From positions 124,001 to 188,000 of IMG/VR virus record IMGVR_UViG_3300046507_000773: a stretch of DNA of 64,000 nucleotides. One strand, given 5' to 3'. Position 1 is the first letter of the stretch; each line of letters begins with the position of its first letter. This document shows positions 1 to 64,000 of this stretch, in pieces. Position numbers and translations under genes: made by a program. The notes below the pieces were generated by a model that was not told the origin of the DNA, made no database searches, and saw only the letters and a list, made by a program, of their open reading frames with translations.

Positions 1-240
1 GAGCCTGGCATGTCGGTTGCGAACAAGTACAAGTCGCCGGCGCTGGAAAGTCTGGAAGAAGTGACCATCACTCGCAATACGCTGAACCAAAGCGTGAAGT
101 CGGTAGCCGGCGTTGCAGCGATGGAATCGGTTTCCATCTCGCTCGAAGAACTCTTCGACAGCATGAACTGGAAGCGTGAGAACGCTCCCAAGCGTAGCGC
201 TCAACCTGCATGGGTTGGCTGGGCTACCAACGAGCAATAA
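1..240 (+). CDS. Hypothetical protein, 5'-truncated by the window edge
   Basis: The frame is open from base 1 to TAA at 238-240, has phage-like codon usage and is followed by a hairpin. Confidence 0.6.
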   Translation, partial: EPGMSVANKYKSPALESLEEVTITRNTLNQSVKSVAGVAAMESVSISLEELFDSMNWKRENAPKRSAQPAWVGWATNEQ

Positions 241-247
241 CTGCTGA

Positions 248-288
248 GCAGCATAATGGCCCTCCCGTCCTGGGAGGGCTTTATGCCG
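248..288. terminator. Hairpin flanked by GCAGCATAA / TTTATGCCG (first copy of a recurrent element)
   Basis: GC-rich stem GCCCTCCC/GGGAGGGC at 259-279, with TTTATGCCG at 280-288. Confidence 0.7.
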
Positions 289-302
289 TAGTTTCAAAAA
301 GT

Positions 303-326
303 TTTTAACGACATATCACGAAGGTG
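303..326 (+). promoter_or_regulatory. Putative early (virion RNAP) promoter, ACATATYAC class
   Basis: TTTTAACG-ACATATCAC-GAAG-GTG. The same motif precedes PhuZ, DNA polymerase, chimallin and nvRNAP genes and resembles the phiKZ early TATATTAC consensus. Confidence 0.6.
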
Positions 327-409
327 TCAATGGTATTGGCATTAAGTGATTTTCTTACAGAATACTCTTTTAGTTATAGCCCTTTCCCCCAACCTCCTTA
401 GGAGACTAG

Positions 410-1069
410 ATGAACAAGAATACCGGCGTTGTGATGCAATTCGCAGGCGCCAAATATGACCTGGCGAAACTGATGGCCTTGCTGGGTACTTGCCCCAAGG
501 TGAAGATCAATGAACTGGAACTGAACGGTCCAGCCAAAGACGAGAAGCAAGCGAACGATCCTGTGTTCGCTGCCAACCGTCAAGACCAGATCGTGACCTA
601 CCATGGCCAGCCTGCTGAATACCCGCAGTGCGTGATCCTCGTGAAGCAGCACGGCAAGTACACCGTCCTCTACGGTGACTCGATCCGTGACGCTGTCGAA
701 GAAGCTTACCTCGTGACCTCGCACACCCTCAAGAAGGTGCGTTACGAGCAAAGCCAACCGGCAACGGCTGAACGTGTCCTGACCTCGACTACCACCGGCC
801 AAATGGCGGACAAGTTCCAGGCAGCGTTTCGCGGCAGCCGTGAGCCGGTTTCGGTCAAGGTGCAAAACGCCGGCGTATCGGGTGCGCATGTCGGTCGCGA
901 CTGGGCAGGCCATCATCGTGCACAGCAAGATACGTTGACGAGCCAGGTCCGTGGTGAGAAGATCGAGAAGAACACGACCTTCGGCCGCCATGGTTCGGCA
1001 AGTGACGTCCAGCGTGGTACGCACAAGTCGCCCCAGTATCACAGCGGTGCTCGTCGCCGCGAGCAATAA
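410..1069 (+). CDS. Hypothetical protein (219 aa) with a low-complexity basic C-terminal half
   Basis: AGGAG RBS upstream of ATG 410; coding-like codon bias. Confidence 0.8.
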   Translation: MNKNTGVVMQFAGAKYDLAKLMALLGTCPKVKINELELNGPAKDEKQANDPVFAANRQDQIVTYHGQPAEYPQCVILVKQHGKYTVLYGDSIRDAVEEAYLVTSHTLKKVRYEQSQPATAERVLTSTTTGQMADKFQAAFRGSREPVSVKVQNAGVSGAHVGRDWAGHHRAQQDTLTSQVRGEKIEKNTTFGRHGSASDVQRGTHKSPQYHSGARRREQ

Positions 1070-1214
1070 GTCAATCTGTGGTTTTTTAACAGAAGACTAA
1101 CAAAGCTATGTACAGAATCGATGAGCGCAGTCTGAGCCCATCAAAGCAATTACCGCGATTGCTCTTGCAGTAATCAGACAAACCAACCTCTTTAACAACC
1201 TGAAGGAAAAAGTA

Positions 1215-1736
1215 ATGGCAACCGCAACCGAAAAAGACGTCCTGAAAGCTGAAGCGAAAAAGACCTTCGACGACCTGTCGCCGGAAGTCAAGAAGACCGT
1301 CGAAGCTGCCCGCGGCTACGTCACCATCTCGAACGAAGGCACCCCGGCCGTCGACCCCGCCACCTACGAGCGCCTGCTGGAACTGAACAACTCGAGCAAG
1401 GAAGCCTACATCGGCGTCCAGGAAGCCAATGCCGTCATCTACCCGGCACTGGCCTACGTGTTCGGCGAAAAGGGCATCCCGGTCATGGCCGAGAACGCTG
1501 ACGTCAAGCAGATCACCGGCGTCGTCCCGTGCTTCGGCAAGGACACGATCTCGGTCGGCCTGAAGCGTTCGTCGCCGTACACCCTGCGCGATTCCGAAGG
1601 CACCGTCACCGGCACCGGCACGAGCTTCGGCACCATCAGCGTCGACCACAAGATCTACGCCACCAAGACCCGCGGCGAACTGGCCAAGGTGAAGAACCTG
1701 ATCGGCGAACTCGGCGCAGCTAGCCTGTCGTCGTAA
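1215..1736 (+). CDS. Hypothetical protein (173 aa), probably highly expressed
   Basis: AAGGA RBS; extreme C-ending codon bias like the structural and chimallin genes. Confidence 0.85.
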   Translation: MATATEKDVLKAEAKKTFDDLSPEVKKTVEAARGYVTISNEGTPAVDPATYERLLELNNSSKEAYIGVQEANAVIYPALAYVFGEKGIPVMAENADVKQITGVVPCFGKDTISVGLKRSSPYTLRDSEGTVTGTGTSFGTISVDHKIYATKTRGELAKVKNLIGELGAASLSS

Positions 1737-2018
1737 AGCATCGGCGCGCGTCGCCGTAGGGAGCTAGCTTCCCCTGTAGCTGCTTGACGTCCGTGCCTTT
1801 GTGCGAGAGTGACGTGGCTGCTCAAATCTTGCCCCCATCGTGGAGCGTGTAAAAGTTAGGAAGCCGTCCGATGGCCGGTTCCCGTAAAGGAAGTTAGCTT
1901 CTCCTGATATCGCCAGCGCTTAGCCTTTGTGCGAAGAAGCGCTTGCGGGGCAAAGACCACAAGGTCAAAGTTAGGGTCTGGGTGACAACGCCCGGACCCG
2001 CCCCTATTTTTTATGCCG
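1737..2018 (+). ncRNA. Candidate structured RNA made of two tandem related units plus a terminator
   Basis: No credible ORF. Duplicated blocks GGA(A)GYTAGCTTCYCCTG, GCCTTTGTGCGA and AAAGTTAGG. The segment ends in a hairpin followed by T-run and TATGCCG. Confidence 0.5.
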
Positions 2019-2036
2019 CCTTTTAGGAATAAAGAC

Positions 2037-2354
2037 ATGAGCGCTACCGAAGAAAATAAGAACGAAGATCAAACCATCCAAGTACCGGAGTCCTGGAAAG
2101 AAACCCTGGTCGAATACTACGGCCATCTGAAGCCTGTCACGGAAGTCGGCCAAGCTGTCCAGCGCAAAGACGGCAGCCAACTCCGCTCGGGCGCTGAAGC
2201 ATACCGCTACGCCATCGTCGTTCAAGTCGAGCCGTTGGTACTGGTCTCGCGCGGAACCGACATGCGCTGGTCGGCAACGGTGAAGATCGACGACTTCGCG
2301 GCATTCGGCAAGGTCAAGGACGACGTCCTGCAAGCCTGCATGCGGAGGCTGTAA
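2037..2354 (+). CDS. Hypothetical protein, paralogous to 3960..4358
   Basis: AGGA RBS before ATG 2037. Shares the LRxGxxAYxxAxVxxxxPxVLxS...W motif with 3960..4358. Confidence 0.75.
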   Translation: MSATEENKNEDQTIQVPESWKETLVEYYGHLKPVTEVGQAVQRKDGSQLRSGAEAYRYAIVVQVEPLVLVSRGTDMRWSATVKIDDFAAFGKVKDDVLQACMRRL

Positions 2355-2686
2355 TGCTGCAAATGCTTATCGGTGGTTTCTGCATGTACGTCATGTTCAA
2401 GGACAAGAATGCAGAAGTCATCCGCAGGTCGTATCTCTGGCCTTTCGCTTGCCTGCTGTGGTGCATCCTGTCGATCATTACGATCACTGGGATGTTCGAA
2501 GTAATCGGACAGCTTGGCATTAAATTGCCGCCGGACGAACAGGCAGTTCCGATCCTCTTCGGCATCTGCATGCTGGCAATTCTGGTCGTGGGTTACATCA
2601 ACATCTGGAGACCACATCGCCGGATGAAGAAAAGAAATGCAGTTTTAATCGACGAAACTATCGGTATGTCCAATACCGAAGTTTGA
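2354..2686 (+). CDS. Small membrane protein with two predicted TM helices
   Basis: Two hydrophobic stretches followed by a basic tail; the start overlaps the upstream stop (TAATG). Confidence 0.7.
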   Translation: MLQMLIGGFCMYVMFKDKNAEVIRRSYLWPFACLLWCILSIITITGMFEVIGQLGIKLPPDEQAVPILFGICMLAILVVGYINIWRPHRRMKKRNAVLIDETIGMSNTEV

Positions 2687-2706
2687 AGTTTGCGGCAGTA
2701 GTTTTT

Positions 2707-2735
2707 GAAGGGAGTTAGCGCTCCCTTCTTTTTTT
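2707..2735 (+). terminator. Intrinsic terminator
   Basis: GAAGGGAG-loop-CTCCCTTC followed by a T7 run. Confidence 0.75.
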
Positions 2736-2758
2736 GTTTCCACAGAAGGTTTTTCCCC

Positions 2759-3919
2759 ATGTCCCTCGTCAAAATTAAAAAGATCCTGGGCGACGAGCTC
2801 GCTCAACACTTCGATTCGCACAACCACCTGTCGGGTACGCACAAATATTCCCGTCCAGTCATTCTGGACCTATCGATGAAAAAGCAAGAAGACGGCAATC
2901 CGTCTCTGGAGATCATCGATGAAAACCTGCAACTCATTTCGGCACACGCCAGTGAGAATGCGATCCTGATCTTGGACCGTAAGGCCATGAACAACAATCA
3001 GGTGTACAACGCCAACATCATCTACGTCGTCGTTCCCGATGTGGTGGGCGATGTGGTGGGCCTGCAAGAACATGAGGCCGGCTGGAAATTCCCGAAGATT
3101 CTGAAGCGCACTCCGAGCATCGAGGCAGCTTTGGAAGACATCGCGATGAATCTCAAACGTGTCACGCAAGAAGTCCCCGCCAAGGTTGACGATCTGGCCG
3201 AAGACGTGAGCAAGAAGGCGAACCTCTGGCTGCGCGATAGTGAGCGTCGTTTGTCGGGTATCCACCAAAGTGTCCTGGACAACATGTTCCATGATCCGCT
3301 CTGGACTTACATGGCAAGTCGTGAAATCCGCATCATTGGCGACCTCACGCATTCGGCCCATGGCCTGCCGCATTCCAGTGGCGCGATGTCCTGGTTCGTG
3401 AACCTGACCGGCAAGGACAAGCTGTTCACCACCAAGTACGTGAGCCATGCCAAGTATCACTTCCTGGCAATGGCGGGTATTTTGCAGCTGACGGGTATCT
3501 TGCTTAAGAACGGCTACGCGATCGAGAAAAAACGTTCGGACTACGTGATCGGCAAAGAGATTTACATGTACACCAAGGATCGTCATGGTCGTTACAACAC
3601 CGTTTCATTGCCGGATGCCTACGACGAGATCATCATCATGCCGATTTCGATGTGGGACAAAGCGAAGGACGAGGTGAAGATCTCGCCGGTTTATCTCGTG
3701 GCTGAAACGGAACAGCATGCTGCAGTTATTCACACACTGCAAACTGAACACCAGGACGTCTTCGTCCGCTTCGTGGAAAACTACAACCAGGCGATGGAGC
3801 ACATCAAGACGTTCGAGCAGTTGGCCGATGTGAGGGACACGTTCCCGGTGCAAGCTATTCGTCTGCATGGTGCCAAGAAGATTCATCTCTTCCTGGACCT
3901 CATGGACGACGCCCATTAA
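2759..3919 (+). CDS. Hypothetical protein (about 386 aa)
   Basis: Long ORF with ATG 2759 after GAAGG; no recognised family. Confidence 0.8.
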   Translation: MSLVKIKKILGDELAQHFDSHNHLSGTHKYSRPVILDLSMKKQEDGNPSLEIIDENLQLISAHASENAILILDRKAMNNNQVYNANIIYVVVPDVVGDVVGLQEHEAGWKFPKILKRTPSIEAALEDIAMNLKRVTQEVPAKVDDLAEDVSKKANLWLRDSERRLSGIHQSVLDNMFHDPLWTYMASREIRIIGDLTHSAHGLPHSSGAMSWFVNLTGKDKLFTTKYVSHAKYHFLAMAGILQLTGILLKNGYAIEKKRSDYVIGKEIYMYTKDRHGRYNTVSLPDAYDEIIIMPISMWDKAKDEVKISPVYLVAETEQHAAVIHTLQTEHQDVFVRFVENYNQAMEHIKTFEQLADVRDTFPVQAIRLHGAKKIHLFLDLMDDAH

Positions 3920-3959
3920 CAAAACAAAAAAGGGGAGGCTAGTCCTCCCCAAAAGTCCA

Positions 3960-4358
3960 ATGAATAAAGACAAACCGATGGTGCTCATGGAAATGGGCAC
4001 AGTCCAAACGATCGCTGACTTCTTCAAAAGCGGGGAAGCTTCGGATGAGGTAATCAAAGCCTTCGAGAAGTTGGAATCGAACCTCAACCACACCAAACGC
4101 GTCTTGGCTCGTGAAGAGGAAATTATCGTGGGCGATATTGTCGAACCCAAACCGGGTTGGAATACGCTCCGGGCCGGTCGCAATGCTTACGGACAAGCCG
4201 TCGTCATTTCACTTGATCCATTTGTTTTGATTTCCCAGGACGGGGAATCCGTTTGGACGGGCGGGAATGAACCGAAGAACTTTAACATGGTAGGGACAGT
4301 GAACGAGCAGAAACTCAAAACGCTGACCTTCATCGTCGAAACAAGGAAGAAAGCATGA
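3960..4358 (+). CDS. Hypothetical protein, paralogous to 2037..2354
   Basis: The stop overlaps the DHFR start; shared C-terminal motif. The start position is uncertain. Confidence 0.65.
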   Translation: MNKDKPMVLMEMGTVQTIADFFKSGEASDEVIKAFEKLESNLNHTKRVLAREEEIIVGDIVEPKPGWNTLRAGRNAYGQAVVISLDPFVLISQDGESVWTGGNEPKNFNMVGTVNEQKLKTLTFIVETRKKA

Positions 4359-5275
4359 CATTGCCGATTCACTTGATACTCGCTGCAACGCCGCGTGGCG
4401 AGATCGGATTTCAGAACACCATCCCCTGGAAGCTTAAAGGCGATCTGAAGCGTTTTAAAGACCTGACCATGGACAACTTCGTCCTGATGGGCAGGAAGAC
4501 CGTAGAGAGCCTTACAGCGCCTCTGAAGGGGCGTATCGTTGTGGCGATCTCTTCCACATGGTACGCTGACATGGAAGCAGGCAAGAATACGCCGCCAGGA
4601 GTCGATCTCATCTATTCGTCGCTGCAGCACGCACTCGATTCCCTCAACTGTTTCAAGTGTTCTGCTACACCGAAGAAGATCTTCATCGCCGGCGGCGTTC
4701 GTTTGTACGAAGAAGCATGGAACCTCGCTTCGCATCTGCACCTGTCGCTGGTATTCGAAGATCCGAAAGATGGCGCCTACGATGCAGAGCTGCCGCAGCT
4801 GAGCACGTCAGGCTTCGAACTGATCAAGGAACCGGTTGCCGTCATGAAGGAAGGGTCGGACAAGTACAGCTACATCTACTACGAAGCGGCACGCCATGTA
4901 CCTGGCGAAATCCGACGACCTTACCTGGGTACGGAAGCCACCATCTTCGAAGTCATGGGCGAACTCGTGGGCCTTACCAATGAAGAACTCATGATCGAGC
5001 AAAACAAAAGCCAGGAAGCCATGAACAACCTGGCCTTTACTGCACGGCAGCGCCTGACAGCTTCTGCTCTCGAAGAACTTCTGGCCACAGAAAACGATCC
5101 CAATCAGGATTACTTCAACATCTGGACTGGACAAGGCAAACCGCAACCGCCAGGAATCCAGGATCTGAGCGTCTATGCTCACCACTTCCTGGGTGACAAA
5201 GCAAAGCTCCTGGAAAAAGACGAACGCCGCGATGTTCGTTATCCGCCCAAGGACAAGATCGAAGGTGATAAATGA
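4355..5275 (+). CDS. folA: Dihydrofolate reductase with an ~125-aa C-terminal extension
   Basis: N-terminal LILAATPRGEIGFQNTIPWKLKGDLKRFKDLT, VLMGRKTVESL and IFIAGGVRLY are DHFR motifs. Confidence 0.9.
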   Translation: MTLPIHLILAATPRGEIGFQNTIPWKLKGDLKRFKDLTMDNFVLMGRKTVESLTAPLKGRIVVAISSTWYADMEAGKNTPPGVDLIYSSLQHALDSLNCFKCSATPKKIFIAGGVRLYEEAWNLASHLHLSLVFEDPKDGAYDAELPQLSTSGFELIKEPVAVMKEGSDKYSYIYYEAARHVPGEIRRPYLGTEATIFEVMGELVGLTNEELMIEQNKSQEAMNNLAFTARQRLTASALEELLATENDPNQDYFNIWTGQGKPQPPGIQDLSVYAHHFLGDKAKLLEKDERRDVRYPPKDKIEGDK

Positions 5276-5667
5276 AAGCAGAAGAACTGAACAGGCACCA
5301 ACTCATTGCCGTGGCCGCACACGACACGAGTACGACTGTTGGCATTTGCGACCTGCGTTTGCCGATGGAAGAATTCTACAAGGTCGGCGAATACTGGTAC
5401 GATCGCGTTGTCGAAGCCAAGCCGATCTACCAGGACCGTCATGCCATGCGTGAAGTCTTCATGCACTGGATGCTGGATCATGGTGAACTCGTGAAGAACT
5501 TCGTTATCCCATTTGACGAATGGAAGCACGAAATGATTTACCAGATCTGGTGGCACGTGGCTTTCTATACGCGACCTCCTGAACCGGAGCGCATCAAGAA
5601 CGACAACGTCACGGAAGAGACGTGTGGCAGTATCGGTGACGTCTTCTTCCCCACGATTAAGAATTAA
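5272..5667 (+). CDS. Hypothetical protein
   Basis: Coupled to the DHFR stop; operon-like packing. Confidence 0.7.
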   Translation: MKAEELNRHQLIAVAAHDTSTTVGICDLRLPMEEFYKVGEYWYDRVVEAKPIYQDRHAMREVFMHWMLDHGELVKNFVIPFDEWKHEMIYQIWWHVAFYTRPPEPERIKNDNVTEETCGSIGDVFFPTIKN

Positions 5668-5669
5668 CC

Positions 5670-5885
5670 ATGGCCAAAGACAGTGGATGGATTTCCTGGG
5701 ATCGGTCTAAAACACCGAAACCAGGAACACGACTTCGTTTGAAGTTTCAGAACGGTAACATCTCCAATCCGATCACCTTCATTGATGGTCGTGGTTTGGG
5801 ATGGGGCAATCACGAATACAGCTGGAGCGCGAATCAGGCGTTTGCCAATCGTTGGCGTATCGTTGAATACCAGATTTTGAATTAG
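5670..5885 (+). CDS. Small hypothetical protein (71 aa)
   Basis: Fills the gap in a tightly packed operon. Confidence 0.65.
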   Translation: MAKDSGWISWDRSKTPKPGTRLRLKFQNGNISNPITFIDGRGLGWGNHEYSWSANQAFANRWRIVEYQILN

Positions 5886-5895
5886 GAGAAAAAGA

Positions 5896-6594
5896 ATGCT
5901 AGCAGGAACTGAATATCAAAAGACGCTGCTGGAGAACGCGATCTTGATGTGGGCCGATAATAAGCCCCAACGTCTTCAGATGGCAAAGGACATTTATCTT
6001 CCACGTCCCGCGAACCACAATGCTGAGTGGGCGTGGGAACTGATGGACAAAATCACGAGGGCGGAGCCGAAGTTTTATCATGCACAGGGCGACATCTATG
6101 CCGCCTTTGAAGAATTCGTGCGTGAGAAACTGCACCAGAACTTGAGCGCTCACCGCGATGGGCGCTACATGGATTCTGAGCAGCACTTGTCTTACTGCAT
6201 CTGGCAATGCATTGCTGAACACGGTTGTTTCGGCACGATGTATCCAGAGCTCACCGGTAAGCGTGTGGAAGATTGGACGAGCTACTCGATCGTCGAACTC
6301 GACGCCAATGGCCTGATCGACAAGCTCAAGCGCTGGGGCTATTTGCAGCCTGTCCCACTCGGCACGCTGGAAGACCAGTATCGTAAGAAAGGACCAGTTC
6401 CCAAGTGGACTGTGCTCTACAACATCGTCACGCCGGGTTCCACCTGGATCGGTACGGGCTGGGAGTTCTTTGACGACGAGACGGAAGCACAGAAACGATT
6501 CGACCACCATGTCGCGATCGGCAACTGTCCAACCAAGCGTCCGTATTCGCAACCGTGCGATTGGCAACATCTGGGTGCAGCGCATCGCATGTAA
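5896..6594 (+). CDS. Hypothetical protein (232 aa)
   Basis: AGGAG RBS; same-strand operon. Confidence 0.75.
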   Translation: MLAGTEYQKTLLENAILMWADNKPQRLQMAKDIYLPRPANHNAEWAWELMDKITRAEPKFYHAQGDIYAAFEEFVREKLHQNLSAHRDGRYMDSEQHLSYCIWQCIAEHGCFGTMYPELTGKRVEDWTSYSIVELDANGLIDKLKRWGYLQPVPLGTLEDQYRKKGPVPKWTVLYNIVTPGSTWIGTGWEFFDDETEAQKRFDHHVAIGNCPTKRPYSQPCDWQHLGAAHRM

Positions 6595-6605
6595 AGGGAA
6601 TTCGA

Positions 6606-6995
6606 ATGATTACCTTCTCAATGGAGGACCGCAAGGACATTGCGGAGAGTCTGTGGTTTTGGGTGCGGGATAAAACTCCCAAAGACGAACTCAACATCCG
6701 GCACATGCCTGAGCATGACAAGTTCCATGAGCAACTCATTGCGGACAGGATGACGGTTGATGATCCCGACATCGACCCCGTCCTGAAAGACTTCATGGAA
6801 AAGTGCGATCTCTTCTTCAACATGGAACAAGAGTTTCATGATGACGATGATTTCAAACAACGCCAGGATTTCTGTAAGTGGTTGACCGAAACGAGGGGAC
6901 GTGTTCCAAGTACGTCATACAACCCCTACAGCGATCCCATGGACGAACTGTACTGGCTCGCCTATGAGTTCGCTTTGCAACGGAAATTTTACTGA
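6606..6995 (+). CDS. Acidic hypothetical protein
   Basis: AAGGGA RBS before ATG 6606. Confidence 0.7.
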   Translation: MITFSMEDRKDIAESLWFWVRDKTPKDELNIRHMPEHDKFHEQLIADRMTVDDPDIDPVLKDFMEKCDLFFNMEQEFHDDDDFKQRQDFCKWLTETRGRVPSTSYNPYSDPMDELYWLAYEFALQRKFY

Positions 6996-7004
6996 GAGAT
7001 AAAC

Positions 7005-7436
7005 ATGCCGACCAAAGAACAAATGGCCGCAAAGTACGAATTCAACCCCGAACAGGATAGCATTATTCTGCGCTTCCCCAGTGGACTTTCCACTACTTCT
7101 GACCCCGTGTGGTTCAAGAAGTTTCTCAAGTTATTGATGCAGGCATTCCTTGCGGATATCAAGATAAGTGAAGATGGAATTCGCACGCGACTTCTCGTCA
7201 AGCCCATCGGCGACGTCGACGAAATTGCTAATAAAATCATTAGCTCGTGGATTACGCAATTGATCATGGACCCTACTCCGACTAAGCCCAAAGGAGTAAT
7301 ACCGAGTGAGCGCAATCACTACACTCTTTCTTTATTCCACAATGGCGTCGTCTACAAGGACATCTTCCCCATCACCAACATGAAGGATGAAGAAGGTTAT
7401 TACGAGTTCAGTTATTACGGTTACCTGGCGATGTAA
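7005..7436 (+). CDS. Hypothetical protein (143 aa)
   Basis: GAGAG RBS; followed by a convergent terminator. Confidence 0.7.
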   Translation: MPTKEQMAAKYEFNPEQDSIILRFPSGLSTTSDPVWFKKFLKLLMQAFLADIKISEDGIRTRLLVKPIGDVDEIANKIISSWITQLIMDPTPTKPKGVIPSERNHYTLSLFHNGVVYKDIFPITNMKDEEGYYEFSYYGYLAM

Positions 7437-7443
7437 GACGAAT

Positions 7444-7493
7444 GCAGCATAAATGCCCTACCCTTCCTTTCGGAGGGGTAGGGCTGTATGCCC
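7444..7493. terminator. Bidirectional hairpin with GCAGCATA / TATGCCC arms
   Basis: GC stem GCCCTACCC...GGGTAGGGC between convergent genes. Confidence 0.7.
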
Positions 7494-7519
7494 GATTGCT
7501 CGGGACATCTTTTTTTGGC

Positions 7520-8383
7520 TTACAGCTTCACAGCTTGCGAGCCCAGGGTTTCCATGCCGTTCTCGTACGACTTCTTGGTTGCCAGGATGTTGTTATCGAT
7601 GGCGTCCACGAAGGCCGGACGGTTGTTCGGATTGGCACCGGTCATGTTCATCGCTTGCATGACTTTCTGTGCGAAAGCCAGCACGCCGTTGGTGCTCTGC
7701 CACACACCCGTGAACTGGATGTTGTACGTGGTGAGTTCAGCGGCGGCGGTCAGCTCGCGACGACCGATGTTTTCACCGCTGGACTTCGGCATGATGTTCG
7801 TGCCGAGCCATGCCTTGAGAGGCGCGGTGTGCTGGACGTTCGGCTCGTAAGCCAAGATCGTGCAGCCCTGGACGTCCGGCAGCAGGTCTGCCGGGCGGTT
7901 GGCGCGAGTCATCACGTTGGCGACCTTGGTGTTCGGGTCCATGATGAGTTCGGTGATCCAGCCTTCGAGCAGTGCTGCGAACGGCATGCCGTCCTTCTCG
8001 TCGACGGTGATGGCCAACTGGGTACGAGCACGGGTCACGTTGGTCGCGTGTTCCTGCTGTTCGCCAGCGCCGCCAACCGGCGTCTCTGCGTATTCGACTT
8101 CGAGACCACGAGCGAAGCCTTCGACGGTCTTCGGATGCAGTTCGAAGAAAGCACGCAGAGCAGCGCGCCAGTAGTCCGGGTTATCCAGGTAGTCGACGCC
8201 GCCGGGCGCCGCCACCAGGACCAACACCAGGTTCTTACGGATGTAAGCGGTGTTGTTGATGATTTCGGTGAACTCAGGAGCCCAGCCGAATTCCCCGCCG
8301 TAGGCGGGGTTCAGCATTGGAGCCACGGAGTTCGCAGCGAAACCTTCCTTGTTTTTCAGGATGGAGTCTGCGATGCGGTTCAT
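7520..8383 (-). CDS. Tail tube protein (phiKZ gp30-like)
   Basis: 287 aa, directly downstream of the sheath gene, high-expression codon bias; size and synteny match phiKZ-like tail tubes. Confidence 0.75.
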   Translation of the reverse strand: MNRIADSILKNKEGFAANSVAPMLNPAYGGEFGWAPEFTEIINNTAYIRKNLVLVLVAAPGGVDYLDNPDYWRAALRAFFELHPKTVEGFARGLEVEYAETPVGGAGEQQEHATNVTRARTQLAITVDEKDGMPFAALLEGWITELIMDPNTKVANVMTRANRPADLLPDVQGCTILAYEPNVQHTAPLKAWLGTNIMPKSSGENIGRRELTAAAELTTYNIQFTGVWQSTNGVLAFAQKVMQAMNMTGANPNNRPAFVDAIDNNILATKKSYENGMETLGSQAVKL

Positions 8384-10470
8384 TGCGGGAGGTCCTCGTT
8401 ACGGAAGGATTCGACGCTGATGGTACCGACCGTGTGCATGGTGTTCGTGTAGACGCCAATCGGCAGCGTCCAGCTGTAACCACGCTTCTGGTCACCACCG
8501 GTGACGTAAGCCTTCGGGATGATGGTGGCACGACCGTCGAAACGACCTTCGGTCAGTTCGATGACGCGTTTGTTGATGGCATCGCACAGCTGGCCAGGGG
8601 TCAGCTTGCTGTTGCCCGAGAATTCCTTGCGGACCCGGTCAGCCACCTTCTGCACTTGCACGCAGATCAGCATGGTGAAGATGCTGGTCAGCACGGACGT
8701 GTCATTACCGTAGACAGTTTTGAACGCCGGGAAGTACACGCTCTTGCGCTGGAACGACTCGACCCAGTTCAGGCCGTTTGCCCAGTCCTTGTTACGGACC
8801 GAAGCCGGCGTGAAGGTCACGTTGATGTCCGTGAACATCGACACTTGAGCCAGATCGCCCGACGAGAAGTCGTTGGCCGATTTCCAGATGCCGTTGCCTG
8901 CGCCCATGTAAGCCGCAGCTTTGGCCGCGAATTCATGGATCAGCGGCAGCTGACCTTTCCACTGGCTGTTCAGCAACTTGCCGTGACGACCGAAGATCGC
9001 GCAGCGAGTCACCTCGGTACCGAAGAACTCGGATTCCGGGTAGTTCTTTGCACGGGTGCGCAGGGCGATTGCCAGAGCCGATTCCTCGGAGGCAGTCAGC
9101 TTGCGTGCACCAGCTTCGTAGGTCGCCAGGAACACAGCGGTGTCCTTGCGGTAGCCGATGAAGTTCAGCAGGTCGTACTTGGTCGCGAGCGGGTAGCCCG
9201 AGTCCAGCAGAACCGATTCCGGGTACAGCGCCATGTCGACGAATTCGTCGGACGGGTCGTTGTAACGCTTGGCCATGTTCGACACCAGTTCAGCGAACTT
9301 GGCATCGGTCAGGGTGCCATCGCCGCCGCCGAGGGCGTAGATGGTCGACGAGTCGTTCAGGGCCACGCTGTTGGCGGTACCGGTCACGATCACGTAGGTG
9401 TTGTACGGCGTACCTGCGGAGGTCTGGCCACCGATCAGGTTGAAGCGGTACAGGTCGCTGTCGTCGCCCTTGAAGTCCGAGTTCTCGTCGTTGACGGCAG
9501 CTTCTGCTGCTTGGAACTGGGCCAGCAGGGTGTCGATGTTGTCCTGGTAGACGTGCATACGACCGAACGGGCCGTAGGTGTCCGGATACACCGGGTCGTT
9601 CAGCTTCTGGTAAGCGTCGATGAACTTGTCGCCCACGTACATTTCGGTTTCAACAGCCGAGTTGAACGCGCCCGGTTTCAGGGCCACGTCGATGTACTGC
9701 TCGCCGTCCACGGTGTTCACGAGCGTACCGGTGCTGTTCGCATCGTTACGGGTGAAGCAGGCCATGCGGAACGGGTAGAAACCGTCAGCGCCGAGGACGC
9801 GATCGTCCACCGGGTTGCTCGAACGCAGGGTCGGTGCCCAGATGCGCACGCCCATGTTGCGGCCGTGTTCGCCCTGGTGCGGCACTTCCTGGTCGAACAG
9901 CGGAATACGCTGCGACTGGGTTTCGCTGCTGCCGTCGGTCTGGTCACCGGCCTTGATATCGGCCAGGCCGAAGGTGTCGGTACCGTCTTCGCCGACTTCG
10001 ACTTCTTCGACGACGAACTTCACCTGGTAACCGCCTGCCTTACCAGCGGCCGGAACTGGGTTACCGCTGACGTCGGTCTTGATCGAGCCGTCGGGGTTCT
10101 TGACGTACTGCTGGATTTGCGTCGGGAGGACGTCCAGCGAGAAGCGCAGCGTAGCAGGCTTCGGTGCATCGTCGGGTACCATGCGCTGGCCCATGACCAG
10201 GGCGCCGGCGCCGACGACGTTGCCCAGCATCACGGTGGCGTGGTTCGCCCACTTCTTGCGAAGGTCCGTGGTGTCGGGGTGATACATTTGCGAAAGGCCA
10301 TTACCGCCGACCAACTGGGGAATCGTCGGTCCCCACTTGGCAAAGAACGGAATCTTGGCCAGGAAGGTAGGTAAGGCTTCCGCTTCGATATCGAGGGCTC
10401 GCGTGCTCTGGTCGTTGATACCGAGCATGATCGACATCGGAGCGGCATTGACAATCTTATCGGTCGTCAT
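8380..10470 (-). CDS. Tail sheath protein (phiKZ gp29-like)
   Basis: 696 aa. N-terminal INDQSTR/PxxLxKIPFFAKWGP and C-terminal sheath-like region; divergent from the gp28-27-26-terminase operon as in phiKZ. Confidence 0.85.
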   Translation of the reverse strand: MTTDKIVNAAPMSIMLGINDQSTRALDIEAEALPTFLAKIPFFAKWGPTIPQLVGGNGLSQMYHPDTTDLRKKWANHATVMLGNVVGAGALVMGQRMVPDDAPKPATLRFSLDVLPTQIQQYVKNPDGSIKTDVSGNPVPAAGKAGGYQVKFVVEEVEVGEDGTDTFGLADIKAGDQTDGSSETQSQRIPLFDQEVPHQGEHGRNMGVRIWAPTLRSSNPVDDRVLGADGFYPFRMACFTRNDANSTGTLVNTVDGEQYIDVALKPGAFNSAVETEMYVGDKFIDAYQKLNDPVYPDTYGPFGRMHVYQDNIDTLLAQFQAAEAAVNDENSDFKGDDSDLYRFNLIGGQTSAGTPYNTYVIVTGTANSVALNDSSTIYALGGGDGTLTDAKFAELVSNMAKRYNDPSDEFVDMALYPESVLLDSGYPLATKYDLLNFIGYRKDTAVFLATYEAGARKLTASEESALAIALRTRAKNYPESEFFGTEVTRCAIFGRHGKLLNSQWKGQLPLIHEFAAKAAAYMGAGNGIWKSANDFSSGDLAQVSMFTDINVTFTPASVRNKDWANGLNWVESFQRKSVYFPAFKTVYGNDTSVLTSIFTMLICVQVQKVADRVRKEFSGNSKLTPGQLCDAINKRVIELTEGRFDGRATIIPKAYVTGGDQKRGYSWTLPIGVYTNTMHTVGTISVESFRNEDLPQ

Positions 10471-10684
10471 GTCTTTGTCCTGTCACTGTGATAAATGGTA
10501 TGGTTTCTGAGGCGATGCCGTGCATCATACTAATTAAAAAATTACTGCGAGTCTAATACACCGCACGAAATCTCGTCGGTTAAGAAAATATGGGCTAGCC
10601 AGTATTTTATTTAACATAGAATGACAGGTAACGTTTCCCACGTTTCTCACATTACGCTGATCGTCGTATCAATAGGACACGAAC

Positions 10685-11617
10685 ATGACTACTTACAATT
10701 CCGCATACGAGACGACTGCTACGCAGGGTTTCGTCATGCAAAAAATCATGACGGCTCTGAAAGAGGCACTGTACTCGAGCGAAGTTCGTCAAGTGGAAGG
10801 CTGGCCCATCTTCATGGTTGAAGGCTGCGGTCGCTACGGTGAAGCTGTGCCGTCGTTCGCTCATCCGCTCGCTTTCCCCTACAAGGGCTATGGCGATGAG
10901 AAGGAAGAACAATACATCGCTGTCGACATGCGCGCTTTCGGCCGCTTCGACCAGCGTGAAAACGAGTTCGTCGTGGGTCCCAACAAGGTCCAGTACAACC
11001 TGGCCCTGACCCGCGCAAAGCTGACCTCGGTCTGGATCAATCGCGACAAAGAAATCCTGCGTGATGTCTCGCAAATGCCGATGGCAGTGTACTCGGCATG
11101 GATCTCGGAAAACATCGCGCGCCGCTACGCTCTGGACCCGCAAGAACAGTTCACCCTGGCGATCCTCGCTGGCGTGTTCTACTACTCGCTGTTCCACGAC
11201 GAGCCAGAACTCGACGAGCGCAACCAGATGCGCGTCGTGAATGCGATCGCTCGTGGCCTGCGTTGCCAAACGGCTGACGTCATGAAAGTGACGGATCAGG
11301 TCTCGGTCATTCCGAACATGACTGCGTTCTGCGAAAAGGCTGCCGAGATCGCATCGCCCATCCGTCTGGATAAACTGTCCGCCGGTGTGCTCATCACCCT
11401 GCTGGGCTTTACCTGGTACGGCACCAACGACAAAGAAATGCTGGCCGTGGCCATCGAGCATCCGCCGACCTGGATCGCCATGCTGATGGGTGCCGCTTCC
11501 GAGCGTTACTACCACAACACGCAGCTGGCCAAGCTGGTGGAGCGCTTCAGCAAAAACGACATCGGCAAGAACTTCATGCATTCCGTCCTCAAAATGCTGG
11601 ACGTCGTCAACCGATAA
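10685..11617 (+). CDS. Conserved virion-associated protein (phiKZ gp28-like)
   Basis: 310 aa with AGGA RBS; lies between the sheath and the large virion gene. Confidence 0.65.
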   Translation: MTTYNSAYETTATQGFVMQKIMTALKEALYSSEVRQVEGWPIFMVEGCGRYGEAVPSFAHPLAFPYKGYGDEKEEQYIAVDMRAFGRFDQRENEFVVGPNKVQYNLALTRAKLTSVWINRDKEILRDVSQMPMAVYSAWISENIARRYALDPQEQFTLAILAGVFYYSLFHDEPELDERNQMRVVNAIARGLRCQTADVMKVTDQVSVIPNMTAFCEKAAEIASPIRLDKLSAGVLITLLGFTWYGTNDKEMLAVAIEHPPTWIAMLMGAASERYYHNTQLAKLVERFSKNDIGKNFMHSVLKMLDVVNR

Positions 11618-11686
11618 CCTCTTTCGCCATATCGCCTCTCGATTTACTTCGGGGGCGGTATGGCTTTTTTTCTCACAAGGAAAGCC

Positions 11687-14251
11687 ATGTTTGACTACAT
11701 TGCGGACTACGCGCTGAAAAACGTGTGGTGTACGCCAGGTCAAGACAAGGAAGCAGTGTTAAAGCTGCCCCGTGTCTCTCCCAAGACGGGAATCTGGAAT
11801 CGCATCGAAGTGATGCGAGTCGTCTACACGCTGCCTGAGCAAGGTGTGCGCTTTCACGTTTTCCAAGTCGGCCAATTGAATCCCCTCATCCTTGGCTTGA
11901 CGGCCATCGATAAGAAGTGGGTGTCGTTTGCTGACGCGTGCAACAACGAATCGCTCGTGGCATACCTCTACTCGGCAAAGGGCTATCGCTTCCCATTGTC
12001 GCAAGCCTGGTATTACGTCACGGCGGACAAGAACGTTTTGGTCGCCATCAAAGACCAAGCGAAGATTGGTTCGAACCTGGGTCTGGAAGACTTCTTCATC
12101 CGGGTCTATTCGAACGCCTACTTCAACACCGACCGCGCTGACACGGCGTACGACTACATCAAGGTCAAGGGTGCCACGGTGAAAGACACCGCGTCCATCC
12201 TGGCTTTGCAAAACGAGTACAACAAGCTTGCGTTGCAACCGGGCTTGGTCACGGCCTGGGTCAATGGCTACCAAGTGTCGGGGATCGACCTCTTTACTGC
12301 GGCTCCGGGTGACGTCGTCGAATACATGTTCGATGGCTCGATTTACCGCACGCTCGATTTTGCGGTGTCCGATCTGTCGGCGTACACGAGCACCTTGGAT
12401 GGCAAGAAGAAGTTCCTCTTGCACTCCTTGATCGGTTCGGACACGATTGACTTCGTGGACGACATCGACGTGATCCTCTACAAGCCCGGCATGAATGGTC
12501 GCTTTAAAGGCGTGTACTTCCACCAGAACCAGGAAGACGCACTTCGCATGGTCACGCACTGCGATTACGGTATCGCTGTGCCTTACCTCGAAGCCATCGC
12601 GGGAGCACAACCAGGCTGGGACAACGTGATGGATCTGCGCATCCGTTTGCACGTCCGTAAAGCAGGCTGGAAGCGTTCGCTGGTCTACGAGGCTAGTCGG
12701 ATCAAAGAGCTCTACAAAATGGCGCCTAGCGACGTTCTGAAGGCAATGACGGGTGTTGACTCAACCGTCTCGCCGTGGCGTGCTGAAAAGCTGGAAGCTA
12801 CCGGTTACTGCGAAGTCATGCGCTTCAAGGGAACCGATCTTCCGCCCGAACTCGTGCAGAACTGCTTTGGCTACAATGCGCTTTCGAAATTCATCGGTGA
12901 CACGCCGATGGTGCCGCGCTTTGAGTCTTCGCAAAAAGTCGTGGACATGCCAATCGGTGTTCAATCGCTTGCAGCAGCGTACGAGTACGACCAAGACGGT
13001 CTGCTCATTAACTGGTACCAGCACATCGCAGGTACGACGTATGGCGTGCGTAACAGCAACGCTTCGCTCGTGGAAGTCATCAGCGGCGTTCCGAGCCGTC
13101 GTCTGGACGAAGTCTATGGCCAGTCCTCTGCTGCACTTGACCCGGCAACGGACTATCGCTTCTACATCTGCAACATCGTCTCCGGTGTTCCAGATAACCA
13201 CTGGGTGGATGTGACTGGCACGGACAAGTACACGGTGCTTAACGGCGCCATGATTTGGAACGTGGACCTGACTCGCGTCTATACGCTCGTTCGTGGCAAC
13301 CGCAACTTCCTCGCCTACACGCTCAACCTGAAAGCCGACCGCGGCTTCTTGAAGTTCAGTTTGACGACTGAACAGATGCGTGACGGCAAAGTGCAGGACT
13401 GGGTGATGCAAGTGCCGATGGGCGAGCTGGACCTGTTCCTCAACGACCATCCCATCATCGAAGGTTTGGACTACATCGTCAAGTTCCCGGAGATCACCAT
13501 CCTCAACAAGAAGTACATGGATGATCCCCTGAACAAGGAACAAAAGATCGACATTCGCTTTACGGGTTTTTGCAAGAGCGATATGTCGCGGGAAAAACTG
13601 GTGGACCAAGGTTTCATTCAACATGGCCTCTTGTCCAACAACAACCGGTTTGACCTGCGTGACGACAAGGTGCAGCGCATCATCGTTGACGGTCAGCTCT
13701 ACGCTCGAGACGAACTCAAGTTCGCTGAAACCAATAGCGGCGTCATTGTGCCGGATGCGAAGAACGGATTACCTTACCTGATCCGTGACATCGTAGTGCC
13801 GATGCGTGGCCTCGTGAAAGGTTCGACCTACGAACTACGTAGCCAAGCCCAAGTGGTGGACAAAGCAGTAGCGGATTACCTGAGCACGAAACTGCCAGGA
13901 CCGGTCTTTACCACGCCGAACGCGATCGAGTCACTCTATCCGATTTACAGCCCCTTCTTTGCGAACATCCTGTTCGATTTGAAGAGCGGTGCGATCGACA
14001 ATAGCTTGATCCAGCAACACTACAGCTCAGCTGATGTGATGGCTCTTTGCAAGAACTATGAGAGCCTCTTGCCATTCGATCCAACGCAGCAAGGGCAAGA
14101 ACCGGATGCCGACTACGTTGTGGTCCATCCTCACCCACTGCCAGGACCAATCGAAGTCGACCTGTATCAATATCGCTTCCTGGCCTCAGTCATCAAGCTT
14201 TACATGCGTAGCCTGTTGTCGATGGGCTCGCTCGTAACCATCAGTTCGTAA
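11687..14251 (+). CDS. Large virion structural protein (phiKZ gp27-like, probably baseplate)
   Basis: About 854 aa, starting YALKNVWCTPGQD; synteny with sheath and terminase. Confidence 0.7.
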   Translation: MFDYIADYALKNVWCTPGQDKEAVLKLPRVSPKTGIWNRIEVMRVVYTLPEQGVRFHVFQVGQLNPLILGLTAIDKKWVSFADACNNESLVAYLYSAKGYRFPLSQAWYYVTADKNVLVAIKDQAKIGSNLGLEDFFIRVYSNAYFNTDRADTAYDYIKVKGATVKDTASILALQNEYNKLALQPGLVTAWVNGYQVSGIDLFTAAPGDVVEYMFDGSIYRTLDFAVSDLSAYTSTLDGKKKFLLHSLIGSDTIDFVDDIDVILYKPGMNGRFKGVYFHQNQEDALRMVTHCDYGIAVPYLEAIAGAQPGWDNVMDLRIRLHVRKAGWKRSLVYEASRIKELYKMAPSDVLKAMTGVDSTVSPWRAEKLEATGYCEVMRFKGTDLPPELVQNCFGYNALSKFIGDTPMVPRFESSQKVVDMPIGVQSLAAAYEYDQDGLLINWYQHIAGTTYGVRNSNASLVEVISGVPSRRLDEVYGQSSAALDPATDYRFYICNIVSGVPDNHWVDVTGTDKYTVLNGAMIWNVDLTRVYTLVRGNRNFLAYTLNLKADRGFLKFSLTTEQMRDGKVQDWVMQVPMGELDLFLNDHPIIEGLDYIVKFPEITILNKKYMDDPLNKEQKIDIRFTGFCKSDMSREKLVDQGFIQHGLLSNNNRFDLRDDKVQRIIVDGQLYARDELKFAETNSGVIVPDAKNGLPYLIRDIVVPMRGLVKGSTYELRSQAQVVDKAVADYLSTKLPGPVFTTPNAIESLYPIYSPFFANILFDLKSGAIDNSLIQQHYSSADVMALCKNYESLLPFDPTQQGQEPDADYVVVHPHPLPGPIEVDLYQYRFLASVIKLYMRSLLSMGSLVTISS

Positions 14252-14264
14252 TTGGAGAACCTCT

Positions 14265-15944
14265 ATGTCAACAATTAGCACCGCTGGTCTTGCCACCAGC
14301 GACGGCTTGACGGTGATCTACGCGCCCAATGAGCCGTGGCGTCCGTGGGCCATGAAAGACGTCTATCGTGGCGATGGCTGGCCGGGTCGTTACGTCCCGA
14401 AAGTCGGCGACTGGATCTACGACACCGATGCCAACGTCAAGTACAAATCGATCGGTCTGGACTTGACCACCATGCTGACCACGTTCCAGGAAGTCAAAGA
14501 GACGACCCAGATCGGCATGTCGGATGAAGACATCATCCTGGGCGTGGGTCCTGGTTCGTCGGAAGACACCTGGCGCTGCTACCTGGACAAGTCCGTGATG
14601 CCGTTCCTGCTGGCCACTGACCAGCGTTACGAAGTCAAGGGCGTCTCGGCTGTCAAGGCCAAGATCTTCCGTGGCACGGCACTGGACAATGATCAGAAGG
14701 TCGTCTCGGCCTTCTTTGATCCGTCGGGCAAACTCCTGGGTGAAGACATTCCCCTGGAGCTCGTGCAAGAAGCAGGGAACATTTCGCGTAAGCAAATCCC
14801 GCCCTGCTACACGACTGAAGACATGCCGGACAACGAGCCCGTCACGGTTGCCGTCTACGGCGTCGCTGGCAACTTGCTCTCGAAACGCGTCATGCTGATC
14901 GAGAACACTGGCTTCGTGCGTACGCCTGGCAATGCCAAGAAGTACGTGACCGAGATCCGTCTGAAGTCGCCGTGGATGAGCAAGAGCAATCCGATGCAAC
15001 TGGACTACCCGCTCAATCTGCTGGCCCAAGGTCTGCAGCTGATGTGTCAGGTCGTCTATTCGGATGGCAGCTCGATCGATGTTCCAGTCGACGGCACGAA
15101 AGCTTCGGTCCATGGTCTGGAATCCTACGTGGCGACCATCGTCGGTCAACAAGTGGGCTTGGTCCTGACGTACAACCTGGCTGCCGATGAAGTGGCGTAC
15201 GACGTCGACGGCGTGGGTGAACTCAAGCACAAGTCGGCGATGTACACGGCCCTGACCAAGCCGATCGATGGCGCCTACTCGGTCAAGCTCTTCGGCTTCC
15301 CGGTCTGGGTGGATGGTTCGCACGGCTACCGGATGGAATGGTACCTGTACAACCTGGATCGTCAACAGGTGTTCAAAGTGACCCCGTACGTGAAGTACAA
15401 TGCGAACGTGGCCGCTTTCGATCCGCTGGCTTTCGGCGTGAAGCAAACGCTGTCGGTCTCGGTCAACCTGAAAGACGTCTCCGGCGCGTTCAACGCCTGG
15501 GTGCACACGCAAACCATCGACGTGGCGCTCATGGCGGCAGGTACTGCTCGTACGACCAACTGGACCATTGCATTCGACCCGATGCAAGATCCGCCGTACG
15601 GCAAGAACAATGCAGCGAAAACCACCTTCGTCAATTCCAACCAGTACAAGGTCCGGATCGATCAAGGTGAGCAAACGCAAGCTGCATGGCTCACCCGCCT
15701 GTTCCGCCTCACCAAGCCGCTCTACGATTCGAGCCGTGAAGTGCAAGCACCTGATCCGACCCACTTCGCTCTCGTCATCGGCGACAACGAAGTGCAGTTC
15801 CCGATCAGCGCCTGGTCGTCCGAGATGACCGTCAACTACCCGCTGAACAACAACGCGACCCTGTTCGTGAAGTTCTTCAAGCGTACGGCAGACAACGATA
15901 TCCAATTGGCTGTCGCAGGTCTGCCAATTTATCAGCAGAACTGA
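14265..15944 (+). CDS. Virion structural protein (phiKZ gp26-like)
   Basis: 559 aa, beta-rich, GGAG RBS, immediately upstream of the terminase. Confidence 0.7.
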   Translation: MSTISTAGLATSDGLTVIYAPNEPWRPWAMKDVYRGDGWPGRYVPKVGDWIYDTDANVKYKSIGLDLTTMLTTFQEVKETTQIGMSDEDIILGVGPGSSEDTWRCYLDKSVMPFLLATDQRYEVKGVSAVKAKIFRGTALDNDQKVVSAFFDPSGKLLGEDIPLELVQEAGNISRKQIPPCYTTEDMPDNEPVTVAVYGVAGNLLSKRVMLIENTGFVRTPGNAKKYVTEIRLKSPWMSKSNPMQLDYPLNLLAQGLQLMCQVVYSDGSSIDVPVDGTKASVHGLESYVATIVGQQVGLVLTYNLAADEVAYDVDGVGELKHKSAMYTALTKPIDGAYSVKLFGFPVWVDGSHGYRMEWYLYNLDRQQVFKVTPYVKYNANVAAFDPLAFGVKQTLSVSVNLKDVSGAFNAWVHTQTIDVALMAAGTARTTNWTIAFDPMQDPPYGKNNAAKTTFVNSNQYKVRIDQGEQTQAAWLTRLFRLTKPLYDSSREVQAPDPTHFALVIGDNEVQFPISAWSSEMTVNYPLNNNATLFVKFFKRTADNDIQLAVAGLPIYQQN

Positions 15945-16009
15945 TGAGTACCGCCGGCTCACCTTCCGAAGTATTGGAGGGTGGGTCGGCAGTATGAAAG
16001 GATTTAACA

Positions 16010-18271
16010 ATGATTCTTTTTGCCGAAGACTGGAAGCTTTACCCAACAGCATTTCCGGACATGCAGACGAAGAACCGCTCCTTCGTTCGTCTTGCACAAG
16101 TGTACAAGGCAATGGGTGTCAAGAACCACATGTTCATTTTGGCTCTTGTCAATCCTGCGCTACAAGGAGTCGATCCGTTTGATTTGGAAAATCTGACGGA
16201 AGAACAAAAGGTGGCGATCGGTGTGGAGTGCAGCATTAACCCGTGGTACTTCTTCCGCGAAGTGGCCAGGGCACCAGCTGAATCCGGTAGTGCTTCGGTG
16301 CCGCTCCAAGCGAACCGCGGTAACATCGCGCTTTTCTGGACGTTCTTTAACCACATCCTGATCTTCCTGATTCAGATTCGCCAAACCGGTAAATCGTTCA
16401 GTACAGATACCTTGATGACGTTGCTGCTGAACTTCATCTGTCGCGATACCAAGATCAACCTTCTCACGAAGGACGACGATCTGAGGCGTAAGAACATTCA
16501 GCGATTGAAAGACATTGCTGAAGAACTCCCCTTGTACCTGCAACAAAAGACAAGGGCTGACGCGAACAACGGTGAAGAGATTTCGATTAAGAGTCTTGGT
16601 AACTGGTACAACACGCACGTGCCGCAAGAATCGGAAAAACGTGCACTGCTGATGGGTCGTGGTCTGACTTCGGCAATCTTCCACATTGACGAGGCCCCGT
16701 TCCAAAAGAACATCCGCATCGCATTGAAAGCAGCACTGCCTGCAGCCGGTGCAGCGCGTGATTCGGCTCGTGCAGCCGGTTCGCCTTACGGTACCATCAT
16801 TACGACCACGGCTGGTAAGATCGACGACAAGGATGGCTCGTACATCTACAACTTGATCATGGCAGCAGCGGTCTGGGATGAGAAATTCCTGGATGCCAAG
16901 AACCTGGCAGACTTGGAACTCATGGTTCGTGCCAATTCGCGTGGTGGTAAGCTCTACATCAACGCCACGTTCAACCATCGTCAACTGGGTAAGTCGGACG
17001 ACTGGCTGGCTCAACGTCTTGAAGATGCACTGCAAGACGACGATAGCGACGGACAAGATACGAACCGAGACTTCTTCAACATGTGGACGTCTGGTAGTCT
17101 TTTGAACCCACTTGACCCGAAGGTACTGGAAGCCATCGGTAAGAGCGCTATGGGCCCTCTGTACACGTCTATCAGCCGTCCTATGGCCTACCTGACTCGC
17201 TGGTACATTCCGGAGCATGAGATCGGTCCTCGTCTGGCCCGTAGTAAGTTCGTTCTGGGCTTTGACGGTAGTAACGGCTCCGGTGGTGACGATCTGACCC
17301 TCGTGCTTCAAGACCTGGAAAGCCTGGAAGTTATTGCGGCAGGTTCGTACAACGAACTAAACCTGATTCACTTCTCGAAGTGGATTGCCGAGATGCTGAT
17401 CAACATGCCCAACGTCACGTTCAATCCAGAGAACAAATCGTCGGGTACGTACATCATCGACTACTTGCTCGTGGAATTGGTGGCTGCTGGTATTGACCCG
17501 TTCAAGCGGATCTTCAATACCGTGGTCGACGAATGGCAAGAAAAGCCTGACCGGTTTGCGGAAATCAACATGCCGATGAACCGCCGGGAAAAGAACATCT
17601 ACGAGAAGTACAAATCCTCGTTTGGCTTTACCACGGCAGCAACGGGTAAATTCAGTCGTGGCGACTTGTATTCCATCATCTTGCAGCGCGCTGCTCGGGA
17701 TGGCAAGCACGTGGTTCGTGATAAGCAGTTGACCGGGCAGATCTTGGCGCTGGTTAATCGCAATGGCCGTATTGACCACCCGATCGGTGGACACGACGAC
17801 ATGGTGGTTGCATGGCTCCTGTGCAACTGGTTTGCGATGATGGCCAAGAACATGAGCTTCTACGGCATCGATAGCCGTCAGGTGATGCGTTTGGTTGTGA
17901 AGGAAACCTTTGGTCGTCAGCTGGACCAGTTCGAGCAACTCGAACAGCAAAAGCTGCGCGAGCGGATGGATGAACTCACTGCTGAACTGTCGGACGAAAA
18001 GGATGATGCGGTCTCGTTAAAGCTTGAGCGCGAGATGCGCATGATCGAGCGTAAGCTCGTCATGGACAAAGGGGAAGTGTTGAACGTTGACGAACTGATC
18101 CGCCAGGCTCAGGAGAAGAAGCGTGGCAACAAACCTTGGAACCGTGGCGTAACTCCAGCAGCAGCCTATGGTGCATCGCTCTTTAGGCAGCCCCAGGTCA
18201 ACATGAACAACCTCACACATGGGGTCATGAGTGATCGGGTTCTGTCCTTGAAAGAGATCATGGGAAGGTAA
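16010..18271 (+). CDS. terL: Terminase large subunit
   Basis: Walker A IRQTGKS, Walker B FHIDE, RNase H-like LGFDGS and GGHDDMV nuclease motifs. Confidence 0.92.
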   Translation: MILFAEDWKLYPTAFPDMQTKNRSFVRLAQVYKAMGVKNHMFILALVNPALQGVDPFDLENLTEEQKVAIGVECSINPWYFFREVARAPAESGSASVPLQANRGNIALFWTFFNHILIFLIQIRQTGKSFSTDTLMTLLLNFICRDTKINLLTKDDDLRRKNIQRLKDIAEELPLYLQQKTRADANNGEEISIKSLGNWYNTHVPQESEKRALLMGRGLTSAIFHIDEAPFQKNIRIALKAALPAAGAARDSARAAGSPYGTIITTTAGKIDDKDGSYIYNLIMAAAVWDEKFLDAKNLADLELMVRANSRGGKLYINATFNHRQLGKSDDWLAQRLEDALQDDDSDGQDTNRDFFNMWTSGSLLNPLDPKVLEAIGKSAMGPLYTSISRPMAYLTRWYIPEHEIGPRLARSKFVLGFDGSNGSGGDDLTLVLQDLESLEVIAAGSYNELNLIHFSKWIAEMLINMPNVTFNPENKSSGTYIIDYLLVELVAAGIDPFKRIFNTVVDEWQEKPDRFAEINMPMNRREKNIYEKYKSSFGFTTAATGKFSRGDLYSIILQRAARDGKHVVRDKQLTGQILALVNRNGRIDHPIGGHDDMVVAWLLCNWFAMMAKNMSFYGIDSRQVMRLVVKETFGRQLDQFEQLEQQKLRERMDELTAELSDEKDDAVSLKLEREMRMIERKLVMDKGEVLNVDELIRQAQEKKRGNKPWNRGVTPAAAYGASLFRQPQVNMNNLTHGVMSDRVLSLKEIMGR

Positions 18272-18312
18272 GCAGCATAATGGCCCCTCCTTTTGGGAGG
18301 GGCTTTATGCCG
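18272..18312. terminator. Bidirectional hairpin with GCAGCATAA / TTTATGCCG arms
   Basis: Near-identical to the element at 248-288; lies between convergent genes. Confidence 0.75.
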
Positions 18313-18709
18313 GAGTAATGGGCATCGAGTCTAGCCTACTGGCGAGGAGATCCAGGTAGGCTAAGATGGCTGCGTCCTTCTGTCCTTCATCATCAACGAA
18401 AGGCGATAGCTGACAAGGAATGTCGACGTCCAGTTCGCAAGCTTCTTTGAGCCTATCAGGAGCGTCATTGGTGACCACGGAGAAGACACGATAGACCACC
18501 ATGCTTTTGTCGCGGACGAACCAATTATCGTACTTACGTTTGTACTGCTTCTTCTGGCAGTAGATTCTAACTTCATAGCCAGACACAGCAAATCCCACAA
18601 GATGACCCAAGGCATTCTTCGGTAGCTTAACCTCGTGCAGTGTTTTCTTCCCTTTGAGTTTCTCCAGGAAGAGGAACACTACACTTAGCATGCGCTTGAG
18701 TGATTGCAT
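18305..18709 (-). CDS. Hypothetical protein (134 aa)
   Basis: AAGGGA RBS on the minus strand; follows 18732..20015. Confidence 0.6.
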   Translation of the reverse strand: MQSLKRMLSVVFLFLEKLKGKKTLHEVKLPKNALGHLVGFAVSGYEVRIYCQKKQYKRKYDNWFVRDKSMVVYRVFSVVTNDAPDRLKEACELDVDIPCQLSPFVDDEGQKDAAILAYLDLLASRLDSMPITPA

Positions 18710-18731
18710 GGTGGTATCCCTTAGGGATGGA

Positions 18732-20015
18732 TCACACCGCCTTGACGTAATGCTTCATCGTGACAGCACACAGGACGATGTACAGAAGCACCCCGGTACG
18801 AACTGCTGCTTGTTGAGACTGGTTACGCGAACCGGTCGCTTTGAGGACAATGCTCTCCACATCTTTACGCAGCTTGAGCACCGTCGGGTTCGTCGTACGA
18901 GACGACGTGTAGACACCACGGAGGCGGGCAAGGAGCGTTGGCAAGTCAGCGTGGGTGCTGACCAAGTCACGGTTCTCTCGTTCGGACATGTACTGGAAGC
19001 TATGCACGAGGGATTCGTGAATGATTTCCTTCAAGAGTTCGCTACCACGTTCATGGTAGTTATTCGAGAAGTATTCAAGCGTCTGGGTAAAGAGACGCGG
19101 GGACATGGTCTCGTTCATCTTCTCGATGACATTCACCAGGTCATGCTTGATGAACGAATTACGGTCGGAAATGATGCCGGTGACATAGTTCTCGTACTGG
19201 TACAGATTGCTCGTCCTATCCCGCAGGATTTGCTCACCGTCGAATTCCACGACGGAAGAGGTCGTCACAATCTTGTTACCGCTGTGGTGCACTTCCATGA
19301 GCACAGCGTAAATCTCTTTCACGATACCGCGGATACGGCCCTGGATGTCGTTCAGCATGTCCATCACTCGGTCATCCGTGCCTGGCACGTTGTTGTCCGT
19401 GTAATTGGTCCATGGCTTCAAACGGTCCATGCCGGTAATCACGTCGGCCCAGATACTATCTTTGGCGAGGACGGATTCAGTGCGGTAGTTAAAGAGGTTC
19501 TTCCACGTACCTTGCTGCTTGATGAGGAAGCGCTCGGAGAGCATCGCGTACGTCGTTTCTGCCGTGTCTTTGTCAGCCGGGAAACGGAAGTACTGGTGCA
19601 TGAGGCTCGTGAAGAACTTGTACTGCAAGACGAGGAGCACATCCATCATGGCCTGATGCTTGATCTCGTCTGGGAGTTTCGATTTGAAGATCTTGTGCGT
19701 CAAGTAGATGCACGAGAGGTTCATGGTGTCGGAGGCGACGATCTTGTGCTTCGGATCGATAATCGGCAAACGACGAAGGTGGTTTTCGAGGGGACCATCA
19801 TCGACCTGGACGATCTCGTTGAACCAACGATCGCGATCAGCAGGCATAAACTTTACTACGTGGACACCCAAGAGATGGCCACCAAAGAACTCGATGTGAT
19901 CGCGATTCTTCGTGATAAATGCAACCTGGTATTGATGCAGTGCTTTCGCGAGCTTTGCATCGACTTCCAATTCCTTGCATTCCTCTTCGAAGACTTGAAA
20001 GATTGTTTCAGTCAT
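18732..20015 (-). CDS. Conserved virion protein (phiKZ gp32-like)
   Basis: 427 aa. The FFGGHLLGVH segment and RLRGVYTSSR resemble a chimallivirus core protein that lies near the terminase. Confidence 0.65.
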   Translation of the reverse strand: MTETIFQVFEEECKELEVDAKLAKALHQYQVAFITKNRDHIEFFGGHLLGVHVVKFMPADRDRWFNEIVQVDDGPLENHLRRLPIIDPKHKIVASDTMNLSCIYLTHKIFKSKLPDEIKHQAMMDVLLVLQYKFFTSLMHQYFRFPADKDTAETTYAMLSERFLIKQQGTWKNLFNYRTESVLAKDSIWADVITGMDRLKPWTNYTDNNVPGTDDRVMDMLNDIQGRIRGIVKEIYAVLMEVHHSGNKIVTTSSVVEFDGEQILRDRTSNLYQYENYVTGIISDRNSFIKHDLVNVIEKMNETMSPRLFTQTLEYFSNNYHERGSELLKEIIHESLVHSFQYMSERENRDLVSTHADLPTLLARLRGVYTSSRTTNPTVLKLRKDVESIVLKATGSRNQSQQAAVRTGVLLYIVLCAVTMKHYVKAV

Positions 20016-20108
20016 TGGGTTTTCTCATGGGAGGAATCTTACACACAGGATGAGGTGGAAAATTTACATATCGGGCATACTGGGCCAGCACGTAGCTGGC
20101 CCGATGAA

Positions 20109-20633
20109 TCAGATGTAACGATCCATTGCGTATGCTTCCAGACTCGGGTAAATCTTCACGTTGTGATGACGTGCGATCGATTCGAGAGCGGTGGCCAGTG
20201 CCGACGGGGTCATGTCGACGAATGCTTCCGGATTGTCGCCGTTGCCAGCTTGTGCTTTGGCAGTGGTGGTGTCGATCACCAGGGCGTAGTTCGGCATGTC
20301 GTCCGGGTCTTGGTTGACCATGTCGGTGGTGACAGCGATCACGTCTTCCGGCGTCACGTTGTCCGAGGACACTGCGTAGACAGTCGGGTTGACTGCCGAT
20401 GCAGGATCGAATTCTTGTTGCAAGGCGCGGGCCAGTGCTTGCATTGCCAGGGCGTCGTTGGCTTGGCTTTCGGTAGCCACGTTGCCATCCTGGTTTGCAG
20501 TATCCTGGTCTTTCGAATAGATCTGCTGCAGGGATTGGGTGAAGGCATCCGAGAGCGGACCTTTGATGACAACGGGTTCATCTTTCAGGTCAGCGTCTTC
20601 GAGTGCACGACGAAGAGTAGTCAGTCGGCTCAT
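20109..20633 (-). CDS. Acidic hypothetical, probably virion protein (174 aa)
   Basis: AAGGA RBS; downstream hairpin followed by GTATGCCCG on the minus strand. Confidence 0.7.
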   Translation of the reverse strand: MSRLTTLRRALEDADLKDEPVVIKGPLSDAFTQSLQQIYSKDQDTANQDGNVATESQANDALAMQALARALQQEFDPASAVNPTVYAVSSDNVTPEDVIAVTTDMVNQDPDDMPNYALVIDTTTAKAQAGNGDNPEAFVDMTPSALATALESIARHHNVKIYPSLEAYAMDRYI

Positions 20634-20821
20634 AAAGCGTCCTTAGTTGGTGAATGGGTAGTGGAGTCACATAATTGGGTACATGAGTACTTAAAGTAAA
20701 AAAATACAGCTGAGGTTACTCTATGTACCTGACTGGCTGTCACGGTGCCAGAGCCTCAAAGAGTGCCTGCGAAGCAGGGGGCCTATTTCATTTAATTAAT
20801 AAAGAGTATAAAGAGTAGTAT

Positions 20822-20933
20822 AGAACCAAAGGGTATTCTGACGAGCAGACAAGCTCGTCATTGAACGAACTCTTGGAAGGATAGACCAAACACGAAAGCA
20901 GCCCTGTACACCCAGTACAGGGCGTTTATGCCG
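20822..20933 (+). ncRNA. Candidate ~110-nt small RNA
   Basis: No ORF. Perfect 8-bp hairpin at 20839-20860; plus-strand terminator at 20901-20933 with no plus-strand gene upstream. Confidence 0.35.
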
Positions 20934-20960
20934 GAGTAGTCAAAAACACGATTCCAAGAA

Positions 20961-20986
20961 ATTACAACAACATATTCTTCCCGTGA
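20961..20986 (+). promoter_or_regulatory. Putative early promoter variant
   Basis: ATTACAACA-ACATATTCT-TCCC-GTGAG upstream of 21034. Confidence 0.45.
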
Positions 20987-21033
20987 GATTCCACCAATCT
21001 CTTTTCTTTAACCTTCCAATGAATGGAAAACCA

Positions 21034-21636
21034 ATGAATACTCGTAACACTGAAGTCGCTTTCATCGAGCGCGAGATTGCCCTGGCTATGAGCCAGCTTT
21101 ATCCGGGTAAGGATTTCACCAACTTCAAGATCCTTGCCATCGGTGACTACTGTGCCGGAACGGTCAGGGTAGAACGAAAGCCGAATCAAGTTATTGTGAG
21201 CGCCGCCGATGAAAAAGGCCGCTACGTCGGTGGAGCTGAGATTTACAAGCTGCGCCTTTCTGGTCCGAGCAGCGACAAGGAAGACGAACGCATGAGTGCA
21301 CACATGGCAAGTGGTCGAATGCATCACATCGTCGATGAACAATCGAACGATATCGACAAAGCTGGTGCTGCACTCAACCTGGCTCCGGAAGAGCTGGCTG
21401 CATTCAAGGCAGCATCCCAGGCGCTGCTGACGGACTTCGTATCTGAGGACGTCGCTCGCACTCGTCCGTTCACCATCGTGAGAACGTCGGTCGACCAGGA
21501 ACGCTACAAGATCGAGATGGGCTTTACCAAAGAAATGCTGGACACCAAGTCCGCAAAGATTGAAGAGAAGCTCGGTGAAAACAATTCGCTGCGGATCGTC
21601 TACATCCTGCCGAACGTGATCGCCCCGCTGAAGTAA
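21034..21636 (+). CDS. Hypothetical protein, tandem paralog A
   Basis: C-terminus EMGFTKEMLD...RIVYILP aligns with that of the next gene. The start may be 21019. Confidence 0.75.
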   Translation: MNTRNTEVAFIEREIALAMSQLYPGKDFTNFKILAIGDYCAGTVRVERKPNQVIVSAADEKGRYVGGAEIYKLRLSGPSSDKEDERMSAHMASGRMHHIVDEQSNDIDKAGAALNLAPEELAAFKAASQALLTDFVSEDVARTRPFTIVRTSVDQERYKIEMGFTKEMLDTKSAKIEEKLGENNSLRIVYILPNVIAPLK

Positions 21637-21686
21637 TCCCGCAATACCAAATACAACCCCTTTACAAAAAGAAAGCGAACCGAATT

Positions 21687-22346
21687 ATGAAAACCATTAC
21701 CACGACCATCGCCGCTAACCAGACTGACCTGGAAGCTGCAATCAAAGCAGCATTGATCTACATCCTGCCCGAACCTGCGCAAGGCGGTGTCACCTACAAG
21801 AATTCCGGCGAAGACCTGGACCTGTATTTCGCCAACGGCAACGAAGTGCGTGTGGTGCTTCGTGAACACAAGGACTACGATCCGCAATTCCATGTGCATT
21901 ACGCACCGTACTTCCACTCGATCGCCATCACGATCCTGACCAAGGAAGGCCGCGAAGCCGGTACGACCGTCCTGTCGTTGATGCCGATCGGCCATGACGT
22001 CTTCACGCGTGAAGAAATGAAGTCCGATGTCGATCTCGCCCAGATGCTGAGCGATTACGAGAACGGTCTGCGCTGCAACGATGCAGTTGCAAACGTCGAT
22101 GCATTCCTGCCTCTGCATAAGGAACTGACCCGCGTCATGATCACCAAGGAAAGCAAGGGCGCGAAACTCGCCCACGTTCTGTCGGTGCGTACCACTGGTC
22201 TCGATAATGCTGATGACTTCGCTGTCGTCGAGACCGGCTTTAACGAAGAACTCCTGGACAATCCGGAGTTCCGTGAAAAGCTCGAGCAGCTGTTCGGTAG
22301 CGACACCACGATGCGTGTGACCTACTACCTGCCGTTCGTCCAGTAA
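21687..22346 (+). CDS. Hypothetical protein, tandem paralog B
   Basis: C-terminus ETGFNEELLD...RVTYYLP; high-expression codon bias. Confidence 0.8.
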   Translation: MKTITTTIAANQTDLEAAIKAALIYILPEPAQGGVTYKNSGEDLDLYFANGNEVRVVLREHKDYDPQFHVHYAPYFHSIAITILTKEGREAGTTVLSLMPIGHDVFTREEMKSDVDLAQMLSDYENGLRCNDAVANVDAFLPLHKELTRVMITKESKGAKLAHVLSVRTTGLDNADDFAVVETGFNEELLDNPEFREKLEQLFGSDTTMRVTYYLPFVQ

Positions 22347-22409
22347 TCCATCTTCAAGTGCCCGGCTTAAGTGCCGGGCTTTATGACCCCTATTTTTCGA
22401 GAGAACATC

Positions 22410-23111
22410 ATGCAACAACAAGCTACCACCCTGAACAATACCAATCCGATCAACCTGGCCAATGCACTGAACTGGGGCGTCTTCCGCTCCGAAGCTTCGG
22501 CCCAAGTCGTACAAGCGCTGTGCCGTGCTGACAGCGAACGCAAGAAAGCCGTGAGCGCCCTGATGGACGACCTGCCCGTCGATCCGGCTGATGAACTGGT
22601 CTACCCGACCGACGTTCGTCTGCCCGATGGTCGTGTTCCTGAACTCGTCCTCTTCGGCTCGCGCATGATCGGCCCGGTTCCCCGCAAGGACCTGGAAGAA
22701 GCCAAGCCGGCTGAAGGCGCTGAAGCTACCCAGACCGAAGCTGCTAAACCGGTTGTCGTTCCGGCCCCGAAAGCTAACGTCGTCGAAGCGCGTCGTGAAA
22801 CGGAAAGCCTGCTGGCTAACCTGACCGGCAAAACCAATGCTGAACCGAAGGACGAACTGAACAAGGTTCACCAGGAGATCTACGAGATCCTGCGCTTCCA
22901 GCAAGAACTGATGGGCGACAAGTGCCGCGGCCTGTCCCGTGAACAGCAGAACACGCTGAAGGCTGAAGGCGTGGCAAACGTCCTCATGGCATCCGAGGTG
23001 CGCAAGACCTACGCTGAAGCCCTCGACATGACCTACATGGGCGGCGACCTCGACAAGCTCAAGCAACTGAAAGCCGACATCGAAACGAAGTATCCGGTGC
23101 CGAAGAAGTAA
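22410..23111 (+). CDS. Hypothetical protein with an Ala/Glu/Pro linker
   Basis: GAGA RBS before ATG 22410; strong codon bias; terminator at about 23125-23152. Confidence 0.8.
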   Translation: MQQQATTLNNTNPINLANALNWGVFRSEASAQVVQALCRADSERKKAVSALMDDLPVDPADELVYPTDVRLPDGRVPELVLFGSRMIGPVPRKDLEEAKPAEGAEATQTEAAKPVVVPAPKANVVEARRETESLLANLTGKTNAEPKDELNKVHQEIYEILRFQQELMGDKCRGLSREQQNTLKAEGVANVLMASEVRKTYAEALDMTYMGGDLDKLKQLKADIETKYPVPKK

Positions 23112-23172
23112 CATCGCAATACTGGGCCGGGTAACACCGGCCTTTCTTTTTTCTGTATTAGGAGAGCCAACA

Positions 23173-23526
23173 ATGGCCCAAGGTACCAAAACTCAAGGAA
23201 GCCTCGAAGATCTTCAAGAGGTACGTCAAACCGCAGACCAGGCACTCGTGATGCTCGACGAAAAACAGCGCAAAATTCGCCGAATGATAGAGCTGTCCGA
23301 AAAGGTAGCGCATTTGCTCAATGCCGATGCTGCCCGCCTCATGGAAGACATCGAAAAATCGCGAGGCACCCCGGACTACGAAGCAAGCACCCGAAAGCGC
23401 AATAACCATATGACACTCGATGGTCACATTGCATTATCCAAACGTTTCACTGCGATAGTGCAAAACCAGGATGAGGAAGCTCTGATCCTGTTCCACGAGA
23501 TGTTAAACGCGGTCTTCGGAGAATGA
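23173..23526 (+). CDS. Coiled-coil hypothetical protein
   Basis: AGGAG RBS; heptad-like helical sequence. Confidence 0.7.
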   Translation: MAQGTKTQGSLEDLQEVRQTADQALVMLDEKQRKIRRMIELSEKVAHLLNADAARLMEDIEKSRGTPDYEASTRKRNNHMTLDGHIALSKRFTAIVQNQDEEALILFHEMLNAVFGE

Positions 23527-23615
23527 ACTTTGTTATTTAAACTTAGAACCCCATCGTGTGACAGGAGGAGTCTCATCGACCCTTCACCACCGTAAATTTA
23601 AAGGAAGGAAGGAGC

Positions 23616-24044
23616 ATGTACACGTATCGTAAGCGCGAAATGACCGAGCGCGATAAAGAGGCTACCCTCATCGGTCTGACCATTCATGCAATGGTCGAAT
23701 TCCAGAAAATCCACGCCCAGCGCGTCGCTGAATGCCCCAGCCCCAAATGGCAACAGATTTTGCAGGACGTCAAGAAAGAAGTAACCGAGGCACTTCTGAA
23801 ACGCACCGATCTGCTCACCATCATGGCTTACACCCGTGAACTGAAGAACATGGACGTGTCGGAATTCTTCCCGGCTGACGAACCTCAAGACAACGAACAA
23901 TCGAGCAAAGCTATGGCTGACGAAGCCATCGGCCGCGCCATGCAACCGCAAGGTCGCTTCTACCACATGCGCAAACGTGCTCGCGTGTGGGTCAACCGTG
24001 CTGGCAGCCTCGTGTCGCCCAGTACCCCTTCGCTTCACCACTAG
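23616..24044 (+). CDS. Hypothetical protein (142 aa)
   Basis: AAGGAG RBS. Confidence 0.75.
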   Translation: MYTYRKREMTERDKEATLIGLTIHAMVEFQKIHAQRVAECPSPKWQQILQDVKKEVTEALLKRTDLLTIMAYTRELKNMDVSEFFPADEPQDNEQSSKAMADEAIGRAMQPQGRFYHMRKRARVWVNRAGSLVSPSTPSLHH

Positions 24045-24083
24045 TTTTAATCGTTAGACTTCCCAACCCCTGAAGGAACTCAC

Positions 24084-24389
24084 ATGACTCACCTCGTCAG
24101 TGTTTTCTCCAGGGGCGCTTCCCAAATCATCGAAGCTGCCCCTGTTGCAAAACTCGAAACTAAAATCCTGCGGCGTCAAGCCGCTCTTATGCCGCTGAAG
24201 AAAAAACTCACGGCAACTTTCATCGAAGTGATGGAGAAATCCATCTCCGACGACACGACTGCCAAGGCAGCAATTATCAACGCCAATGGCATGGGAGCGA
24301 ACAATGAAGACGACGTCCAGCAAGCAATCTATCAACTGGAAGCGCTCATCAGCGGTGGGTTTATGCCGCCGATCCAGAAAGTCGCCTAA
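24084..24389 (+). CDS. Hypothetical protein (101 aa)
   Basis: AAGGA RBS; followed by a long hairpin. Confidence 0.7.
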   Translation: MTHLVSVFSRGASQIIEAAPVAKLETKILRRQAALMPLKKKLTATFIEVMEKSISDDTTAKAAIINANGMGANNEDDVQQAIYQLEALISGGFMPPIQKVA

Positions 24390-24405
24390 GCGAACGAAGT
24401 CCGCC

Positions 24406-24467
24406 ACTGGACTTCTCTAAGAATCCTCACAAGGGTCTTTAGAGAAGTCCAGTAGTTTATTTTTTTC
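24406..24467 (+). terminator. Long-stem terminator
   Basis: Perfect 15-bp stem 24406-24420 / 24439-24453 followed by a T-run. Confidence 0.7.
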
Positions 24468-24529
24468 TTTCGAGTAAAAATTTACTGCTGGAAAGTAACC
24501 TATAGTCAACCCCCACGAAAGGAGCCGTC

Positions 24530-25507
24530 ATGAACCGCATGGAACAACTCTTCAAACAACAGTTCAACGACGTCAAGAAACTCATTTCCTTCTGCACCCT
24601 CTGGACCGGGGACGCAGGAGGTGTTCGCAAGATGGTCGTCGACCAGTCCGATCGCCTGATGCTCGAGCCCGGCGAATGGATCAAGACCGTCGACAAGAAT
24701 AGCAATAACTACCTGGCCGTCGGTACGCCGTTTGGCATCTTCGTCTTCTACCAACGCGAACTCTTCGGAAAAGCGATGTACTGGTACGAAACGACGCGTT
24801 CCCTGATCCGCCAATTCCCGGTACTGACCAAAGACGGTGAAAGCCCGTCGGGTTTCCTGGAAGAGCACGTGATGGAATACATCATGTCGGGCAGCTTGGT
24901 TCATGATTCACTCGTACGTGCTGAAGCCATACGTCTCGGCGGCGGTACGGTGTCCGACGGCATTCCGATGAAGAAAGTCAAATCCGGCCACAAGCATCGT
25001 CGTCCGAAAGCCGAACTCGAAGTCAAAGCCAAAGACAAGCACGACATCAAGGCCAAGAAGGCCCTGCGACGTCCTGTCAAGGAAGACGAGGTTGCACCGA
25101 AGAAGGTGATCAAGGATCGTCCGCAATCGAAGCCGGCTGGCAAGAAGACTTCGATCATCAACGCTGCGCCCCGCAGTGTCGAGCGCGGTATCCGTGACAC
25201 GAGCAAGCCACAACTGACTTCGGTCAAGGTCGGCAACGGTAAAGGCGAGGGCAGGAAGGTCTACCCACGTGGCCAGAATCCGACCATCCTCCACATCGAT
25301 GAAACGGGCTTCACCAACGAAAAGGGTCAACCGACCTACGTTGCCACTCCCGGCGGCAGGGCACCAGTGCGCACTCGTGGCGACAACATGCCCAATGTCC
25401 AGATCGACCAATGCGCTTTCATTCAGAACTGCGGCCAAACGATCGTCCTCGATCCGCCGACTGCAACTGAACTCAAGCGTGAACCGTACGTCACCGTCCA
25501 GGAGTAA
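24530..25507 (+). CDS. Hypothetical protein with a central Lys/Arg-rich region
   Basis: AAGGAG RBS; globular N-terminus then KKVKSGHKHRRPK...KKALRRPVK... Confidence 0.8.
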   Translation: MNRMEQLFKQQFNDVKKLISFCTLWTGDAGGVRKMVVDQSDRLMLEPGEWIKTVDKNSNNYLAVGTPFGIFVFYQRELFGKAMYWYETTRSLIRQFPVLTKDGESPSGFLEEHVMEYIMSGSLVHDSLVRAEAIRLGGGTVSDGIPMKKVKSGHKHRRPKAELEVKAKDKHDIKAKKALRRPVKEDEVAPKKVIKDRPQSKPAGKKTSIINAAPRSVERGIRDTSKPQLTSVKVGNGKGEGRKVYPRGQNPTILHIDETGFTNEKGQPTYVATPGGRAPVRTRGDNMPNVQIDQCAFIQNCGQTIVLDPPTATELKREPYVTVQE

Positions 25508-25508
25508 T

Positions 25509-25563
25509 CCGGCATAAACGGGGAGAGCCCAAAAGGCTCCCCCGCGTATGCTGCTTTTTTTTT
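25509..25563. terminator. Bidirectional hairpin with CCGGCATA / TATGCTGC arms
   Basis: Lies between convergent genes; T-run follows. Confidence 0.75.
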
Positions 25564-25564
25564 G

Positions 25565-26371
25565 TTAGCGATTGCCGCCAACACGGGAACGAAGCATGCG
25601 CTCCCAGGTTTCGCCGTCGTTCATTGCTGCCACACGACGCCAATCCTTTTCCAGGTATTCCCGGTAGAGTTCGTCCTGATCAGCGTACGACTCGATGATC
25701 GTCTTGAAAGCACCGATCGACGTACCACCACGGATCTCACCCATGTCGAGTTTGATGATGTGGTTGTTGTAGATGTAGGCTTTCACAGCGCGCACGCACA
25801 GTTCCGAGAAATACGGATAGCTGCGCAGTTGCAGGTGCGACAGTTGACTATCGTTGGCCAGAATGCAGCGCAGATAGCAGTTCGCCGGCATCAAGTACAG
25901 TTCGCTGACCATGACGACGTTTTCGCCGATCAATTGACAGCGGGCAGTCGATGCGTTTGGCATCGCGCCATGCGAATCGATAAGACCTTGCGCCAGGTTC
26001 AGCATTGCTGAGTTACCCGAAAGCGAGGAAGTACCGAAGTTCGAAATTGCGTGGGGATCACTGAACGTCAGATTCAGAACGCTCATGATCGAGCGGCCTT
26101 GCGTCTTCTCCTTGGGGACACGGAAAACCACAGTGTAGTCAGCCGTTTGTTCCATGGGGATACCGTCCATCGGAACTCGCATTTCAATACCGCCCACCAA
26201 GTTACAGTCTACCATGACTCGGTGACGGATTACCTTGATGAGAATTTGTTCATCGATAGAGATCGGGATCTTCTTCGAGGCCCAGTTACGGTTGTTGAAA
26301 ATGAGTTCCAAGATCTCTTGCGGGATGCGATTCTTGATCTCATCCAAAGCTTTGGAGATTGGGGTCATCAT
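25565..26371 (-). CDS. Conserved chimallivirus protein, probably virion structural
   Basis: AGGA RBS; about 268 aa, divergent from PhuZ. Confidence 0.7.
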   Translation of the reverse strand: MMTPISKALDEIKNRIPQEILELIFNNRNWASKKIPISIDEQILIKVIRHRVMVDCNLVGGIEMRVPMDGIPMEQTADYTVVFRVPKEKTQGRSIMSVLNLTFSDPHAISNFGTSSLSGNSAMLNLAQGLIDSHGAMPNASTARCQLIGENVVMVSELYLMPANCYLRCILANDSQLSHLQLRSYPYFSELCVRAVKAYIYNNHIIKLDMGEIRGGTSIGAFKTIIESYADQDELYREYLEKDWRRVAAMNDGETWERMLRSRVGGNR

Positions 26372-26386
26372 TTCTGTCCTATGAAA

Positions 26387-26410
26387 ATTCAACAACATAT
26401 TACACTACTG
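26387..26410 (+). promoter_or_regulatory. Putative early promoter upstream of phuZ
   Basis: ACATATTAC at 26395-26403. Confidence 0.6.
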
Positions 26411-26528
26411 AGATATAATGCAGATATGCCATAAAATCTCAGTTCAGACGGGAGAATTTTTACTAGCGTCCCACACGCTTATGTAGAAACCTGTCGCTAC
26501 ATCTCTTCACCCACAAAAAGGAAATAGC

Positions 26529-27536
26529 ATGACCGAAGCAAATAACAAAGGCCAGATCCGCATTTACGCTTGCGGCGGCGCTGGCATCAACGTCGGCAAA
26601 CTGTTCGAAGTGGCACGCGGCGAGAACGCTCCGGCCTTCGCCCAGATGCATGTGTCCTACCTCGACACCTCGGATTCGAACCTGAAGACCGTCAAGACCA
26701 CCCTGGACAACATCTACCGCATTGAAGGCATCGACGGCTCCGGCCAGGTCCGCGCCGAGAACTACGACGAGATCGCTCCGCGTGTTCGCGACATGCTGCA
26801 AAAGCACCCGGCCCTGGACCTGTCGATCGTCATCCACTCGTTCTCCGGCGGCAGCGGTTCCGTCATCGGCCCGTCGCTGGTTTCCGAACTGACCGACGAA
26901 GGCAAGAACGTGATCGTGATCGGCATCGGTGACGCCTCGACCGTCAACTACGCCAACAACACGATGAAGACGATCAAGTCGTACGGCAACATCGCCCACA
27001 CCAAGGAAGTGCCGATCATCGCGGCCTACTTCGAAAACACGCCGACCACCCCGCGCTCGGAAGTCGACCTGGCCATCCAGCAACTGGTCACTGCCCTGGC
27101 CGTGCTGTTCTCCCGCGAGAACCACGAACTGGACAGCGCAGACCTGCGCAACTGGCTGAACTTCCAGAAGGTCACCAGTTTCGAGCCACAACTGGGCGCC
27201 CTGACGCTGTTCGAAGGCACCGACCTGGCCGCCGACTACGGCGAAATCATCACGGTGGCCACCCTGGCTACCGAGAAGTCCGGCACCACGCTCAACAGCG
27301 TGATCGGCTACCAGACCGTCGGCTGGCTGCCGCCGGCTGACAGCGAGCAGATGAAGAAGGTGCATGCAGCCGCACCGATCCACTTCATGATCTCCGACGG
27401 CGTCTTCGGCGACGTCAACGATCGGCTCGAGAAGTTCCTCGCGGATCACCAGAAACGCGTGGACTCCCGCCCCCCGAAGAAGAACACCATTCTGAAGGGG
27501 ACCGAGGGCGCGACCAAGAACGGCGTTGTCCTCTGA
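26529..27536 (+). CDS. phuZ: Phage tubulin PhuZ (spindle protein)
   Basis: IYACGGAGINVG, DTSDSN, GSGQVRAEN, tubulin signature HSFSGGSGS and a PhuZ-type C-terminal tail ending NGVVL. Confidence 0.93.
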   Translation: MTEANNKGQIRIYACGGAGINVGKLFEVARGENAPAFAQMHVSYLDTSDSNLKTVKTTLDNIYRIEGIDGSGQVRAENYDEIAPRVRDMLQKHPALDLSIVIHSFSGGSGSVIGPSLVSELTDEGKNVIVIGIGDASTVNYANNTMKTIKSYGNIAHTKEVPIIAAYFENTPTTPRSEVDLAIQQLVTALAVLFSRENHELDSADLRNWLNFQKVTSFEPQLGALTLFEGTDLAADYGEIITVATLATEKSGTTLNSVIGYQTVGWLPPADSEQMKKVHAAAPIHFMISDGVFGDVNDRLEKFLADHQKRVDSRPPKKNTILKGTEGATKNGVVL

Positions 27537-27846
27537 CAGATCGCGCGTACTCCTAGTGGCCGCGGGGGCGGCGGCAATGCTTGCCGCCCTCGGGCATGAA
27601 GATGTAGAAGTCGTAGCGGAAGACGACAGACGTCTTTACGTTGGTTTCCATGGTCCTCGAATCGAAGACCTGACCTTTCCCGAGATTTACGAATATCGTG
27701 AATGGGATAACGACTCCTACTGGAGTTACGTGGAACATGTTTCATGTTTTACGCGCGTGCTACCGGAGCATGTCCGGTGTACCCATGAGTGCGGCGAAGT
27801 CCGCAGGTTGCGCAAGGTTAGAGACCGTGTATGCACCCTGCATTGA
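27526..27846 (+). CDS. Possible small hypothetical protein
   Basis: ORF after phuZ with no clear RBS; the start is uncertain. Confidence 0.4.
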   Translation: MSSDRSRVLLVAAGAAAMLAALGHEDVEVVAEDDRRLYVGFHGPRIEDLTFPEIYEYREWDNDSYWSYVEHVSCFTRVLPEHVRCTHECGEVRRLRKVRDRVCTLH

Positions 27847-27849
27847 GCT

Positions 27850-28237
27850 TCGTCCTGGCTTTCAGAATTGTATATTCGGCAAATCCGATATCAAAATTTC
27901 CTGAAATGTTTCCCCATGGATATGAAGTGATACATTCGCTTCGCACAAAAGTGCCTCTTTTTAAAGAGGACGGCGTTCGTGACGGCAAGATCAAAAGGTA
28001 GCGAGTGGGTTCTGGATCGCAAGCATGCGGTCGCCAATAGAATGCCATGAGTACGTGAGTAGTGAGCCTAGTCGCACAGTGAGCCTGAAACCCCCTGACC
28101 GATGTGGCCCCCTTGTTGAAAGGTGTGGTTGCATTCCTCAAGCCGATGTGGAGCTATCGGCGAAGTAGGCGGCAGGGGGGTTTCCCTATACTACCTCTGG
28201 TTAGAGCAGGTATAGGGAAGCCTTCTTTTTTATGCCG
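27850..28237 (+). ncRNA. Candidate structured non-coding RNA
   Basis: About 390 nt with no credible ORF. GAAACCCCCTG / CAGGGGGGTTTC long-range stem, repeated CCGATGTGG, and a terminal hairpin followed by TATGCCG. Confidence 0.45.
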
Positions 28238-28300
28238 TTCATCTAGGTATATTTAACCTAATGGCCTGATTTTATACATAACCCCCCACAAGGAGCTAGT

Positions 28301-28762
28301 ATGGCGATATACAAGGCTCTGTTGATCCAGGACATCTCACAGTTCATTGAGCTGATTGAGCCGTACTTCAACAAGGCTTTAGAGGCATACGCTACCGAGA
28401 CGGAACTGGAATTCGAATCAGCACTGAAGTGGCTTATTGAAGAAGAGTTAGAGCAGATCTACGGACTGTTTGGCAAAGATCACGACCGCTATCATTTCCC
28501 ACATGCGGCAATACGTGACGCCATCGACAACATGACTCCCACGCCACTTAGCTGTATCGTTGCCCACCATATCGGTGCACCTGTTATTGACCACGACCAC
28601 AATGTAGTAGAGATACGGATCTGGAACCGCGACCTCTTGATCGAATACGTGCCGCTACAAAGTGACCCAATAAAGAGAACAAGTTACATAACCCGATTTC
28701 ATGAACAATCCATTCCCTTCCTCGAACGCAACACTTTATTTGGACCCGCGGCCAGTCGCTGA
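28301..28762 (+). CDS. Tandem paralog array member 1
   Basis: AAGGAG RBS; C-terminal RIWNRDLLIEY. Confidence 0.7.
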   Translation: MAIYKALLIQDISQFIELIEPYFNKALEAYATETELEFESALKWLIEEELEQIYGLFGKDHDRYHFPHAAIRDAIDNMTPTPLSCIVAHHIGAPVIDHDHNVVEIRIWNRDLLIEYVPLQSDPIKRTSYITRFHEQSIPFLERNTLFGPAASR

Positions 28763-29375
28763 ACTGATGCTGCACATGTACGGCGAACTCTTCAAGAAAC
28801 CCGAACCGCAGGGCTTCTTCTTGCCGTGGACTCGAAAGCCCGTCCTCATCGACAACAGCTTCCTCGTGATCAATCGCAAGGAAGAATTCGAACAAGGCTT
28901 AGCCATCAGCTTGGCCGACATCAGGAGCGTGAAAACGAACCTGTACAACACCGATGGCAAACTCGCGGTTCGTAAGGAAGACGTCAAGCACTTACGCCAG
29001 GAACGCGTAGTGCCGACTGTCCAACTTGACCTGCTCGAAGCCATGGTGGACGCATGCATTACCGACCTGTCCGCATGGGTTGGCGCCGCACACAAACCTG
29101 ATCCGGTTGACGTCGCAAAAGAATTTGTGATTACCGAACAGGAGTATTACATGAACCCCAGTCGTCAAATCGAGTACTCGGACTGGGCCACGGCTGGGAT
29201 CATTGGCGTACTGCGCATGGTCGAGCATTTCCTCAAACCCTTGATCCGGTTCATCGGCGACGACACCTGGATCATCCACGAGCGTCACCAATCCGGGAAC
29301 GACATCTATATCCGCAAGACCGTCGACTACCGCATCCAGGAATGGACACGCTTGAAGGAACTTGGCATCATCTAA
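28701..29375 (+). CDS. Tandem paralog array member 2 (longer, 224 aa)
   Basis: C-terminal HERHQSGNDIYIRKTVDYRIQEW; overlaps member 1 by 62 nt. Confidence 0.8.
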   Translation: MNNPFPSSNATLYLDPRPVAELMLHMYGELFKKPEPQGFFLPWTRKPVLIDNSFLVINRKEEFEQGLAISLADIRSVKTNLYNTDGKLAVRKEDVKHLRQERVVPTVQLDLLEAMVDACITDLSAWVGAAHKPDPVDVAKEFVITEQEYYMNPSRQIEYSDWATAGIIGVLRMVEHFLKPLIRFIGDDTWIIHERHQSGNDIYIRKTVDYRIQEWTRLKELGII

Positions 29376-29781
29376 CATGTCACGAATCAATAAGCTGATC
29401 TCGGTATCGGAAGTCGTAGAGGCATTTCGTTTCGACTACCGGACTTACGTCATGCAACGCTTGGCCGACCCACGCATGACGCCAGTGTCGATGAATACCG
29501 AGTTCGACCACTATCCCGTAATGCACGCCTTAGTCACCGAGGTGATGACCACTGGTGACGACGAAACCGCCGCTGGGCGGCATGTCGTGAATGCCATCAT
29601 GAATCAGGGTGTCGATATCTCGACCGCTACGGACATGGCATCCATTGGTCTTAAACGGCTTGTCACGGAAGTGGCAAGCTTCCTTCCTGGAATCACGTTC
29701 GCACAATTGCAGGAGGGTGACATGGCACTTTGTAATACGAGTGACCTCATGGTAAGTTACTCGGAAAAGGAGGAAGCATGA
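29362..29781 (+). CDS. Tandem paralog array member 3
   Basis: Overlapping start; C-terminal LCNTSDLMVSY. Confidence 0.7.
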   Translation: MASSNMSRINKLISVSEVVEAFRFDYRTYVMQRLADPRMTPVSMNTEFDHYPVMHALVTEVMTTGDDETAAGRHVVNAIMNQGVDISTATDMASIGLKRLVTEVASFLPGITFAQLQEGDMALCNTSDLMVSYSEKEEA

Positions 29782-30194
29782 GCGAAGTTCATGTGCTGCC
29801 GATCGCGGAGATTCTTCGAGAATACTTCTTGCTCGAGCATGTCTTCGATTTCTACGAGGAAGGCTTGCGCGGCCTTGTTCGTGACCACGTCTTAATAAGT
29901 ACATCCATCGTTTGCGACATCCATGAAGACGACATGGAAGATGACGATGCTGATCCTCTCGTCAACAAGATCGTTCAAGCATATCGCATGAATAATCTTG
30001 GCTACCGCAATGACTACTACAACAACAATGATGAGCGACGCTTAGCATCGGCGCTACATCGGTCGCGGGAAATTCGTTTGATGATCAACCGTTTAATGTA
30101 TGTGCTATTTCGCGGCAGTGTCTACAACATCCATCCGCAGCGCTTTCAATGGCTGGGCAATGACCTCGTGGTGCACATGGACCTTTGGGAATAA
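29778..30194 (+). CDS. Tandem paralog array member 4
   Basis: AGGAGG RBS; C-terminal RFQWLGNDLVVH. Confidence 0.75.
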   Translation: MSEVHVLPIAEILREYFLLEHVFDFYEEGLRGLVRDHVLISTSIVCDIHEDDMEDDDADPLVNKIVQAYRMNNLGYRNDYYNNNDERRLASALHRSREIRLMINRLMYVLFRGSVYNIHPQRFQWLGNDLVVHMDLWE

Positions 30195-30197
30195 GCC

Positions 30198-30629
30198 ATG
30201 TACGTTCGATACCTGATCAACATCAAGCGGGAACTCAGAGCGTTCACAGGCTTAGTCGTGGAAATCGACATGCCGCCTTTCGACATCGATGCAGCACTTT
30301 CTCGCATCTTCGACTGCTTTCAAGAAAAAGCAACCGCAATGCAGATGCTACACAACGTGGCGATGGACATGGCTGATCACGACGCGCTCTTTGAGAACGA
30401 GTGTCTCGAAAGCTTTCAAAGGGAACGCCTCTATTATGCCATCCAGAACCTGGGCAAGAAGATCAAGTTCCACCTGGATGACATCGACCCCTACGTGAAC
30501 GGGAAGTTCCGTTTTTCCTACAGAAGGACTTTTTATGGCTGTGCGCTCCTCATGGCCGATGAACGTTCAATTGGTTTTAACTCCAGAGACTATCGTCCTC
30601 GACACACGAGAAGACCTGGAGATCTTTGA
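30198..30629 (+). CDS. Tandem paralog array member 5
   Basis: C-terminal FSYRRTFYGCALLM. Confidence 0.7.
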   Translation: MYVRYLINIKRELRAFTGLVVEIDMPPFDIDAALSRIFDCFQEKATAMQMLHNVAMDMADHDALFENECLESFQRERLYYAIQNLGKKIKFHLDDIDPYVNGKFRFSYRRTFYGCALLMADERSIGFNSRDYRPRHTRRPGDL

Positions 30630-30963
30630 GTCGTACTTGGTGCGAACCGAGAACGTCAAGGAAAACCAGGAATACATCGAGCAAATACTGCAAGAGCTCA
30701 TCATGGACTTGATGAGCAAAGAAGATGCCAACTACAGCATCACCTATAGTGCTTACGAGTTACTCTCGTACAGCATCTACGGTCACGGATACGACGATCA
30801 TGCCAAGCAGCTTTCGGACTTCTACGAGAAACTTGCCAACAAGGTTCTCCAGCGTCTGGAACAACTGAACGCGTACCGTGGTGATCGCTTGATCTATCAT
30901 TACACGCGGCGCTTGGGTGGTGACATCGTCTTGACTCGAATTCGCCTCGACACAGGAGAGTAA
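30559..30963 (+). CDS. Tandem paralog array member 6
   Basis: PETIVLD N-terminus; C-terminal YHYTRRLGGDIVL. Confidence 0.75.
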   Translation: MNVQLVLTPETIVLDTREDLEIFESYLVRTENVKENQEYIEQILQELIMDLMSKEDANYSITYSAYELLSYSIYGHGYDDHAKQLSDFYEKLANKVLQRLEQLNAYRGDRLIYHYTRRLGGDIVLTRIRLDTGE

Positions 30964-31410
30964 ATGTTTGGTGAAACCATGTTCAGGAAGCAGTTAGAGG
31001 AAAAGCTTCCTGAACGTATCGTCATCGACGGCGCTTACTTCTGGGAGCAATTCGATATGCCCAGTTTGACGTTTAAGCTGGGACAGGAAGATGCACAGAC
31101 GATTCTTTACGATATCATCACCAAGTTCTTGACGATGAATGATCCGGACGTTGCGGACTTCGCTATCGAGATTCCTGATTTTAATCGTATGCGAGATAAG
31201 GAAGTGGCAGGCGATACGAGCAAAGTGCAAGAGATCATCCAGGCAGCTAAGCGCGTGGAAGAAGATCTGTTTCACACGTTCTCACGCCTTAACACTTTCA
31301 ACGACAAGAACCAATTCTCGTACGCGTTTGAACGCTTCCTCGGTAAAGACATCGTCATTAACAAACTTTCGTCTTATCGTCTTTCGAATTACAACTTGGA
31401 GTTTCCATGA
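30964..31410 (+). CDS. Tandem paralog array member 7
   Basis: AGGAG RBS; PERIVID N-terminus; C-terminal YAFERFLGKDIVI. Confidence 0.75.
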   Translation: MFGETMFRKQLEEKLPERIVIDGAYFWEQFDMPSLTFKLGQEDAQTILYDIITKFLTMNDPDVADFAIEIPDFNRMRDKEVAGDTSKVQEIIQAAKRVEEDLFHTFSRLNTFNDKNQFSYAFERFLGKDIVINKLSSYRLSNYNLEFP

Positions 31411-31817
31411 TTTCTTCCTCTGCCTTTCAGCCGGATGGCAAGTATTCCTTCGAGGTCTACCCTGCCGCCCTTCTGCCAACCGACTTTACCAACGTCACCG
31501 TCTTCGGTGTCGTGAACGAACGTCTGGCCCGCAAGTTCATCGCCACGCGTGAACTGCACGCCAATTACTACCCGATGCTCCCGGCAGGTACGCCCAATGA
31601 TGCAGCAGCTTACGGCTACTTGCACATCATGCTCTCGACCGGTGTGGAAACGGTGGTGGGCCTGGCGTGGATCAAACCGGACAGCGTCAAGTCGACGACC
31701 TGGAAAACCTTCGACGTCACGATCCAAACGTCGGACCCGGATGCAGCCAACCGTATCCGCCTGGCCTTGGTGTCGAACAACATCAACGACTTCGAAATCA
31801 AAGCCCGTAACTCTTAA
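31407..31817 (+). CDS. Conserved hypothetical protein (136 aa), beta-rich and unrelated to the array
   Basis: GGAG RBS; overlaps the upstream stop; codon bias. Confidence 0.75.
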   Translation: MISSSAFQPDGKYSFEVYPAALLPTDFTNVTVFGVVNERLARKFIATRELHANYYPMLPAGTPNDAAAYGYLHIMLSTGVETVVGLAWIKPDSVKSTTWKTFDVTIQTSDPDAANRIRLALVSNNINDFEIKARNS

Positions 31818-31879
31818 GTTGCGCAACATCATGAGGAGGTTAGTGTATTTTTTACGCGTGCACCCCATGATGTGACAGG

Positions 31880-32155
31880 AAGGGATTGGCAGTCCCGGCT
31901 CGCCTAATTCGATGTTTGTTTTAGGAATCCCCTTGGACCGCAGGGGAAAATGCTAGATGAAATGATTGTAACCGTCGGAAGCGCCTGCTAAGCGCTTTGT
32001 GGGGTGGTGCTTGCATTGAGTGCTCTCTTTGGAGATCGCGCTTTGATCAACAAGGATCGAAGCACCTTTGTAAGTTCCATATCGACGAATCAGTCTGGAC
32101 ATCTGTACCAGGTCATTTTGAGGGGGGCTTCGGCTCCCCTCTTTTTTTTATGCCG
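31880..32155 (+). ncRNA. Candidate structured non-coding RNA
   Basis: Stems AAGCGC/GCGCTT (31979-31997) and GGTGCTT/AAGCACC (32006-32066); ends in a UUCG-loop terminator followed by TATGCCG. Confidence 0.4.
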
Positions 32156-32191
32156 CATTTTACTTCTTCTTTTTTTGTTGCGATCAAGAAA

Positions 32192-32218
32192 ATCTCAACG
32201 ATATATTACGATTGTGAG
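32192..32218 (+). promoter_or_regulatory. Putative early promoter
   Basis: ATATATTAC-GATT-GTGAG at 32201-32218. Confidence 0.6.
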
Positions 32219-32257
32219 CCTTAACCCGCTCTCAACGTTTTTATAAGGAGAAGAAAA

Positions 32258-32557
32258 ATGATAAACGTCGATAACAAAGTAGTAATCCTAGAAAGAATCG
32301 CCAAACAAAAGCGACGCCACTTGATCCGCATGTTTGAAGACCTTCGTCGTCAATACAGCGAACTTCGTGCTTTCTATCTAGTGACCTTAACGGATGCCCA
32401 GTTCGTCATCTCGCTTGCCCACATCGATGCAGTCTTCGATCACGGCCGAGATGCTTACTTGCGCCAAGACATGAATGAACTTAGCTATGCGCTTCACGAG
32501 ATCATTCGTCTATCCAAAGTGCCAACGCAGCACTGGAGCTTGCATTTCAAGATGTAA
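32258..32557 (+). CDS. Small conserved protein upstream of DNA polymerase (phiKZ gp49 position)
   Basis: AAGGAG RBS; synteny. Confidence 0.65.
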   Translation: MINVDNKVVILERIAKQKRRHLIRMFEDLRRQYSELRAFYLVTLTDAQFVISLAHIDAVFDHGRDAYLRQDMNELSYALHEIIRLSKVPTQHWSLHFKM

Positions 32558-32663
32558 CATATTGGGGAGCATTTAGCTCCCCGTTTATGCCGCCAATGTA
32601 GTATCGATTTAAAAAAACCCACCCTCCCAATGTTATAGCCCTAACAGCAGAGGAGTCGTAAGA

Positions 32664-34844
32664 ATGGGTAACATGTCGGACCAGAACCCCTTTGTATTAC
32701 CGATCGATCAGTATAAACGCGATATTGACGTCATCAAGCATTACGTGCATCAAACCTCGCGTTACATCAGCTTGCGTACCGGCTGCGACTTGCGTAAGGC
32801 AGTCGACTATGTCCGCAACGTTTTGAAGCCTGGTGGCAAACATGCACTGCGCGACCCCATCGTCAAGATGCTCGAGCGTGGTGCAAATGGTGACCGCGAT
32901 TACGCGCAAACCACGTTGTCGCAATTCCTGCAAGAAGTCATCGCTGATGAAAGCCTCATCGCGCCGACCCTGACGGTGTACCATCCGCGTCACAAGAAAC
33001 GCTCGTTCCTTGTCGACTTCGTGGATCAAAACATCGCCAAGCGTAACAAGAACAAGAAGTTGAAGTTCTCTGCCAAGATGGCAGGTGACAATGTTTTGGC
33101 AGGTATTATGGACAACCGCCAGAACAACAACAAGACGAGCAACAACTCGTTGTCCGGTGCCCACGTCTCGTACTCCACTCCCCTGGCGAACAAGACTGCG
33201 CACAGTACCTTGACCTCGACTTGTCGCACCACATCGGGTTACGGTAACGCCAACAACGAAAAGCTTCTGGACGGTAACCGGCATTACCACAGCCCGGACA
33301 TCGTTCGCAACAACATCATCTCCATCGTCTACCACAGCAACTACGACCAGATCGAGTTGGCGATGGAAAAGTTCGGGATTCGTCATCCGACTGTCGATGA
33401 AGTCATGGAGTGCATCACGTACTCGACCAACCTCTACTGGCGCGCCCCACGTGACCTGGAGGACATCCGTAAGACTGTGGAATGCTTGACGCCTATCCAG
33501 CGCTCGGCTTTCACTTATACGGGTGACATGTATCACCTCATGAAGTTCAACGAAGAAATGATGCGTGGCTTCGTTTCCAAGTTGTCCCAGCGTGCGACCT
33601 GGGAACATCCAGACGCCGACAATGCTTTCGCTACCCTGCCGGAAACCTATGTTCACCTGGCGGTGCAGATCTGCGAAGACTTCATGAAGGGCAACGAGAT
33701 CGACAAGAAGAACCGTACCATCATCAAGAAGGGTAAGGAAGTCGATCCGGTGCAAGGACCTATCTGGTTCCGCATCGCTGCAGCAACTGCGCAAAACATC
33801 AACGACACGCTCGAAGAGCATCGTGAAATGATTCGCGCCTTCTGGGTAACGCCCAATGTCCCGGCAAGTCTCGCACACTTCCCCGACAGTATCCGTCGCT
33901 CGGCAATCATGAGTGATACGGACTCGACCATCTTCACCGTGCAAGACTGGGTGATCTGGCACGAGAACGGCCTGTCGTTCAGCCCGAAAGCCAACGGTGT
34001 GGCAGCAACCATGATTTTCCTGGCATCGCAAACCATCACCCACGTGCTGGCCAAGATGTCTGCTAATATGGGCATCGAACGCGATCGTCTGTTTAAGATC
34101 GCCATGAAGAACGAGTACAAGTTCGACGTCTTCGTTCCGACCCAGGTGGCAAAGCACTACTTCGCACAGATCGGCTGCCAAGAAGGTAACCTCTACGAGA
34201 AGTACGATACCGAGATCAAGGGTGTGCACCTGAAGAACTCGAACGTTTCCAAAGCCATCATGAAGCAGGCCGAGGAACTGATGCAGCACATCATGAATAC
34301 CGTCATCCGTGGCGAACTCATCGATTTGCGCGCCATCCTGAAACAAGTCGCCGACACCGAGCGAGGCATTGTGGACGCCATCCGTACCGGCAGCCACGAG
34401 TACTTCAAGTTCCTCAACATCAAAACCCCGGACTCGTACACCAAGGGTGAAGATGAATCGGCTTACCAAAGCTACCTGCTCTGGGAAGAAGTGTTTGCAC
34501 CAAAGTACGGCAATACCCTGCCCCCGCCTTACACTGCGATTAAAGTCTCGGTTGATCTGGATAAGCCTTTCCTGACCAATCAGTGGCTCGCCGCAATGCA
34601 GGACAAGGAACTGGCAGAACGCATGAAAGCATGGATCAAAAAGACTGGCAAGAAGGGTTTCACGACCATGAACCTGCCGGCCGAAGTTGTTGCAGCTCGT
34701 GGTATTCCAGAAGAGATCTTTACCATGATCGACACCCGCAAGATCGTTTTGGGGATGACGACCGTGTTCTACATCATTCTTGAAACCTTGGGCGTCTACA
34801 TGTTGAACGGTAAAACCACCCGCCTTTGCATGGATGAACATTAA
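32664..34844 (+). CDS. DNA polymerase, family-B-like catalytic subunit (phiKZ gp50-like)
   Basis: QNNNKTSNNSLSG (motif B-like), MSDTDS (motif C) and EIKGVHLKNS. No exonuclease domain, as in chimalliviruses where it is encoded separately. Confidence 0.88.
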   Translation: MGNMSDQNPFVLPIDQYKRDIDVIKHYVHQTSRYISLRTGCDLRKAVDYVRNVLKPGGKHALRDPIVKMLERGANGDRDYAQTTLSQFLQEVIADESLIAPTLTVYHPRHKKRSFLVDFVDQNIAKRNKNKKLKFSAKMAGDNVLAGIMDNRQNNNKTSNNSLSGAHVSYSTPLANKTAHSTLTSTCRTTSGYGNANNEKLLDGNRHYHSPDIVRNNIISIVYHSNYDQIELAMEKFGIRHPTVDEVMECITYSTNLYWRAPRDLEDIRKTVECLTPIQRSAFTYTGDMYHLMKFNEEMMRGFVSKLSQRATWEHPDADNAFATLPETYVHLAVQICEDFMKGNEIDKKNRTIIKKGKEVDPVQGPIWFRIAAATAQNINDTLEEHREMIRAFWVTPNVPASLAHFPDSIRRSAIMSDTDSTIFTVQDWVIWHENGLSFSPKANGVAATMIFLASQTITHVLAKMSANMGIERDRLFKIAMKNEYKFDVFVPTQVAKHYFAQIGCQEGNLYEKYDTEIKGVHLKNSNVSKAIMKQAEELMQHIMNTVIRGELIDLRAILKQVADTERGIVDAIRTGSHEYFKFLNIKTPDSYTKGEDESAYQSYLLWEEVFAPKYGNTLPPPYTAIKVSVDLDKPFLTNQWLAAMQDKELAERMKAWIKKTGKKGFTTMNLPAEVVAARGIPEEIFTMIDTRKIVLGMTTVFYIILETLGVYMLNGKTTRLCMDEH

Positions 34845-34949
34845 TCAGTAGTACGCCTAGAAATCCATTCTGGGCAAGGAGAGAGCTATTCTTTGAGTAG
34901 CTCTCTCCCCATCTATGCCGTACTTGTCCAAAACTAAACGAGGTCTACC

Positions 34950-35453
34950 ATGTCTCACATTGTCCTGGGTGAAGAACACATTGAAGTGCTCTATCTGCTC
35001 TTGAATGATGAGCACGATGCAAAGTTCTACTTCCCCCACTATCGTGCCACCTGTATCGAACTTGCTAACGCAGGTTACATGCTGGTTGAGAATCGCCGCA
35101 CAAAAGAAGAAATGATCAAGATCACTCCCGATGGTCTTCGCGCTTTCTGTCGGCATTTCGATACCAACAACGTAATGCATGCCCTCAAGAAGAAGGTGCA
35201 TCAAAAGCCTTACAGCTACGAGCATTACGACTTACTGCACAAACTGATCACCAAGAATCCGATTGCAGCAACAGATATCGACAAGCTCATCATCGCATTT
35301 GACTTGGTCAATGGCGGCTGGGCTAAGACAATCTTCACCACGAGTGGCGCCATCTACTACACCAGTACCCATCAAGGGCACCTGGCGTTCTGTCAACACT
35401 ACTCGGAGTACTCGCTTGTTCCAGCTGAAGAGAAACACCGGCTTGCAGCATAA
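34950..35453 (+). CDS. Putative tandem winged-helix protein
   Basis: Two ~60-aa repeats ending ITPDGLRAF and STHQGHLAF. Confidence 0.5.
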   Translation: MSHIVLGEEHIEVLYLLLNDEHDAKFYFPHYRATCIELANAGYMLVENRRTKEEMIKITPDGLRAFCRHFDTNNVMHALKKKVHQKPYSYEHYDLLHKLITKNPIAATDIDKLIIAFDLVNGGWAKTIFTTSGAIYYTSTHQGHLAFCQHYSEYSLVPAEEKHRLAA

Positions 35454-35517
35454 CCCGGCATACAACCCTACCCGACTTCAAACGAGGCCGAGTAGGGTTG
35501 TGTCGGGCTTTATGCCG
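35445..35517. terminator. Bidirectional hairpin with doubled GCAGCATA/CGGCATA and TTTATGCCG arms
   Basis: CAACCCTAC...GTAGGGTTG stem between convergent genes. Confidence 0.7.
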
Positions 35518-35908
35518 CCGTATTCATGCCGGCGATCCAGCGCAGCGTCTTCAGCAGGTAACCTTCACGGTCCCATGCTGCGTTGAACGCTTCTTCGAAC
35601 GAGTACTTCTCGCCGAGCTCGGTATTGAACTCGGTGCCTTCGACGGTGTGCGAGAAACCGAAGAACACGGTGCCGTTCATCATGGTCAGGCGGCAGATCA
35701 TGGTGCGACCGTTCGGCTCCATCGAGAACGATTTCTCGGCGATCATGGACTTGAGATAGTCGGGCGTGACTTTCGGTGGCAGTTTGTCCAGCGACAGCAG
35801 GGCGATGTTGGAGACGTTACCGCCCACCATTTCAAAACGCTGTTGGAAAGCAGCGATGCGTTCTTCGCTGCTGGCGCCTGCTACGACTTTCGGATATTGA
35901 TCGGACAT
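35510..35908 (-). CDS. Phage_gp49_66 (PF13876) family protein; Acb4-like cyclic-nucleotide sponge candidate
   Basis: PKVTP..I........T.ICRLTMMNG...G.S......FN.ELG......A...W..EGYLLK matches the N4 gp49/Sf6 gp66 family pattern as recalled. Confidence 0.75.
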   Translation of the reverse strand: MSDQYPKVVAGASSEERIAAFQQRFEMVGGNVSNIALLSLDKLPPKVTPDYLKSMIAEKSFSMEPNGRTMICRLTMMNGTVFFGFSHTVEGTEFNTELGEKYSFEEAFNAAWDREGYLLKTLRWIAGMNTAA

Positions 35909-35916
35909 GTGATTCC

Positions 35917-37011
35917 TTAAATGGTTTGGGATTTGATGGCGTCAATCTGACTTTGGACTTCGAGGTAATACTCGAGCGGCAACATCTGTTCCATGATTCG
36001 GTCCGATTCGTAACGCTGAATGGACTTGACGATCTGATTGACTTCAGTACGGTTCCTGGTACCAGGACCACCCTTGGAGGCACGGAAGAGGAAACTAATA
36101 GCGCTAAGCCTGCAAATGGTAAGCGCCCAGTCAACTTGACGAGTCGCAGCCATGCCAGGCAAGTGCATCAGTTCTTCCATGTTCTCTTTAGTAGCCATTG
36201 GTACAGTTCGCATAATGGTTACAAAGTCCCGGTAATTTTGCACAAAGTCTTTGAGGATCTTTGTGTGCACTGTGACAATTTTATCGTCGTAGTCAATTAA
36301 ATGAAAGGGGTGTTTGACTTTGTTGTAACCAAGCGGGGCACCCTTTGCCATGAAACTGATCCGGTTGAAGAGGACCACATCCAGATGTGAGAAGAGCATG
36401 TTCGGAAGAACGTACATCCGGACAAAGTGGGCCATCGACAATTCGCTCTCGCCGTACTGACCACGTTCCATCCATTCGTTGCGACGAAACGCCCGGTACT
36501 GGACCATCAGCATCGGGATGTTGATCGCAATCACGGCCATCCCGGATTCCACGCCAGTCGTGCGACCATCTGGGATATTAATACCGGTGTCTGAAATAGG
36601 ATGACTAAGAGCGCGTACCGGACAGACATTCTGCCAGTTGCGGTTGGCCTCGAAGATATCGAAGTAGTCCGTGTGAGCGATGAGGATCTCCGGGCAGTCT
36701 TTGCCGTAGAAGACGCCATCGAAGACTTCGCCCTTACTTACGGACGATGTCATTTTTAATGCCCTCGCAGTATTTAATGAAACCGCATCGACGTTGGCGT
36801 AGTAACGTTCGAGGTTGTGCGAGAGCGGGATATTGATGGAGTGCATCAATCGCACCAGGAAATGGTGGTTGACCACAGCCGTGGGATTCTTGCGGTAGTA
36901 ACTTAAGACAGTTCCCAGGTTCTGCTTCAAGCCAGCGCGCACGTACTTCCAGCCGGAAGCAGTGACGACTCCTTGCGGCACGGGGGACTCAGAAGAGAAA
37001 AGCTTGTACAT
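35917..37011 (-). CDS. Conserved chimallivirus core protein (phiKZ gp52-like)
   Basis: 364 aa, divergent from chimallin, downstream of DNA polymerase; synteny. Confidence 0.65.
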   Translation of the reverse strand: MYKLFSSESPVPQGVVTASGWKYVRAGLKQNLGTVLSYYRKNPTAVVNHHFLVRLMHSINIPLSHNLERYYANVDAVSLNTARALKMTSSVSKGEVFDGVFYGKDCPEILIAHTDYFDIFEANRNWQNVCPVRALSHPISDTGINIPDGRTTGVESGMAVIAINIPMLMVQYRAFRRNEWMERGQYGESELSMAHFVRMYVLPNMLFSHLDVVLFNRISFMAKGAPLGYNKVKHPFHLIDYDDKIVTVHTKILKDFVQNYRDFVTIMRTVPMATKENMEELMHLPGMAATRQVDWALTICRLSAISFLFRASKGGPGTRNRTEVNQIVKSIQRYESDRIMEQMLPLEYYLEVQSQIDAIKSQTI

Positions 37012-37278
37012 GACGGCTGCCTAGTTATGTTAGAGGGATGTTAGCATAAAATGACAGGGCTTGTTGGGCCAGTCCTTGTCTCTTTATTAGAAGGAGAAAT
37101 AAAAGAAGAGATCAATCGTCCGCCGCATGGGTAGAATTGATCTTGGAATTTTTTACTCACATGCACCTATGGTATAGAACGAGATCTCAAAGTCTTGGGC
37201 TAAACCAAACCGCCGAGTTGAAACATACTTGGCGGGGCGGCGTATAATGCATACCGTGGGTTATGTTGGATTCCAAGA

Positions 37279-37306
37279 TTTTTCAAACCCATATCACGAA
37301 CTTGAA
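37279..37306 (+). promoter_or_regulatory. Putative early promoter of chmA
   Basis: TTTTTCAAAC-CCATATCAC-GAAC-TTG. A second variant, ACATGCAC...GTATAGAAC, lies at 37158-37180. Confidence 0.5.
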
Positions 37307-37380
37307 ATTGTAGTAGCAATGCTTCGATTTCAACATGTTTGCGCAAACATTTATTAATAGAAAAGAAAGGTAACACTATC

Positions 37381-39384
37381 ATGGCCGTACAAGGTAAAGA
37401 CGATCCGAAGAAGAACACCACTGGCTTCGGTTCCAACCAGCAGCAGCAAACCGCCATGGGCGCCAGCTTCGAGCGCGCTCGTGAAAACCAGCAACCCAAC
37501 CAGAACGAAAGCATGAACAACAACTTCGGCTCGAACACCACCGGCAACGACGACGGCATGTGGTCCTTCCTGAACCCGTCCGCAAACGGCCTGTACACCG
37601 TCACCGACACCGCCGCCGGCGAAGCCCTGTCCAAGCTGGACAAGGCCCTGGGCGAGATCTACAAGAGCGCCAACCCGGCGATCCAGATCACCACGCTGCC
37701 GCTGTCGATGGAAGCGAACCAGATGCTGAACATCGACACGCTGGTCGTCATCACCCGCCTGACCAACGTGCCGCAGGCCGGCATCGCCTACCACCCGATC
37801 CTGATCGCTTCCTCGATCCCGAAGATCGAAGACGCAGTCGTCCAGGTCAACGGCGTGAACACCAACGAAACCCGCGTCGAAGGCGACGTGGCTGACGACG
37901 TCTTCCACGAAGCCGTCTTCAACGAAGTGCGCCGCCTGTTCCCGAACGACCAGGTCACCATCACCCTGGGCGAAGTGCTGCCGCGCGTCTTCAACTTCGA
38001 CGACAAGGACGCCGTCCAGAAAGTCGCACGCAATGCCTCGATGGCCGGCGCCGTGACCCTGCAGAAACTGGTGCCGGGCTGGAGCGACCTGAACCTGGCG
38101 AACGTCAAGAAGGACTCGAGCCTGACCCTGCGCTCGAACTACGGCCAGCCGAACGAAAACAACCGCGTCGGCCTGCCGGTCCGCTCGGACGTCGTCGTGT
38201 CCCTGACCGCCGAGCCGCTGAACCAGAACCAAGGCCAGCAGCGCCGTTCGGTCGTGCAGACCCGTTCCCGCGAAGTCTCGCGTGTCCAGGCCTTCGTCGA
38301 TCTGGTCTGGGCGCCGACCACCGGTCCGCGCAATCCGTTCTTCAATGCGCAGATGAACCAGCAGCCGGCATTCGGCCAGCCGGTGCAGCAGACCAACCCG
38401 CACCAGCGTTACATCCCGCGCATCGTCGTGACCGGCCTGTCGACCCAGAACCCGCCGACCACCGCCATGCAGCTGCTGTCGGCCCTGCTGTCGTCGTACA
38501 TCAGCGAAGAAGGTCACTGGGTCCACGCGTTCCAGCCGCGTACCTACCGTTCGGGCTCGAAAGAGATCGACATGCACGACATCGGCGCGCTCGCTATCGA
38601 AGCCAACTTCGAGAACGATCCGTCCGGCCTGGGCCAGCGTGTGGACACCAGCCTGGAAACCTTCCAGCCGATGCTCGCCGATTACCTGGCGGCCATCATC
38701 CGTCCTGACCCGATCATCTCGGTCGACGTCGACGAATGCGGCCCGGACAGCTGGTACAACGGCTTCCTGCCGATGGCAGCTGAAGGTCAACAGGAAGCGC
38801 TGGACGAACTGTTCAACGCATGGAACATCCTGACCAACGGCCGCTTCGCCATCAACTGGGAAAAAGCGCAGTACAACGGCCAGATCTGCACCGACGAGAA
38901 CAACCGCATCCACCTGGGTTACTACCTGGACGCGGAAGGCAACCGTCGCGACCTGCGCGAAATCGACTACCTGGCTGTGCTGAACCGTTTCGGCGGCGGC
39001 ACCGACCACGACATCGTCAAGCGCTGGTCCGACTCGTTCATCGACGGTACCGATCCGCTGCTGAAGCGTCTGGAAAACCGCAAGAAGATCATCGACATGA
39101 TGACGCAGAACACCGCGGTGTACACGGGCTTCGCTCGTCGCATCTCCTTCGCGCACGTCCTGATGCAAGTCGGCGCCAAGTCGGCCAAGGAAGCCGGCCT
39201 GGACTTCCGTACCATCTCGAGCCACGCTCAGCTGAAGACCAACGAACGCGCCTCCGGCAACTTCGACAACCTGATGATGTCGGGCAGCCAGAGCTCGGGC
39301 CTGTTCGGCCGCACCTCGTTCGGTCAAGCGTCGAACAACTTCGGCTCGAACCGTTCGTTCGGCTTCTCGCGCAGCAGCTTCTAA
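37381..39384 (+). CDS. chmA: Chimallin, the major phage nuclear shell protein
   Basis: 667 aa with extreme codon bias, between the gp52-like gene and nvRNAP beta'. Disordered termini, and ENNRIHLGYYLDAEGNRRDLREIDYLAVLN matches the chimallin pattern. Confidence 0.9.
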   Translation: MAVQGKDDPKKNTTGFGSNQQQQTAMGASFERARENQQPNQNESMNNNFGSNTTGNDDGMWSFLNPSANGLYTVTDTAAGEALSKLDKALGEIYKSANPAIQITTLPLSMEANQMLNIDTLVVITRLTNVPQAGIAYHPILIASSIPKIEDAVVQVNGVNTNETRVEGDVADDVFHEAVFNEVRRLFPNDQVTITLGEVLPRVFNFDDKDAVQKVARNASMAGAVTLQKLVPGWSDLNLANVKKDSSLTLRSNYGQPNENNRVGLPVRSDVVVSLTAEPLNQNQGQQRRSVVQTRSREVSRVQAFVDLVWAPTTGPRNPFFNAQMNQQPAFGQPVQQTNPHQRYIPRIVVTGLSTQNPPTTAMQLLSALLSSYISEEGHWVHAFQPRTYRSGSKEIDMHDIGALAIEANFENDPSGLGQRVDTSLETFQPMLADYLAAIIRPDPIISVDVDECGPDSWYNGFLPMAAEGQQEALDELFNAWNILTNGRFAINWEKAQYNGQICTDENNRIHLGYYLDAEGNRRDLREIDYLAVLNRFGGGTDHDIVKRWSDSFIDGTDPLLKRLENRKKIIDMMTQNTAVYTGFARRISFAHVLMQVGAKSAKEAGLDFRTISSHAQLKTNERASGNFDNLMMSGSQSSGLFGRTSFGQASNNFGSNRSFGFSRSSF

Positions 39385-39414
39385 GCGGCGACGCCACTGA
39401 CGTGGTAACATGAA

Positions 39415-39446
39415 TAAGGGGGGCTTCGGCTCCCCTTATTTTTTTC
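39415..39446 (+). terminator. Intrinsic terminator of chmA
   Basis: AATAAGGGGGGC-TTCG-GCTCCCCTTATT followed by a T-run. Confidence 0.8.
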
Positions 39447-39472
39447 TGTGTTTTAAGTTCAAGGAGGATATC

Positions 39473-40954
39473 ATCGGTATCTCACTAGAACTTGTCAATT
39501 TCAATACTTTGTTTCGGCAAGGGTCTCGTAAAGAGAAGTTGATCATCAACGACTTCGACAATACGAGTACCGAGCAAAGGAAGATCTTCGACAAGATTAT
39601 CTATACCGAGTACGACAACGCTGACTTGCTGAGCAACCTGCCCACTTGCGAATGCGGTCACTTGTACGGACAGCACCTCGAACATGTAACGTGTACCGTG
39701 TGTAACTCCGAAGTTCTTGCGCCGCTCGAGCAAGACCTAGAGCCTGTTGTGTGGATGCGTTCACCCAACGGTGTTGCAGACCTGATTAACCCGAGTGCCT
39801 GGGCGATGATGTCCAAGCGCTTCGAACGACAAAGCTTTGACTTTGTACGCTTCTTCGCAGATCGCGATTATCGGCCGAATGTAAAAGATCCGGACGCGCT
39901 GCCTGAGGTACTGAGTTGGGGCATCCCGCGCGGGTACAACAGTTTCGTCGAAAACTTCGACATCCTGATGAACCTGTTCTTTGAATCGAAGCACTTCCGT
40001 CTGCGTAAAGGCGAACGGGACGATTTCCGAATCCTTCTTGAGAGGTATCGGGATTGCTTCTTCTGCGAGTTCTTGCCACTACCTAATCGCTCGGTCCTCG
40101 TGATCGAGAAGACGAACGTGGGCAAGTACGTGGATGATACGATTCCTGGTGTGATCGACGCAATCTACACCATGATCGGCATCGACGCACCGATGTCAGG
40201 CCACAGCGTCCGTGTTAAGGAAAACCGGACGATCAAGACCATCATCCAGCTCAACGACTTCAGCGAACAGACCATTCGGAAGAAGCTGGCAAAGAAACCT
40301 GGCGTGTTCCGCAAACACGTCTACGGTACCCGAACGCACTTTAGCTTCCGTGCGGTCATCTCGTCGAACACCAACGCGCACGACTACGACGAGTTGCACT
40401 TGCCTTGGGGCGTGGCTGTCAACCTGCTGAACTTGCACCTGCGTAATAAGCTGGACAAGATGGGTTACACGCCGAACGAAGCCCTGGCATTCCTGAACGA
40501 GTATTCGCTCAAGTACCATCCGGTGCTGGATGCTCTGTTCCAGGAACTGATCGCCGAAAGCCCGTACGTCGGTCTGCCAGTCGTGTTCCAGCGTAATCCG
40601 TCGCTGGAGCGTGGCTCGATTCAGTTCATGTTCGTGACCAAGGTTAAGCCCGATGCCGGTGTTACTACGGTTTCGCTCTCGATCTTGTCGGTGGTTGGCT
40701 TTAACGCTGACTTCGACGGCGACCAGCTGAACGGTACGCTGCTACTCGACAACTACACTGCGGAAGAAATGAAAGCTCTTGCCCCACACAAGAGCGTGTT
40801 CGACATGAACACTCCGCGTGCACCGTCGCGTAACTCGTCGATGCCGAAACCGGTTGTGGCCACCATCGCCCACTGGTATCATCTCGATGAGGACCACGTC
40901 TATGATCCGGAGAAGGCCCGGTTAATGGACGACATACCGACATTGTCGGATTAA
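39473..40954 (+). CDS. Non-virion RNA polymerase beta' N-terminal catalytic subunit (phiKZ gp55-56.1-like); probable ATC start
   Basis: Zn-finger CECG...CTVC, SFRAVIS, FQRNPSL and catalytic NADFDGD. AGGAGG at 39462-39467 lies 5 nt upstream of the in-frame ATC at 39473. Confidence 0.92.
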   Translation: MGISLELVNFNTLFRQGSRKEKLIINDFDNTSTEQRKIFDKIIYTEYDNADLLSNLPTCECGHLYGQHLEHVTCTVCNSEVLAPLEQDLEPVVWMRSPNGVADLINPSAWAMMSKRFERQSFDFVRFFADRDYRPNVKDPDALPEVLSWGIPRGYNSFVENFDILMNLFFESKHFRLRKGERDDFRILLERYRDCFFCEFLPLPNRSVLVIEKTNVGKYVDDTIPGVIDAIYTMIGIDAPMSGHSVRVKENRTIKTIIQLNDFSEQTIRKKLAKKPGVFRKHVYGTRTHFSFRAVISSNTNAHDYDELHLPWGVAVNLLNLHLRNKLDKMGYTPNEALAFLNEYSLKYHPVLDALFQELIAESPYVGLPVVFQRNPSLERGSIQFMFVTKVKPDAGVTTVSLSILSVVGFNADFDGDQLNGTLLLDNYTAEEMKALAPHKSVFDMNTPRAPSRNSSMPKPVVATIAHWYHLDEDHVYDPEKARLMDDIPTLSD

Positions 40955-40970
40955 AAGAAAAGGAGTTCGT

Positions 40971-41597
40971 ATGGCACGCTTTTTCGTCGGCAGCGCCGAT
41001 GAATTTGAAAGCCAAACATTTGCTCCACCGCACGCTGGTACGGTAGAGTACTTGCGCGGCCAAACGGAGCAAGCAGCACACGGATGGGGTGACAACATCA
41101 CTCCATTCGCCCAGATGTTCATGGAGCGCGCTCAGCAGACATTCGACAAGTTCTACAGTTCGGATGCGCTCGCGAAAGCTCGTGCCGCACTTCGTAAGAC
41201 CGCCAACCTCTTTAAGCGCGATATCATCGTGCCGATGGAGACCATGGAGGACTTTCAGAACGCTACGCCGCGAAACCAAAGAACCATCATGGCTTTTCCG
41301 CGTTTGCGTAAGCTGTATCAGGAACAGATGTGCGATGGCTTTGAAGGTCAGTACGTTGACCTTTATCCGGGAACCATTGGCGAAAGCCATCCGGATTATC
41401 GCCGCATCTATACTGGCGAAGTGAAAGAGGACGCCGACGGCGATATCATGGTAACCCACTATATCGGCGACGAAGAAGATCTTGAAACGTATCCGGCTGA
41501 TGAAATCCATATCGACCGGGCAAACCTCTCGATTCTCGATGTCCTCATGGACGTAAGCAACAAAGATCCGTCCAATTCCTCGGGCGGCTCGCTGTAA
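40971..41597 (+). CDS. Conserved protein at the phiKZ gp59 (Imp3) position
   Basis: AAGGAG RBS; 208 aa; synteny directly after nvRNAP beta'. Confidence 0.55.
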   Translation: MARFFVGSADEFESQTFAPPHAGTVEYLRGQTEQAAHGWGDNITPFAQMFMERAQQTFDKFYSSDALAKARAALRKTANLFKRDIIVPMETMEDFQNATPRNQRTIMAFPRLRKLYQEQMCDGFEGQYVDLYPGTIGESHPDYRRIYTGEVKEDADGDIMVTHYIGDEEDLETYPADEIHIDRANLSILDVLMDVSNKDPSNSSGGSL

Positions 41598-41707
41598 TGA
41601 AAGGCACTCCGCCCATTGGCGGGGTGCTTTTTTATCCCGGCTTTACTTTCTTTTCTTCTTTGCTTTGATGGTATGTTCAGTAAAATCCTACCAAAGTGAG
41701 GAATAGC

Positions 41708-42112
41708 ATGAGTGCTGTTGTCCCAACATTATCCCCAGTCGGCTGGGCACGAAGCCCGGAAGACAAAGCGTTCTTTTTGTTTTCGCATTTCTACGAGTCA
41801 GAGAAAAACCAAACGCGAGTCTACGGAAACAACGTTTCCAACTTGCAGTGGCTCAACGCCGAATACGGCACGGACATCCCTGAGTTCTGCGCACAATTGC
41901 GTAAGACTCTCACTGACTACCTGGGTCGTCATTTCGATAGCGTCAACGTTGACGTAACTAGCGATATGAACACCAACCCAGGGAGCCAGATCAACATCAA
42001 GGTTTCGTCCTCGGTCTTCGAGAACGGTATCAAGTATTCTTTTGGCCACCTCGTCCAACAGAACGGTAAAGTCGTAAAGCTTCTCACCCTCATTAACGGT
42101 AGTTATCAGTAA
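41708..42112 (+). CDS. Conserved core protein (phiKZ gp61-like position)
   Basis: GAGGA RBS; VVPTLSPVGW start; synteny. Confidence 0.6.
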   Translation: MSAVVPTLSPVGWARSPEDKAFFLFSHFYESEKNQTRVYGNNVSNLQWLNAEYGTDIPEFCAQLRKTLTDYLGRHFDSVNVDVTSDMNTNPGSQINIKVSSSVFENGIKYSFGHLVQQNGKVVKLLTLINGSYQ

Positions 42113-42123
42113 AAGGAAACACC

Positions 42124-42675
42124 ATGGCAGTTGACATCAAAAAGATCTTCGCCGACATCGAGCGCGCCACCGAAACCGAGACCCGCCGCATCTCGGAAGC
42201 TGCGTTCAAGACCATCTTTTTGCCGATGTTCCAGAACCAGGACAGCAATCCGCACGGCATGGTCCTGATGAAATGGGCGCAATACGTGGGCAGCATCTTC
42301 CACAAGGCCTACGTGGTCGACGAAAAGAACAACATCCTGTTCACGGTGCCGCCGGTCGTCAAACGCGACGCCATCGCTGAACTGGGCCGGACCGACGGTG
42401 ACGGTCGTCCGCTGCAAAACGTGGCGCACATGATCAATACCTACAACCAGATGACCAACATCGGGCCGATTCCTGCGGAAAATTATCTCAATGAACAATT
42501 AACCAGGCGCCTTTCTATTATGAAAGGCGACCAGAACTATCTGGACGACCTCACGGCCTGGAACGAAATCTTCAAACGCTACGGCGTGGCGCCGATCAAA
42601 GAGGTCGACGGCGTGACCACCAAAACCGACACGAAAGGTATCGCATCGCAACATGACGAAATCGAGCCGCTCTAA
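42124..42675 (+). CDS. Conserved core protein (phiKZ gp62-like position)
   Basis: AAGGA RBS; strong codon bias; LFTVPP motif. Confidence 0.6.
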   Translation: MAVDIKKIFADIERATETETRRISEAAFKTIFLPMFQNQDSNPHGMVLMKWAQYVGSIFHKAYVVDEKNNILFTVPPVVKRDAIAELGRTDGDGRPLQNVAHMINTYNQMTNIGPIPAENYLNEQLTRRLSIMKGDQNYLDDLTAWNEIFKRYGVAPIKEVDGVTTKTDTKGIASQHDEIEPL

Positions 42676-43780
42676 AGTAAAGGGCGCATCGTTAAGTGAT
42701 CTACACCTGTTACATCGACGTACTCCTACGTCACTCCTGATTAAGAATCTGTACACGTCCTTACCCGACAATCAGGAGACTGCCGACTTGGATATCATCT
42801 TCTTAGCCGGAGATGTGTTCGATGATCTGGCAACATTAGCAAACGAGAATCTGTGGGAAGTGAAGATCTGGATTGCGAACCTTCTGAGGATGTGCAAGAA
42901 ACATGGCATCATCTTGCGCGTCTTAGAAGGAACGCCCAGCCATGATTGGAAACAATCCTGGCTCTTCCCACTGATTAACGAGATAGCAGGCATTGGCGCC
43001 GACATCAAACACGTGAAAGAACTCTCCATCGAGTACATAGAGCCCATCGGTATATCCGTGCTCTATGTGCCCGATGAGTGGGGTCCTACCGACAAAACCT
43101 TAAGCCAAGTACAAGAACTGCTGCAAGCCAAAGGGCTTGATAAGGTAGATCTTGCTATCATGCATGGACAGTTCGCACATCAGTTACCATCCCATGTGAC
43201 GGCTCCCAAGCACGACGCTTCCGCGTATTTGGAACTGGTTCGCTTCTTTATCTTCATTGGCCATGTGCACACCTACAGCCGCTATGACCGCATCATCGCG
43301 CAAGGTAGTCACGACCGTAACGGTCATGGGGAAGAGGAAGCTAAGGGACACGTGAGGTTTGAGATTGATCTGGAAAGCGGAGAACACACCGTCCAGTTCG
43401 TCGAGAACAAGGGTGCTCAGCGTTACCTGACTATTCAGTGTAACGGGCTCGACTTAGAAGAAACGCTTAACGAAATCGGACGACAGATCAAGGACCTGCC
43501 TGACTTGTCGTTTGTGCGCATCGAAGCTGATTATACCAACCCCATCCTGGCTAACTTGGATGCCGTGGCTCGCCGCTGGCCCATGCTAACCTGGTCAAAA
43601 CTGGTACGAAAGGAAGAGAAGGAAGAAAAAGAAGAGTTAGAGAACGAAGAAGTACATTACACCCCGCTTACCATTACCCGCGAAAACGTTAGCGGGCTTC
43701 TCATGGACCGACTTGTACGAGCCGGTTTGCAAGGTAGCCAACTTGGTACGGCTGATCGACTCTTAGGAGGGTTGCTATGA
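42653..43780 (+). CDS. sbcD: SbcD/Mre11-like metallophosphoesterase nuclease (gp65-like)
   Basis: SDLH, AGDVFD, LEGTPSHD, MHG and GHVH motifs. Confidence 0.88.
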   Translation: MTKSSRSKVKGASLSDLHLLHRRTPTSLLIKNLYTSLPDNQETADLDIIFLAGDVFDDLATLANENLWEVKIWIANLLRMCKKHGIILRVLEGTPSHDWKQSWLFPLINEIAGIGADIKHVKELSIEYIEPIGISVLYVPDEWGPTDKTLSQVQELLQAKGLDKVDLAIMHGQFAHQLPSHVTAPKHDASAYLELVRFFIFIGHVHTYSRYDRIIAQGSHDRNGHGEEEAKGHVRFEIDLESGEHTVQFVENKGAQRYLTIQCNGLDLEETLNEIGRQIKDLPDLSFVRIEADYTNPILANLDAVARRWPMLTWSKLVRKEEKEEKEELENEEVHYTPLTITRENVSGLLMDRLVRAGLQGSQLGTADRLLGGLL

Positions 43781-44640
43781 ATCCGTATTTTGAAGGCATT
43801 GCGGCGCGTGCCGTTGGGGAATACGTTCCCATTTCGGTCGCGACCGCCATTGCAATTGAGAATGCTTGCGGTATCAATCCTGAGACCCGCTTGAAAAAGA
43901 ACCCCATCGAAGGTGTTGATCAGTTCCACGTCAACATCCGAACTCTCTTCCGTAACTTCATGGGCGCTTTGGATACGGCAACGCTACGTGGCGTGCCGCC
44001 CGTATTCATCGCACCTGTACTAATAGAAGAGATGGACTATATCGAAAGCATCATTCGAGACTATTCCAATGGGGGCGCTAAGGTCGTCTTTTACTTCAGC
44101 AACTATAAGAACCTGGAGTGGAAGTATCCGAAGGCTGTGATTCGCCGCGACAACACCGACAAGCAGAAAAGCTATCGGGCGACGATGAACGATACCATGG
44201 CTACCCTTTTCGACACCGTGCCTGAAAGGATTAAAGGCTATGATTTAAAGCTTGGCGATAAAGACACGCACTTGGCTCGAGCATTGATGTTGACGAATTA
44301 CGCATACGACTTGCTGTCGCATCGCGAGTTCCGAGACTTAAAGCTTATCGAATCCCACACGGGAGCGGTGAAAGAGCGAGCGCAGTGGTACACCAAGTAC
44401 CACAACGGGAAGGACTTAGCGATGATTCCTTTCCGTGAGGATCTTATTCAAGTGTTTGGGGACTCCGAGACATTCGTGCCAATGGACATTAAGCTCCGTA
44501 AGCTCATCATTGGGCTGGCCGAAAAGAATCGTTGGGGACCCTTGACGACGATGAGTAAGATCAGTGACAACTTGAAGCAGCTTGAGCAAACCAATGGCTT
44601 CGCTGCGGCAATTGTCAAGAGCCTTTTAGTTGGACCCTAG
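43777..44640 (+). CDS. Conserved core protein, possibly a 5'-3' (FEN/PIN-like) nuclease (gp66-like)
   Basis: FHVNIRTLFRN and QVFGDS segments; synteny. The functional call is weak. Confidence 0.5.
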   Translation: MNPYFEGIAARAVGEYVPISVATAIAIENACGINPETRLKKNPIEGVDQFHVNIRTLFRNFMGALDTATLRGVPPVFIAPVLIEEMDYIESIIRDYSNGGAKVVFYFSNYKNLEWKYPKAVIRRDNTDKQKSYRATMNDTMATLFDTVPERIKGYDLKLGDKDTHLARALMLTNYAYDLLSHREFRDLKLIESHTGAVKERAQWYTKYHNGKDLAMIPFREDLIQVFGDSETFVPMDIKLRKLIIGLAEKNRWGPLTTMSKISDNLKQLEQTNGFAAAIVKSLLVGP

Positions 44641-44735
44641 CAGCATCGGCCAGGTTAATTTTTACTGAATCTTGGTAAAATAAACGGGCCGCTTTAATAC
44701 AATGAGCCTAGTAATCTTACAACACGAGGACTAAC

Positions 44736-45503
44736 ATGAGTGACAACAATAACGGTGGTGGCAACGGTTTCGGCGCTCCGCCGCGCGTCAAGAACGCATT
44801 CGACATCACCAAGCTGAAGCTTACCGCCAAGGGTGCCGATGGCCAGAGCAAAGCCACGATCCAGCTGACCCTGCACCAGAACATGCCGCGCTTCGTCGTC
44901 TGGACCGGCAACGCCGCCGAACGCGAAGACCGCAACAAAGGCTACGGCAAGATCATCGCCGCTCTGGACCCGGTCGTCCTCGCCGGTTTCTGGGGCATCC
45001 TGGACGAAGTGATCGACCATCAAGGCAAGACCAAGATGGCTGTGCAGAACAAGGGCCACAAGTTCTTCGGCGGCCAGCGCTCCGAGCGTCCGGAAGTGCT
45101 GAACACCCTGATCGTCGGCAAAGACGAAGACGGCGTCATCTGGATGATGGTTTCCGAAAAGGGCCGCGACCAGATCCGCTTCGAGTTCCGCTTCCCGGAA
45201 TACCACGTCATGATGAATGGCGACGGCACCCCGGTCGACAGCGCAACCGAATGCCGCATGGTGGCCAAGGGCTACCGTGAACTCATGAGCCGCCTGATGG
45301 TGACCATGATGGCCGACAACTACGTCGAACCGCCTCCGTTCGAGAAGAAGGGTGGCGGCGGTGGCAACCGTGGTAACTGGAACGGTGGCAACCGCGGCGG
45401 CAATGGCGGTAACGGTGGTGGCAACCGCGGCAACTACGGCGGCGGTAACGGCGGTGGCAATTCCGGCGGTGGCGGTGGCATGGACGACGACATCCCGTTC
45501 TAA
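44736..45503 (+). CDS. chmC: ChmC-like nucleus-associated nucleic-acid-binding protein (phiKZ gp67/Imp6 position) with a Gly/Asn tail ending DDDIPF
   Basis: Beta-rich ~200-aa domain plus a (GGN)n low-complexity tail; lies directly upstream of the gp68-like gene. Confidence 0.7.
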   Translation: MSDNNNGGGNGFGAPPRVKNAFDITKLKLTAKGADGQSKATIQLTLHQNMPRFVVWTGNAAEREDRNKGYGKIIAALDPVVLAGFWGILDEVIDHQGKTKMAVQNKGHKFFGGQRSERPEVLNTLIVGKDEDGVIWMMVSEKGRDQIRFEFRFPEYHVMMNGDGTPVDSATECRMVAKGYRELMSRLMVTMMADNYVEPPPFEKKGGGGGNRGNWNGGNRGGNGGNGGGNRGNYGGGNGGGNSGGGGGMDDDIPF

Positions 45504-45595
45504 GCCTTCACCTTCTAAGTAAAGTAAGCCCAACTGTCCTTTGCGGGGCGGTTGGGCTTTTTTTGGTAGTACAATTCAAGTACGGGATGAAAAAC

Positions 45596-45622
45596 ATTTC
45601 AATCACATATCACGTATTTGAA
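45596..45622 (+). promoter_or_regulatory. Putative early promoter
   Basis: ATTTCAATC-ACATATCAC-GTAT-TTG, core at 45605-45613. Confidence 0.6.
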
Positions 45623-45656
45623 TTGTAAGCCAGATTCATTTATAAGGAGAAGAAGC

Positions 45657-47198
45657 TTGAAGCTTGCAGAGCCGGATGATCTCCTAAGTGAGAAGTCCAC
45701 CGTGATCCTGTCGCACGGTAACGAACAAATCAGCTGGAACATTTCCATGCTGGCTCGCACGCGGAATGAAGAGAACCTCGACCGTTTCAAGGAATTAAAC
45801 GGATACTGGGCTCGCCTGCCGGAAAAACGTCAGGACGAGATCTTCAAGGTGTACACCGATATCAAGGACGTACTCCATTCCTCGAGCGATCAAAACGCGG
45901 TAGCCTTGCGACTGCAGCCGCTAGTTGCAAAGCTGTTTAAGCTTAACCCGATGGACGAGATGGCAACGTATCTCGCCATCTACGAGGATCTCAAGATCCC
46001 CTCGAATATCCACGAACACTACGACAGTAGCGGGGATTCGAGAAATAGCGAACAAGGTACTTACGTTACTAAGCAGTACCGTGACCTTGTTACCATGTCG
46101 GTAACGCTGCGCATCATGGTCCCAGTCTGGGGCGACTACATCGCAATTACTGAGCGTCTCGCGGGGACGACGTTCAAGGAATTCATCGCGATGCAGCTGT
46201 TGGCGCATGCGGCTATCTACAATTCGGACACGATGAACCGGCTGCGCGAATACATCCAAGCGCGTCTGCCACCGGAAACTCCGAAAGAAGTTATCTTCCA
46301 GGGCATCAGCTCGGAAGACTTCCCGGATTGGATTCTGGCCCGAATCCTCACACGTCGTCTGGTTGTTGCCGACTTGCGCGGTAACGACGTGAAGAAGTCC
46401 TTGATGCCTTTCCTGCATAGCTTCATCGAAGGCATGGTGAACCCGAAGCGTAACAACTTCACCAGCATGATCAAGGAAAAGACCTTGGAAGCCGGCGGGT
46501 CCACGGAAGACAGCAACCTCTCCATCTTGGAGGGTTACCGTCCCCGAGCCGAGCTTACCGCAGGCAACATCGCGCACATGGCAACTTACACCCGCAATGC
46601 AGAGCGGATGGCCAAGCGCATCTGTCCCGATCTTCCCGAGGAATTACTGGCATACAGTCTGCGCTCTTCAAAAGCGCTGTTGACGCAGATGATCATGCCA
46701 GTCCAACTCTCGCTTGCATCGTGGATACTTCGTCCGGTTCTTCCGGTACGCGCCTTGCCGTACTTCCGTAAAGTCGACGTGGTTCGCTGCATCGCTGTAG
46801 CTCAAGCGCTGCTGTGGCACCGTGGGCATTACGAACTGGCAGGTCTGGTGAGTGGTGTCGCCCAGCAAAACCAAGGCGTACATCATCAACGCTCAACAGG
46901 CTCTCGTGGTCGCATCCCGACGGAACTGATCGACGAGATCCACCGGCTTTATCCGTACTCGGAAAAGCCAACAGGCAAAATCCGGGAAGGCCAGGATACC
47001 CGTGAACTCAACATGGTAGTACAATCAATCAAGGAGATCGACGGCCTCTTTACGAAATTCGAGTGGACTCTCACCCTGCCGCCAGAGTGGGTCGAGAAGC
47101 TCACCAAAAACAAGAACAACCGCAACTATTCCGTACCCCACGAAATGCGGGTCAGGTTAGCAAGCCTGATCGCTGCAATAGCAAAAAGGAGCTTTTAA
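45657..47198 (+). CDS. nvRNAP promoter-specificity subunit (phiKZ gp68-like); TTG start
   Basis: About 513 aa, helical; AAGGAG 7 nt before TTG 45657; synteny between ChmC and PicA. Confidence 0.75.
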   Translation: MKLAEPDDLLSEKSTVILSHGNEQISWNISMLARTRNEENLDRFKELNGYWARLPEKRQDEIFKVYTDIKDVLHSSSDQNAVALRLQPLVAKLFKLNPMDEMATYLAIYEDLKIPSNIHEHYDSSGDSRNSEQGTYVTKQYRDLVTMSVTLRIMVPVWGDYIAITERLAGTTFKEFIAMQLLAHAAIYNSDTMNRLREYIQARLPPETPKEVIFQGISSEDFPDWILARILTRRLVVADLRGNDVKKSLMPFLHSFIEGMVNPKRNNFTSMIKEKTLEAGGSTEDSNLSILEGYRPRAELTAGNIAHMATYTRNAERMAKRICPDLPEELLAYSLRSSKALLTQMIMPVQLSLASWILRPVLPVRALPYFRKVDVVRCIAVAQALLWHRGHYELAGLVSGVAQQNQGVHHQRSTGSRGRIPTELIDEIHRLYPYSEKPTGKIREGQDTRELNMVVQSIKEIDGLFTKFEWTLTLPPEWVEKLTKNKNNRNYSVPHEMRVRLASLIAAIAKRSF

Positions 47199-48683
47199 AT
47201 GTTTCAAGCATCGAACATCCGCGTCGCCCGTTTCCTGATTTACGAAACCCTCGGCTACGACAACATGTACCGCCGCGCATACAAGACCACGGCTGATGGC
47301 GTTGCCTTCGATACCCTGGCTGAGCGCATCTCGGCCCATGACCGTATTACGACCGACACTGTCGTCGGCCTGACCAACGGCTTCCTGGCACCGGACATCA
47401 ATACCGAATCGCCCAATCCGATCTTCATCCCGGACGGCTGGGGCGCCAAGCGTTGCCGCTTCTTGCTGGAACTGGAATACGACTTCGGCGGCCTCGGCTC
47501 GAAGATCCGTGAAGCCTTCATGGGCTGGACCGATCACTACGGTTTGTCGCTGCAAAGCCAAGCGATCGACCGCGACATGGTGTTCCACCTGAACTCGGTG
47601 TCGCACATGAAGATCCAGGAAATCCCGACGCTCAACGGCATCGAGAAGCACTACAGCGTCCTGGACACGTCGCACATCCTCGCAGCCCAGCAACATCACG
47701 GCCAAAGCGGCGCCTTCAATAACGAGAAGCTGTTCCGCATGCGTCCGGACGATCTGTTCGCCACGATGCAGCTGTCGCACCTGGACACTGGCGGCACCTA
47801 CGACGACCGTACCCGGATCGGCACTGGCGCCCAAAAGGCATCGCGCTCGTCGAACATCACGACGAACTACATGACGAAGATCCTGGACTCGTACCTGACG
47901 GCCGCCCGCACCCAGGGTGACCTCGGCCAAGACGCCCCGGACATCCTGGAATCGGCACGCAACCGTTCGTACCAGACCAGCTCGGCTTCGTCCGATCCAT
48001 TCCTGCGCGAGATCTCCCGCCTGGAAAACGGTGGCAACTACATCCAGGACCACTTCACGTACGCGACGCTCTTGTCGATCGATCCGAACGCTGACAACAT
48101 GGCCGAAGTGCAGGTGCTGCCGACCATGATGCGTGACAGCTGGGCAGGCAACACCTCGGAAGAAACCTGGGGTGGCCGCGACATCTACGCACAGTTCGCC
48201 ACCATCCTGGCCCAGTCGGTCCCGTCGATCCTGATGGAAACCGGCCTGCAAGCGGTGAAGTTCCAGTCGACGAATCGCAAGATCGGCATGCAGATCGAAA
48301 CCACCATCCAGGGCATCAAGTCCTTCAGCGAAGTGTTCTCCCTGGCGCAACAGGGCAACACTTTCATCGAGCGGGTCAACCGCGAGATCATGCTGGACCT
48401 GTCCTTCAACGGACAGATGGACTACGGCCTCATCATGGAAATGTCGATCCACGGTGAATGCATCGTCGAGCTTTCGCTGAATGGCGACAACAACCTGCAC
48501 CGGTTCGTTGCTCCGCTGTTTGCCGATGCGTTCTTCAGCCCGATCGTCACCAGCGATCAACAGCGCAGCCACATGAACGCGGAACACTTCGGTCAATTGG
48601 CCGGACGTCTCGCAGAAGTCAATCTCCTGGGCAGCGCTACGAGCACCAACATCCAGGTCGGCGCCGGCGGCATGGCGTTCTAA
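47199..48683 (+). CDS. picA: PicA/Imp1 phage-nucleus protein importer (phiKZ gp69-like)
   Basis: 494 aa, immediately after the gp68-like gene and two genes before nvRNAP beta. The call rests on synteny and size. Confidence 0.7.
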   Translation: MFQASNIRVARFLIYETLGYDNMYRRAYKTTADGVAFDTLAERISAHDRITTDTVVGLTNGFLAPDINTESPNPIFIPDGWGAKRCRFLLELEYDFGGLGSKIREAFMGWTDHYGLSLQSQAIDRDMVFHLNSVSHMKIQEIPTLNGIEKHYSVLDTSHILAAQQHHGQSGAFNNEKLFRMRPDDLFATMQLSHLDTGGTYDDRTRIGTGAQKASRSSNITTNYMTKILDSYLTAARTQGDLGQDAPDILESARNRSYQTSSASSDPFLREISRLENGGNYIQDHFTYATLLSIDPNADNMAEVQVLPTMMRDSWAGNTSEETWGGRDIYAQFATILAQSVPSILMETGLQAVKFQSTNRKIGMQIETTIQGIKSFSEVFSLAQQGNTFIERVNREIMLDLSFNGQMDYGLIMEMSIHGECIVELSLNGDNNLHRFVAPLFADAFFSPIVTSDQQRSHMNAEHFGQLAGRLAEVNLLGSATSTNIQVGAGGMAF

Positions 48684-48728
48684 ATAACAAAGGGGGTAGC
48701 CGCAACTACCCCCAACAAGGAGTAATGC

Positions 48729-50036
48729 ATGAAGTTGCTTGAACTGTACAACACCATAGCCGACACGGCTAACTGGGTGGTGTCTCCGGAAGGATTCATC
48801 TCCCAGAAAACCATCGGCTCCAATAAGGTCGAACCGCTGCTCGTCAAGAAGCTGCGTCTCGCCATGCCGACCGATGAAATCCTTAAGAGCCGCGAGATGC
48901 GCGATGTGATGGTCTTCCATCCGCTCAAGGAAGACGTGCTGAAGCCCGAGACCGACGTGTTGGACGCATTGCGTACTTCGCTGAACTCGCGCCTGAACGT
49001 TACGACCTGCTGGGTGGCTCTGTCGCTGCTCATCATCGCAGGTTCTTCGGAAGATCATGCCAAGCTCGATCCGGACCAGAGCGAATTCCTGTCGCATGTG
49101 AAAGCTGCGAACCAGGATTGCGTGGACGACCTGAAGCGCATCTTCGATTCCATGAAGCTCAACGCCAAGGACAAGACCGCGGTGAAGATCTTCACGAAGA
49201 AGGGCGGCAGCATGGGCGGCCAGAAGTACACCTGCCTCGGTGTGGTCAAGTTCCCGCTGTACCAGGAACTGCTCGATTCCGTCGAGAACACCCCGAAGTC
49301 CGGCAAGCCTGAAGTCTTCGGCATCAAGCTCTCGAGCAAGAAAAGCCGGGATGCCCTGATCGCCCTGTTCCGCTACATCTTCCCGAAGATCGACACGCCG
49401 GAAGTGTACCAGTACGGCAGCAGCAGCCTCGTGGCAGCTTTCCTCGATGCGCTGCTGCAAACCACCGCGAAGATCGCGGCACCGATCAATACCGTGATCG
49501 ACACCTTCTCGACGATCTTCACCGATCCCGATGAGATGCGCATTCCGGGCGATTGGCTGCCAGTCTTCATGGACCTGGGCACGATGGTCAACGAGATCCG
49601 CATGGTCCCGCAGCAAACGGCCAATGCCCTCGAAATGCCGGACGACGTGAAAGCCAAGCATGCGGTGGACGGCACCAAAGCAGCACCGGCAACGCAGGCC
49701 CCGAGCTCGGGCGCCTACGTGACGCCAGTGGCTGACACGGGACCGGCCAAGACCGAGCGTGGTCTGGACTTCGCCAAACTCGTCAAGGGTGGCGCACAGC
49801 CCCAGAAACCGGCGTTCGGCTTCGGCCAACCGCAACAACAAAGCCAGTTCGGCGGCAACAACACTCACCCGGCGTTTGCAGCGCTGCGTGGTGGTCAGAC
49901 GCAGAACGCCAACAATCCGTTCGCACAGTTCCAAACCGGAAATGCGCAAGCTGGTCGTTCGGGCTTCGGCTTTGGTGGTAGCGGCGGCAACAGTGGCGGC
50001 GGCTTCGGCTTCGGCGGAAGTGGTCGCGGCTTCTAA
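48729..50036 (+). CDS. Conserved core protein (phiKZ gp70-like) with an FG-repeat C-terminal tail
   Basis: AAGGAG RBS; FHPLKEDV N-terminal motif; 7 FG dipeptides in the last ~75 aa. Confidence 0.75.
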   Translation: MKLLELYNTIADTANWVVSPEGFISQKTIGSNKVEPLLVKKLRLAMPTDEILKSREMRDVMVFHPLKEDVLKPETDVLDALRTSLNSRLNVTTCWVALSLLIIAGSSEDHAKLDPDQSEFLSHVKAANQDCVDDLKRIFDSMKLNAKDKTAVKIFTKKGGSMGGQKYTCLGVVKFPLYQELLDSVENTPKSGKPEVFGIKLSSKKSRDALIALFRYIFPKIDTPEVYQYGSSSLVAAFLDALLQTTAKIAAPINTVIDTFSTIFTDPDEMRIPGDWLPVFMDLGTMVNEIRMVPQQTANALEMPDDVKAKHAVDGTKAAPATQAPSSGAYVTPVADTGPAKTERGLDFAKLVKGGAQPQKPAFGFGQPQQQSQFGGNNTHPAFAALRGGQTQNANNPFAQFQTGNAQAGRSGFGFGGSGGNSGGGFGFGGSGRGF

Positions 50037-50040
50037 GTTG

Positions 50041-50096
50041 CCGGCATAAGCGGCATAAAAGAACCATCCCCGTGTTTGGAGATGGTTCTTTTTTTG
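50041..50096. terminator. Bidirectional terminator preceded by two CGGCATAA copies
   Basis: AAAAGAACCATC...GATGGTTCTTTT stem between convergent genes. Confidence 0.75.
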
Positions 50097-50113
50097 TTTG
50101 TTTAGAAGTTGTG

Positions 50114-50449
50114 TTACGCGCGCTTTTTGGTCCGATAAGCCTGAAGGCGTTTGCTCACCACGGTTGCATCTGGCACCAGGATGACCTCCAGATCCTTGAA
50201 GGAATCAGTGGGACTGGTCAATCCCGCCAAGCGCATGGTGATGTAGTGCAGCTCACCGGAGATTTTCATCTTCGTGAGCATTCCGTAGAAATCAAACTCG
50301 AAGACTTCCTTGTCGATGGACTGAACAGCCATCGGTGCAGTCTGCGGGTGATTCCTAAAGTACGTAAGGTGGTCTTCTAATACAGTACGAAACCCTGCAT
50401 CGTAATAAGAGAGATCAACCTTACTGATCATCAAATCTTCAATAGCCAT
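50114..50449 (-). CDS. Small conserved protein with a LysM/T4-gp53-like pattern
   Basis: DFYGML...ELHYITMRLAGLTSPTD...ILVP. Weak pattern only. Confidence 0.5.
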   Translation of the reverse strand: MAIEDLMISKVDLSYYDAGFRTVLEDHLTYFRNHPQTAPMAVQSIDKEVFEFDFYGMLTKMKISGELHYITMRLAGLTSPTDSFKDLEVILVPDATVVSKRLQAYRTKKRA

Positions 50450-50467
50450 TGGAAAATCCTTAAATTA

Positions 50468-50494
50468 TTTTCACTCACATATTACTAAAGTGTA
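50468..50494 (+). promoter_or_regulatory. Putative early promoter
   Basis: TTTTCACTC-ACATATTAC-TAAA-GTG, core at 50477-50485. Confidence 0.65.
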
Positions 50495-50561
50495 CCAAGT
50501 ATAAGAGTACACAGCTTTAAACTGGTTTTCGTATTAGAAACAAGAAAAAGGAATCTTTGTG

Positions 50562-52763
50562 ATGAGTGTAGAAGCACCCGACACACACATGAGTGGGGTC
50601 GCGGAGGGCAATTGGGATATCCTACCGCGAAAGTACGAACCTAACCAACTGTTCCGTGAGTTCCTGTCGATCAACGGACTGAATCCCTACGATGGTTACG
50701 ACTCCTCTAGCCGCAAGCAGATGTTCTCGAGCCACCTGGGTCAAGCGCTGGTAATCCGTGGCGCAACGCGGCGCCGTATCCAAACGGGTATGGAACGCGA
50801 GTACGCGAAGTACACTTTCGGCGTTCGCATGCCGGAAGACGGACAAGTGTTGAAAGTGATCGACCGTTATCCCACGGCCAATGCTTTCAACGCGATCCGC
50901 ATGAATCCGCAGTCGGTCATGATCTACGAGGAATACGGCACCAACCGCATTGGTGTTCTGAACATGCCTCGCTACTGTTCATACCATCAATACTTCGGAT
51001 TCGAGCTCAAGTACGACAAGTCGCTCAAGCAAATGCTGCGGCGCGGCCAAGCGTTCTCGAAAGATACGGTGTTTGCGCAAACGCCCAACATCGATGACAA
51101 CGGGGACTATACGTACGGCATCCAGCTGAACATGTGCTTGATGACGCACCCGGCGGTATCTGAAGACGGTGTGATGATTTGCCGTGACGTTTTGCCACGT
51201 CTGGCTTACAAAACCTACGAACGCCGTACTATCTCGTTCGGTGCCAAACGCTTCCCTGTCAATGCGTACGGCACCATCAACGAATACAAGCCGTTCCCGG
51301 ACATCGGCGATTATATCCATGAAAGCGGACTCATCATGGCCTTGCGTTCGTACAGCAAGGAACTCGCCCCGGTCGACCAAAGTATCCACGATCTCCTGGA
51401 AGTGGATCACTTCTTCGACGAGTGCACGTACTCTGTGCCCGGCAAAGGTCGAGTGGTGGACATCATTATCCATCACGACGAGAACAGTCTCAACCCCTGC
51501 ACGCCGCTGGGTATGGAGGCCCAAGCGAAGAAGTACGATGCAGCCACCAAGCAGTTCTTCAAGGCGATCTTGGGCGAGTACAACGACCTCAAGAAATCCC
51601 GCAAGGACAATCTGGAACTCACGCCGCAGATGCAAAGTCTGGTGCGTGAAGCGATCTCGGTCGTTGGTGACCACAAGGAAGCCATCCAGAAGCTGAATCG
51701 CCAAGTTCCGATGGACGACTGGACCATCACGTTCGTCATCGAATACGAGAACATCCCGGACGTCGGCAACAAGATGACCGACTGCCACGGCGGTAAGGGC
51801 GTGATCGTGTACGTGGCTGAACCGCACGAAATGCCGTTCGATCCTGTGACTGGCAAGCGGGCTGATGTGGTCATGGACCCGTTGTCCACCTGGGGCCGCA
51901 TGAATACGGGCCGTCTGTACGAACAGTTCACCAATGCTGCAGGTGACCACGTACAGAAAACTGTCTGCGAGATTCTCGGATTTACTCCTGGTGAGAAGGG
52001 CCTGGAGCCGAAGATCGCGAAGATGCAGCGGGACAATCCTGCGCTGTTCCACAGTGCATGGAGTTACCTGATCGAGTTCTATCGAACAGTCAGTCCGATC
52101 CAGGCATCGTGGTTTGACGATGGCACCTACGCACTATCGCCAGCGTACCACATGGCGCAAGTGATCGAGAACAACACGACGATCTTCAGTCCACCGGAGA
52201 ACGATCTTGAAGGTCTCGACATCGTCGCTGACATCATCCTCAAGTACCGTCCGCATCTGGGGCCGGTATGGTACACTGGTTACTCCGGTAAGCGTGTACT
52301 GACGAAGATGGATATCCGCATTGCCGAGATGTACTTCATCGTCCTGGAGAAAACCGGTGACGACTGGACGGCAGTGGGTTCGGGTAAGGTGCAGCACTTC
52401 GGCGTTCTCTCGCAAGTATCGGGTATCGACAAGTATGCATTGCCGACCCGTCAGAATCCAACCCGTACCTTGGGCGAGGCTGAGCTTCGAATCCTGGAAG
52501 CATACCTGGGCGGTGAAGTGGTAGCCGAGATGATGGACCGTAACAACAATCCGTTGGCGCATCGTCACATCGTCGAAGAAATCCTGACGGCAGACGTTCC
52601 GTCGAATATCGAACGCATCGTGGATCGCGTGAAGATTCCATTCGGCGGCTCTAAGCCACTGCAACTGGTGAAGCACTTACTCGAGGGTGCTGGCCTTCGT
52701 TTCGTCCTGAGAGCTTGGGACTATGCGAAGAAACCATTTAACTTCCCGAGGAAGAGCAAGTAG
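50562..52763 (+). CDS. nvRNAP beta C-terminal subunit (phiKZ gp71-73-like), uninterrupted
   Basis: SSRKQMFSSH, GNKMTDCHGGKGVI, DVVMDPLSTWGRMN and RTLGEAE correspond to conserved beta regions. Confidence 0.92.
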   Translation: MSVEAPDTHMSGVAEGNWDILPRKYEPNQLFREFLSINGLNPYDGYDSSSRKQMFSSHLGQALVIRGATRRRIQTGMEREYAKYTFGVRMPEDGQVLKVIDRYPTANAFNAIRMNPQSVMIYEEYGTNRIGVLNMPRYCSYHQYFGFELKYDKSLKQMLRRGQAFSKDTVFAQTPNIDDNGDYTYGIQLNMCLMTHPAVSEDGVMICRDVLPRLAYKTYERRTISFGAKRFPVNAYGTINEYKPFPDIGDYIHESGLIMALRSYSKELAPVDQSIHDLLEVDHFFDECTYSVPGKGRVVDIIIHHDENSLNPCTPLGMEAQAKKYDAATKQFFKAILGEYNDLKKSRKDNLELTPQMQSLVREAISVVGDHKEAIQKLNRQVPMDDWTITFVIEYENIPDVGNKMTDCHGGKGVIVYVAEPHEMPFDPVTGKRADVVMDPLSTWGRMNTGRLYEQFTNAAGDHVQKTVCEILGFTPGEKGLEPKIAKMQRDNPALFHSAWSYLIEFYRTVSPIQASWFDDGTYALSPAYHMAQVIENNTTIFSPPENDLEGLDIVADIILKYRPHLGPVWYTGYSGKRVLTKMDIRIAEMYFIVLEKTGDDWTAVGSGKVQHFGVLSQVSGIDKYALPTRQNPTRTLGEAELRILEAYLGGEVVAEMMDRNNNPLAHRHIVEEILTADVPSNIERIVDRVKIPFGGSKPLQLVKHLLEGAGLRFVLRAWDYAKKPFNFPRKSK

Positions 52764-52809
52764 CAATGTCCGGCCCTCTTCGTGGGGGCTGGACTGAAAG
52801 GATAAAAAG

Positions 52810-54963
52810 ATGCAGCTTAAGAAGTATCTCCTTCGTACCTTCCTGGACTACAGTACCCAACAGCTGTGGGCCATGATGCAAGGGCGCATGATCGTGCGCT
52901 ACGACGACGGGACTGAAGAAGAAGTCAGCTTCAAGGATATCGTCTACAGTTCCTACGCTTGGGAATTCCACCGGCGTTACCGCAAGACGCCGCTGTTGCC
53001 GAAACATCTGGCAAGGAATGTTCTGGGCAAGAATCGCATGGGACCGAGCACTCACCTGAAGTTGCTGGGCAATGCGATCAATGCGACGCACGATACCTAC
53101 ATCATGGATCGTACGCAAACTCACGTTCAGCTGGACGATGGCGAGGTCATCTCTGTCGATGACTTCAAAGACCGTCTGTCGGAACTGGAGTACCGCACAA
53201 CCAACCAGCTCTACAATTACGCCGTCACGGGTTTGGAGGAATACGTGGTCGGCATCGACATGGTGCACATGTTCGAGGTGATGACCCATCCGCGAGTGCT
53301 GCAGGCAAACAATGCCTTGCCGTACAAGTACGATGAGATCAAGGCGAAATACCGTGATCGCAATCGCCTGATGCGTGAAGGTCAGAAAATTATCAACGAG
53401 GCTCATGATGTAGTTAGCGATACGCTGCACAATGACCCCTCGCTCGATAACAATCCACTGGCTCAAGCTGTGCGCTCCGGCCTCGTGAACGAAAGCCAAA
53501 CGCTGCAATGCGTCTCGGCTCGCGGTTATCTGACGGACATCGACTCGGACCTCTTCACCCATCCGATTCTGCGCGGCTATGGTCACGGCTTGCGCCTGAT
53601 CCACGATTCCGGTATCGAGTCTCGCTCGGCATCGAAGTCGCTGCTGTTCACGAAAGATCCGCTGCGGGAAGCTGAATACTTCTCGCGTCGTTTGCAGCTG
53701 GTGTCCTTTAACGTGCAGAACCTGCACCATGGCGACTGTGGTTCGGAAGACTACATGTACGTCACGATGCGGGACAAAGAAGTGGTGGATGATAAGGTCA
53801 AGCGTAAGTCTGACCTGAAGACCTACCAAGGCATGTTCTACATGGACGACGACGGGCAACTGAGGTCGATCAAGGAAGGGGACAAGCACCTCATCGGTCG
53901 ACAGCTGAAACTGCGGACCATCATGCATTGCCACCACGAAGATCCGGTGGGTGCGTGTAGTACTTGCGTGGGTGAACTGGCTACCTTCGTACCCAAGGGC
54001 TCGAACCTCGGCCACGCAGCTTGCGTGACGTTGGCATCGAAATCCTCGCAGAACGTGATGTCGGTCAAGCACAACGACGGTAACTCCGACGTTGACTCGA
54101 TCATCCTGGGTCCGGAATATCGACATCTGTTCAAGGTATCGGCTGATGGTAACGCGTACATGCTGGACCCGAGTCTGAAAGACAAGAAGCCCAAGATCGT
54201 CATCCCTGGCGACAAAGCGTACAACTTGTCCGACATCTACCTGCCAAAGCGCGTGAACGAATTGCCGATCTCGCGCGTGACGCAACTGGAAGCCGTGTCG
54301 ATCGAAACGCATTGGGGCGAAGGTGATACCCCGCCGATGCGTGAAATCGTACCGGTGGCCATCGGTAATCGCTTAGCATCGTTCACCCATGCGATGCTGG
54401 ACCACATCAAACGTAAAGGCGCAAACGCCTGGACGGTGGATGCCAAAGGCTTTTACGTCATCGATCTCGAAGGCTGGGACTATCAGGATGCAATCATGTC
54501 CCTGCCGATGAAGCACTTCAACATGAGCGACCACTCGAAAGAACTGGCCGACATGCTCGAGTCGACCGTGAAAGAACTGGAACTGCGCGATAAACACGTG
54601 AGTCCTGAAGCATTCTTGCAGGAATTCCACGATTTGGTGAACCAAAAGCTGGACGTGAACTTTGCCGTGAATGCAATCGTGGTGTACGCCTCGATGATCG
54701 TCTCGGCCGAGAACAACAACTACAGCCTGCCAAAGCCGTGGACCGATTCCGGCCTGGGTGTCAAAGACATCACCATGCGCATGCGTTCGCTGTCTGCTGA
54801 GATGGCCCACGAAAATCACCACTCGGTATTGCGTGATCCGGCAAGTTTCATCGACGACAACCGGATGCCACATCCGTTTGACGGCTTGCTGATGCCATTC
54901 GAAATGTATCAACATCGTTATGGCGCAGTCCCGAATCTGGAGGCTAGCCGGCAACAGTTCTAA
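52810..54963 (+). CDS. nvRNAP beta' middle/C-terminal subunit (phiKZ gp74-like)
   Basis: EYFSRRLQL, GDCGS and LRTIMHC...CSTCVG Zn site; QNVMSVKH. Confidence 0.9.
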   Translation: MQLKKYLLRTFLDYSTQQLWAMMQGRMIVRYDDGTEEEVSFKDIVYSSYAWEFHRRYRKTPLLPKHLARNVLGKNRMGPSTHLKLLGNAINATHDTYIMDRTQTHVQLDDGEVISVDDFKDRLSELEYRTTNQLYNYAVTGLEEYVVGIDMVHMFEVMTHPRVLQANNALPYKYDEIKAKYRDRNRLMREGQKIINEAHDVVSDTLHNDPSLDNNPLAQAVRSGLVNESQTLQCVSARGYLTDIDSDLFTHPILRGYGHGLRLIHDSGIESRSASKSLLFTKDPLREAEYFSRRLQLVSFNVQNLHHGDCGSEDYMYVTMRDKEVVDDKVKRKSDLKTYQGMFYMDDDGQLRSIKEGDKHLIGRQLKLRTIMHCHHEDPVGACSTCVGELATFVPKGSNLGHAACVTLASKSSQNVMSVKHNDGNSDVDSIILGPEYRHLFKVSADGNAYMLDPSLKDKKPKIVIPGDKAYNLSDIYLPKRVNELPISRVTQLEAVSIETHWGEGDTPPMREIVPVAIGNRLASFTHAMLDHIKRKGANAWTVDAKGFYVIDLEGWDYQDAIMSLPMKHFNMSDHSKELADMLESTVKELELRDKHVSPEAFLQEFHDLVNQKLDVNFAVNAIVVYASMIVSAENNNYSLPKPWTDSGLGVKDITMRMRSLSAEMAHENHHSVLRDPASFIDDNRMPHPFDGLLMPFEMYQHRYGAVPNLEASRQQF

Positions 54964-54988
54964 GAAAGGAAGATTATAGGTAGCGTTA

Positions 54989-56521
54989 ATGGCGACTGAA
55001 CTTACCATCAGGATGCGGACTCACCATTTTGTGGTGAACCGCATCACGCCTCGTAGTCGTCCGTGCGTGACGGCATTTGCGAGGCAATATATCCAATATG
55101 GTTTTTCTCGAGGTAACGGTTTTGCACGCCCAGCCTTGAAGGTCTATGCAGCCGCCACGGATGATCGGAGTGAGTATCGCTTCCATATCAACCAATGGGC
55201 TCCGTTCCAGGAGTTCTTGCGACTGCACCGACTGGATGAAGCTCTCATTGAGCTCATTCACGATCCTTTGCATGAGGCGCTACCTGTAGAGCTTCCTGTG
55301 CTCCCGCAGTGGGTGCCACGGGAATCCCAGCCGCTGGCGATTGAATACTTGGTAAAGCCGCCTCCGCCGCATTCCAAGTTCGTCGACATGCAGACAGGTA
55401 AAGGGAAATCCTTTTGCGCCATGCAGGGCATGTCCACTGTCGGTTTCCGAACCGTCGGTGTGATGAAGCCTCAGTTCCTTGCAAAATGGATTGAGGACAT
55501 GGGGAGAACTTACGATTTGCCACTCGATCAATACGTGGTGATTCGTGGGTCGGACCAATTGATTGCGCTGCTACATCTTGCCATGTCGGGGGAGCTCACA
55601 CAACGGGTGATCCTGATCAGTAACAAGACGATGCAGAACTACATCAAGCTCTACGAAGAGCATGGTGCCGCAATCGTTGACATGGGCTACCCATGCATGC
55701 CTGACGAGATGTGGGCGATACTGCAAGCTGGTATTCGCTTGATCGACGAAGTTCACATGGACTACCATCTGAACTTTAAGCTTGACCTGTACACCAACAT
55801 CTACTTGTCGTTCTCGCTGTCGGCCACCTTGCTGTCTAAGGATGCCTTCCAGATGAGGATGTACGAGCTCGGCTACCCGATGGTGCAACGCTATAAGGGG
55901 CCAGCTTACGACAAGTACGCACGTACCCGTGCTGTCTTGTACGCGTTTAAAGAACCGGACAAGATCAAGTGCCGTGAACGTGGCTCGACGATGTATTCGC
56001 ACAATGTGTTCGAGGACAGCATCCTCAAGAGTCCCAAGATGACCGGGAACTTCTTCGAGTTTGCCAACACGATCTTAAAGCGCGAGTACCTGGAAGAAGG
56101 TTTCTACAAGAAGGGCGACCGGGCGATCATCTATTGCAGTTCGATCGACATGTGTACGGCCCTATCGGATTACTTGAAGAAGCTCTACCCAGACAAAGTC
56201 GTCAACCGTTACGTGGGTCTTGATCCACGTGAACACCTGATGGAATCTGAGATCGTGGTCACCACACTCGGTTCCGCTGGTACGGGTCACGACATTCCGG
56301 ACTTGACGACTGTGATTCTCTTGGTCGCTATCCGGGCAAGTGCTGGTAACTTGCAGGGCTTTGGTCGCTTACGTAAGTTGAAAGACGGACGCACGCCGCG
56401 TTTCGCTTACGGTGTGAACGAGGACAACCTCAAGCACGTCGAGTACCACGAGGACAAGCGGGAGCTCTTGGAGAGCCGCAGTGTTTCGTACAAGCTCGAG
56501 TACTATGATCTACTGATCTAG
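54989..56521 (+). CDS. SF2 (UvsW-like) helicase (gp75-like)
   Basis: Motif I QTGKGKS, II DEVH, III SAT and VI QGFGRLR. Confidence 0.9.
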   Translation: MATELTIRMRTHHFVVNRITPRSRPCVTAFARQYIQYGFSRGNGFARPALKVYAAATDDRSEYRFHINQWAPFQEFLRLHRLDEALIELIHDPLHEALPVELPVLPQWVPRESQPLAIEYLVKPPPPHSKFVDMQTGKGKSFCAMQGMSTVGFRTVGVMKPQFLAKWIEDMGRTYDLPLDQYVVIRGSDQLIALLHLAMSGELTQRVILISNKTMQNYIKLYEEHGAAIVDMGYPCMPDEMWAILQAGIRLIDEVHMDYHLNFKLDLYTNIYLSFSLSATLLSKDAFQMRMYELGYPMVQRYKGPAYDKYARTRAVLYAFKEPDKIKCRERGSTMYSHNVFEDSILKSPKMTGNFFEFANTILKREYLEEGFYKKGDRAIIYCSSIDMCTALSDYLKKLYPDKVVNRYVGLDPREHLMESEIVVTTLGSAGTGHDIPDLTTVILLVAIRASAGNLQGFGRLRKLKDGRTPRFAYGVNEDNLKHVEYHEDKRELLESRSVSYKLEYYDLLI

Positions 56522-56573
56522 TGGAGTCCCTCCTTCGGGAGGGGCTTCTTTTATGCCGCAAGGAGAAAAAGAA

Positions 56574-57041
56574 ATGTATCTTACTTACCAACAGCACGTC
56601 GAAGGCTCCAAACACCTGATGCGCACTCTGCCTATTTTGGCAGTGGCTCCAGCGTTCGGTGAGCTTCTCAATACCCTGGGAAGGCTCTGGGAAGTAGACG
56701 AGGACCTTACGCTCGGTGTTCGCCATCTGGAAACGCCTTACGGTTCCCATGGGCGCACGGGCGATCCGTACAGCGTCTTCTATCTGTACGAAGACGAGAA
56801 GGCACCGAATGCCCATCCGCAAGGGCTCGGTCTTCCCTGGGTCAAGATGAGTCGCAACCACGAGGACAAAAGCCCGACGGCAGTTCACATCGAGTACTAC
56901 GTTGGGTCGGACAAGAAGCGTGACGACTACTGCGACTTCCATTCGATCTATCAGAAGGCGTTGGCGGCAGCCCACTTTCTGTTCGAAGGCAAGATCAGCA
57001 TTGACCCCAACGAGTATCAGGAATTTAGCCTGACGCCCTAA
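56574..57041 (+). CDS. Hypothetical protein
   Basis: AAGGAG RBS before ATG 56574. Confidence 0.7.
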   Translation: MYLTYQQHVEGSKHLMRTLPILAVAPAFGELLNTLGRLWEVDEDLTLGVRHLETPYGSHGRTGDPYSVFYLYEDEKAPNAHPQGLGLPWVKMSRNHEDKSPTAVHIEYYVGSDKKRDDYCDFHSIYQKALAAAHFLFEGKISIDPNEYQEFSLTP

Positions 57042-57096
57042 CCCGGCATAAACCCCCAGGCTTATCACCTGGGGGCTCATCTTATTTTTTTTTGTT

Positions 57097-57549
57097 TCAA
57101 TAGTTGTTGCCAGGCTCCAGAACAATCACTTCCATCTCCGTCTCACCCAGATACTCGGTAATGAGAGGACGCACCTCATCCCATTCCAATCCACCTTTGC
57201 CGCAACCAATGGCAGGGATCGCGATGCTTGTAAGGTCATGCTCCTTGTATGTCTCGGCTAATTTCTTCAGTCCCTCTTTAATCCACTTTAGTTGTGAATC
57301 ATGTCCCCAGTAACGCTTTGTGGGAAAGCAGACTATCTTTGTGCCGTACTTTTCCGTAAAGACAAAGTACCCGTCCTTTTCAAAGACACCCGTGTTACAT
57401 GCTTTTTTGTAGGCATCGTATAGACCACCATAGCGATTACGAAACGCAGCAGCCAGGCCATTCCCCATGACGCCGACTGTGTTGACCGGACACACCAAAG
57501 CTTTGGCTTTCGAGAAGAAGATATTCTCGTCTTGATGAAAAGTGATCAT
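57097..57549 (-). CDS. Stand-alone DarG-like macrodomain (ADP-ribosyl hydrolase)
   Basis: ALVCPVNTVGVMGNGLAAAF, FPTKRYW and IAIPAIGCGKGGLEW match the DarG-type macrodomain. Confidence 0.88.
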   Translation of the reverse strand: MITFHQDENIFFSKAKALVCPVNTVGVMGNGLAAAFRNRYGGLYDAYKKACNTGVFEKDGYFVFTEKYGTKIVCFPTKRYWGHDSQLKWIKEGLKKLAETYKEHDLTSIAIPAIGCGKGGLEWDEVRPLITEYLGETEMEVIVLEPGNNY

Positions 57550-57650
57550 AATCCTTCTCTTGTAAGTTCAACTACAAGATGAGGTTCTCCAATATAAACC
57601 ACATAGGAGGCGTAGAACTCCAGGGGGAAAACAACTACCGGGAAACTATC

Positions 57651-58163
57651 ATGGCAATCATCCGACCGACTCGGAAAAACTCAGGAGTGGAAACACTCAT
57701 CAAGATCTTAGCACTACTTACTGATGACATTACGCTCTTTAATGGGCAGATCCTAATGTCGCAGTTTAGCATCGGCTTACTCCAAGCCACCAAGATGAGC
57801 CTTTTCATCGACCCAAGTCCTTTTGCGTACATCGGCCCGAGAAACGTGTGGCTCCAGGACTACAAAGATGGTGTCAGCGTGTATTACGCGAATGAAATAG
57901 AAGCCTGTGAGTTTCTAGGACGACTTGAGCTTAAAATCAGTTTGGAAGAAAGCTTTCCAGAAAAGAATCGCCAGCATTACCGATTGGACGATTTAGATAC
58001 CGCAGCAGAACACATCCGTAACTATCTTCTCATCGGGCTCTACCCAGGGCACAAGATTGAACCACCGACCAATGAGTGGCTCAACAAGTTTATTAAAGCA
58101 CGAGAGTGGGATGTACTGGCCACCTTTGAACCCTCCGACATCGCGCTACTTAAACCAAGATAA
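57651..58163 (+). CDS. Hypothetical protein, AT-richer than its neighbours
   Basis: ORF divergent from the macrodomain gene; the start is uncertain (57579 or 57651). Confidence 0.6.
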   Translation: MAIIRPTRKNSGVETLIKILALLTDDITLFNGQILMSQFSIGLLQATKMSLFIDPSPFAYIGPRNVWLQDYKDGVSVYYANEIEACEFLGRLELKISLEESFPEKNRQHYRLDDLDTAAEHIRNYLLIGLYPGHKIEPPTNEWLNKFIKAREWDVLATFEPSDIALLKPR

Positions 58164-58204
58164 CGGCATACGGCCCCACCCTTTGGGGTGGGGCTTTATG
58201 ACCG
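58164..58204. terminator. Bidirectional hairpin with CGGCATA / TTTATGACCG arms
   Basis: GCCCCACCC-loop-GGGGTGGGGC between convergent genes. Confidence 0.75.
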
Positions 58205-58205
58205 A

Positions 58206-58601
58206 TTACTTACCACTGTTCTTTCTTTTTTCTTCCTCGAGGCGATCCAGCTCTTTCTGCCGTGCTTCGACTTCTTCCTTCAAGAGCTGCAAGCAGCTTT
58301 GAATGTACATCTCACCCACGTACCTAGGCATGTCGAGGAACCGATCAAACGTGATACCCGTGTACTTGAGTACTTGGGCAGCGTGATAGGCCTTCATGCG
58401 TTCGGGTGTGGGATCGAATAGGTCGATGTTCTCAGCAGGGCGATGGCGAATCAGTGACATGTCATCAGTCTGCCGCGCGTGATCATGGATGCCGTACGTT
58501 GTTTCGTACGCGTCACGCATCAGAAGCTGAGTTTCCACAGAACTAATTACTGGTGCCACCTTAAGCAAGGCTTTGATGGCGCTCTCTGACGAGACCATCA
58601 A
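58206..58601 (-). CDS. Conserved small protein (131 aa)
   Basis: GITFDRFLDMP motif and a charged tail; follows 58631..60190. Confidence 0.65.
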   Translation of the reverse strand: MMVSSESAIKALLKVAPVISSVETQLLMRDAYETTYGIHDHARQTDDMSLIRHRPAENIDLFDPTPERMKAYHAAQVLKYTGITFDRFLDMPRYVGEMYIQSCLQLLKEEVEARQKELDRLEEEKRKNSGK

Positions 58602-58630
58602 GCCAAAGCTGGACGAAGGAACCAGCTCTT

Positions 58631-60190
58631 TTAGCGGTTCCTGATCTGCTCGACCCTCTGCACGAGCAGGATGAAAAAAGTGTGGAACACGTCAATCGGC
58701 AGCAGGTGCGGATAGTTCGGGTTCATCACTTTCTCATCCACTGGCTCACCCGGCTCAACAGGCACTGCCACCAGGCAGACGGTCACGTCGTTGATGTACT
58801 TCTTCACCTCACGGAAGTACACCTCGCTTGCCTCGTTATCGGCACTCATGTCGTCGAGCAGTGCGTCGATGACGTCCTGATCTTCGCCCGTAGTGTAGAT
58901 GACGCCGTTGACGTGGACAGCCTTGATCCAGTGGCCGAATTGGCGCATGTCGCTGGCTTTGCCGTGCTGGTTGATGAAGTCGTTGCGGGCATCGTCCGTC
59001 GGCGGCAGTGCAAATGCTTTGTCGACCATCGTGACGATGTTGTTGATCCAGCGCTGACCCGAGTTGAGGTACTCGTTGACAGTCGGGACCTTCAGCTCGA
59101 TCGAAACGTTCTCGTTCAGGGGCACCATGCGCGGCTGACCGCGGGTGAACTCCTTGCGATACTTTTCCAGATCGTCGTCGGTGACGTTCATGCCGTAGCG
59201 CTGCGACAGGTGTGCGCGTTGCCATGGAGTGAACGCACGGTTGTCGAACCACTGCATCTTCGGGATCGACACGACACCATTGCGAGTCGGCGTTTGCGTG
59301 GCTGCATTGCTCAGCAGTGCGCGGCTATAGTTAAAGCCGTTCGGCCAGATTGCAGCGGCGCCGCCCAGAATGAACGATGGCAGATCGGTGATCAGCATCT
59401 TGTCGCCCAGGTTCTCGATACCGGATTTCAGCGTCGAGTCGTAGACCATGTTGGTCACGAACTGCGAGATACTGCCGGCGAAGAACGAGTTCATGTTCGA
59501 GAACGCCACACCGGTGGTTTCACGGCCCATCTGGATTTTGTCTTCAGCCAGGTGACGCATGAGGTCGATGTAGTTGGCGTCGGAGCCAGCACGAACCGAA
59601 ACCCAGAAGCCGCTATGGGGCAGCATCACTTGGCGCGGCGTGCCACGACCCATCAGGGCGCGCACTTGCAGAACAGCACGTTCGCCGGTCAGCTTTTCGC
59701 CTTCCTTGGCACCGATCTTGACAGCGCCCATGCCGAGCTTGGCGCCTTCGTGGTCGATGAACTGTTTCCATTCGGCGTCAGCACGGGAAGCAGCGTCACC
59801 CAGTGCGTCTCCGTCGTACAGGTTGTTCAGGGACAGCTGGAGAACGTTCAGCCAACGAGCAGCCCGCGGGTCCTTTTCCAGGTCCAGCTTCGGGATCTGT
59901 TCGATGACTTCCTGGATACGCTCTTGCGTTTCCGGCGGCAGTGCCACGACAGGCAGCTTCTGGTTCAGATCCTTGAAAGGCTTTTCTTCCATCGGATTCG
60001 TGTCCATCACAGCGTTGTCGGGCTGTTCACGCGGCGTGAGCTTGATGTGCGTTTGTTCGACGGCGACGACGTCTTCTTGCGTGGCGGGAGCCGCAGCCGG
60101 AGCAGGAGTTGCATCCGGTTGTGCGGTCATATCGGGCGCAGCTTGTGCGCCCGACTCCACCACAGGGTCTTTTTGATCCTGGGTATCCAT
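58631..60190 (-). CDS. Conserved core protein (phiKZ gp77-like position)
   Basis: 519 aa, acidic disordered N-terminus, LPHSGFWV motif; synteny after the helicase. Confidence 0.65.
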   Translation of the reverse strand: MDTQDQKDPVVESGAQAAPDMTAQPDATPAPAAAPATQEDVVAVEQTHIKLTPREQPDNAVMDTNPMEEKPFKDLNQKLPVVALPPETQERIQEVIEQIPKLDLEKDPRAARWLNVLQLSLNNLYDGDALGDAASRADAEWKQFIDHEGAKLGMGAVKIGAKEGEKLTGERAVLQVRALMGRGTPRQVMLPHSGFWVSVRAGSDANYIDLMRHLAEDKIQMGRETTGVAFSNMNSFFAGSISQFVTNMVYDSTLKSGIENLGDKMLITDLPSFILGGAAAIWPNGFNYSRALLSNAATQTPTRNGVVSIPKMQWFDNRAFTPWQRAHLSQRYGMNVTDDDLEKYRKEFTRGQPRMVPLNENVSIELKVPTVNEYLNSGQRWINNIVTMVDKAFALPPTDDARNDFINQHGKASDMRQFGHWIKAVHVNGVIYTTGEDQDVIDALLDDMSADNEASEVYFREVKKYINDVTVCLVAVPVEPGEPVDEKVMNPNYPHLLPIDVFHTFFILLVQRVEQIRNR

Positions 60191-60208
60191 GGTTTCTTTC
60201 TTCAGGTA

Positions 60209-60823
60209 TTAAGCAGCAACCGGCTCTTCGATGACGCGCACCTTGGTACCCAGCGGTACCGGGTTGCCGTACTTGTCTTCTTGCACGGTGGCGCCGTTGT
60301 ACTGCTTGACGTAGACTTCGATCGGGTTCTCGTCGGTGGCAGCTGCGTAGCTGGCCAGGACTTGACGGGTGTGGGCTTGCTGACGTGCCTCGGCGTCCGA
60401 CAGGTACTGGATGATGTCCGCTTTGGTCGGCAGGATGAAGGCGTCGTATTCCGACTGCCAGGCGACGTACTTCTCGACCAGGCCGTAGGTCTTGAAGACT
60501 TCGTCGTAGTCGGCTTCACGGCCGGTGCGACCGGCGTGTTCTGCGCGGATCGGCTTGATCGATTCCAGCATGCGCAGCAGGTCGGTCTGCAGCAGGCGCA
60601 CTTTCATTTCCAGGTCGCCACGCTCTTCCTGGGACAGGAACGCGATCAGCTTGTGGTTCTTCAGGGCGTCCTTGAATTCCAGCGGGATCACCAGGCTTGT
60701 CAGGCAGGCGGCCGAAATCTTCTCGACTTCATCCCAGCCTTTACGGCCTTCGTCTTTGAGGTTTTGGGCCTGTTGTGCAGCTTGCTGGTCGCGGAATTTG
60801 CGAGCGTCGCTCTTCTTGGTCAT
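60209..60823 (-). CDS. Hypothetical helical protein (about 204 aa)
   Basis: GGAG RBS before ATG 60823; strong codon bias. Confidence 0.75.
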   Translation of the reverse strand: MTKKSDARKFRDQQAAQQAQNLKDEGRKGWDEVEKISAACLTSLVIPLEFKDALKNHKLIAFLSQEERGDLEMKVRLLQTDLLRMLESIKPIRAEHAGRTGREADYDEVFKTYGLVEKYVAWQSEYDAFILPTKADIIQYLSDAEARQQAHTRQVLASYAAATDENPIEVYVKQYNGATVQEDKYGNPVPLGTKVRVIEEPVAA

Positions 60824-60982
60824 GGTACATTTACTCCAGTGTGAACTATTATAGAAAGAGGGTGATGCCAAATCTTCTGACGATAGGAGAGCCAGTTGAG
60901 AAACTGTGGCATTTCCGAGAAGTAACGTCAAGGCTATTAAATTTGACGTAACAGTATTTTTTAACTTTTACCTGGAGCACGC

Positions 60983-61813
60983 ATGCTCGACATTTTGGAT
61001 AGTTACCTGGGATCGGCAACTACCCCTGAACTTCACAACATCCTTCGTGAAGCCCATGACTACTTGGAACAAGTCGGGCGTGATGACATCGGCAGTTATT
61101 TCGAGGAACTCCTCATGACTGACGGTGACCGCGATGACGGTGGTACTTTGCAGGCAATCGTTCAGGGGACGCAAGCGATTCTGCATCAGGTCTTACAACA
61201 ACACGGCGTGACCTTGTCTGCTGATACGCCACTTGAAACCTTGACCAATACGCTCAAGGTACTTGTCGCTATCCCCACATATGGTAATACGGGTGAAGTA
61301 CTCGGTATTATCTTGGCTGAACATTCGCCAGGCGTTACGTTTGCAGAAATCGCAGGCATCGTGGGTCACATCGAAGTCGAAACTTACCTCACCTACGTGA
61401 CGGAAATCAGCTCGGCTTTGATCATGCGAATCAAAGAACTCGTTTCGGTGCAAGAAGAAGAAGTGATTACCGAAGAAGAACTCCTGGTTCGTCGACAGCA
61501 CGTTGAGAAGCTGCGGTTCTACTGCACCTTCATCCAGCGCGAACAACTCGAAATCGCCAAGATGATCAAAGACGGCATGCCGGTTGGCTACCCGTTCAAG
61601 GTCTACGCTGATGCGATTGGTCGTCGCTTTGAGACCTTCCCTATTGATAAGATCGCCTACGAGATGTACGGCATGGCTCTCGTTTCGGTCGATGGCACGA
61701 ATAACCCCCGTGCCATTATTAATAGCAACATCAACCAATACATCGCTGACTTGAACGTCATCACGAAAGTGGACGTACTGGTAAGCGACCTTCTTTTGAA
61801 GCTCCATAAATGA
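60983..61813 (+). CDS. Conserved virion protein (gp79-like position)
   Basis: GGAG RBS; overlaps the vRNAP gene start. Confidence 0.65.
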   Translation: MLDILDSYLGSATTPELHNILREAHDYLEQVGRDDIGSYFEELLMTDGDRDDGGTLQAIVQGTQAILHQVLQQHGVTLSADTPLETLTNTLKVLVAIPTYGNTGEVLGIILAEHSPGVTFAEIAGIVGHIEVETYLTYVTEISSALIMRIKELVSVQEEEVITEEELLVRRQHVEKLRFYCTFIQREQLEIAKMIKDGMPVGYPFKVYADAIGRRFETFPIDKIAYEMYGMALVSVDGTNNPRAIINSNINQYIADLNVITKVDVLVSDLLLKLHK

Positions 61814-63114
61814 AACGTCGCGAATACTTACTCGCAGCGCTAAAGGCAGGAGAGTACCGCCGTCGTGCATGGCTTTACTCCACCTTCGCGCTGATCCAGG
61901 AAGCTCCGGACGCATGGAAGAAAGAACCCTACGCTTACCGCGTGGTGCAAACCCCGACGGGGTACTTCTTCGTCGATCCGGAAAACAACAACGAGCTTAC
62001 TCAAATCGACGATGCGACGATTGGGCAACCTCTCTTCGCAGTGACGGAACACATCGATCTCAAAGCTGGTGACGTTCCAAACCTCACCAAGGATCTGGCG
62101 CCACGCGTTGGCAACCTTCTGTTTAATTACATCGTGGTTGTCTACGGCCTCAATTCCAAACTTCCTTTCCTGGAAGGCAAAGTCACTGCCGGTAAGATCG
62201 AGGACATGATCTTGGCAAAGCTCAAGGACACTCCCGAGAATGAAGCTGACCGTAAGGATAGCGAAATCTACGTGGACGACTACTTGCGCTTTGCTGACGC
62301 CATGTTCTTCCTTACCTGCCTGTCGCAAATTTGCGTGCCAGCAGCGACGCCCAAATCCATGGTGCCGGCCCCTGGCATTTACGAGTACCGCGATAAGCTC
62401 ATTGCCGAGCAACCTGACCGGCACAACGATCCTGCCTTCGTGGCAGAAGTCGATGCAAAACTTGTGGCTTACGATCGCGAATACCTCAAGGGTGATCGCT
62501 CGTCAGACTTCTACATTAGTGGCAAGTCGTTTGACATCGTGCGTAAAAAGCGTTTCGGTGTCATTGGTGCAGAAAAGGGCATCGAAGAAAACGTGAGCGT
62601 GAAGCTTATTCCGAAATCGCTCGAAGAAGGCTGGGACATCAAGCACTTCCCGGCGATGAACGATTCGCTCCGTACGGGTTCTTACAACCGTGGTGCACAG
62701 ACGGTTCTGGGTGGTGAATCCGTGAAGTGGCTTTTGCGAGCTTCTTCGAACATCTACATCCGGGAAGACGACTGCGCTTCGGAAGTGGGCATCACTCGTC
62801 CTGTAACGATGGACAACTACAAGCTGCTCATCGGCTACTACGGCATCATCGGTGGTAAGACGGTGTTGTTGGACGAAGAAAAGATTCGTCCCTTCATCGG
62901 GAAATACATGGTGTTGCGTTCGCCGCAATACTGCCACACCGAAGGCACCGGCTATTGCAAAACCTGCTGTGGCCCGATGCTCTCCAGTAATCCGACGGGC
63001 CTTTCGATGGCAGTGTCGGACTATGGTAATGCGTTCTTGTACATGTACATGTCTGCAGCGCACGCCAAAGCTACGAAACTGGCAGCGGTAGATATCGAAA
63101 CAGCCTTTACCTAA
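61810..63114 (+). CDS. Virion RNA polymerase beta' C-terminal subunit (phiKZ gp80-like)
   Basis: GSYNRGAQT, EDDC and LRSPQYC...YCKTCCG Zn-binding motif of beta'. Confidence 0.88.
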   Translation: MKRREYLLAALKAGEYRRRAWLYSTFALIQEAPDAWKKEPYAYRVVQTPTGYFFVDPENNNELTQIDDATIGQPLFAVTEHIDLKAGDVPNLTKDLAPRVGNLLFNYIVVVYGLNSKLPFLEGKVTAGKIEDMILAKLKDTPENEADRKDSEIYVDDYLRFADAMFFLTCLSQICVPAATPKSMVPAPGIYEYRDKLIAEQPDRHNDPAFVAEVDAKLVAYDREYLKGDRSSDFYISGKSFDIVRKKRFGVIGAEKGIEENVSVKLIPKSLEEGWDIKHFPAMNDSLRTGSYNRGAQTVLGGESVKWLLRASSNIYIREDDCASEVGITRPVTMDNYKLLIGYYGIIGGKTVLLDEEKIRPFIGKYMVLRSPQYCHTEGTGYCKTCCGPMLSSNPTGLSMAVSDYGNAFLYMYMSAAHAKATKLAAVDIETAFT

Positions 63115-63178
63115 TAATCTGACTACGGCACTTTTGTAGACTAGATTTCTATTTATCACCTTTTAAGGAGAGCCACGC

Positions 63179-64000
63179 ATGGCCACCGAAGATCAGAAAC
63201 AGCAGGAACAAGAACAAGGAGCCCAGCAAAATGACGCCACGCAACAACAAGGCGACGGCACTGCTGCTGGCAGCGACGCTGCTACCGCTGCCGCTAGCAA
63301 AGGCACCGACGCTACCGGAACCGATACTGGCGCCACCGGAACTGCTGCTGGCGCAGATGCTGCCGGCACCGCTACCGGTTCGGCCACCGATTCGTCGGCA
63401 AGTGGCGACAACGCCGCTGATCAGCAGCCTGCTCAAGCACCGGCTCCTCAAGAGCCCGCGGCTGCACCTGTCGTACCTGCGCCCGCCCCTGCCCCAGCTG
63501 TGAAGTCGGCGCCGGCACCGAAGGCAGCTCCTGCACCGGCTCCTGTCGTCGCAGCTCCGACCACCGTGGCAGATGCCATCAACGCAGCTGCACCGGGTAA
63601 CAGCCCTGTCCCGTTCTACGAAACGCCCGGCCTGTCGCGCAACGGCTCGAACTGGCTGCGTCGCCTGAACGAGTACATGGAAGCCATGCGTGCCGGCCTG
63701 CCGGTCGACGTCGAAGAAGGCAAGGCATGGCAGAAGGTCCTGTACCGCACCCTGATGAACGTCATCCACAACTCGGACGACGCCGAATTCAGCGTGCTGC
63801 TCAAGATCATTCTGGACCAGTTCGTCGTGCACAAGGACGGCGTCTTCCACCCGAGCCACTCGATGCGCTTCGCTGAGCACATCGAACTGAACGAAGCAGA
63901 ACGCGCAACGTTCTTCAACCTGGTGGACCTGCTGACGATCTCGGCCGACGCCAAAGGTCGCGAACTGCGCCTGCGCCAGGTCGATCTGAACAAGAGCCTG
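63179..64000 (+). CDS. Conserved protein with a long Ala/Thr/Gly/Pro-rich N-terminal region; 3'-truncated
   Basis: AAGGAG RBS, ATG 63179, frame open to the window end (absent from the ORF track). MATEDQKQQ...APAPAPA...LNEYMEAMRAGLP... Confidence 0.85.
   Translation, partial: MATEDQKQQEQEQGAQQNDATQQQGDGTAAGSDAATAAASKGTDATGTDTGATGTAAGADAAGTATGSATDSSASGDNAADQQPAQAPAPQEPAAAPVVPAPAPAPAVKSAPAPKAAPAPAPVVAAPTTVADAINAAAPGNSPVPFYETPGLSRNGSNWLRRLNEYMEAMRAGLPVDVEEGKAWQKVLYRTLMNVIHNSDDAEFSVLLKIILDQFVVHKDGVFHPSHSMRFAEHIELNEAERATFFNLVDLLTISADAKGRELRLRQVDLNKSL

What the first reader, a model, noticed from the sequence alone, without database searches (positions are those of the whole stretch)
248..58204. 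TATGCCG/TATGCTGC motif attached to the 3' foot of at least 15 gene-end hairpins
Seen: TATGCCG or a close variant follows hairpins at about 282, 2012, 7487, 18306, 20927, 22382 (TATGACC), 28231, 32149, 32586, 34914, 35511, 56552 and 58197 (TATGACC). The reverse complement (CGGCATA or CAGCATA) precedes hairpins at about 249, 7445, 18273, 20073, 25511, 35446, 35457, 50043, 50051, 57044 and 58164. At convergent junctions both arms carry it. The arms often mismatch (GCAGCATA versus TATGCCG), some hairpins have only one arm, and several have only 3 U residues. So the motif is kept as sequence, not for pairing. Inference: it may be a phage-RNAP-specific termination signal, an RNA 3'-end processing or export tag (for example for ChmC), or the phiKZ-type late promoter TATG fused to terminators and firing outward.
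Basis: partly seen in the sequence, partly recalled or inferred. Interest (0 to 1): 0.65.

Follow-up and report, generated by a model that had tools for sequence, protein, structure and literature searches.

The report
PhiKZ-type terminator hairpins with TTATGCCG tail
The TATGCCG motif attached to gene-end hairpins is real, but it is this uncultured giant phage's version of a conserved transcription-terminator signal already mapped by RNA 3'-end sequencing in phages phiKZ and 201phi2-1, so it is a known kind of element whose mechanism is still open.

Summary
Observation confirmed. TATGCCG occurs 19 times in the window against 5.3 expected. Genome-wide (226.8-kb phiKZ-like rhizosphere phage) TTATGCCG is the top non-homopolymer intergenic word. 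All but two intergenic copies sit on a GC-rich hairpin, usually 0-3 nt after its foot.

The element matches the conserved phiKZ terminator motif (stem-loop + YTTATKYYGT) defined from ONT-cappable-seq 3' ends (Putzeys 2024). 201phi2-1 has the same motif. I found the hairpin-TTATG signature in phiKZ, RP12, FLC9 and RSL2. It is absent from the unrelated jumbo phage RSL1 and from AR9.

Junction statistics favour a transcript-end signal over a promoter:
- Convergent gene junctions: 18 of 23 carry it, mostly on both strands.
- Divergent junctions: 5 of 23.
- The same contrast holds in three other genomes.

Free-standing TATGT, the likely true promoter, shows the opposite distribution.

The tails average only 3.25 T in 8 nt and escape a standard U-tract scan. 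The two arms are never fully complementary (0 of 93 two-armed units), so sequence is conserved, not pairing.

Verdict: a new member of a known kind. The open idea is that the phage RNA polymerase's TATG-binding pocket reads the tail as a pause or termination signal. No RNA data exist for this phage.

The parts
249..288 (.). Two-armed unit at a tandem (+ +) junction: CAGCATAA, hairpin 258-280, TT-TATGCCG (282-288). The reverse arm TATGCTG is at 249-255 (-).
   Evidence: It matches the published phiKZ half-pattern with 0 mismatches.
1974..2018 (+). One-armed unit: hairpin 1974-1999, a 12-nt T-rich spacer, then TATGCCG at 2012-2018. It lies about 25 nt upstream of the next + gene.
7445..7493 (.). 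Two-armed unit at a convergent junction: TATGCTG (-) 7445-7451, hairpin 7455-7484, TATGCCC (+) 7487-7493.
18273..18312 (.). Two-armed unit at the convergent junction after the terminase large subunit gene: TATGCTG (-) 18273-18279, hairpin 18282-18304, TATGCCG (+) 18306-18312.
   Evidence: The orthologous junction in FLC9 and RP12 keeps the flanks but has different stems.
20073..20102 (-). One-armed unit on the - strand after a - gene: hairpin 20082-20102, TATGCCC 20073-20079.
20897..20933 (+). Hairpin 20897-20926 plus TATGCCG 20927-20933, inside a divergent gap. It lies about 200 nt downstream of a free TATGTAC and about 90 nt upstream of the + gene. Likely a 5'UTR terminator or attenuator.
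   Evidence: 5'UTR terminators are described for phiKZ and 201phi2-1.
22360..22388 (+). One-armed variant: hairpin 22360-22379, TT-TATGACC 22382-22388. Tandem junction.
25510..25553 (.). Two-armed unit at a convergent junction: TATGCCG (-) 25510-25516, hairpin 25519-25544, TATGCTG (+) 25547-25553 followed by a T8 run.
28187..28237 (+). Weak hairpin, then a T5 run, then TATGCCG 28231-28237. The region is poorly annotated and holds small ORFs.
32120..32155 (+). Hairpin 32120-32141 with a canonical T7-8 tract running into TATGCCG 32149-32155. It combines a U-tract tail with the motif tail.
32564..32592 (+). One-armed unit: hairpin 32564-32582, GTT-TATGCCG 32586-32592. It lies 78 nt upstream of the DNA polymerase gene.
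   Evidence: A ~96% identical relative (run X5) shows indels in the loop only.
34873..34920 (+). One-armed unit right after the DNA polymerase gene: hairpin 34873-34910, spacer ATC (no U-tract), TATGCCG 34914-34920.
35445..35517 (.). Two-armed unit at a convergent junction with a doubled left arm: TATGCTGC 35445-35452 (-), TATGCCG 35456-35462 (-), hairpin ~35463-35507, TATGCCG 35511-35517 (+).
50042..50105 (.). Convergent junction. On the - strand, hairpin 50058-50091 is followed by two tandem TATGCCG copies (50051-50057 and 50042-50048). On the + strand the same hairpin is followed by a T-rich tract.
56523..56558 (+). One-armed unit after the helicase-like gene: hairpin 56523-56548, TTT-TATGCCG 56552-56558. 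It lies about 28 nt upstream of the next start codon.
57044..57095 (.). Convergent junction. TATGCCG 57044-57050 (-) follows hairpin 57051-57077. The + side has a T-rich tail.
58164..58203 (.). Two-armed unit at a convergent junction: TATGCCG (-) 58164-58170, hairpin 58172-58195, TATGACC (+) 58197-58203.

Best explanation
The hairpin plus (T)TTATGCYG units are the transcription terminators of a phiKZ-like (chimallivirus-type) jumbo phage. They are the same conserved module described in phiKZ and 201phi2-1.

A GC-rich RNA stem-loop (median -18.7 kcal/mol) forms behind the polymerase. It is followed 0-3 nt later by a short, A-interrupted U-rich stretch (UUAU) and a G/C-rich block (GCYG) in place of a long U-tract. 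Transcripts end there. At convergent junctions the unit is built two-armed (CRGCATAA - hairpin - TTATGCYG) so that it works in both directions. In tandem arrays the sense side carries TATGCCG.

Shown here: the anatomy, the statistics, the lineage distribution, and identity with the published motif.

Taken from the literature: RNA 3' ends map to this motif in phiKZ and 201phi2-1, and such terminators work in vivo.

Inferred: the tail acts as a pause and release signal. The UAU|G step fits the Y(-1)G(+1) elemental pause of multisubunit RNAPs (my own knowledge: Vvedenskaya 2014, Larson 2014). The GC block may resist forward translocation. The exact 3' end is unknown for this phage.
For: Match to the published motif.
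- The phiKZ terminator consensus is BCCYCCCCHWWDGGGRRGGBYTTATKYYGT, from 61 terminator regions defined by ONT-cappable-seq TTS.
- 201phi2-1 motif A resembles it. A co-occurring motif B lengthens the hairpin. Eight terminators were validated in vivo.
- Our consensus is GG[GC]c[TC][TG]TATGC[CT]G.
- The published half-pattern hits the window 6 times against 0.54 expected.

Lineage.
- The phage has split RNAP beta subunits, a tail sheath and a terminase of phiKZ type.
- It has a homologue of phiKZ gp123.
- TATG follows hairpin feet in 15-28% of cases in ours, RP12, FLC9 and phiKZ, and in 9.9% in RSL2, against 0.7-3.4% of random windows. In RSL1 the figures are 1.1 vs 1.0%, and in AR9 3.9 vs 3.6%.

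Position.
- Convergent junctions: 18 of 23 carry it, 14 on both strands. Divergent junctions: 5 of 23 (Fisher p = 3e-4).
- The contrast is replicated in RP12 (p = 0.004), FLC9 (2e-5) and phiKZ (5e-8).
- A same-strand stop codon lies 30 nt or less upstream of the hairpin for 37 of 60 copies, median 13 nt.

Conservation of sequence with changing stems: at the terminase-end junction in ours, FLC9 and RP12 the stems are unrelated but the CAGCATAA/GGGCATA and TATGCCG/TATGACG flanks are kept.

No matching Rfam family exists.
Against: - No RNA data exist for this phage. All public runs that hold it are DNA or unknown contigs, so termination at these sites is inferred by homology of the element, not observed.
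- About a third of copies at tandem junctions face antisense to both neighbours: 10 antisense-only and 6 two-armed, against 22 sense-only. A pure 'end of the upstream gene' role does not explain this unless antisense transcription is common.
- Several sense copies sit only 24-36 nt before the next start codon, with no room for another promoter. This is as expected for a terminator-promoter cassette or for leaky termination.
- The most conserved letters, TATG, equal the nvRNAP late-promoter core. A plain intrinsic-terminator model does not predict that.
Confidence: 0.8

Rival explanations
1. Coupled terminator-promoter. The TATG of the tail is also a working nvRNAP (late or middle) promoter, with +1 at the G. 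Transcription stops at the hairpin and restarts 0-6 nt later for the next gene, the reader's 'firing outward' idea.
For: [quoted passage not shown] This phage has a gp123 homologue.
- At tandem junctions the sense arm is TATGCCG 15:2 and the antisense arm is TATGCTG 7:1 (Fisher p = 5e-4), so the arms are directional.
- Several sense copies lie 24-36 nt before an SD and start codon.
- One copy (20927) sits in a divergent gap pointing at a gene.
Against: - Copies concentrate at convergent junctions, where they would fire antisense into gene 3' ends, and are rare at divergent junctions, where promoters must exist. This holds in four genomes.
- All but two intergenic TATGCYG copies are hairpin-attached, so there is no stand-alone promoter population.
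- Hairpin-less TATG upstream of genes is mostly TATGT (21 of 42). It is found 18 times in divergent gaps and 0 times in convergent gaps, and it resembles phiKZ P119L (TATGTAG), which has no hairpin.
- The phiKZ and 201phi2-1 papers mapped both TSS and TTS and do not report start sites on the terminator motif. This is absence of mention only.
Confidence: 0.12
2. RNA-level tag. The conserved flank is kept in the mature RNA and is read by an RNA-binding protein or nuclease. Possible roles are 3'-end processing, protection from exonucleases, or export from the phage nucleus (for example by ChmC).
For: - Sequence is conserved while pairing is not: 0 of 93 two-armed units are fully complementary.
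- The 5' arm CAGCAUAA lies within the sense transcript right after the stop codon, typically as TAA-NN-CRGCATAA.
- ONT 3' ends cannot by themselves separate termination from processing.
Against: - The best-conserved letters beyond UAU (GCYG) lie at or beyond the expected release point of a hairpin terminator.
- 201phi2-1 units of this class terminate transcription in uninfected Pseudomonas with no phage protein present.
- One-armed units, which are the majority, lack the 5' arm.
- Nothing here tests protein binding.
Confidence: 0.05
3. DNA-level repeat. The units are a REP/MITE-like palindromic element, or the binding site of a DNA-binding protein (replication, packaging, nucleoid organisation), that merely accumulates in intergenic DNA.
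For: Many units share near-identical stems of the GCCCCACCC...GGGTGGGGC type. Conserved short flanks beside an imperfect palindrome recall REP elements (my own knowledge).
Against: - Stems differ completely at orthologous junctions while the flanks stay.
- The same flank is kept across phages whose terminases are only 40-57% identical, and across 37-56% GC.
- Placement is tied to gene ends and orientation.
- RNA 3' ends map to the motif in phiKZ and 201phi2-1.
Confidence: 0.03

Closest known systems
Conserved phiKZ terminator motif (Putzeys et al. 2024, microLife, PMC10914365)
   Same: A GC-rich C-run/G-run stem-loop is followed by YTTATKYYG. It sits at gene ends and works bidirectionally between convergent genes. 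It is the dominant terminator class of the phage. My own scan of phiKZ gives TTATG[TC][TC]gT after hairpin feet.
   Different: The tail here is GC-shifted and tighter (TATGC[CT]G rather than TATG-Y-Y-K-T). The host and clade differ: a rhizosphere phage nearest to Burkholderia FLC9 and Ralstonia RP12. No RNA 3'-end data exist here.
201phi2-1 terminator motifs A and B (PMC11512511)
   Same: Motif A resembles the phiKZ motif. A second motif co-occurs with it and lengthens the hairpin, which matches the two-armed CRGCATAA...TTATGCYG units here. There are 15 bidirectional terminators, and units were validated in vivo.
   Different: The authors read the second motif as stem elongation. Here the arms are never perfectly complementary beyond CATA/TATG, and the antisense arm has its own consensus, TATGCTG.
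phiKZ nvRNAP late promoter 5'-TATG-3' (Ceyssens 2014; Yakunina 2015, PMC4666361; PMC12809450)
   Same: It has the same four letters. It is read as non-template single strand in a pocket of gp123, and gp123 has a homologue in this genome.
   Different: P119L has no upstream hairpin and continues TATGTAG. The hairpin-attached copies continue GCYG and sit where promoters are not needed.
Canonical bacterial intrinsic (Rho-independent) terminator
   Same: A stable GC hairpin is followed by a U-rich stretch. Bidirectional versions carry an A-rich 5' flank.
   Different: The U-tract is cut to about 3 U and interrupted by A (mean 3.25 T in 8 nt). Only 12% pass a usual U-tract rule, and a standard scan misses them. 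A fixed G/C block follows.
Sequence-specific pause/termination signals of phage RNAPs (T7 class II signal ATCTGTT; my own knowledge)
   Same: A conserved primary sequence, rather than structure alone, specifies the stop for a phage polymerase.
   Different: T7 RNAP is a single-subunit enzyme and its class II signal needs no hairpin. Here a hairpin is always present and the polymerases are multisubunit.

Membership tests
phiKZ-type conserved terminator module | GC-rich stem-loop immediately followed by YTTATKYY(G) | tested here: met
   Consensus is GG[GC]c[TC][TG]TATGC[CT]G, with a spacer of 0-3 nt in 50 of 60 copies. The published half-pattern matches 6 times in the window against 0.54 expected, once with 0 mismatches.
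phiKZ-type conserved terminator module | Stem of C-run / G-run type (CCYCCCC ... GGGRRGG) | tested here: met
   Many stems are GCCCCACCC/GGGTGGGGC, GCCCTCCC/GGGAGGGC or GCCCCGCCC/GGGCGGGGC. Others have different GC-rich stems.
phiKZ-type conserved terminator module | Located at the 3' ends of genes; bidirectional between convergent genes | tested here: met
   18 of 23 convergent junctions against 5 of 23 divergent junctions. The stop codon lies 30 nt or less upstream for 37 of 60 copies. Replicated in RP12, FLC9 and phiKZ. Gene calls are my own crude ones.
phiKZ-type conserved terminator module | Carried by a phage with phiKZ-like virion and non-virion multisubunit RNAPs | tested here: met
   PHROG RNAP beta-subunit families 2987 and 3015, and phiKZ-type sheath and terminase. 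gp123 homologue at E = 3e-77. Absent from the non-phiKZ-like phage RSL1.
phiKZ-type conserved terminator module | RNA 3' ends map to the motif (TTS) | not testable with these tools
   No RNA run holds this phage. Only DNA or unknown contigs were found.
phiKZ nvRNAP late promoter | TATG with transcription starting at the G, upstream of late genes | tested here: inconclusive
   The TATG letters are present, but placement is wrong for a promoter: enriched at convergent junctions and depleted at divergent ones. 5' ends cannot be mapped here.
phiKZ nvRNAP late promoter | Stands alone, with no requirement for an upstream hairpin, as in P119L | tested here: not met
   All but two intergenic TATGCYG copies are hairpin-attached. 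P119L has no hairpin.
Canonical intrinsic terminator | U-tract of about 5 or more U within 8 nt after the stem | tested here: not met
   Mean is 3.25 T and 12% pass. The standard scan finds only the 32120 unit in 17000-36999.
REP / MITE-like repeat | Copies related by descent (shared stem sequence), placement independent of gene orientation | tested here: not met
   Stems are unrelated at orthologous junctions. Placement depends on orientation.

The most novel reading that the evidence does not exclude
The terminator tail re-uses the promoter word. The non-virion RNA polymerase keeps its sigma-like subunit and its gp123 pocket during elongation. That pocket captures non-template TATG in the same register as at a promoter (G = next template position). 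This stalls the enzyme 3-6 nt after the hairpin, so a very short U-stretch is enough for release. In a weaker form, the same capture lets the unit act as a stop-and-restart cassette at tandem junctions.

Predictions: 3' ends fall exactly at the U before the G, and the tail's effect depends on the polymerase.

Indirect support:
- The tail is TTATG in all five phiKZ-like genomes tested.
- In AR9, whose nvRNAP reads a different promoter, the tail is TTATT.
- In RSL1 there is no tail signal at all.

No paper found tests termination by nvRNAP.
Probability: 0.2. Interest if true: 0.65.

Novelty: new member of a known kind. Interest (0 to 1): 0.3.

Why it matters
On its own this is annotation-level. 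It shows that the phiKZ-type terminator module extends to an uncultured, GC-rich soil lineage, and it gives a cheap sequence rule (hairpin + TTATGCYG) for marking transcript ends in such genomes, where standard U-tract predictors fail.

Three points go beyond the published descriptions:
- The hairpin-TTATG signature is present in all five phiKZ-like genomes tested, spanning several genera, and absent from two control jumbo phages.
- The two arms are never fully complementary, so the flank is read as sequence.
- Its core equals the nvRNAP promoter word.

Together these make a concrete, testable question about how non-canonical multisubunit phage polymerases terminate.

Tried and rejected
1. Near-identical phage records: none found. 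The nearest annotated kin have only 55-57% TerL identity.
2. RNA evidence: no RNA run holds the phage. Laying four runs gave DNA or unknown contigs only, so no ends could be read.
3. Rfam: no family matches in the window.
4. The enriched intergenic word CTAGGA/CCTAG as a possible promoter: rejected. It sits 8-15 nt before start codons as part of the ribosome-binding region.
5. Supplementary TSS/TTS tables of the phiKZ and 201phi2-1 papers are not held, and Ceyssens 2014 is not held. I therefore could not check whether any mapped late TSS coincides with a terminator TATG.
6. 'Arms conserved for pairing': rejected. One-armed units keep the same sequence, and two-armed units always carry a mismatch at +5 to +7.
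7. The sense/antisense variant rule (CCG sense, CTG antisense) is clear here and partly in FLC9, but not in RP12 or phiKZ. I do not claim it as general.
8. My first RNAfold-only hairpin filter was too lax in a 54% GC genome. It was replaced by stricter stem criteria.
9. The large protein searches, structure prediction and complex prediction were not needed and were not used.

Full report
WHAT THE WINDOW IS

The window is bases 124001-188000 of a single 226,810-bp contig with 53.6% GC. Its large ORFs hit PHROG families for a phiKZ-type tail sheath, a terminase large subunit, a DNA polymerase, a helicase and two split 'RNA polymerase beta subunit' families. A full-length homologue of phiKZ gp123 lies elsewhere on the contig (29% identity, E = 3e-77). 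gp123 is the beta-like subunit of the non-virion RNA polymerase.

No near-identical phage record is held. By terminase, the nearest annotated relatives are Burkholderia phage FLC9 (57.6%) and Ralstonia phages RP12 and RP31 (54.9%). phiKZ-like phages of Xanthomonas, Erwinia and Ralstonia (RSL2) are further away. Public runs that hold the sequence are rhizosphere metagenomes, and none is on record as RNA. This is therefore an uncultured phiKZ-like jumbo phage.

TATGCCG occurs 19 times in the window against 5.3 expected, and TATGCTGC 5 times against 1.2. Each sits directly after a GC-rich hairpin of about -12 to -26 kcal/mol. Three copies (6097, 24188, 24362) are inside genes and look like chance.

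Genome-wide, an unbiased word count puts TTATGCCG and its sub-words at the top of all non-homopolymer intergenic words. Of 50 TATGCCG copies, 41 lie in the ~13% of the genome that is non-coding.

Of the 81 exact TATGCYG copies, the 15 hairpin-less ones inside genes fit chance. Of the intergenic ones, all but two are attached to a hairpin.

For the 60 clearly hairpin-attached copies:
- The spacer between stem foot and TATG is 0-3 nt in 50.
- The median hairpin energy is -18.7 kcal/mol.
- The first 8 nt after the stem hold on average only 3.25 T.
- Only 12% would pass a '5 T in 8' rule.

In line with this, a standard hairpin+U-tract scan of 17000-36999 picks up only the unit at 32120, which happens to have a T-run in front of the motif.

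WHAT IT IS

The literature search gave a direct match. ONT-cappable-seq of phiKZ located 133 terminator regions. Of these, 61 share the motif BCCYCCCCHWWDGGGRRGGBYTTATKYYGT, a stem-loop followed by TTAT, with a MEME E-value of 1.7e-212 (PMC10914365).

In 201phi2-1, 132 termination sites were mapped (PMC11512511):
- The main motif (n = 59) 'strongly resembles' the phiKZ one.
- A second motif co-occurs with it and lengthens the hairpin.
- 15 terminators are bidirectional.
- Eight terminators were functional in a terminator trap in uninfected Pseudomonas.

The units here, for example GGGAGGGC-TT-TATGCCG at 272-288, fit the published pattern. Its 3' half matches the window 6 times against 0.54 expected, once without any mismatch.

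I then checked the published claim and its reach directly. I fetched whole genomes and looked at what follows the feet of GC-rich stems.

| Genome | Type | TATG within 0-6 nt of a hairpin foot | Random windows |
|---|---|---|---|
| This phage | phiKZ-like | 17.5% | 0.7% |
| RP12 | phiKZ-like | 17.9% | 1.2% |
| FLC9 | phiKZ-like | 15.0% | 0.8% |
| phiKZ | phiKZ-like | 27.7% | 3.3% |
| RSL2 | phiKZ-like | 9.9% | 1.3% |
| RSL1 | jumbo, not phiKZ-like, same host genus, 58% GC | 1.1% | 1.0% |
| AR9 | two multisubunit RNAPs, different late promoter | 3.9% | 3.6% |

TTATG, TATGC and TATGT are the most enriched flank words in the phiKZ-like genomes. AR9 tails are of the TTATT type.

The consensus drifts with lineage:
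- This phage and RP12: TATGC[CT]G.
- FLC9: TATG[CA]C[GC].
- phiKZ: TATG[TC][TC]gT.

At the orthologous junction after the terminase gene, this phage, FLC9 and RP12 have unrelated stems. All three keep the CAGCATAA/GGGCATA flank on one side and TATGCCG/TATGACG on the other.

TERMINATOR OR PROMOTER?

TATG with +1 at the G is the late promoter of the phiKZ non-virion polymerase. It is bound as non-template single strand by gp123 (PMC4666361, PMC12809450).

Gene-junction statistics separate the two readings. I used my own crude gene calls (249 genes, 91% coding).

| Junction type | Carry the hairpin motif | Detail |
|---|---|---|
| Convergent | 18 of 23 | 14 on both strands |
| Divergent | 5 of 23 | only one or two convincing |
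| Tandem | 38 of 202 | 22 sense-only, 10 antisense-only, 6 both |

For convergent against divergent junctions, Fisher p = 3e-4. With a uniform pipeline the same contrast holds in RP12 (18/24 vs 8/25), FLC9 (14/22 vs 1/23) and phiKZ (20/22 vs 2/21; p = 5e-8).

Promoters are required in divergent gaps and useless in convergent ones. Terminators are the reverse.

A second population behaves like a promoter. Hairpin-less TATG in sense orientation within 200 nt of a start codon is followed by T in 21 of 42 cases. Free TATGT occurs 18 times in divergent gaps and never in convergent gaps. One example at window 26480 (TATGTAG) resembles phiKZ P119L, which itself has no upstream hairpin.

The one good divergent-gap unit (20897-20933) lies about 200 nt downstream of such a free TATGT and about 90 nt before the gene. 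It looks like a 5'UTR terminator of the kind reported for phiKZ and 201phi2-1.

WHAT THE PLAIN TERMINATOR READING DOES NOT EXPLAIN

First, the flank is kept as sequence. One-armed units, the majority, carry the same letters as two-armed ones. In two-armed units the arms never match beyond CATA/TATG. Across four genomes, 0 of 93 have identical +5..+7 letters on both strands, against 13.9 expected (no permutation gave fewer than 4). Here the usual pair is TATGCCG with TATGCTG, or with TATGACC/G.

Second, at tandem junctions of this phage the sense arm is TATGCCG (15:2) and the antisense arm is TATGCTG (7:1; p = 5e-4). This rule is not seen in RP12 or phiKZ.

Third, antisense-facing copies are common. 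They sit as TAA-NN-CRGCATAA directly after the stop codon, often opposite a normal U-tract. The phiKZ paper also reports 9% antisense terminators.

Fourth, some tails are doubled 9-10 nt apart (35445/35456 and 50042/50051).

Fifth, the core of the tail is the promoter word.

HOW IT MOST LIKELY WORKS

Shown or taken from the literature: the units mark transcript 3' ends in related phages, and they stop even the host RNAP.

Inferred: the hairpin does the main work. The UUAU stretch gives a weak hybrid. The U|G step fits the Y(-1)G(+1) elemental pause of multisubunit polymerases (my own knowledge). The GCYG block may hinder forward translocation.

The more novel possibility, at about 0.2, is that the nvRNAP pocket that reads TATG at promoters also captures it during elongation and so sets the stop. 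This could allow a restart at tandem junctions. I found no paper that tests termination by nvRNAP.

LIMITS

- Gene calls are home-made, and some small ORFs are doubtful.
- No transcript ends can be read for this phage.
- The published TSS/TTS tables were not available to me.
- A ~96% identical relative in run X5 keeps the stem and motif of the 32564-32592 unit while its loop carries indels. The difference list was truncated, so I draw no statistics from it.

VERDICT

The element is a new member of a known kind. Interest is modest (0.3), with a testable mechanistic question attached.

Noticed in passing
window 26480, 1107, 10499-10618, 20673-20724, 37262; genome-wide list: Hairpin-less TATGT(A/T/G) sites in sense orientation upstream of genes. 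They occur 18 times in divergent gaps and never in convergent gaps. Window 26480 (TATGTAG) resembles phiKZ late promoter P119L. They are candidate nvRNAP promoters of this phage.
   Followed up: partly
genome-wide; e.g. window 44707, 37020, G000 37848, 38366: The word CTAGGA/CCTAG is strongly enriched between genes (21 of 23 TCCTAG copies). It sits 8-15 nt before start codons (CTAGGAAAG...ATG). It looks like part of the ribosome-binding region, often overlapping the upstream stop codon, and not like a promoter.
   Followed up: partly
two-armed units, e.g. window 249-288, 18273-18312, 25510-25553, 58164-58203: The two arms are never identical at +5..+7: 0 of 93 units in four genomes against 13.9 expected. 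A mismatch is always kept just beyond the CATA/TATG pairing. At tandem junctions of this phage the sense arm is TATGCCG and the antisense arm is TATGCTG. The reason is unknown.
   Followed up: partly
window 35445/35456 (-), 50042/50051 (-); G000 48632/48641, 91567/91576, 96585/96594: Motif tails are doubled on the same side of one hairpin, 9-10 nt apart (about one helical turn).
   Followed up: no
window 20897-20933: A hairpin plus TATGCCG lies inside a 385-nt divergent gap, about 200 nt after a free TATGTAC and about 90 nt before the + gene. It is possibly a 5'UTR attenuator or the end of a small RNA, as described for phiKZ and 201phi2-1.
   Followed up: partly
window 27537-28700, 30195-30534 and 31818-32663: These stretches have weak coding signal under the genome's codon model. 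They hold only small ORFs (for example 28301-28762, 30198-30629, 32004-32557). Several terminator units (28231, 32149, 32586) lie among them. They may be atypical small genes or non-coding transcripts.
   Followed up: no
window 32001-38000 (runs X1-X5): The phage or close strains occur in several rhizosphere metagenomes from different studies. Run X5 holds a ~96% identical relative whose contigs break near the hairpin units at 34853/34889 and 35376/35770.
   Followed up: partly
AR9 genome (L078-L090): In AR9, hairpin feet are followed by TTATT/TTTTA-type tails. These share 'TTAT' with the phiKZ group but lack the G. AR9's nvRNAP uses a different promoter word. AR9's low GC (28%) is a confounder.
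   Followed up: partly

What the first reader, a model, noticed from the sequence alone, without database searches (positions are those of the whole stretch)
37381..50036. FG-repeat tails on chimallin and on the PicA-adjacent gp70-like protein: a possible nuclear-pore-like selective barrier for the phage nucleus
Seen: the last ~75 aa of 48729..50036 (PAFGFGQPQQQSQFGGNN...SGFGFGGSGGNSGGGFGFGGSGRGF) carry 7 FG dipeptides in a G/S/N/Q-rich, nearly uncharged background. Chimallin ends in SSGLFGRTSFGQASNNFGSNRSFGFSRSSF (4 FG in 30 aa, one of them GLFG) and has FGSN twice more in its Q/N-rich N-terminal arm. Established: FG/GLFG repeats with polar spacers form the permeability barrier of eukaryotic nuclear pores; PicA/Imp1 is the selective importer of phage nuclei; ChmC has a G/N tail and forms condensates. 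Inference: this one block may encode the shell, the importer, an FG nucleoporin-like protein and an RNA-binding condensate protein, that is, a convergent NPC-like gate. Alternative: chimallin C-terminal aromatics are known to dock into neighbouring protomers, which could explain the chimallin FGs but not the gp70 tail.
Basis: partly seen in the sequence, partly recalled or inferred. Interest (0 to 1): 0.8.

Follow-up and report, generated by a model that had tools for sequence, protein, structure and literature searches.

The report
FG-rich disordered tail on phage-nucleus gp70
A core protein of nucleus-forming phages (the phiKZ gp70 / PhiPA3 gp64 family, seen at the nuclear shell in PhiPA3) carries in this phage a disordered, nearly uncharged tail with seven conserved FG pairs that looks like a small nuclear-pore FG domain, but the FG flavour is confined to one small clade, and the FGs on the shell protein chimallin are ordinary docking motifs.

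Summary
The gp70-like protein (48729-50036) has 7 FG in its last 75 residues, in a G/Q/N-rich stretch with no acidic residues. AlphaFold2 models this stretch as disordered. ChmA (37381-39384) has 4 FG in its last 30 residues and 2 in its N-tail.

In ChmA the C-terminal phenylalanines sit at positions conserved across 120 homologs (motifs G-L-F-N-R-G, N-R-x-F-G, R-W end). These positions align with the known lattice-docking segments CTS1 and CTS2.

In gp70 the FG tail is conserved in its own clade: 8 of 8 members, F 86% identical against 46% for other residues, dN/dS 0.19. FG is absent from phiKZ, PhiPA3 and Goslar, and from about half of 150 wider homologs, whose tails use Y, W or M instead.

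What the family conserves is a low-charge, low-complexity tail of about 150 residues. It has hydrophobic "stickers" next to glycine, a T-x-x-G-L-D-F motif and a hydrophobic last residue. I read it as a multivalent tether or cohesive module at the shell. An NPC-like barrier stays possible but untested (about 0.12).

The parts
37381..39384 (+). Chimallin (ChmA), major nuclear shell protein, 667 aa
   Evidence: Pfam PF25677 E 4e-32; PHROG 4795 'nuclear shell protein' E 2e-73; PDB chimallin/PhuN hits 7sqt and 8fne; AlphaFold2 core residues 75-615 modelled with high confidence.
37381..37554 (+). ChmA N-tail (residues 1-58), Q/N-rich, with FGSN at residues 16-19 (37426-37437) and 49-52 (37525-37536)
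   Evidence: pLDDT below 50. It corresponds to the 201phi2-1 N-tail (residues 1-47), which is dispensable for assembly (PMC9365700). FG occurs here only in the window's clade: 7 in 332 aa, against 0.08 per 100 aa elsewhere.
37555..37596 (+). ChmA NTS-like docking segment (residues 59-72, G-M-W-S-F-L-N-P...)
   Evidence: Aligns with the 201phi2-1 NTS (residues 48-61) and with the conserved [FW]-S-F-[RL]-x motif of homologs.
39241..39381 (+). ChmA C-terminal docking tail (residues 621-667, CTS1/CTS2-like) carrying the 4 FG
   Evidence: Positional conservation in 120 homologs: R623 95%, F628 aromatic 68%, F642 aromatic 94%, F660 aromatic 76%, R664 85%, last residue aromatic 96%. Aligned to 201phi2-1 CTS1 590-611 and CTS2 622-631.
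44736..45503 (+). ChmC/Imp6-like RNA-binding protein, 255 aa. G/N-rich tail at residues 206-248 (45351-45479) and an acidic tip DDDIPF at residues 250-255 (45483-45500)
   Evidence: PHROG 3284 E 1e-43; BLASTP to PhiPA3 gp61 3e-7 and FLC9 gp375 2e-32; tail described for ChmC in PMC11077065.
45618..47198 (+). gp68-like non-virion RNA polymerase subunit. The start may be 45654, going by the 514-aa ortholog in L007
   Evidence: PDB 7ogp chain PHIKZ068 E 8e-44; PHROG 3209.
47199..48683 (+). PicA/Imp1-like nuclear import protein, 494 aa
   Evidence: PHROG 3141 E 8e-72; BLASTP to phiKZ gp69 3e-30 and PhiPA3 gp63 2e-31; tblastn hits.
48729..49628 (+). gp70/gp64-like protein, folded N-terminal domain (residues 1-300)
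   Evidence: PHROG 3520 E 5e-60; tblastn to PHIKZ070; AlphaFold2 pLDDT above 90. No PDB fold match, chimallin included; only jumbo-phage homologs in BFVD.
49629..49793 (+). gp70-like linker (residues 301-355) containing the family-wide motif T-E-R-G-L-D-F (residues 342-348, 49752-49772)
   Evidence: pLDDT 51-63 with a short predicted helix at 348-354. Motif consensus [VI]-V-[RKH]-T-x-[RN]-G-[LVI]-D-F-x-S across homologs.
49794..50033 (+). gp70-like FG-rich low-complexity tail (residues 356-435), 7 FG, ending G-R-G-F
   Evidence: pLDDT 39-48; dN/dS 0.19 against L007; F residues 86% conserved in an 8-member clade against 46% for other residues.

Best explanation
48729-50036 encodes the ortholog of phiKZ gp70 / PhiPA3 gp64, a chimallivirus-specific protein. 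It has a 300-residue folded domain of unknown fold and a roughly 135-residue disordered, low-charge, low-complexity C-terminal tail. The tail follows a sticker-and-spacer design: hydrophobic residues, mostly next to glycine, are scattered in a P/Q/G/N/A background. Conserved short motifs are embedded in it (T-x-x-G-L-D-F, then NPALA or HPAFAAL) and the last residue is hydrophobic, often after G-R. In this phage's clade the stickers are phenylalanines in FG/GF context, which gives a stretch that resembles a cohesive FG-nucleoporin domain in composition. In other clades the same tail uses Y, W or M. I infer that the tail makes many weak contacts, and a few specific motif contacts, that hold the folded domain at the nuclear shell and among the other shell-associated proteins (ChmA, ChmB, ChmC/Imp6, PicA). 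This parallels the published finding that ChmC needs its own low-complexity tail for shell localisation. The FG dipeptides at the end of ChmA are a different thing: they belong to positionally conserved segments that dock into neighbouring protomers of the lattice. Shown here: gene identities, disorder, conservation patterns and selection. Taken from the literature: shell localisation of gp64. Inferred: what the tail binds and what it does.
For: Disorder: pLDDT above 90 for residues 1-300 and below 55 beyond. Family-wide tail: median 149 aa, 67% Q/N/S/T/G/P/A, 8% charged, 12.5% F+Y+W+M. Aromatic-glycine adjacency is 800 observed against 359 expected (z = 24), and FG is 132 against 64 (z = 8.8) in 150 homologs chosen by the folded domain alone. 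The last residue is hydrophobic in 85%, and R lies at positions -4 to -2 in 45% against 10% expected. Conserved T-x-x-G-L-D-F motif. Clade conservation: 5-8 FG in 8 of 8 members at 50-100% domain identity; F 86% against 46% for other residues, Mann-Whitney P = 2e-4. dN/dS of the tail is 0.19 at dS 0.78. Sticker identity is labile: 58 changes on the tree against 63-71 for shuffled labels, and FG-rich tails arose about 5 times. Examples are W-rich FLC9 and M-rich phiKZ and PhiPA3. Literature: gp64 localises to the shell and co-purifies with ChmB (PMC10643120). Deleting the ChmC tail abolishes shell localisation and condensates (PMC11077065). ChmA: anchor positions conserved in 120 homologs and aligned to CTS1/CTS2.
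Against: No interaction or localisation was measured for this protein. The Bondy-Denomy preprint lists phiKZ gp70 among nuclear proteins rather than shell proteins, and found no binding to Imp1 in E. coli co-expression. Two antisense oligomers against PHIKZ070 have a blank effect column in the supplement (PMC12571901). Against that, phiKZ Tn-seq shows only 1 insertion site in 1302 bp (PMC12676376), so the importance of the gene is unsettled and polar effects on the downstream RNA polymerase genes are possible. Pairing of ChmA and gp70 tail chemistry across 10 loci gives only a weak hint of co-variation. Within the clade the tail is conserved nearly as well as the folded domain, which would also fit specific folding-upon-binding rather than fuzzy cohesion.
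Confidence: 0.5

Rival explanations
1. Copies of gp70 anchored around transport sites in the ChmA lattice project cohesive FG tails (Y, W or M tails in other clades). These form a sieve-like phase that excludes inert proteins and lets PicA-licensed cargo, or mRNA with ChmC, pass. It would be convergent with FG nucleoporins and the PEX13 YG phase.
For: The tail has 8.75 FG per 100 aa, 24% N+Q, 27% G and 5% charged residues, and is disordered. This is in the range I recall for cohesive GLFG-type Nup domains (own knowledge). The language-model neighbours are Nucleoporin_FG, Nup42 and Nup98 clusters. gp64 is at the shell. The gene sits next to PicA and near ChmC. F residues are selectively conserved. 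In this clade FG also appears in the ChmA N-tail, which is dispensable for assembly in 201phi2-1. The PicA paper itself cites the peroxisomal YG phase as a precedent.
Against: The stretch is only 80 residues with 7 FG per chain. FG is absent in the experimentally studied phages and in half the family. There is no Pfam Nucleoporin_FG match even at E up to 10, and the atlas scores are within the range that shuffled proteins reach. gp70 does not bind Imp1 in pull-downs. There was no phenotype with two antisense oligomers. PicA forms puncta at the shell rather than acting as a known shuttling receptor. Nothing is known about oligomeric state or pore association.
Confidence: 0.12
2. A nuclear transcription or RNA-handling factor. 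gp70 acts inside the nucleus, or at its inner face, with the non-virion RNA polymerase and ChmC. Its low-complexity tail recruits or concentrates polymerase and nascent RNA, like activation domains, FUS-type or RGG-type tails.
For: The gene is embedded between nvRNAP subunit genes: gp68 upstream and the beta/beta' genes downstream, in the window and in all relatives. phiKZ gp70 is listed as a nuclear protein. Some homolog tails end in RGG-like runs such as G-R-G-R-G-F and N-F-G-R-G-G-G repeats. ChmC, two genes upstream, forms RNA condensates through its tail.
Against: The window's tail has only 3 R and one RGG in its last 80 residues and no acidic residues. gp70 is not among the subunits named for the nvRNAP complex (gp68, gp71-73, gp74) in the preprint read. 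PhiPA3 gp64 was scored as shell-localised, not diffusely nuclear. No nucleic-acid-binding fold was detected.
Confidence: 0.13
3. A specific C-terminal anchor that mimics chimallin's own tail. The G-R-x-hydrophobic end of gp70 (and the F-G-x-[ILV] end of PicA) inserts into the pocket on ChmA that normally receives CTS2 of a neighbouring ChmA. The rest of the tail is mainly a flexible leash.
For: ChmA ends in R-(x)-W/F (R664 85%, aromatic last residue 96%). The gp70 family ends in a hydrophobic residue in 85%, with nearby R enriched 4.5-fold. PicA homologs end hydrophobic in 34 of 34 loci, often as F-G-x-I/L/V. One ChmA homolog ends F-G-F-G-R-I, like many gp70 ends.
Against: The preferred last residue differs: W in ChmA, I/V/L in gp70 and PicA. 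Several unrelated proteins of the block also end hydrophobic. The loci are phylogenetically clustered.
Confidence: 0.15
4. A largely neutral low-complexity spacer whose composition drifts. On this view FG richness here is a by-product of lineage-specific composition.
For: Sticker identity changes almost as often as random labels on the tree (58 against 63-71). Tail length ranges from 98 to 270 aa, and FG-rich states are sporadic.
Against: dN/dS is 0.19 in the tail. All 12 tail F residues (residues 301-435) are identical in the 88%-identical relative. F is the best conserved residue type across the clade. A tail of 98 residues or more follows the domain in all 150 best representatives, out of 1484 with E up to 0.001. 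Strong aromatic-glycine adjacency (z = 24).
Confidence: 0.08

Closest known systems
FG nucleoporins of the cohesive GLFG/PSFG type (Pfam Nucleoporin_FG PF13634; Nup98/Nup100/Nup116, Nup42)
   Same: A disordered stretch with FG about every 11 residues and spacers rich in N/Q/G/S with almost no charge. It is attached to a folded anchoring domain, on a protein whose homolog sits at the boundary of a nucleus-like compartment.
   Different: No homology and no HMM match. It has 80 residues and 7 FG, against hundreds of residues and tens of FG (own knowledge). There are many FGFG/GFG doublets in a very G-rich context. The FG character is not conserved among orthologs. No known transport receptor binds it, and no pore scaffold is known.
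PEX13 YG domain of the peroxisomal import pore, and prion-like aromatic sticker-spacer domains (FUS, hnRNPA1)
   Same: Aromatic residues next to glycine in a polar, low-charge disordered domain. Across the gp70 family Y is as common a sticker as M and more common than F.
   Different: The gp70 tails are P/Q/A-rich, often Met-rich, and carry conserved linear motifs. Self-association is untested. The comparison rests on composition and on my knowledge of those systems.
ChmC/Imp6 N/G-rich C-terminal tail (PhiPA3 gp61, PMC11077065)
   Same: Same gene block, same shell association, and a disordered low-complexity C-terminal tail. For ChmC the tail is shown to drive condensates and shell localisation.
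   Different: The ChmC tail is a G/N/R/Y repeat followed by an acidic tip. The gp70 tail is uncharged, longer, has hydrophobic stickers and has no acidic tip.
Chimallin NTS/CTS1/CTS2 docking segments (201phi2-1 gp105, Goslar gp189; PMC9365700)
   Same: The window's ChmA tail aligns with them and keeps the conserved anchor residues. This accounts for the four C-terminal FG of ChmA.
   Different: The window's clade has about 9 more residues than 201phi2-1. It has G instead of the usual N after the G-L-F anchor (this makes the single 'GLFG') and ends in F rather than W. Its N-tail has clade-specific FG.
phiKZ gp70 / PhiPA3 gp64 / Goslar gp173 family (PHROG 3520)
   Same: Orthologous folded domain, same position after PicA, same domain-plus-disordered-tail architecture.
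   Different: Those tails have no FG and are Met/Gln/Pro-rich. The window's clade is the FG-rich variant.

Membership tests
FG nucleoporin (Nucleoporin_FG repeat domain) | Multiple FG dipeptides in an intrinsically disordered region | tested here: met
   7 FG in 80 residues; pLDDT 39-48.
FG nucleoporin (Nucleoporin_FG repeat domain) | Polar, low-charge spacers (N/Q/S/T/G) between the FG | tested here: met
   24% N+Q, 27% G, 10% S+T, 5% charged, no D/E.
FG nucleoporin (Nucleoporin_FG repeat domain) | Match to the family profile (Pfam PF13634 or relatives) | tested here: not met
   No Pfam hit for the tail at E up to 10 or for the whole protein. The feature-based neighbours are Nup clusters, but at scores of 0.75 or less, which the tool rates as a lead only.
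FG nucleoporin (Nucleoporin_FG repeat domain) | Long repeat domain with tens of FG | tested here: not met
   80 residues and 7 FG. The comparator lengths are from my own knowledge.
FG nucleoporin (Nucleoporin_FG repeat domain) | FG character conserved among orthologs | tested here: not met
   Kept in 8 of 8 members of the immediate clade. But 73 of 150 wider homologs have 0 FG, with a median of 1, and phiKZ, PhiPA3 and Goslar have 0.
FG nucleoporin (Nucleoporin_FG repeat domain) | Lines a transport channel, forms a selective barrier and is bound by transport receptors | not testable with these tools
   Needs localisation, in vitro phase and import/exclusion assays. Published pull-downs show no gp70-Imp1 binding in phiKZ.
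phiKZ gp70 / PhiPA3 gp64 family (PHROG 3520) | Profile and pairwise similarity of the N-terminal domain | tested here: met
   PHROG 3520 E 5e-60; BLASTP to gp64 3e-33, gp70 3e-26 and FLC9 gp372 4e-59; 1484 representatives at E up to 0.001.
phiKZ gp70 / PhiPA3 gp64 family (PHROG 3520) | Position directly downstream of PicA/Imp1 within the nvRNAP block | tested here: met
phiKZ gp70 / PhiPA3 gp64 family (PHROG 3520) | Localisation at the nuclear shell during infection | not testable with these tools
   Shown for PhiPA3 gp64 only (PMC10643120).
Chimallin (ChmA) | Pfam Chimallin_Phikzvirus profile and similarity to solved chimallins | tested here: met
   PF25677 at 111 bits against a cutoff of 27; PDB 7sqt and 8fne.
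Chimallin (ChmA) | Flexible N- and C-terminal segments with conserved anchor residues that dock on neighbouring protomers | tested here: met
   Anchor positions are conserved and align with NTS, CTS1 and CTS2 of 201phi2-1. The docking itself was not tested; the AlphaFold2 monomer leaves the tails unmodelled.
ChmC/Imp6 | Homology to PhiPA3 gp61 and an N/G-rich disordered C-terminal tail with an acidic end | tested here: met
   PHROG 3284 E 1e-43; BLASTP 3e-7; tail seen.
PicA/Imp1 | Homology to phiKZ gp69 / PhiPA3 gp63 over nearly full length | tested here: met
   PHROG 3141 E 8e-72; BLASTP 3e-30 and 2e-31.
RGG/GAR box RNA-binding tail | Several closely spaced RGG/RG repeats | tested here: not met
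   3 R and a single RGG in the last 80 residues. Some homologs do have such runs.
Aromatic sticker-spacer (prion-like) low-complexity domain | Disordered, low-charge, polar background with dispersed aromatic residues that are conserved in number rather than in identity | tested here: met
   Phase separation itself is not testable here.

The most novel reading that the evidence does not exclude
The gp70/gp64 family supplies a cohesive low-complexity phase at the transport sites of the phage nucleus. The stickers are F-G in this clade and Y, W or M elsewhere. Together with ChmC tails, and in this clade the FG-bearing N-tails of ChmA, it would act as a selective filter through which PicA-licensed cargo or mRNA passes. 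That would be a bacterial-virus analogue of the FG-nucleoporin barrier and the PEX13 YG phase, evolved independently.
Probability: 0.12. Interest if true: 0.9.

Novelty: new variant of a known kind. Interest (0 to 1): 0.55.

Why it matters
How proteins and mRNA cross the protein shell of the phage nucleus is an open question. PicA/Imp1 gives selectivity, but no channel or gate has been identified. gp70/gp64 is a core gene next to PicA whose function is unknown.

This work shows three things:
- The whole family carries a constrained sticker-and-spacer disordered tail.
- One clade has turned that tail into an FG-nucleoporin-like sequence.
- The F residues are what selection keeps.

This gives a concrete, cheap set of experiments: tail deletion, F-to-S and F-to-Y swaps, in vitro phase behaviour and partitioning of cargo. 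The chimallin FGs need no new explanation.

I found no paper that mentions FG repeats, nucleoporin-like sequences or disorder for gp64/gp70.

Tried and rejected
- Near-identical phage genomes: megablast found none. The nearest cultured relative is Burkholderia phage FLC9, at about 32-35% protein identity.
- Fold assignment for the gp70 domain: Foldseek against PDB gave nothing below E 0.6, so the domain is not chimallin-like. PDB sequence search gave nothing. BFVD gave only uncharacterised jumbo-phage homologs.
- Pfam on the isolated tails of gp70, ChmA and ChmC: no hit.
- DNA tandem duplication as the origin of the FG repeats: not seen.
- The search for related loci with the 92-sequence alignment failed for lack of a conserved stretch. 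A closer 18-sequence alignment worked.
- Co-variation between the aromatic type of the ChmA tail and that of the gp70 tail: only 10 usable pairs from few clades. F-only pairs with F-only, and W-ended ChmA pairs with W-rich gp70, but this is too few independent events to count.
- AlphaFold2 monomer of ChmA, to see whether the tail docks back on its own core: the tails came out unmodelled (pLDDT below 50), so the result is uninformative.
- The two N-terminal FGSN as the NTS docking element: rejected. The NTS aligns with residues 59-72, and the FGSN lie in the dispensable N-tail.
- RGG-box reading of the window's tail: too few arginines.
- Essentiality from the literature is contradictory: blank in the antisense screen and almost no transposon insertions. 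PCH45 Tn-seq supplements are not held.
- Complex prediction (gp70 tail with ChmA, PicA or ChmC) cannot be run with the tools given.

Full report
WHAT IS IN THE WINDOW. The region 37381-54963 is the conserved chimallivirus block on the + strand. Its genes are:
- ChmA, 37381-39384 (Pfam PF25677 and PHROG 'nuclear shell protein'; PDB chimallin hits).
- An RNA polymerase subunit gene and five small conserved genes.
- A ChmC/Imp6-like protein, 44736-45503.
- The nvRNAP subunit gp68, 45618-47198 (PDB 7ogp PHIKZ068, E 8e-44).
- PicA/Imp1, 47199-48683.
- The gp70-like protein, 48729-50036.
- The nvRNAP beta and beta' genes.

Pairwise BLASTP to phiKZ gp68-70, PhiPA3 gp61-64 and the fully syntenic Burkholderia phage FLC9 confirms each assignment. 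No phage record is close at the DNA level. The window is part of IMG/VR contig IMGVR_UViG_3300046507_000773, 226,810 bp.

THE OBSERVATION. It is correct as written. The gp70-like protein has FG at residues 363, 365, 374, 413, 415, 426 and 428. Its last 80 residues hold 11 F, 22 G, 19 N+Q, 4 K+R and no D/E. Against shuffles of the same residues, 7 FG against 3.0 expected gives P = 0.008, and FG plus GF gives P = 0.001. ChmA has 4 FG in its last 30 residues (P = 0.003) and FGSN at 16-19 and 49-52. No other 80-residue stretch in any of the six frames has more than 3 FG. There is no DNA tandem repeat behind the tail.

THE gp70 PROTEIN. AlphaFold2 with a 92-sequence alignment gives a confident domain for residues 1-300 (pLDDT above 90). 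Beyond that the chain is unstructured (pLDDT 39-63), apart from a short helix at 348-354. The domain has no relative in the PDB, chimallin included. In BFVD it matches only other jumbo-phage proteins.

THE gp70 FAMILY. I searched 1.84 billion representatives with the folded domain alone, so that tails could not bias the choice. This gave 1484 hits at E up to 0.001. All of the best 150 have a tail of 98-270 residues (median 149) after the domain.
- The pooled tail composition is P 16%, Q 15%, A 11%, G 10%, with only 8% charged residues and 12.5% F+Y+W+M.
- Aromatic residues sit next to glycine far more often than composition predicts: 800 against 359, z = 24. FG alone is 132 against 64, z = 8.8.
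- Embedded in the tails is a conserved motif, [VI]-V-[RKH]-T-x-[RN]-G-[LVI]-D-F-x-S-..-N-P-A-L-A, about 80 residues from the end.
- The last residue is hydrophobic in 85%, and arginine just before it is enriched 4.5-fold.

IS THE FG CHARACTER CONSERVED? Only locally. Among the 150 representatives, 73 tails have no FG and the median is 1. The window and its closest representative are the two richest.
- phiKZ gp70, PhiPA3 gp64 and Goslar gp173 have no FG in the tail. The two Pseudomonas phage tails are Met/Gln/Pro-rich. FLC9 gp372 has 8 tryptophans, mostly as WG.
- The 34 IMG/VR loci show the same spread of W-rich, Y-rich and M-rich tails.
- On a tree of the folded domain the dominant sticker changes 58 times, against 63-71 for shuffled labels. 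Tails with 4 or more FG arose about five times.

Within the window's own clade the tail is constrained. The clade has 8 proteins at 50-100% domain identity, and every member has 5-8 FG and 12-14 F with no W.
- F is the best conserved residue type: 86% against 46% for the rest, P = 2e-4.
- Against the 88%-identical relative L007 the tail has dN/dS 0.19 at dS 0.78, and all F residues are identical.

So selection keeps the phenylalanines in this lineage. Across the family it keeps a hydrophobic-sticker, polar-spacer design rather than FG as such.

CHIMALLIN. The C-terminal FGs have a known explanation. In 120 homologs chosen by the core, the tail has fixed anchor positions:
- R623: 95%.
- F628: aromatic in 68%.
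- F642: aromatic in 94%.
- F660: aromatic in 76%.
- R664: 85%.
- Last residue: aromatic in 96%.

The consensus motifs are E-R-A-x-G-x-F, G-L-F-N-R-G, N-R-x-F-G and R-W at the end. The window's single GLFG is the G-L-F anchor with G in place of the usual N. These segments align with CTS1 (590-611) and CTS2 (622-631) of 201phi2-1 chimallin. Those segments dock on neighbouring protomers and are required for self-assembly (PMC9365700).

FG density in ChmA C-tails is eight times that of the core, but only mildly above composition (z = 4.6), as expected from motif positions.

The N-terminal FGSN are not the NTS. The NTS aligns with residues 59-72, and the FGSN lie in the N-tail, which is dispensable for assembly in 201phi2-1. 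FG in that N-tail is found only in the window's clade: 7 in 332 residues, against 0.08 per 100 elsewhere. This is the one feature of ChmA that the docking explanation does not cover, but it rests on a single lineage. An AlphaFold2 monomer leaves both tails unmodelled, which decides nothing.

LITERATURE.
- PhiPA3 gp64 was among six proteins that clearly localised to the nuclear shell, and it co-purified with GFP-ChmB (PMC10643120).
- Deleting the low-complexity tail of ChmC abolishes condensates and shell localisation (PMC11077065).
- The Imp1 preprint lists phiKZ gp70 among nuclear proteins and found that it does not pull down with Imp1, whereas gp67/Imp6 does.
- Two antisense oligomers against PHIKZ070 have no effect recorded (PMC12571901, supplement).
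- phiKZ Tn-seq has one insertion site in the gene, like its essential neighbours (PMC12676376, supplement).
- No paper combines chimallin with FG repeats. Neither of the two reviews I searched mentions gp64, gp70 or nucleoporins; one has no mention of 'nuclear pore' at all and the other only speaks of 'ChmA nuclear pores' for mRNA export.

COMPARISON WITH FG NUCLEOPORINS. The tail resembles a cohesive FG domain in FG spacing, spacer chemistry, lack of charge and disorder. A protein-language-model search puts Nucleoporin_FG, Nup42 and Nup98 clusters among its nearest neighbours, at scores (0.75 or less) that the tool itself says are only leads. It fails the profile test. It is short. Its FG character is not conserved among orthologs. 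It is therefore not a member of that family. Whether it works like one cannot be decided here.

VERDICT.
- Best reading (0.5): a sticker-and-spacer disordered tail with embedded docking motifs holds gp70 at the shell and among the shell-associated proteins. FG is this clade's version of the sticker, and the chimallin FGs are lattice-docking anchors.
- NPC-like selective phase: about 0.12.
- C-terminal mimic of chimallin's CTS2: 0.15.
- Nuclear transcription or RNA role: 0.13.
- Neutral spacer: 0.08.

The tail of this family has not been described in the papers I could search, so I rate it a new variant of a known kind, namely low-complexity tails on phage-nucleus shell proteins.

Noticed in passing
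window 45483-45500 (ChmC/Imp6-like protein, residues 250-255); also L006-L041: The ChmC-like protein ends in M-DDDIPF, letter for letter the conserved C-terminal hexapeptide of E. coli SSB (PMC5872125). ChmC homologs end in an acidic run followed by [ILVM]-P-[FWY] in 27 of 37 loci. A nucleic-acid-binding tetramer core, a G/N-rich linker and an acidic-hydrophobic tip make up the SSB architecture. The ChmC paper describes the end as an S/D/E 'electronegative cluster' and does not mention SSB. The tip could recruit SSB-binding host or phage proteins, or be the Imp1-binding element.
   Followed up: partly
window 48660-48680 (PicA end); PicA homologs in L009-L041: PicA/Imp1 homologs end with a hydrophobic residue in 34 of 34 loci, often as F-G-x-[ILV] (for example GFGVI, LFGNV, KFGVI, QFGQL). 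The window's PicA ends G-G-M-A-F. gp70 and ChmA also end G/R-x-hydrophobic, which suggests a shared C-terminal anchor for shell proteins.
   Followed up: partly
window 37426-37437 and 37525-37536 (ChmA N-tail): FG or GF in the ChmA N-tail occurs in all seven close relatives (P0151-P0157) but almost nowhere else in the family. This is the same clade in which gp70 has the FG tail. It is one lineage only, so co-evolution cannot be claimed.
   Followed up: partly
window 50114-50449 (- strand): A small 111-aa ORF on the opposite strand lies between gp70 and the RNA polymerase beta gene. An ORF is kept at the same place in L007, FLC9 (gp371) and Goslar (gp172). Function unknown.
   Followed up: no
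window 37381-50036 compared with L007: Against the close relative L007, the shell and transport genes diverge more than the polymerase genes. Protein identity is 87% for gp70, 86.5% for ChmC and 89% for PicA, against 94-96% for the four RNA polymerase genes compared (gp68 included). dN/dS is 0.13-0.23 against 0.06-0.09. ChmA, by contrast, is 95-97% identical to its ortholog P0151 on the same contig.
   Followed up: no
window 47157-49949 (- strand): A 930-aa open frame runs antisense to PicA and gp70. It has biased, repeat-like composition, lies opposite two conserved coding genes, and is most likely a by-product of G+C-rich coding sequence.
   Followed up: no
L003, L004 (phiKZ gp70 and PhiPA3 gp64 tails): The tails of the two model Pseudomonas phage proteins are strikingly methionine-rich (runs such as P-M-M, M-M-Q, G-M-M). 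Met is a dominant sticker in 60 of 151 family tails, as often as Tyr. Met-rich low-complexity domains are rare and could be redox-sensitive. Not examined further.
   Followed up: no
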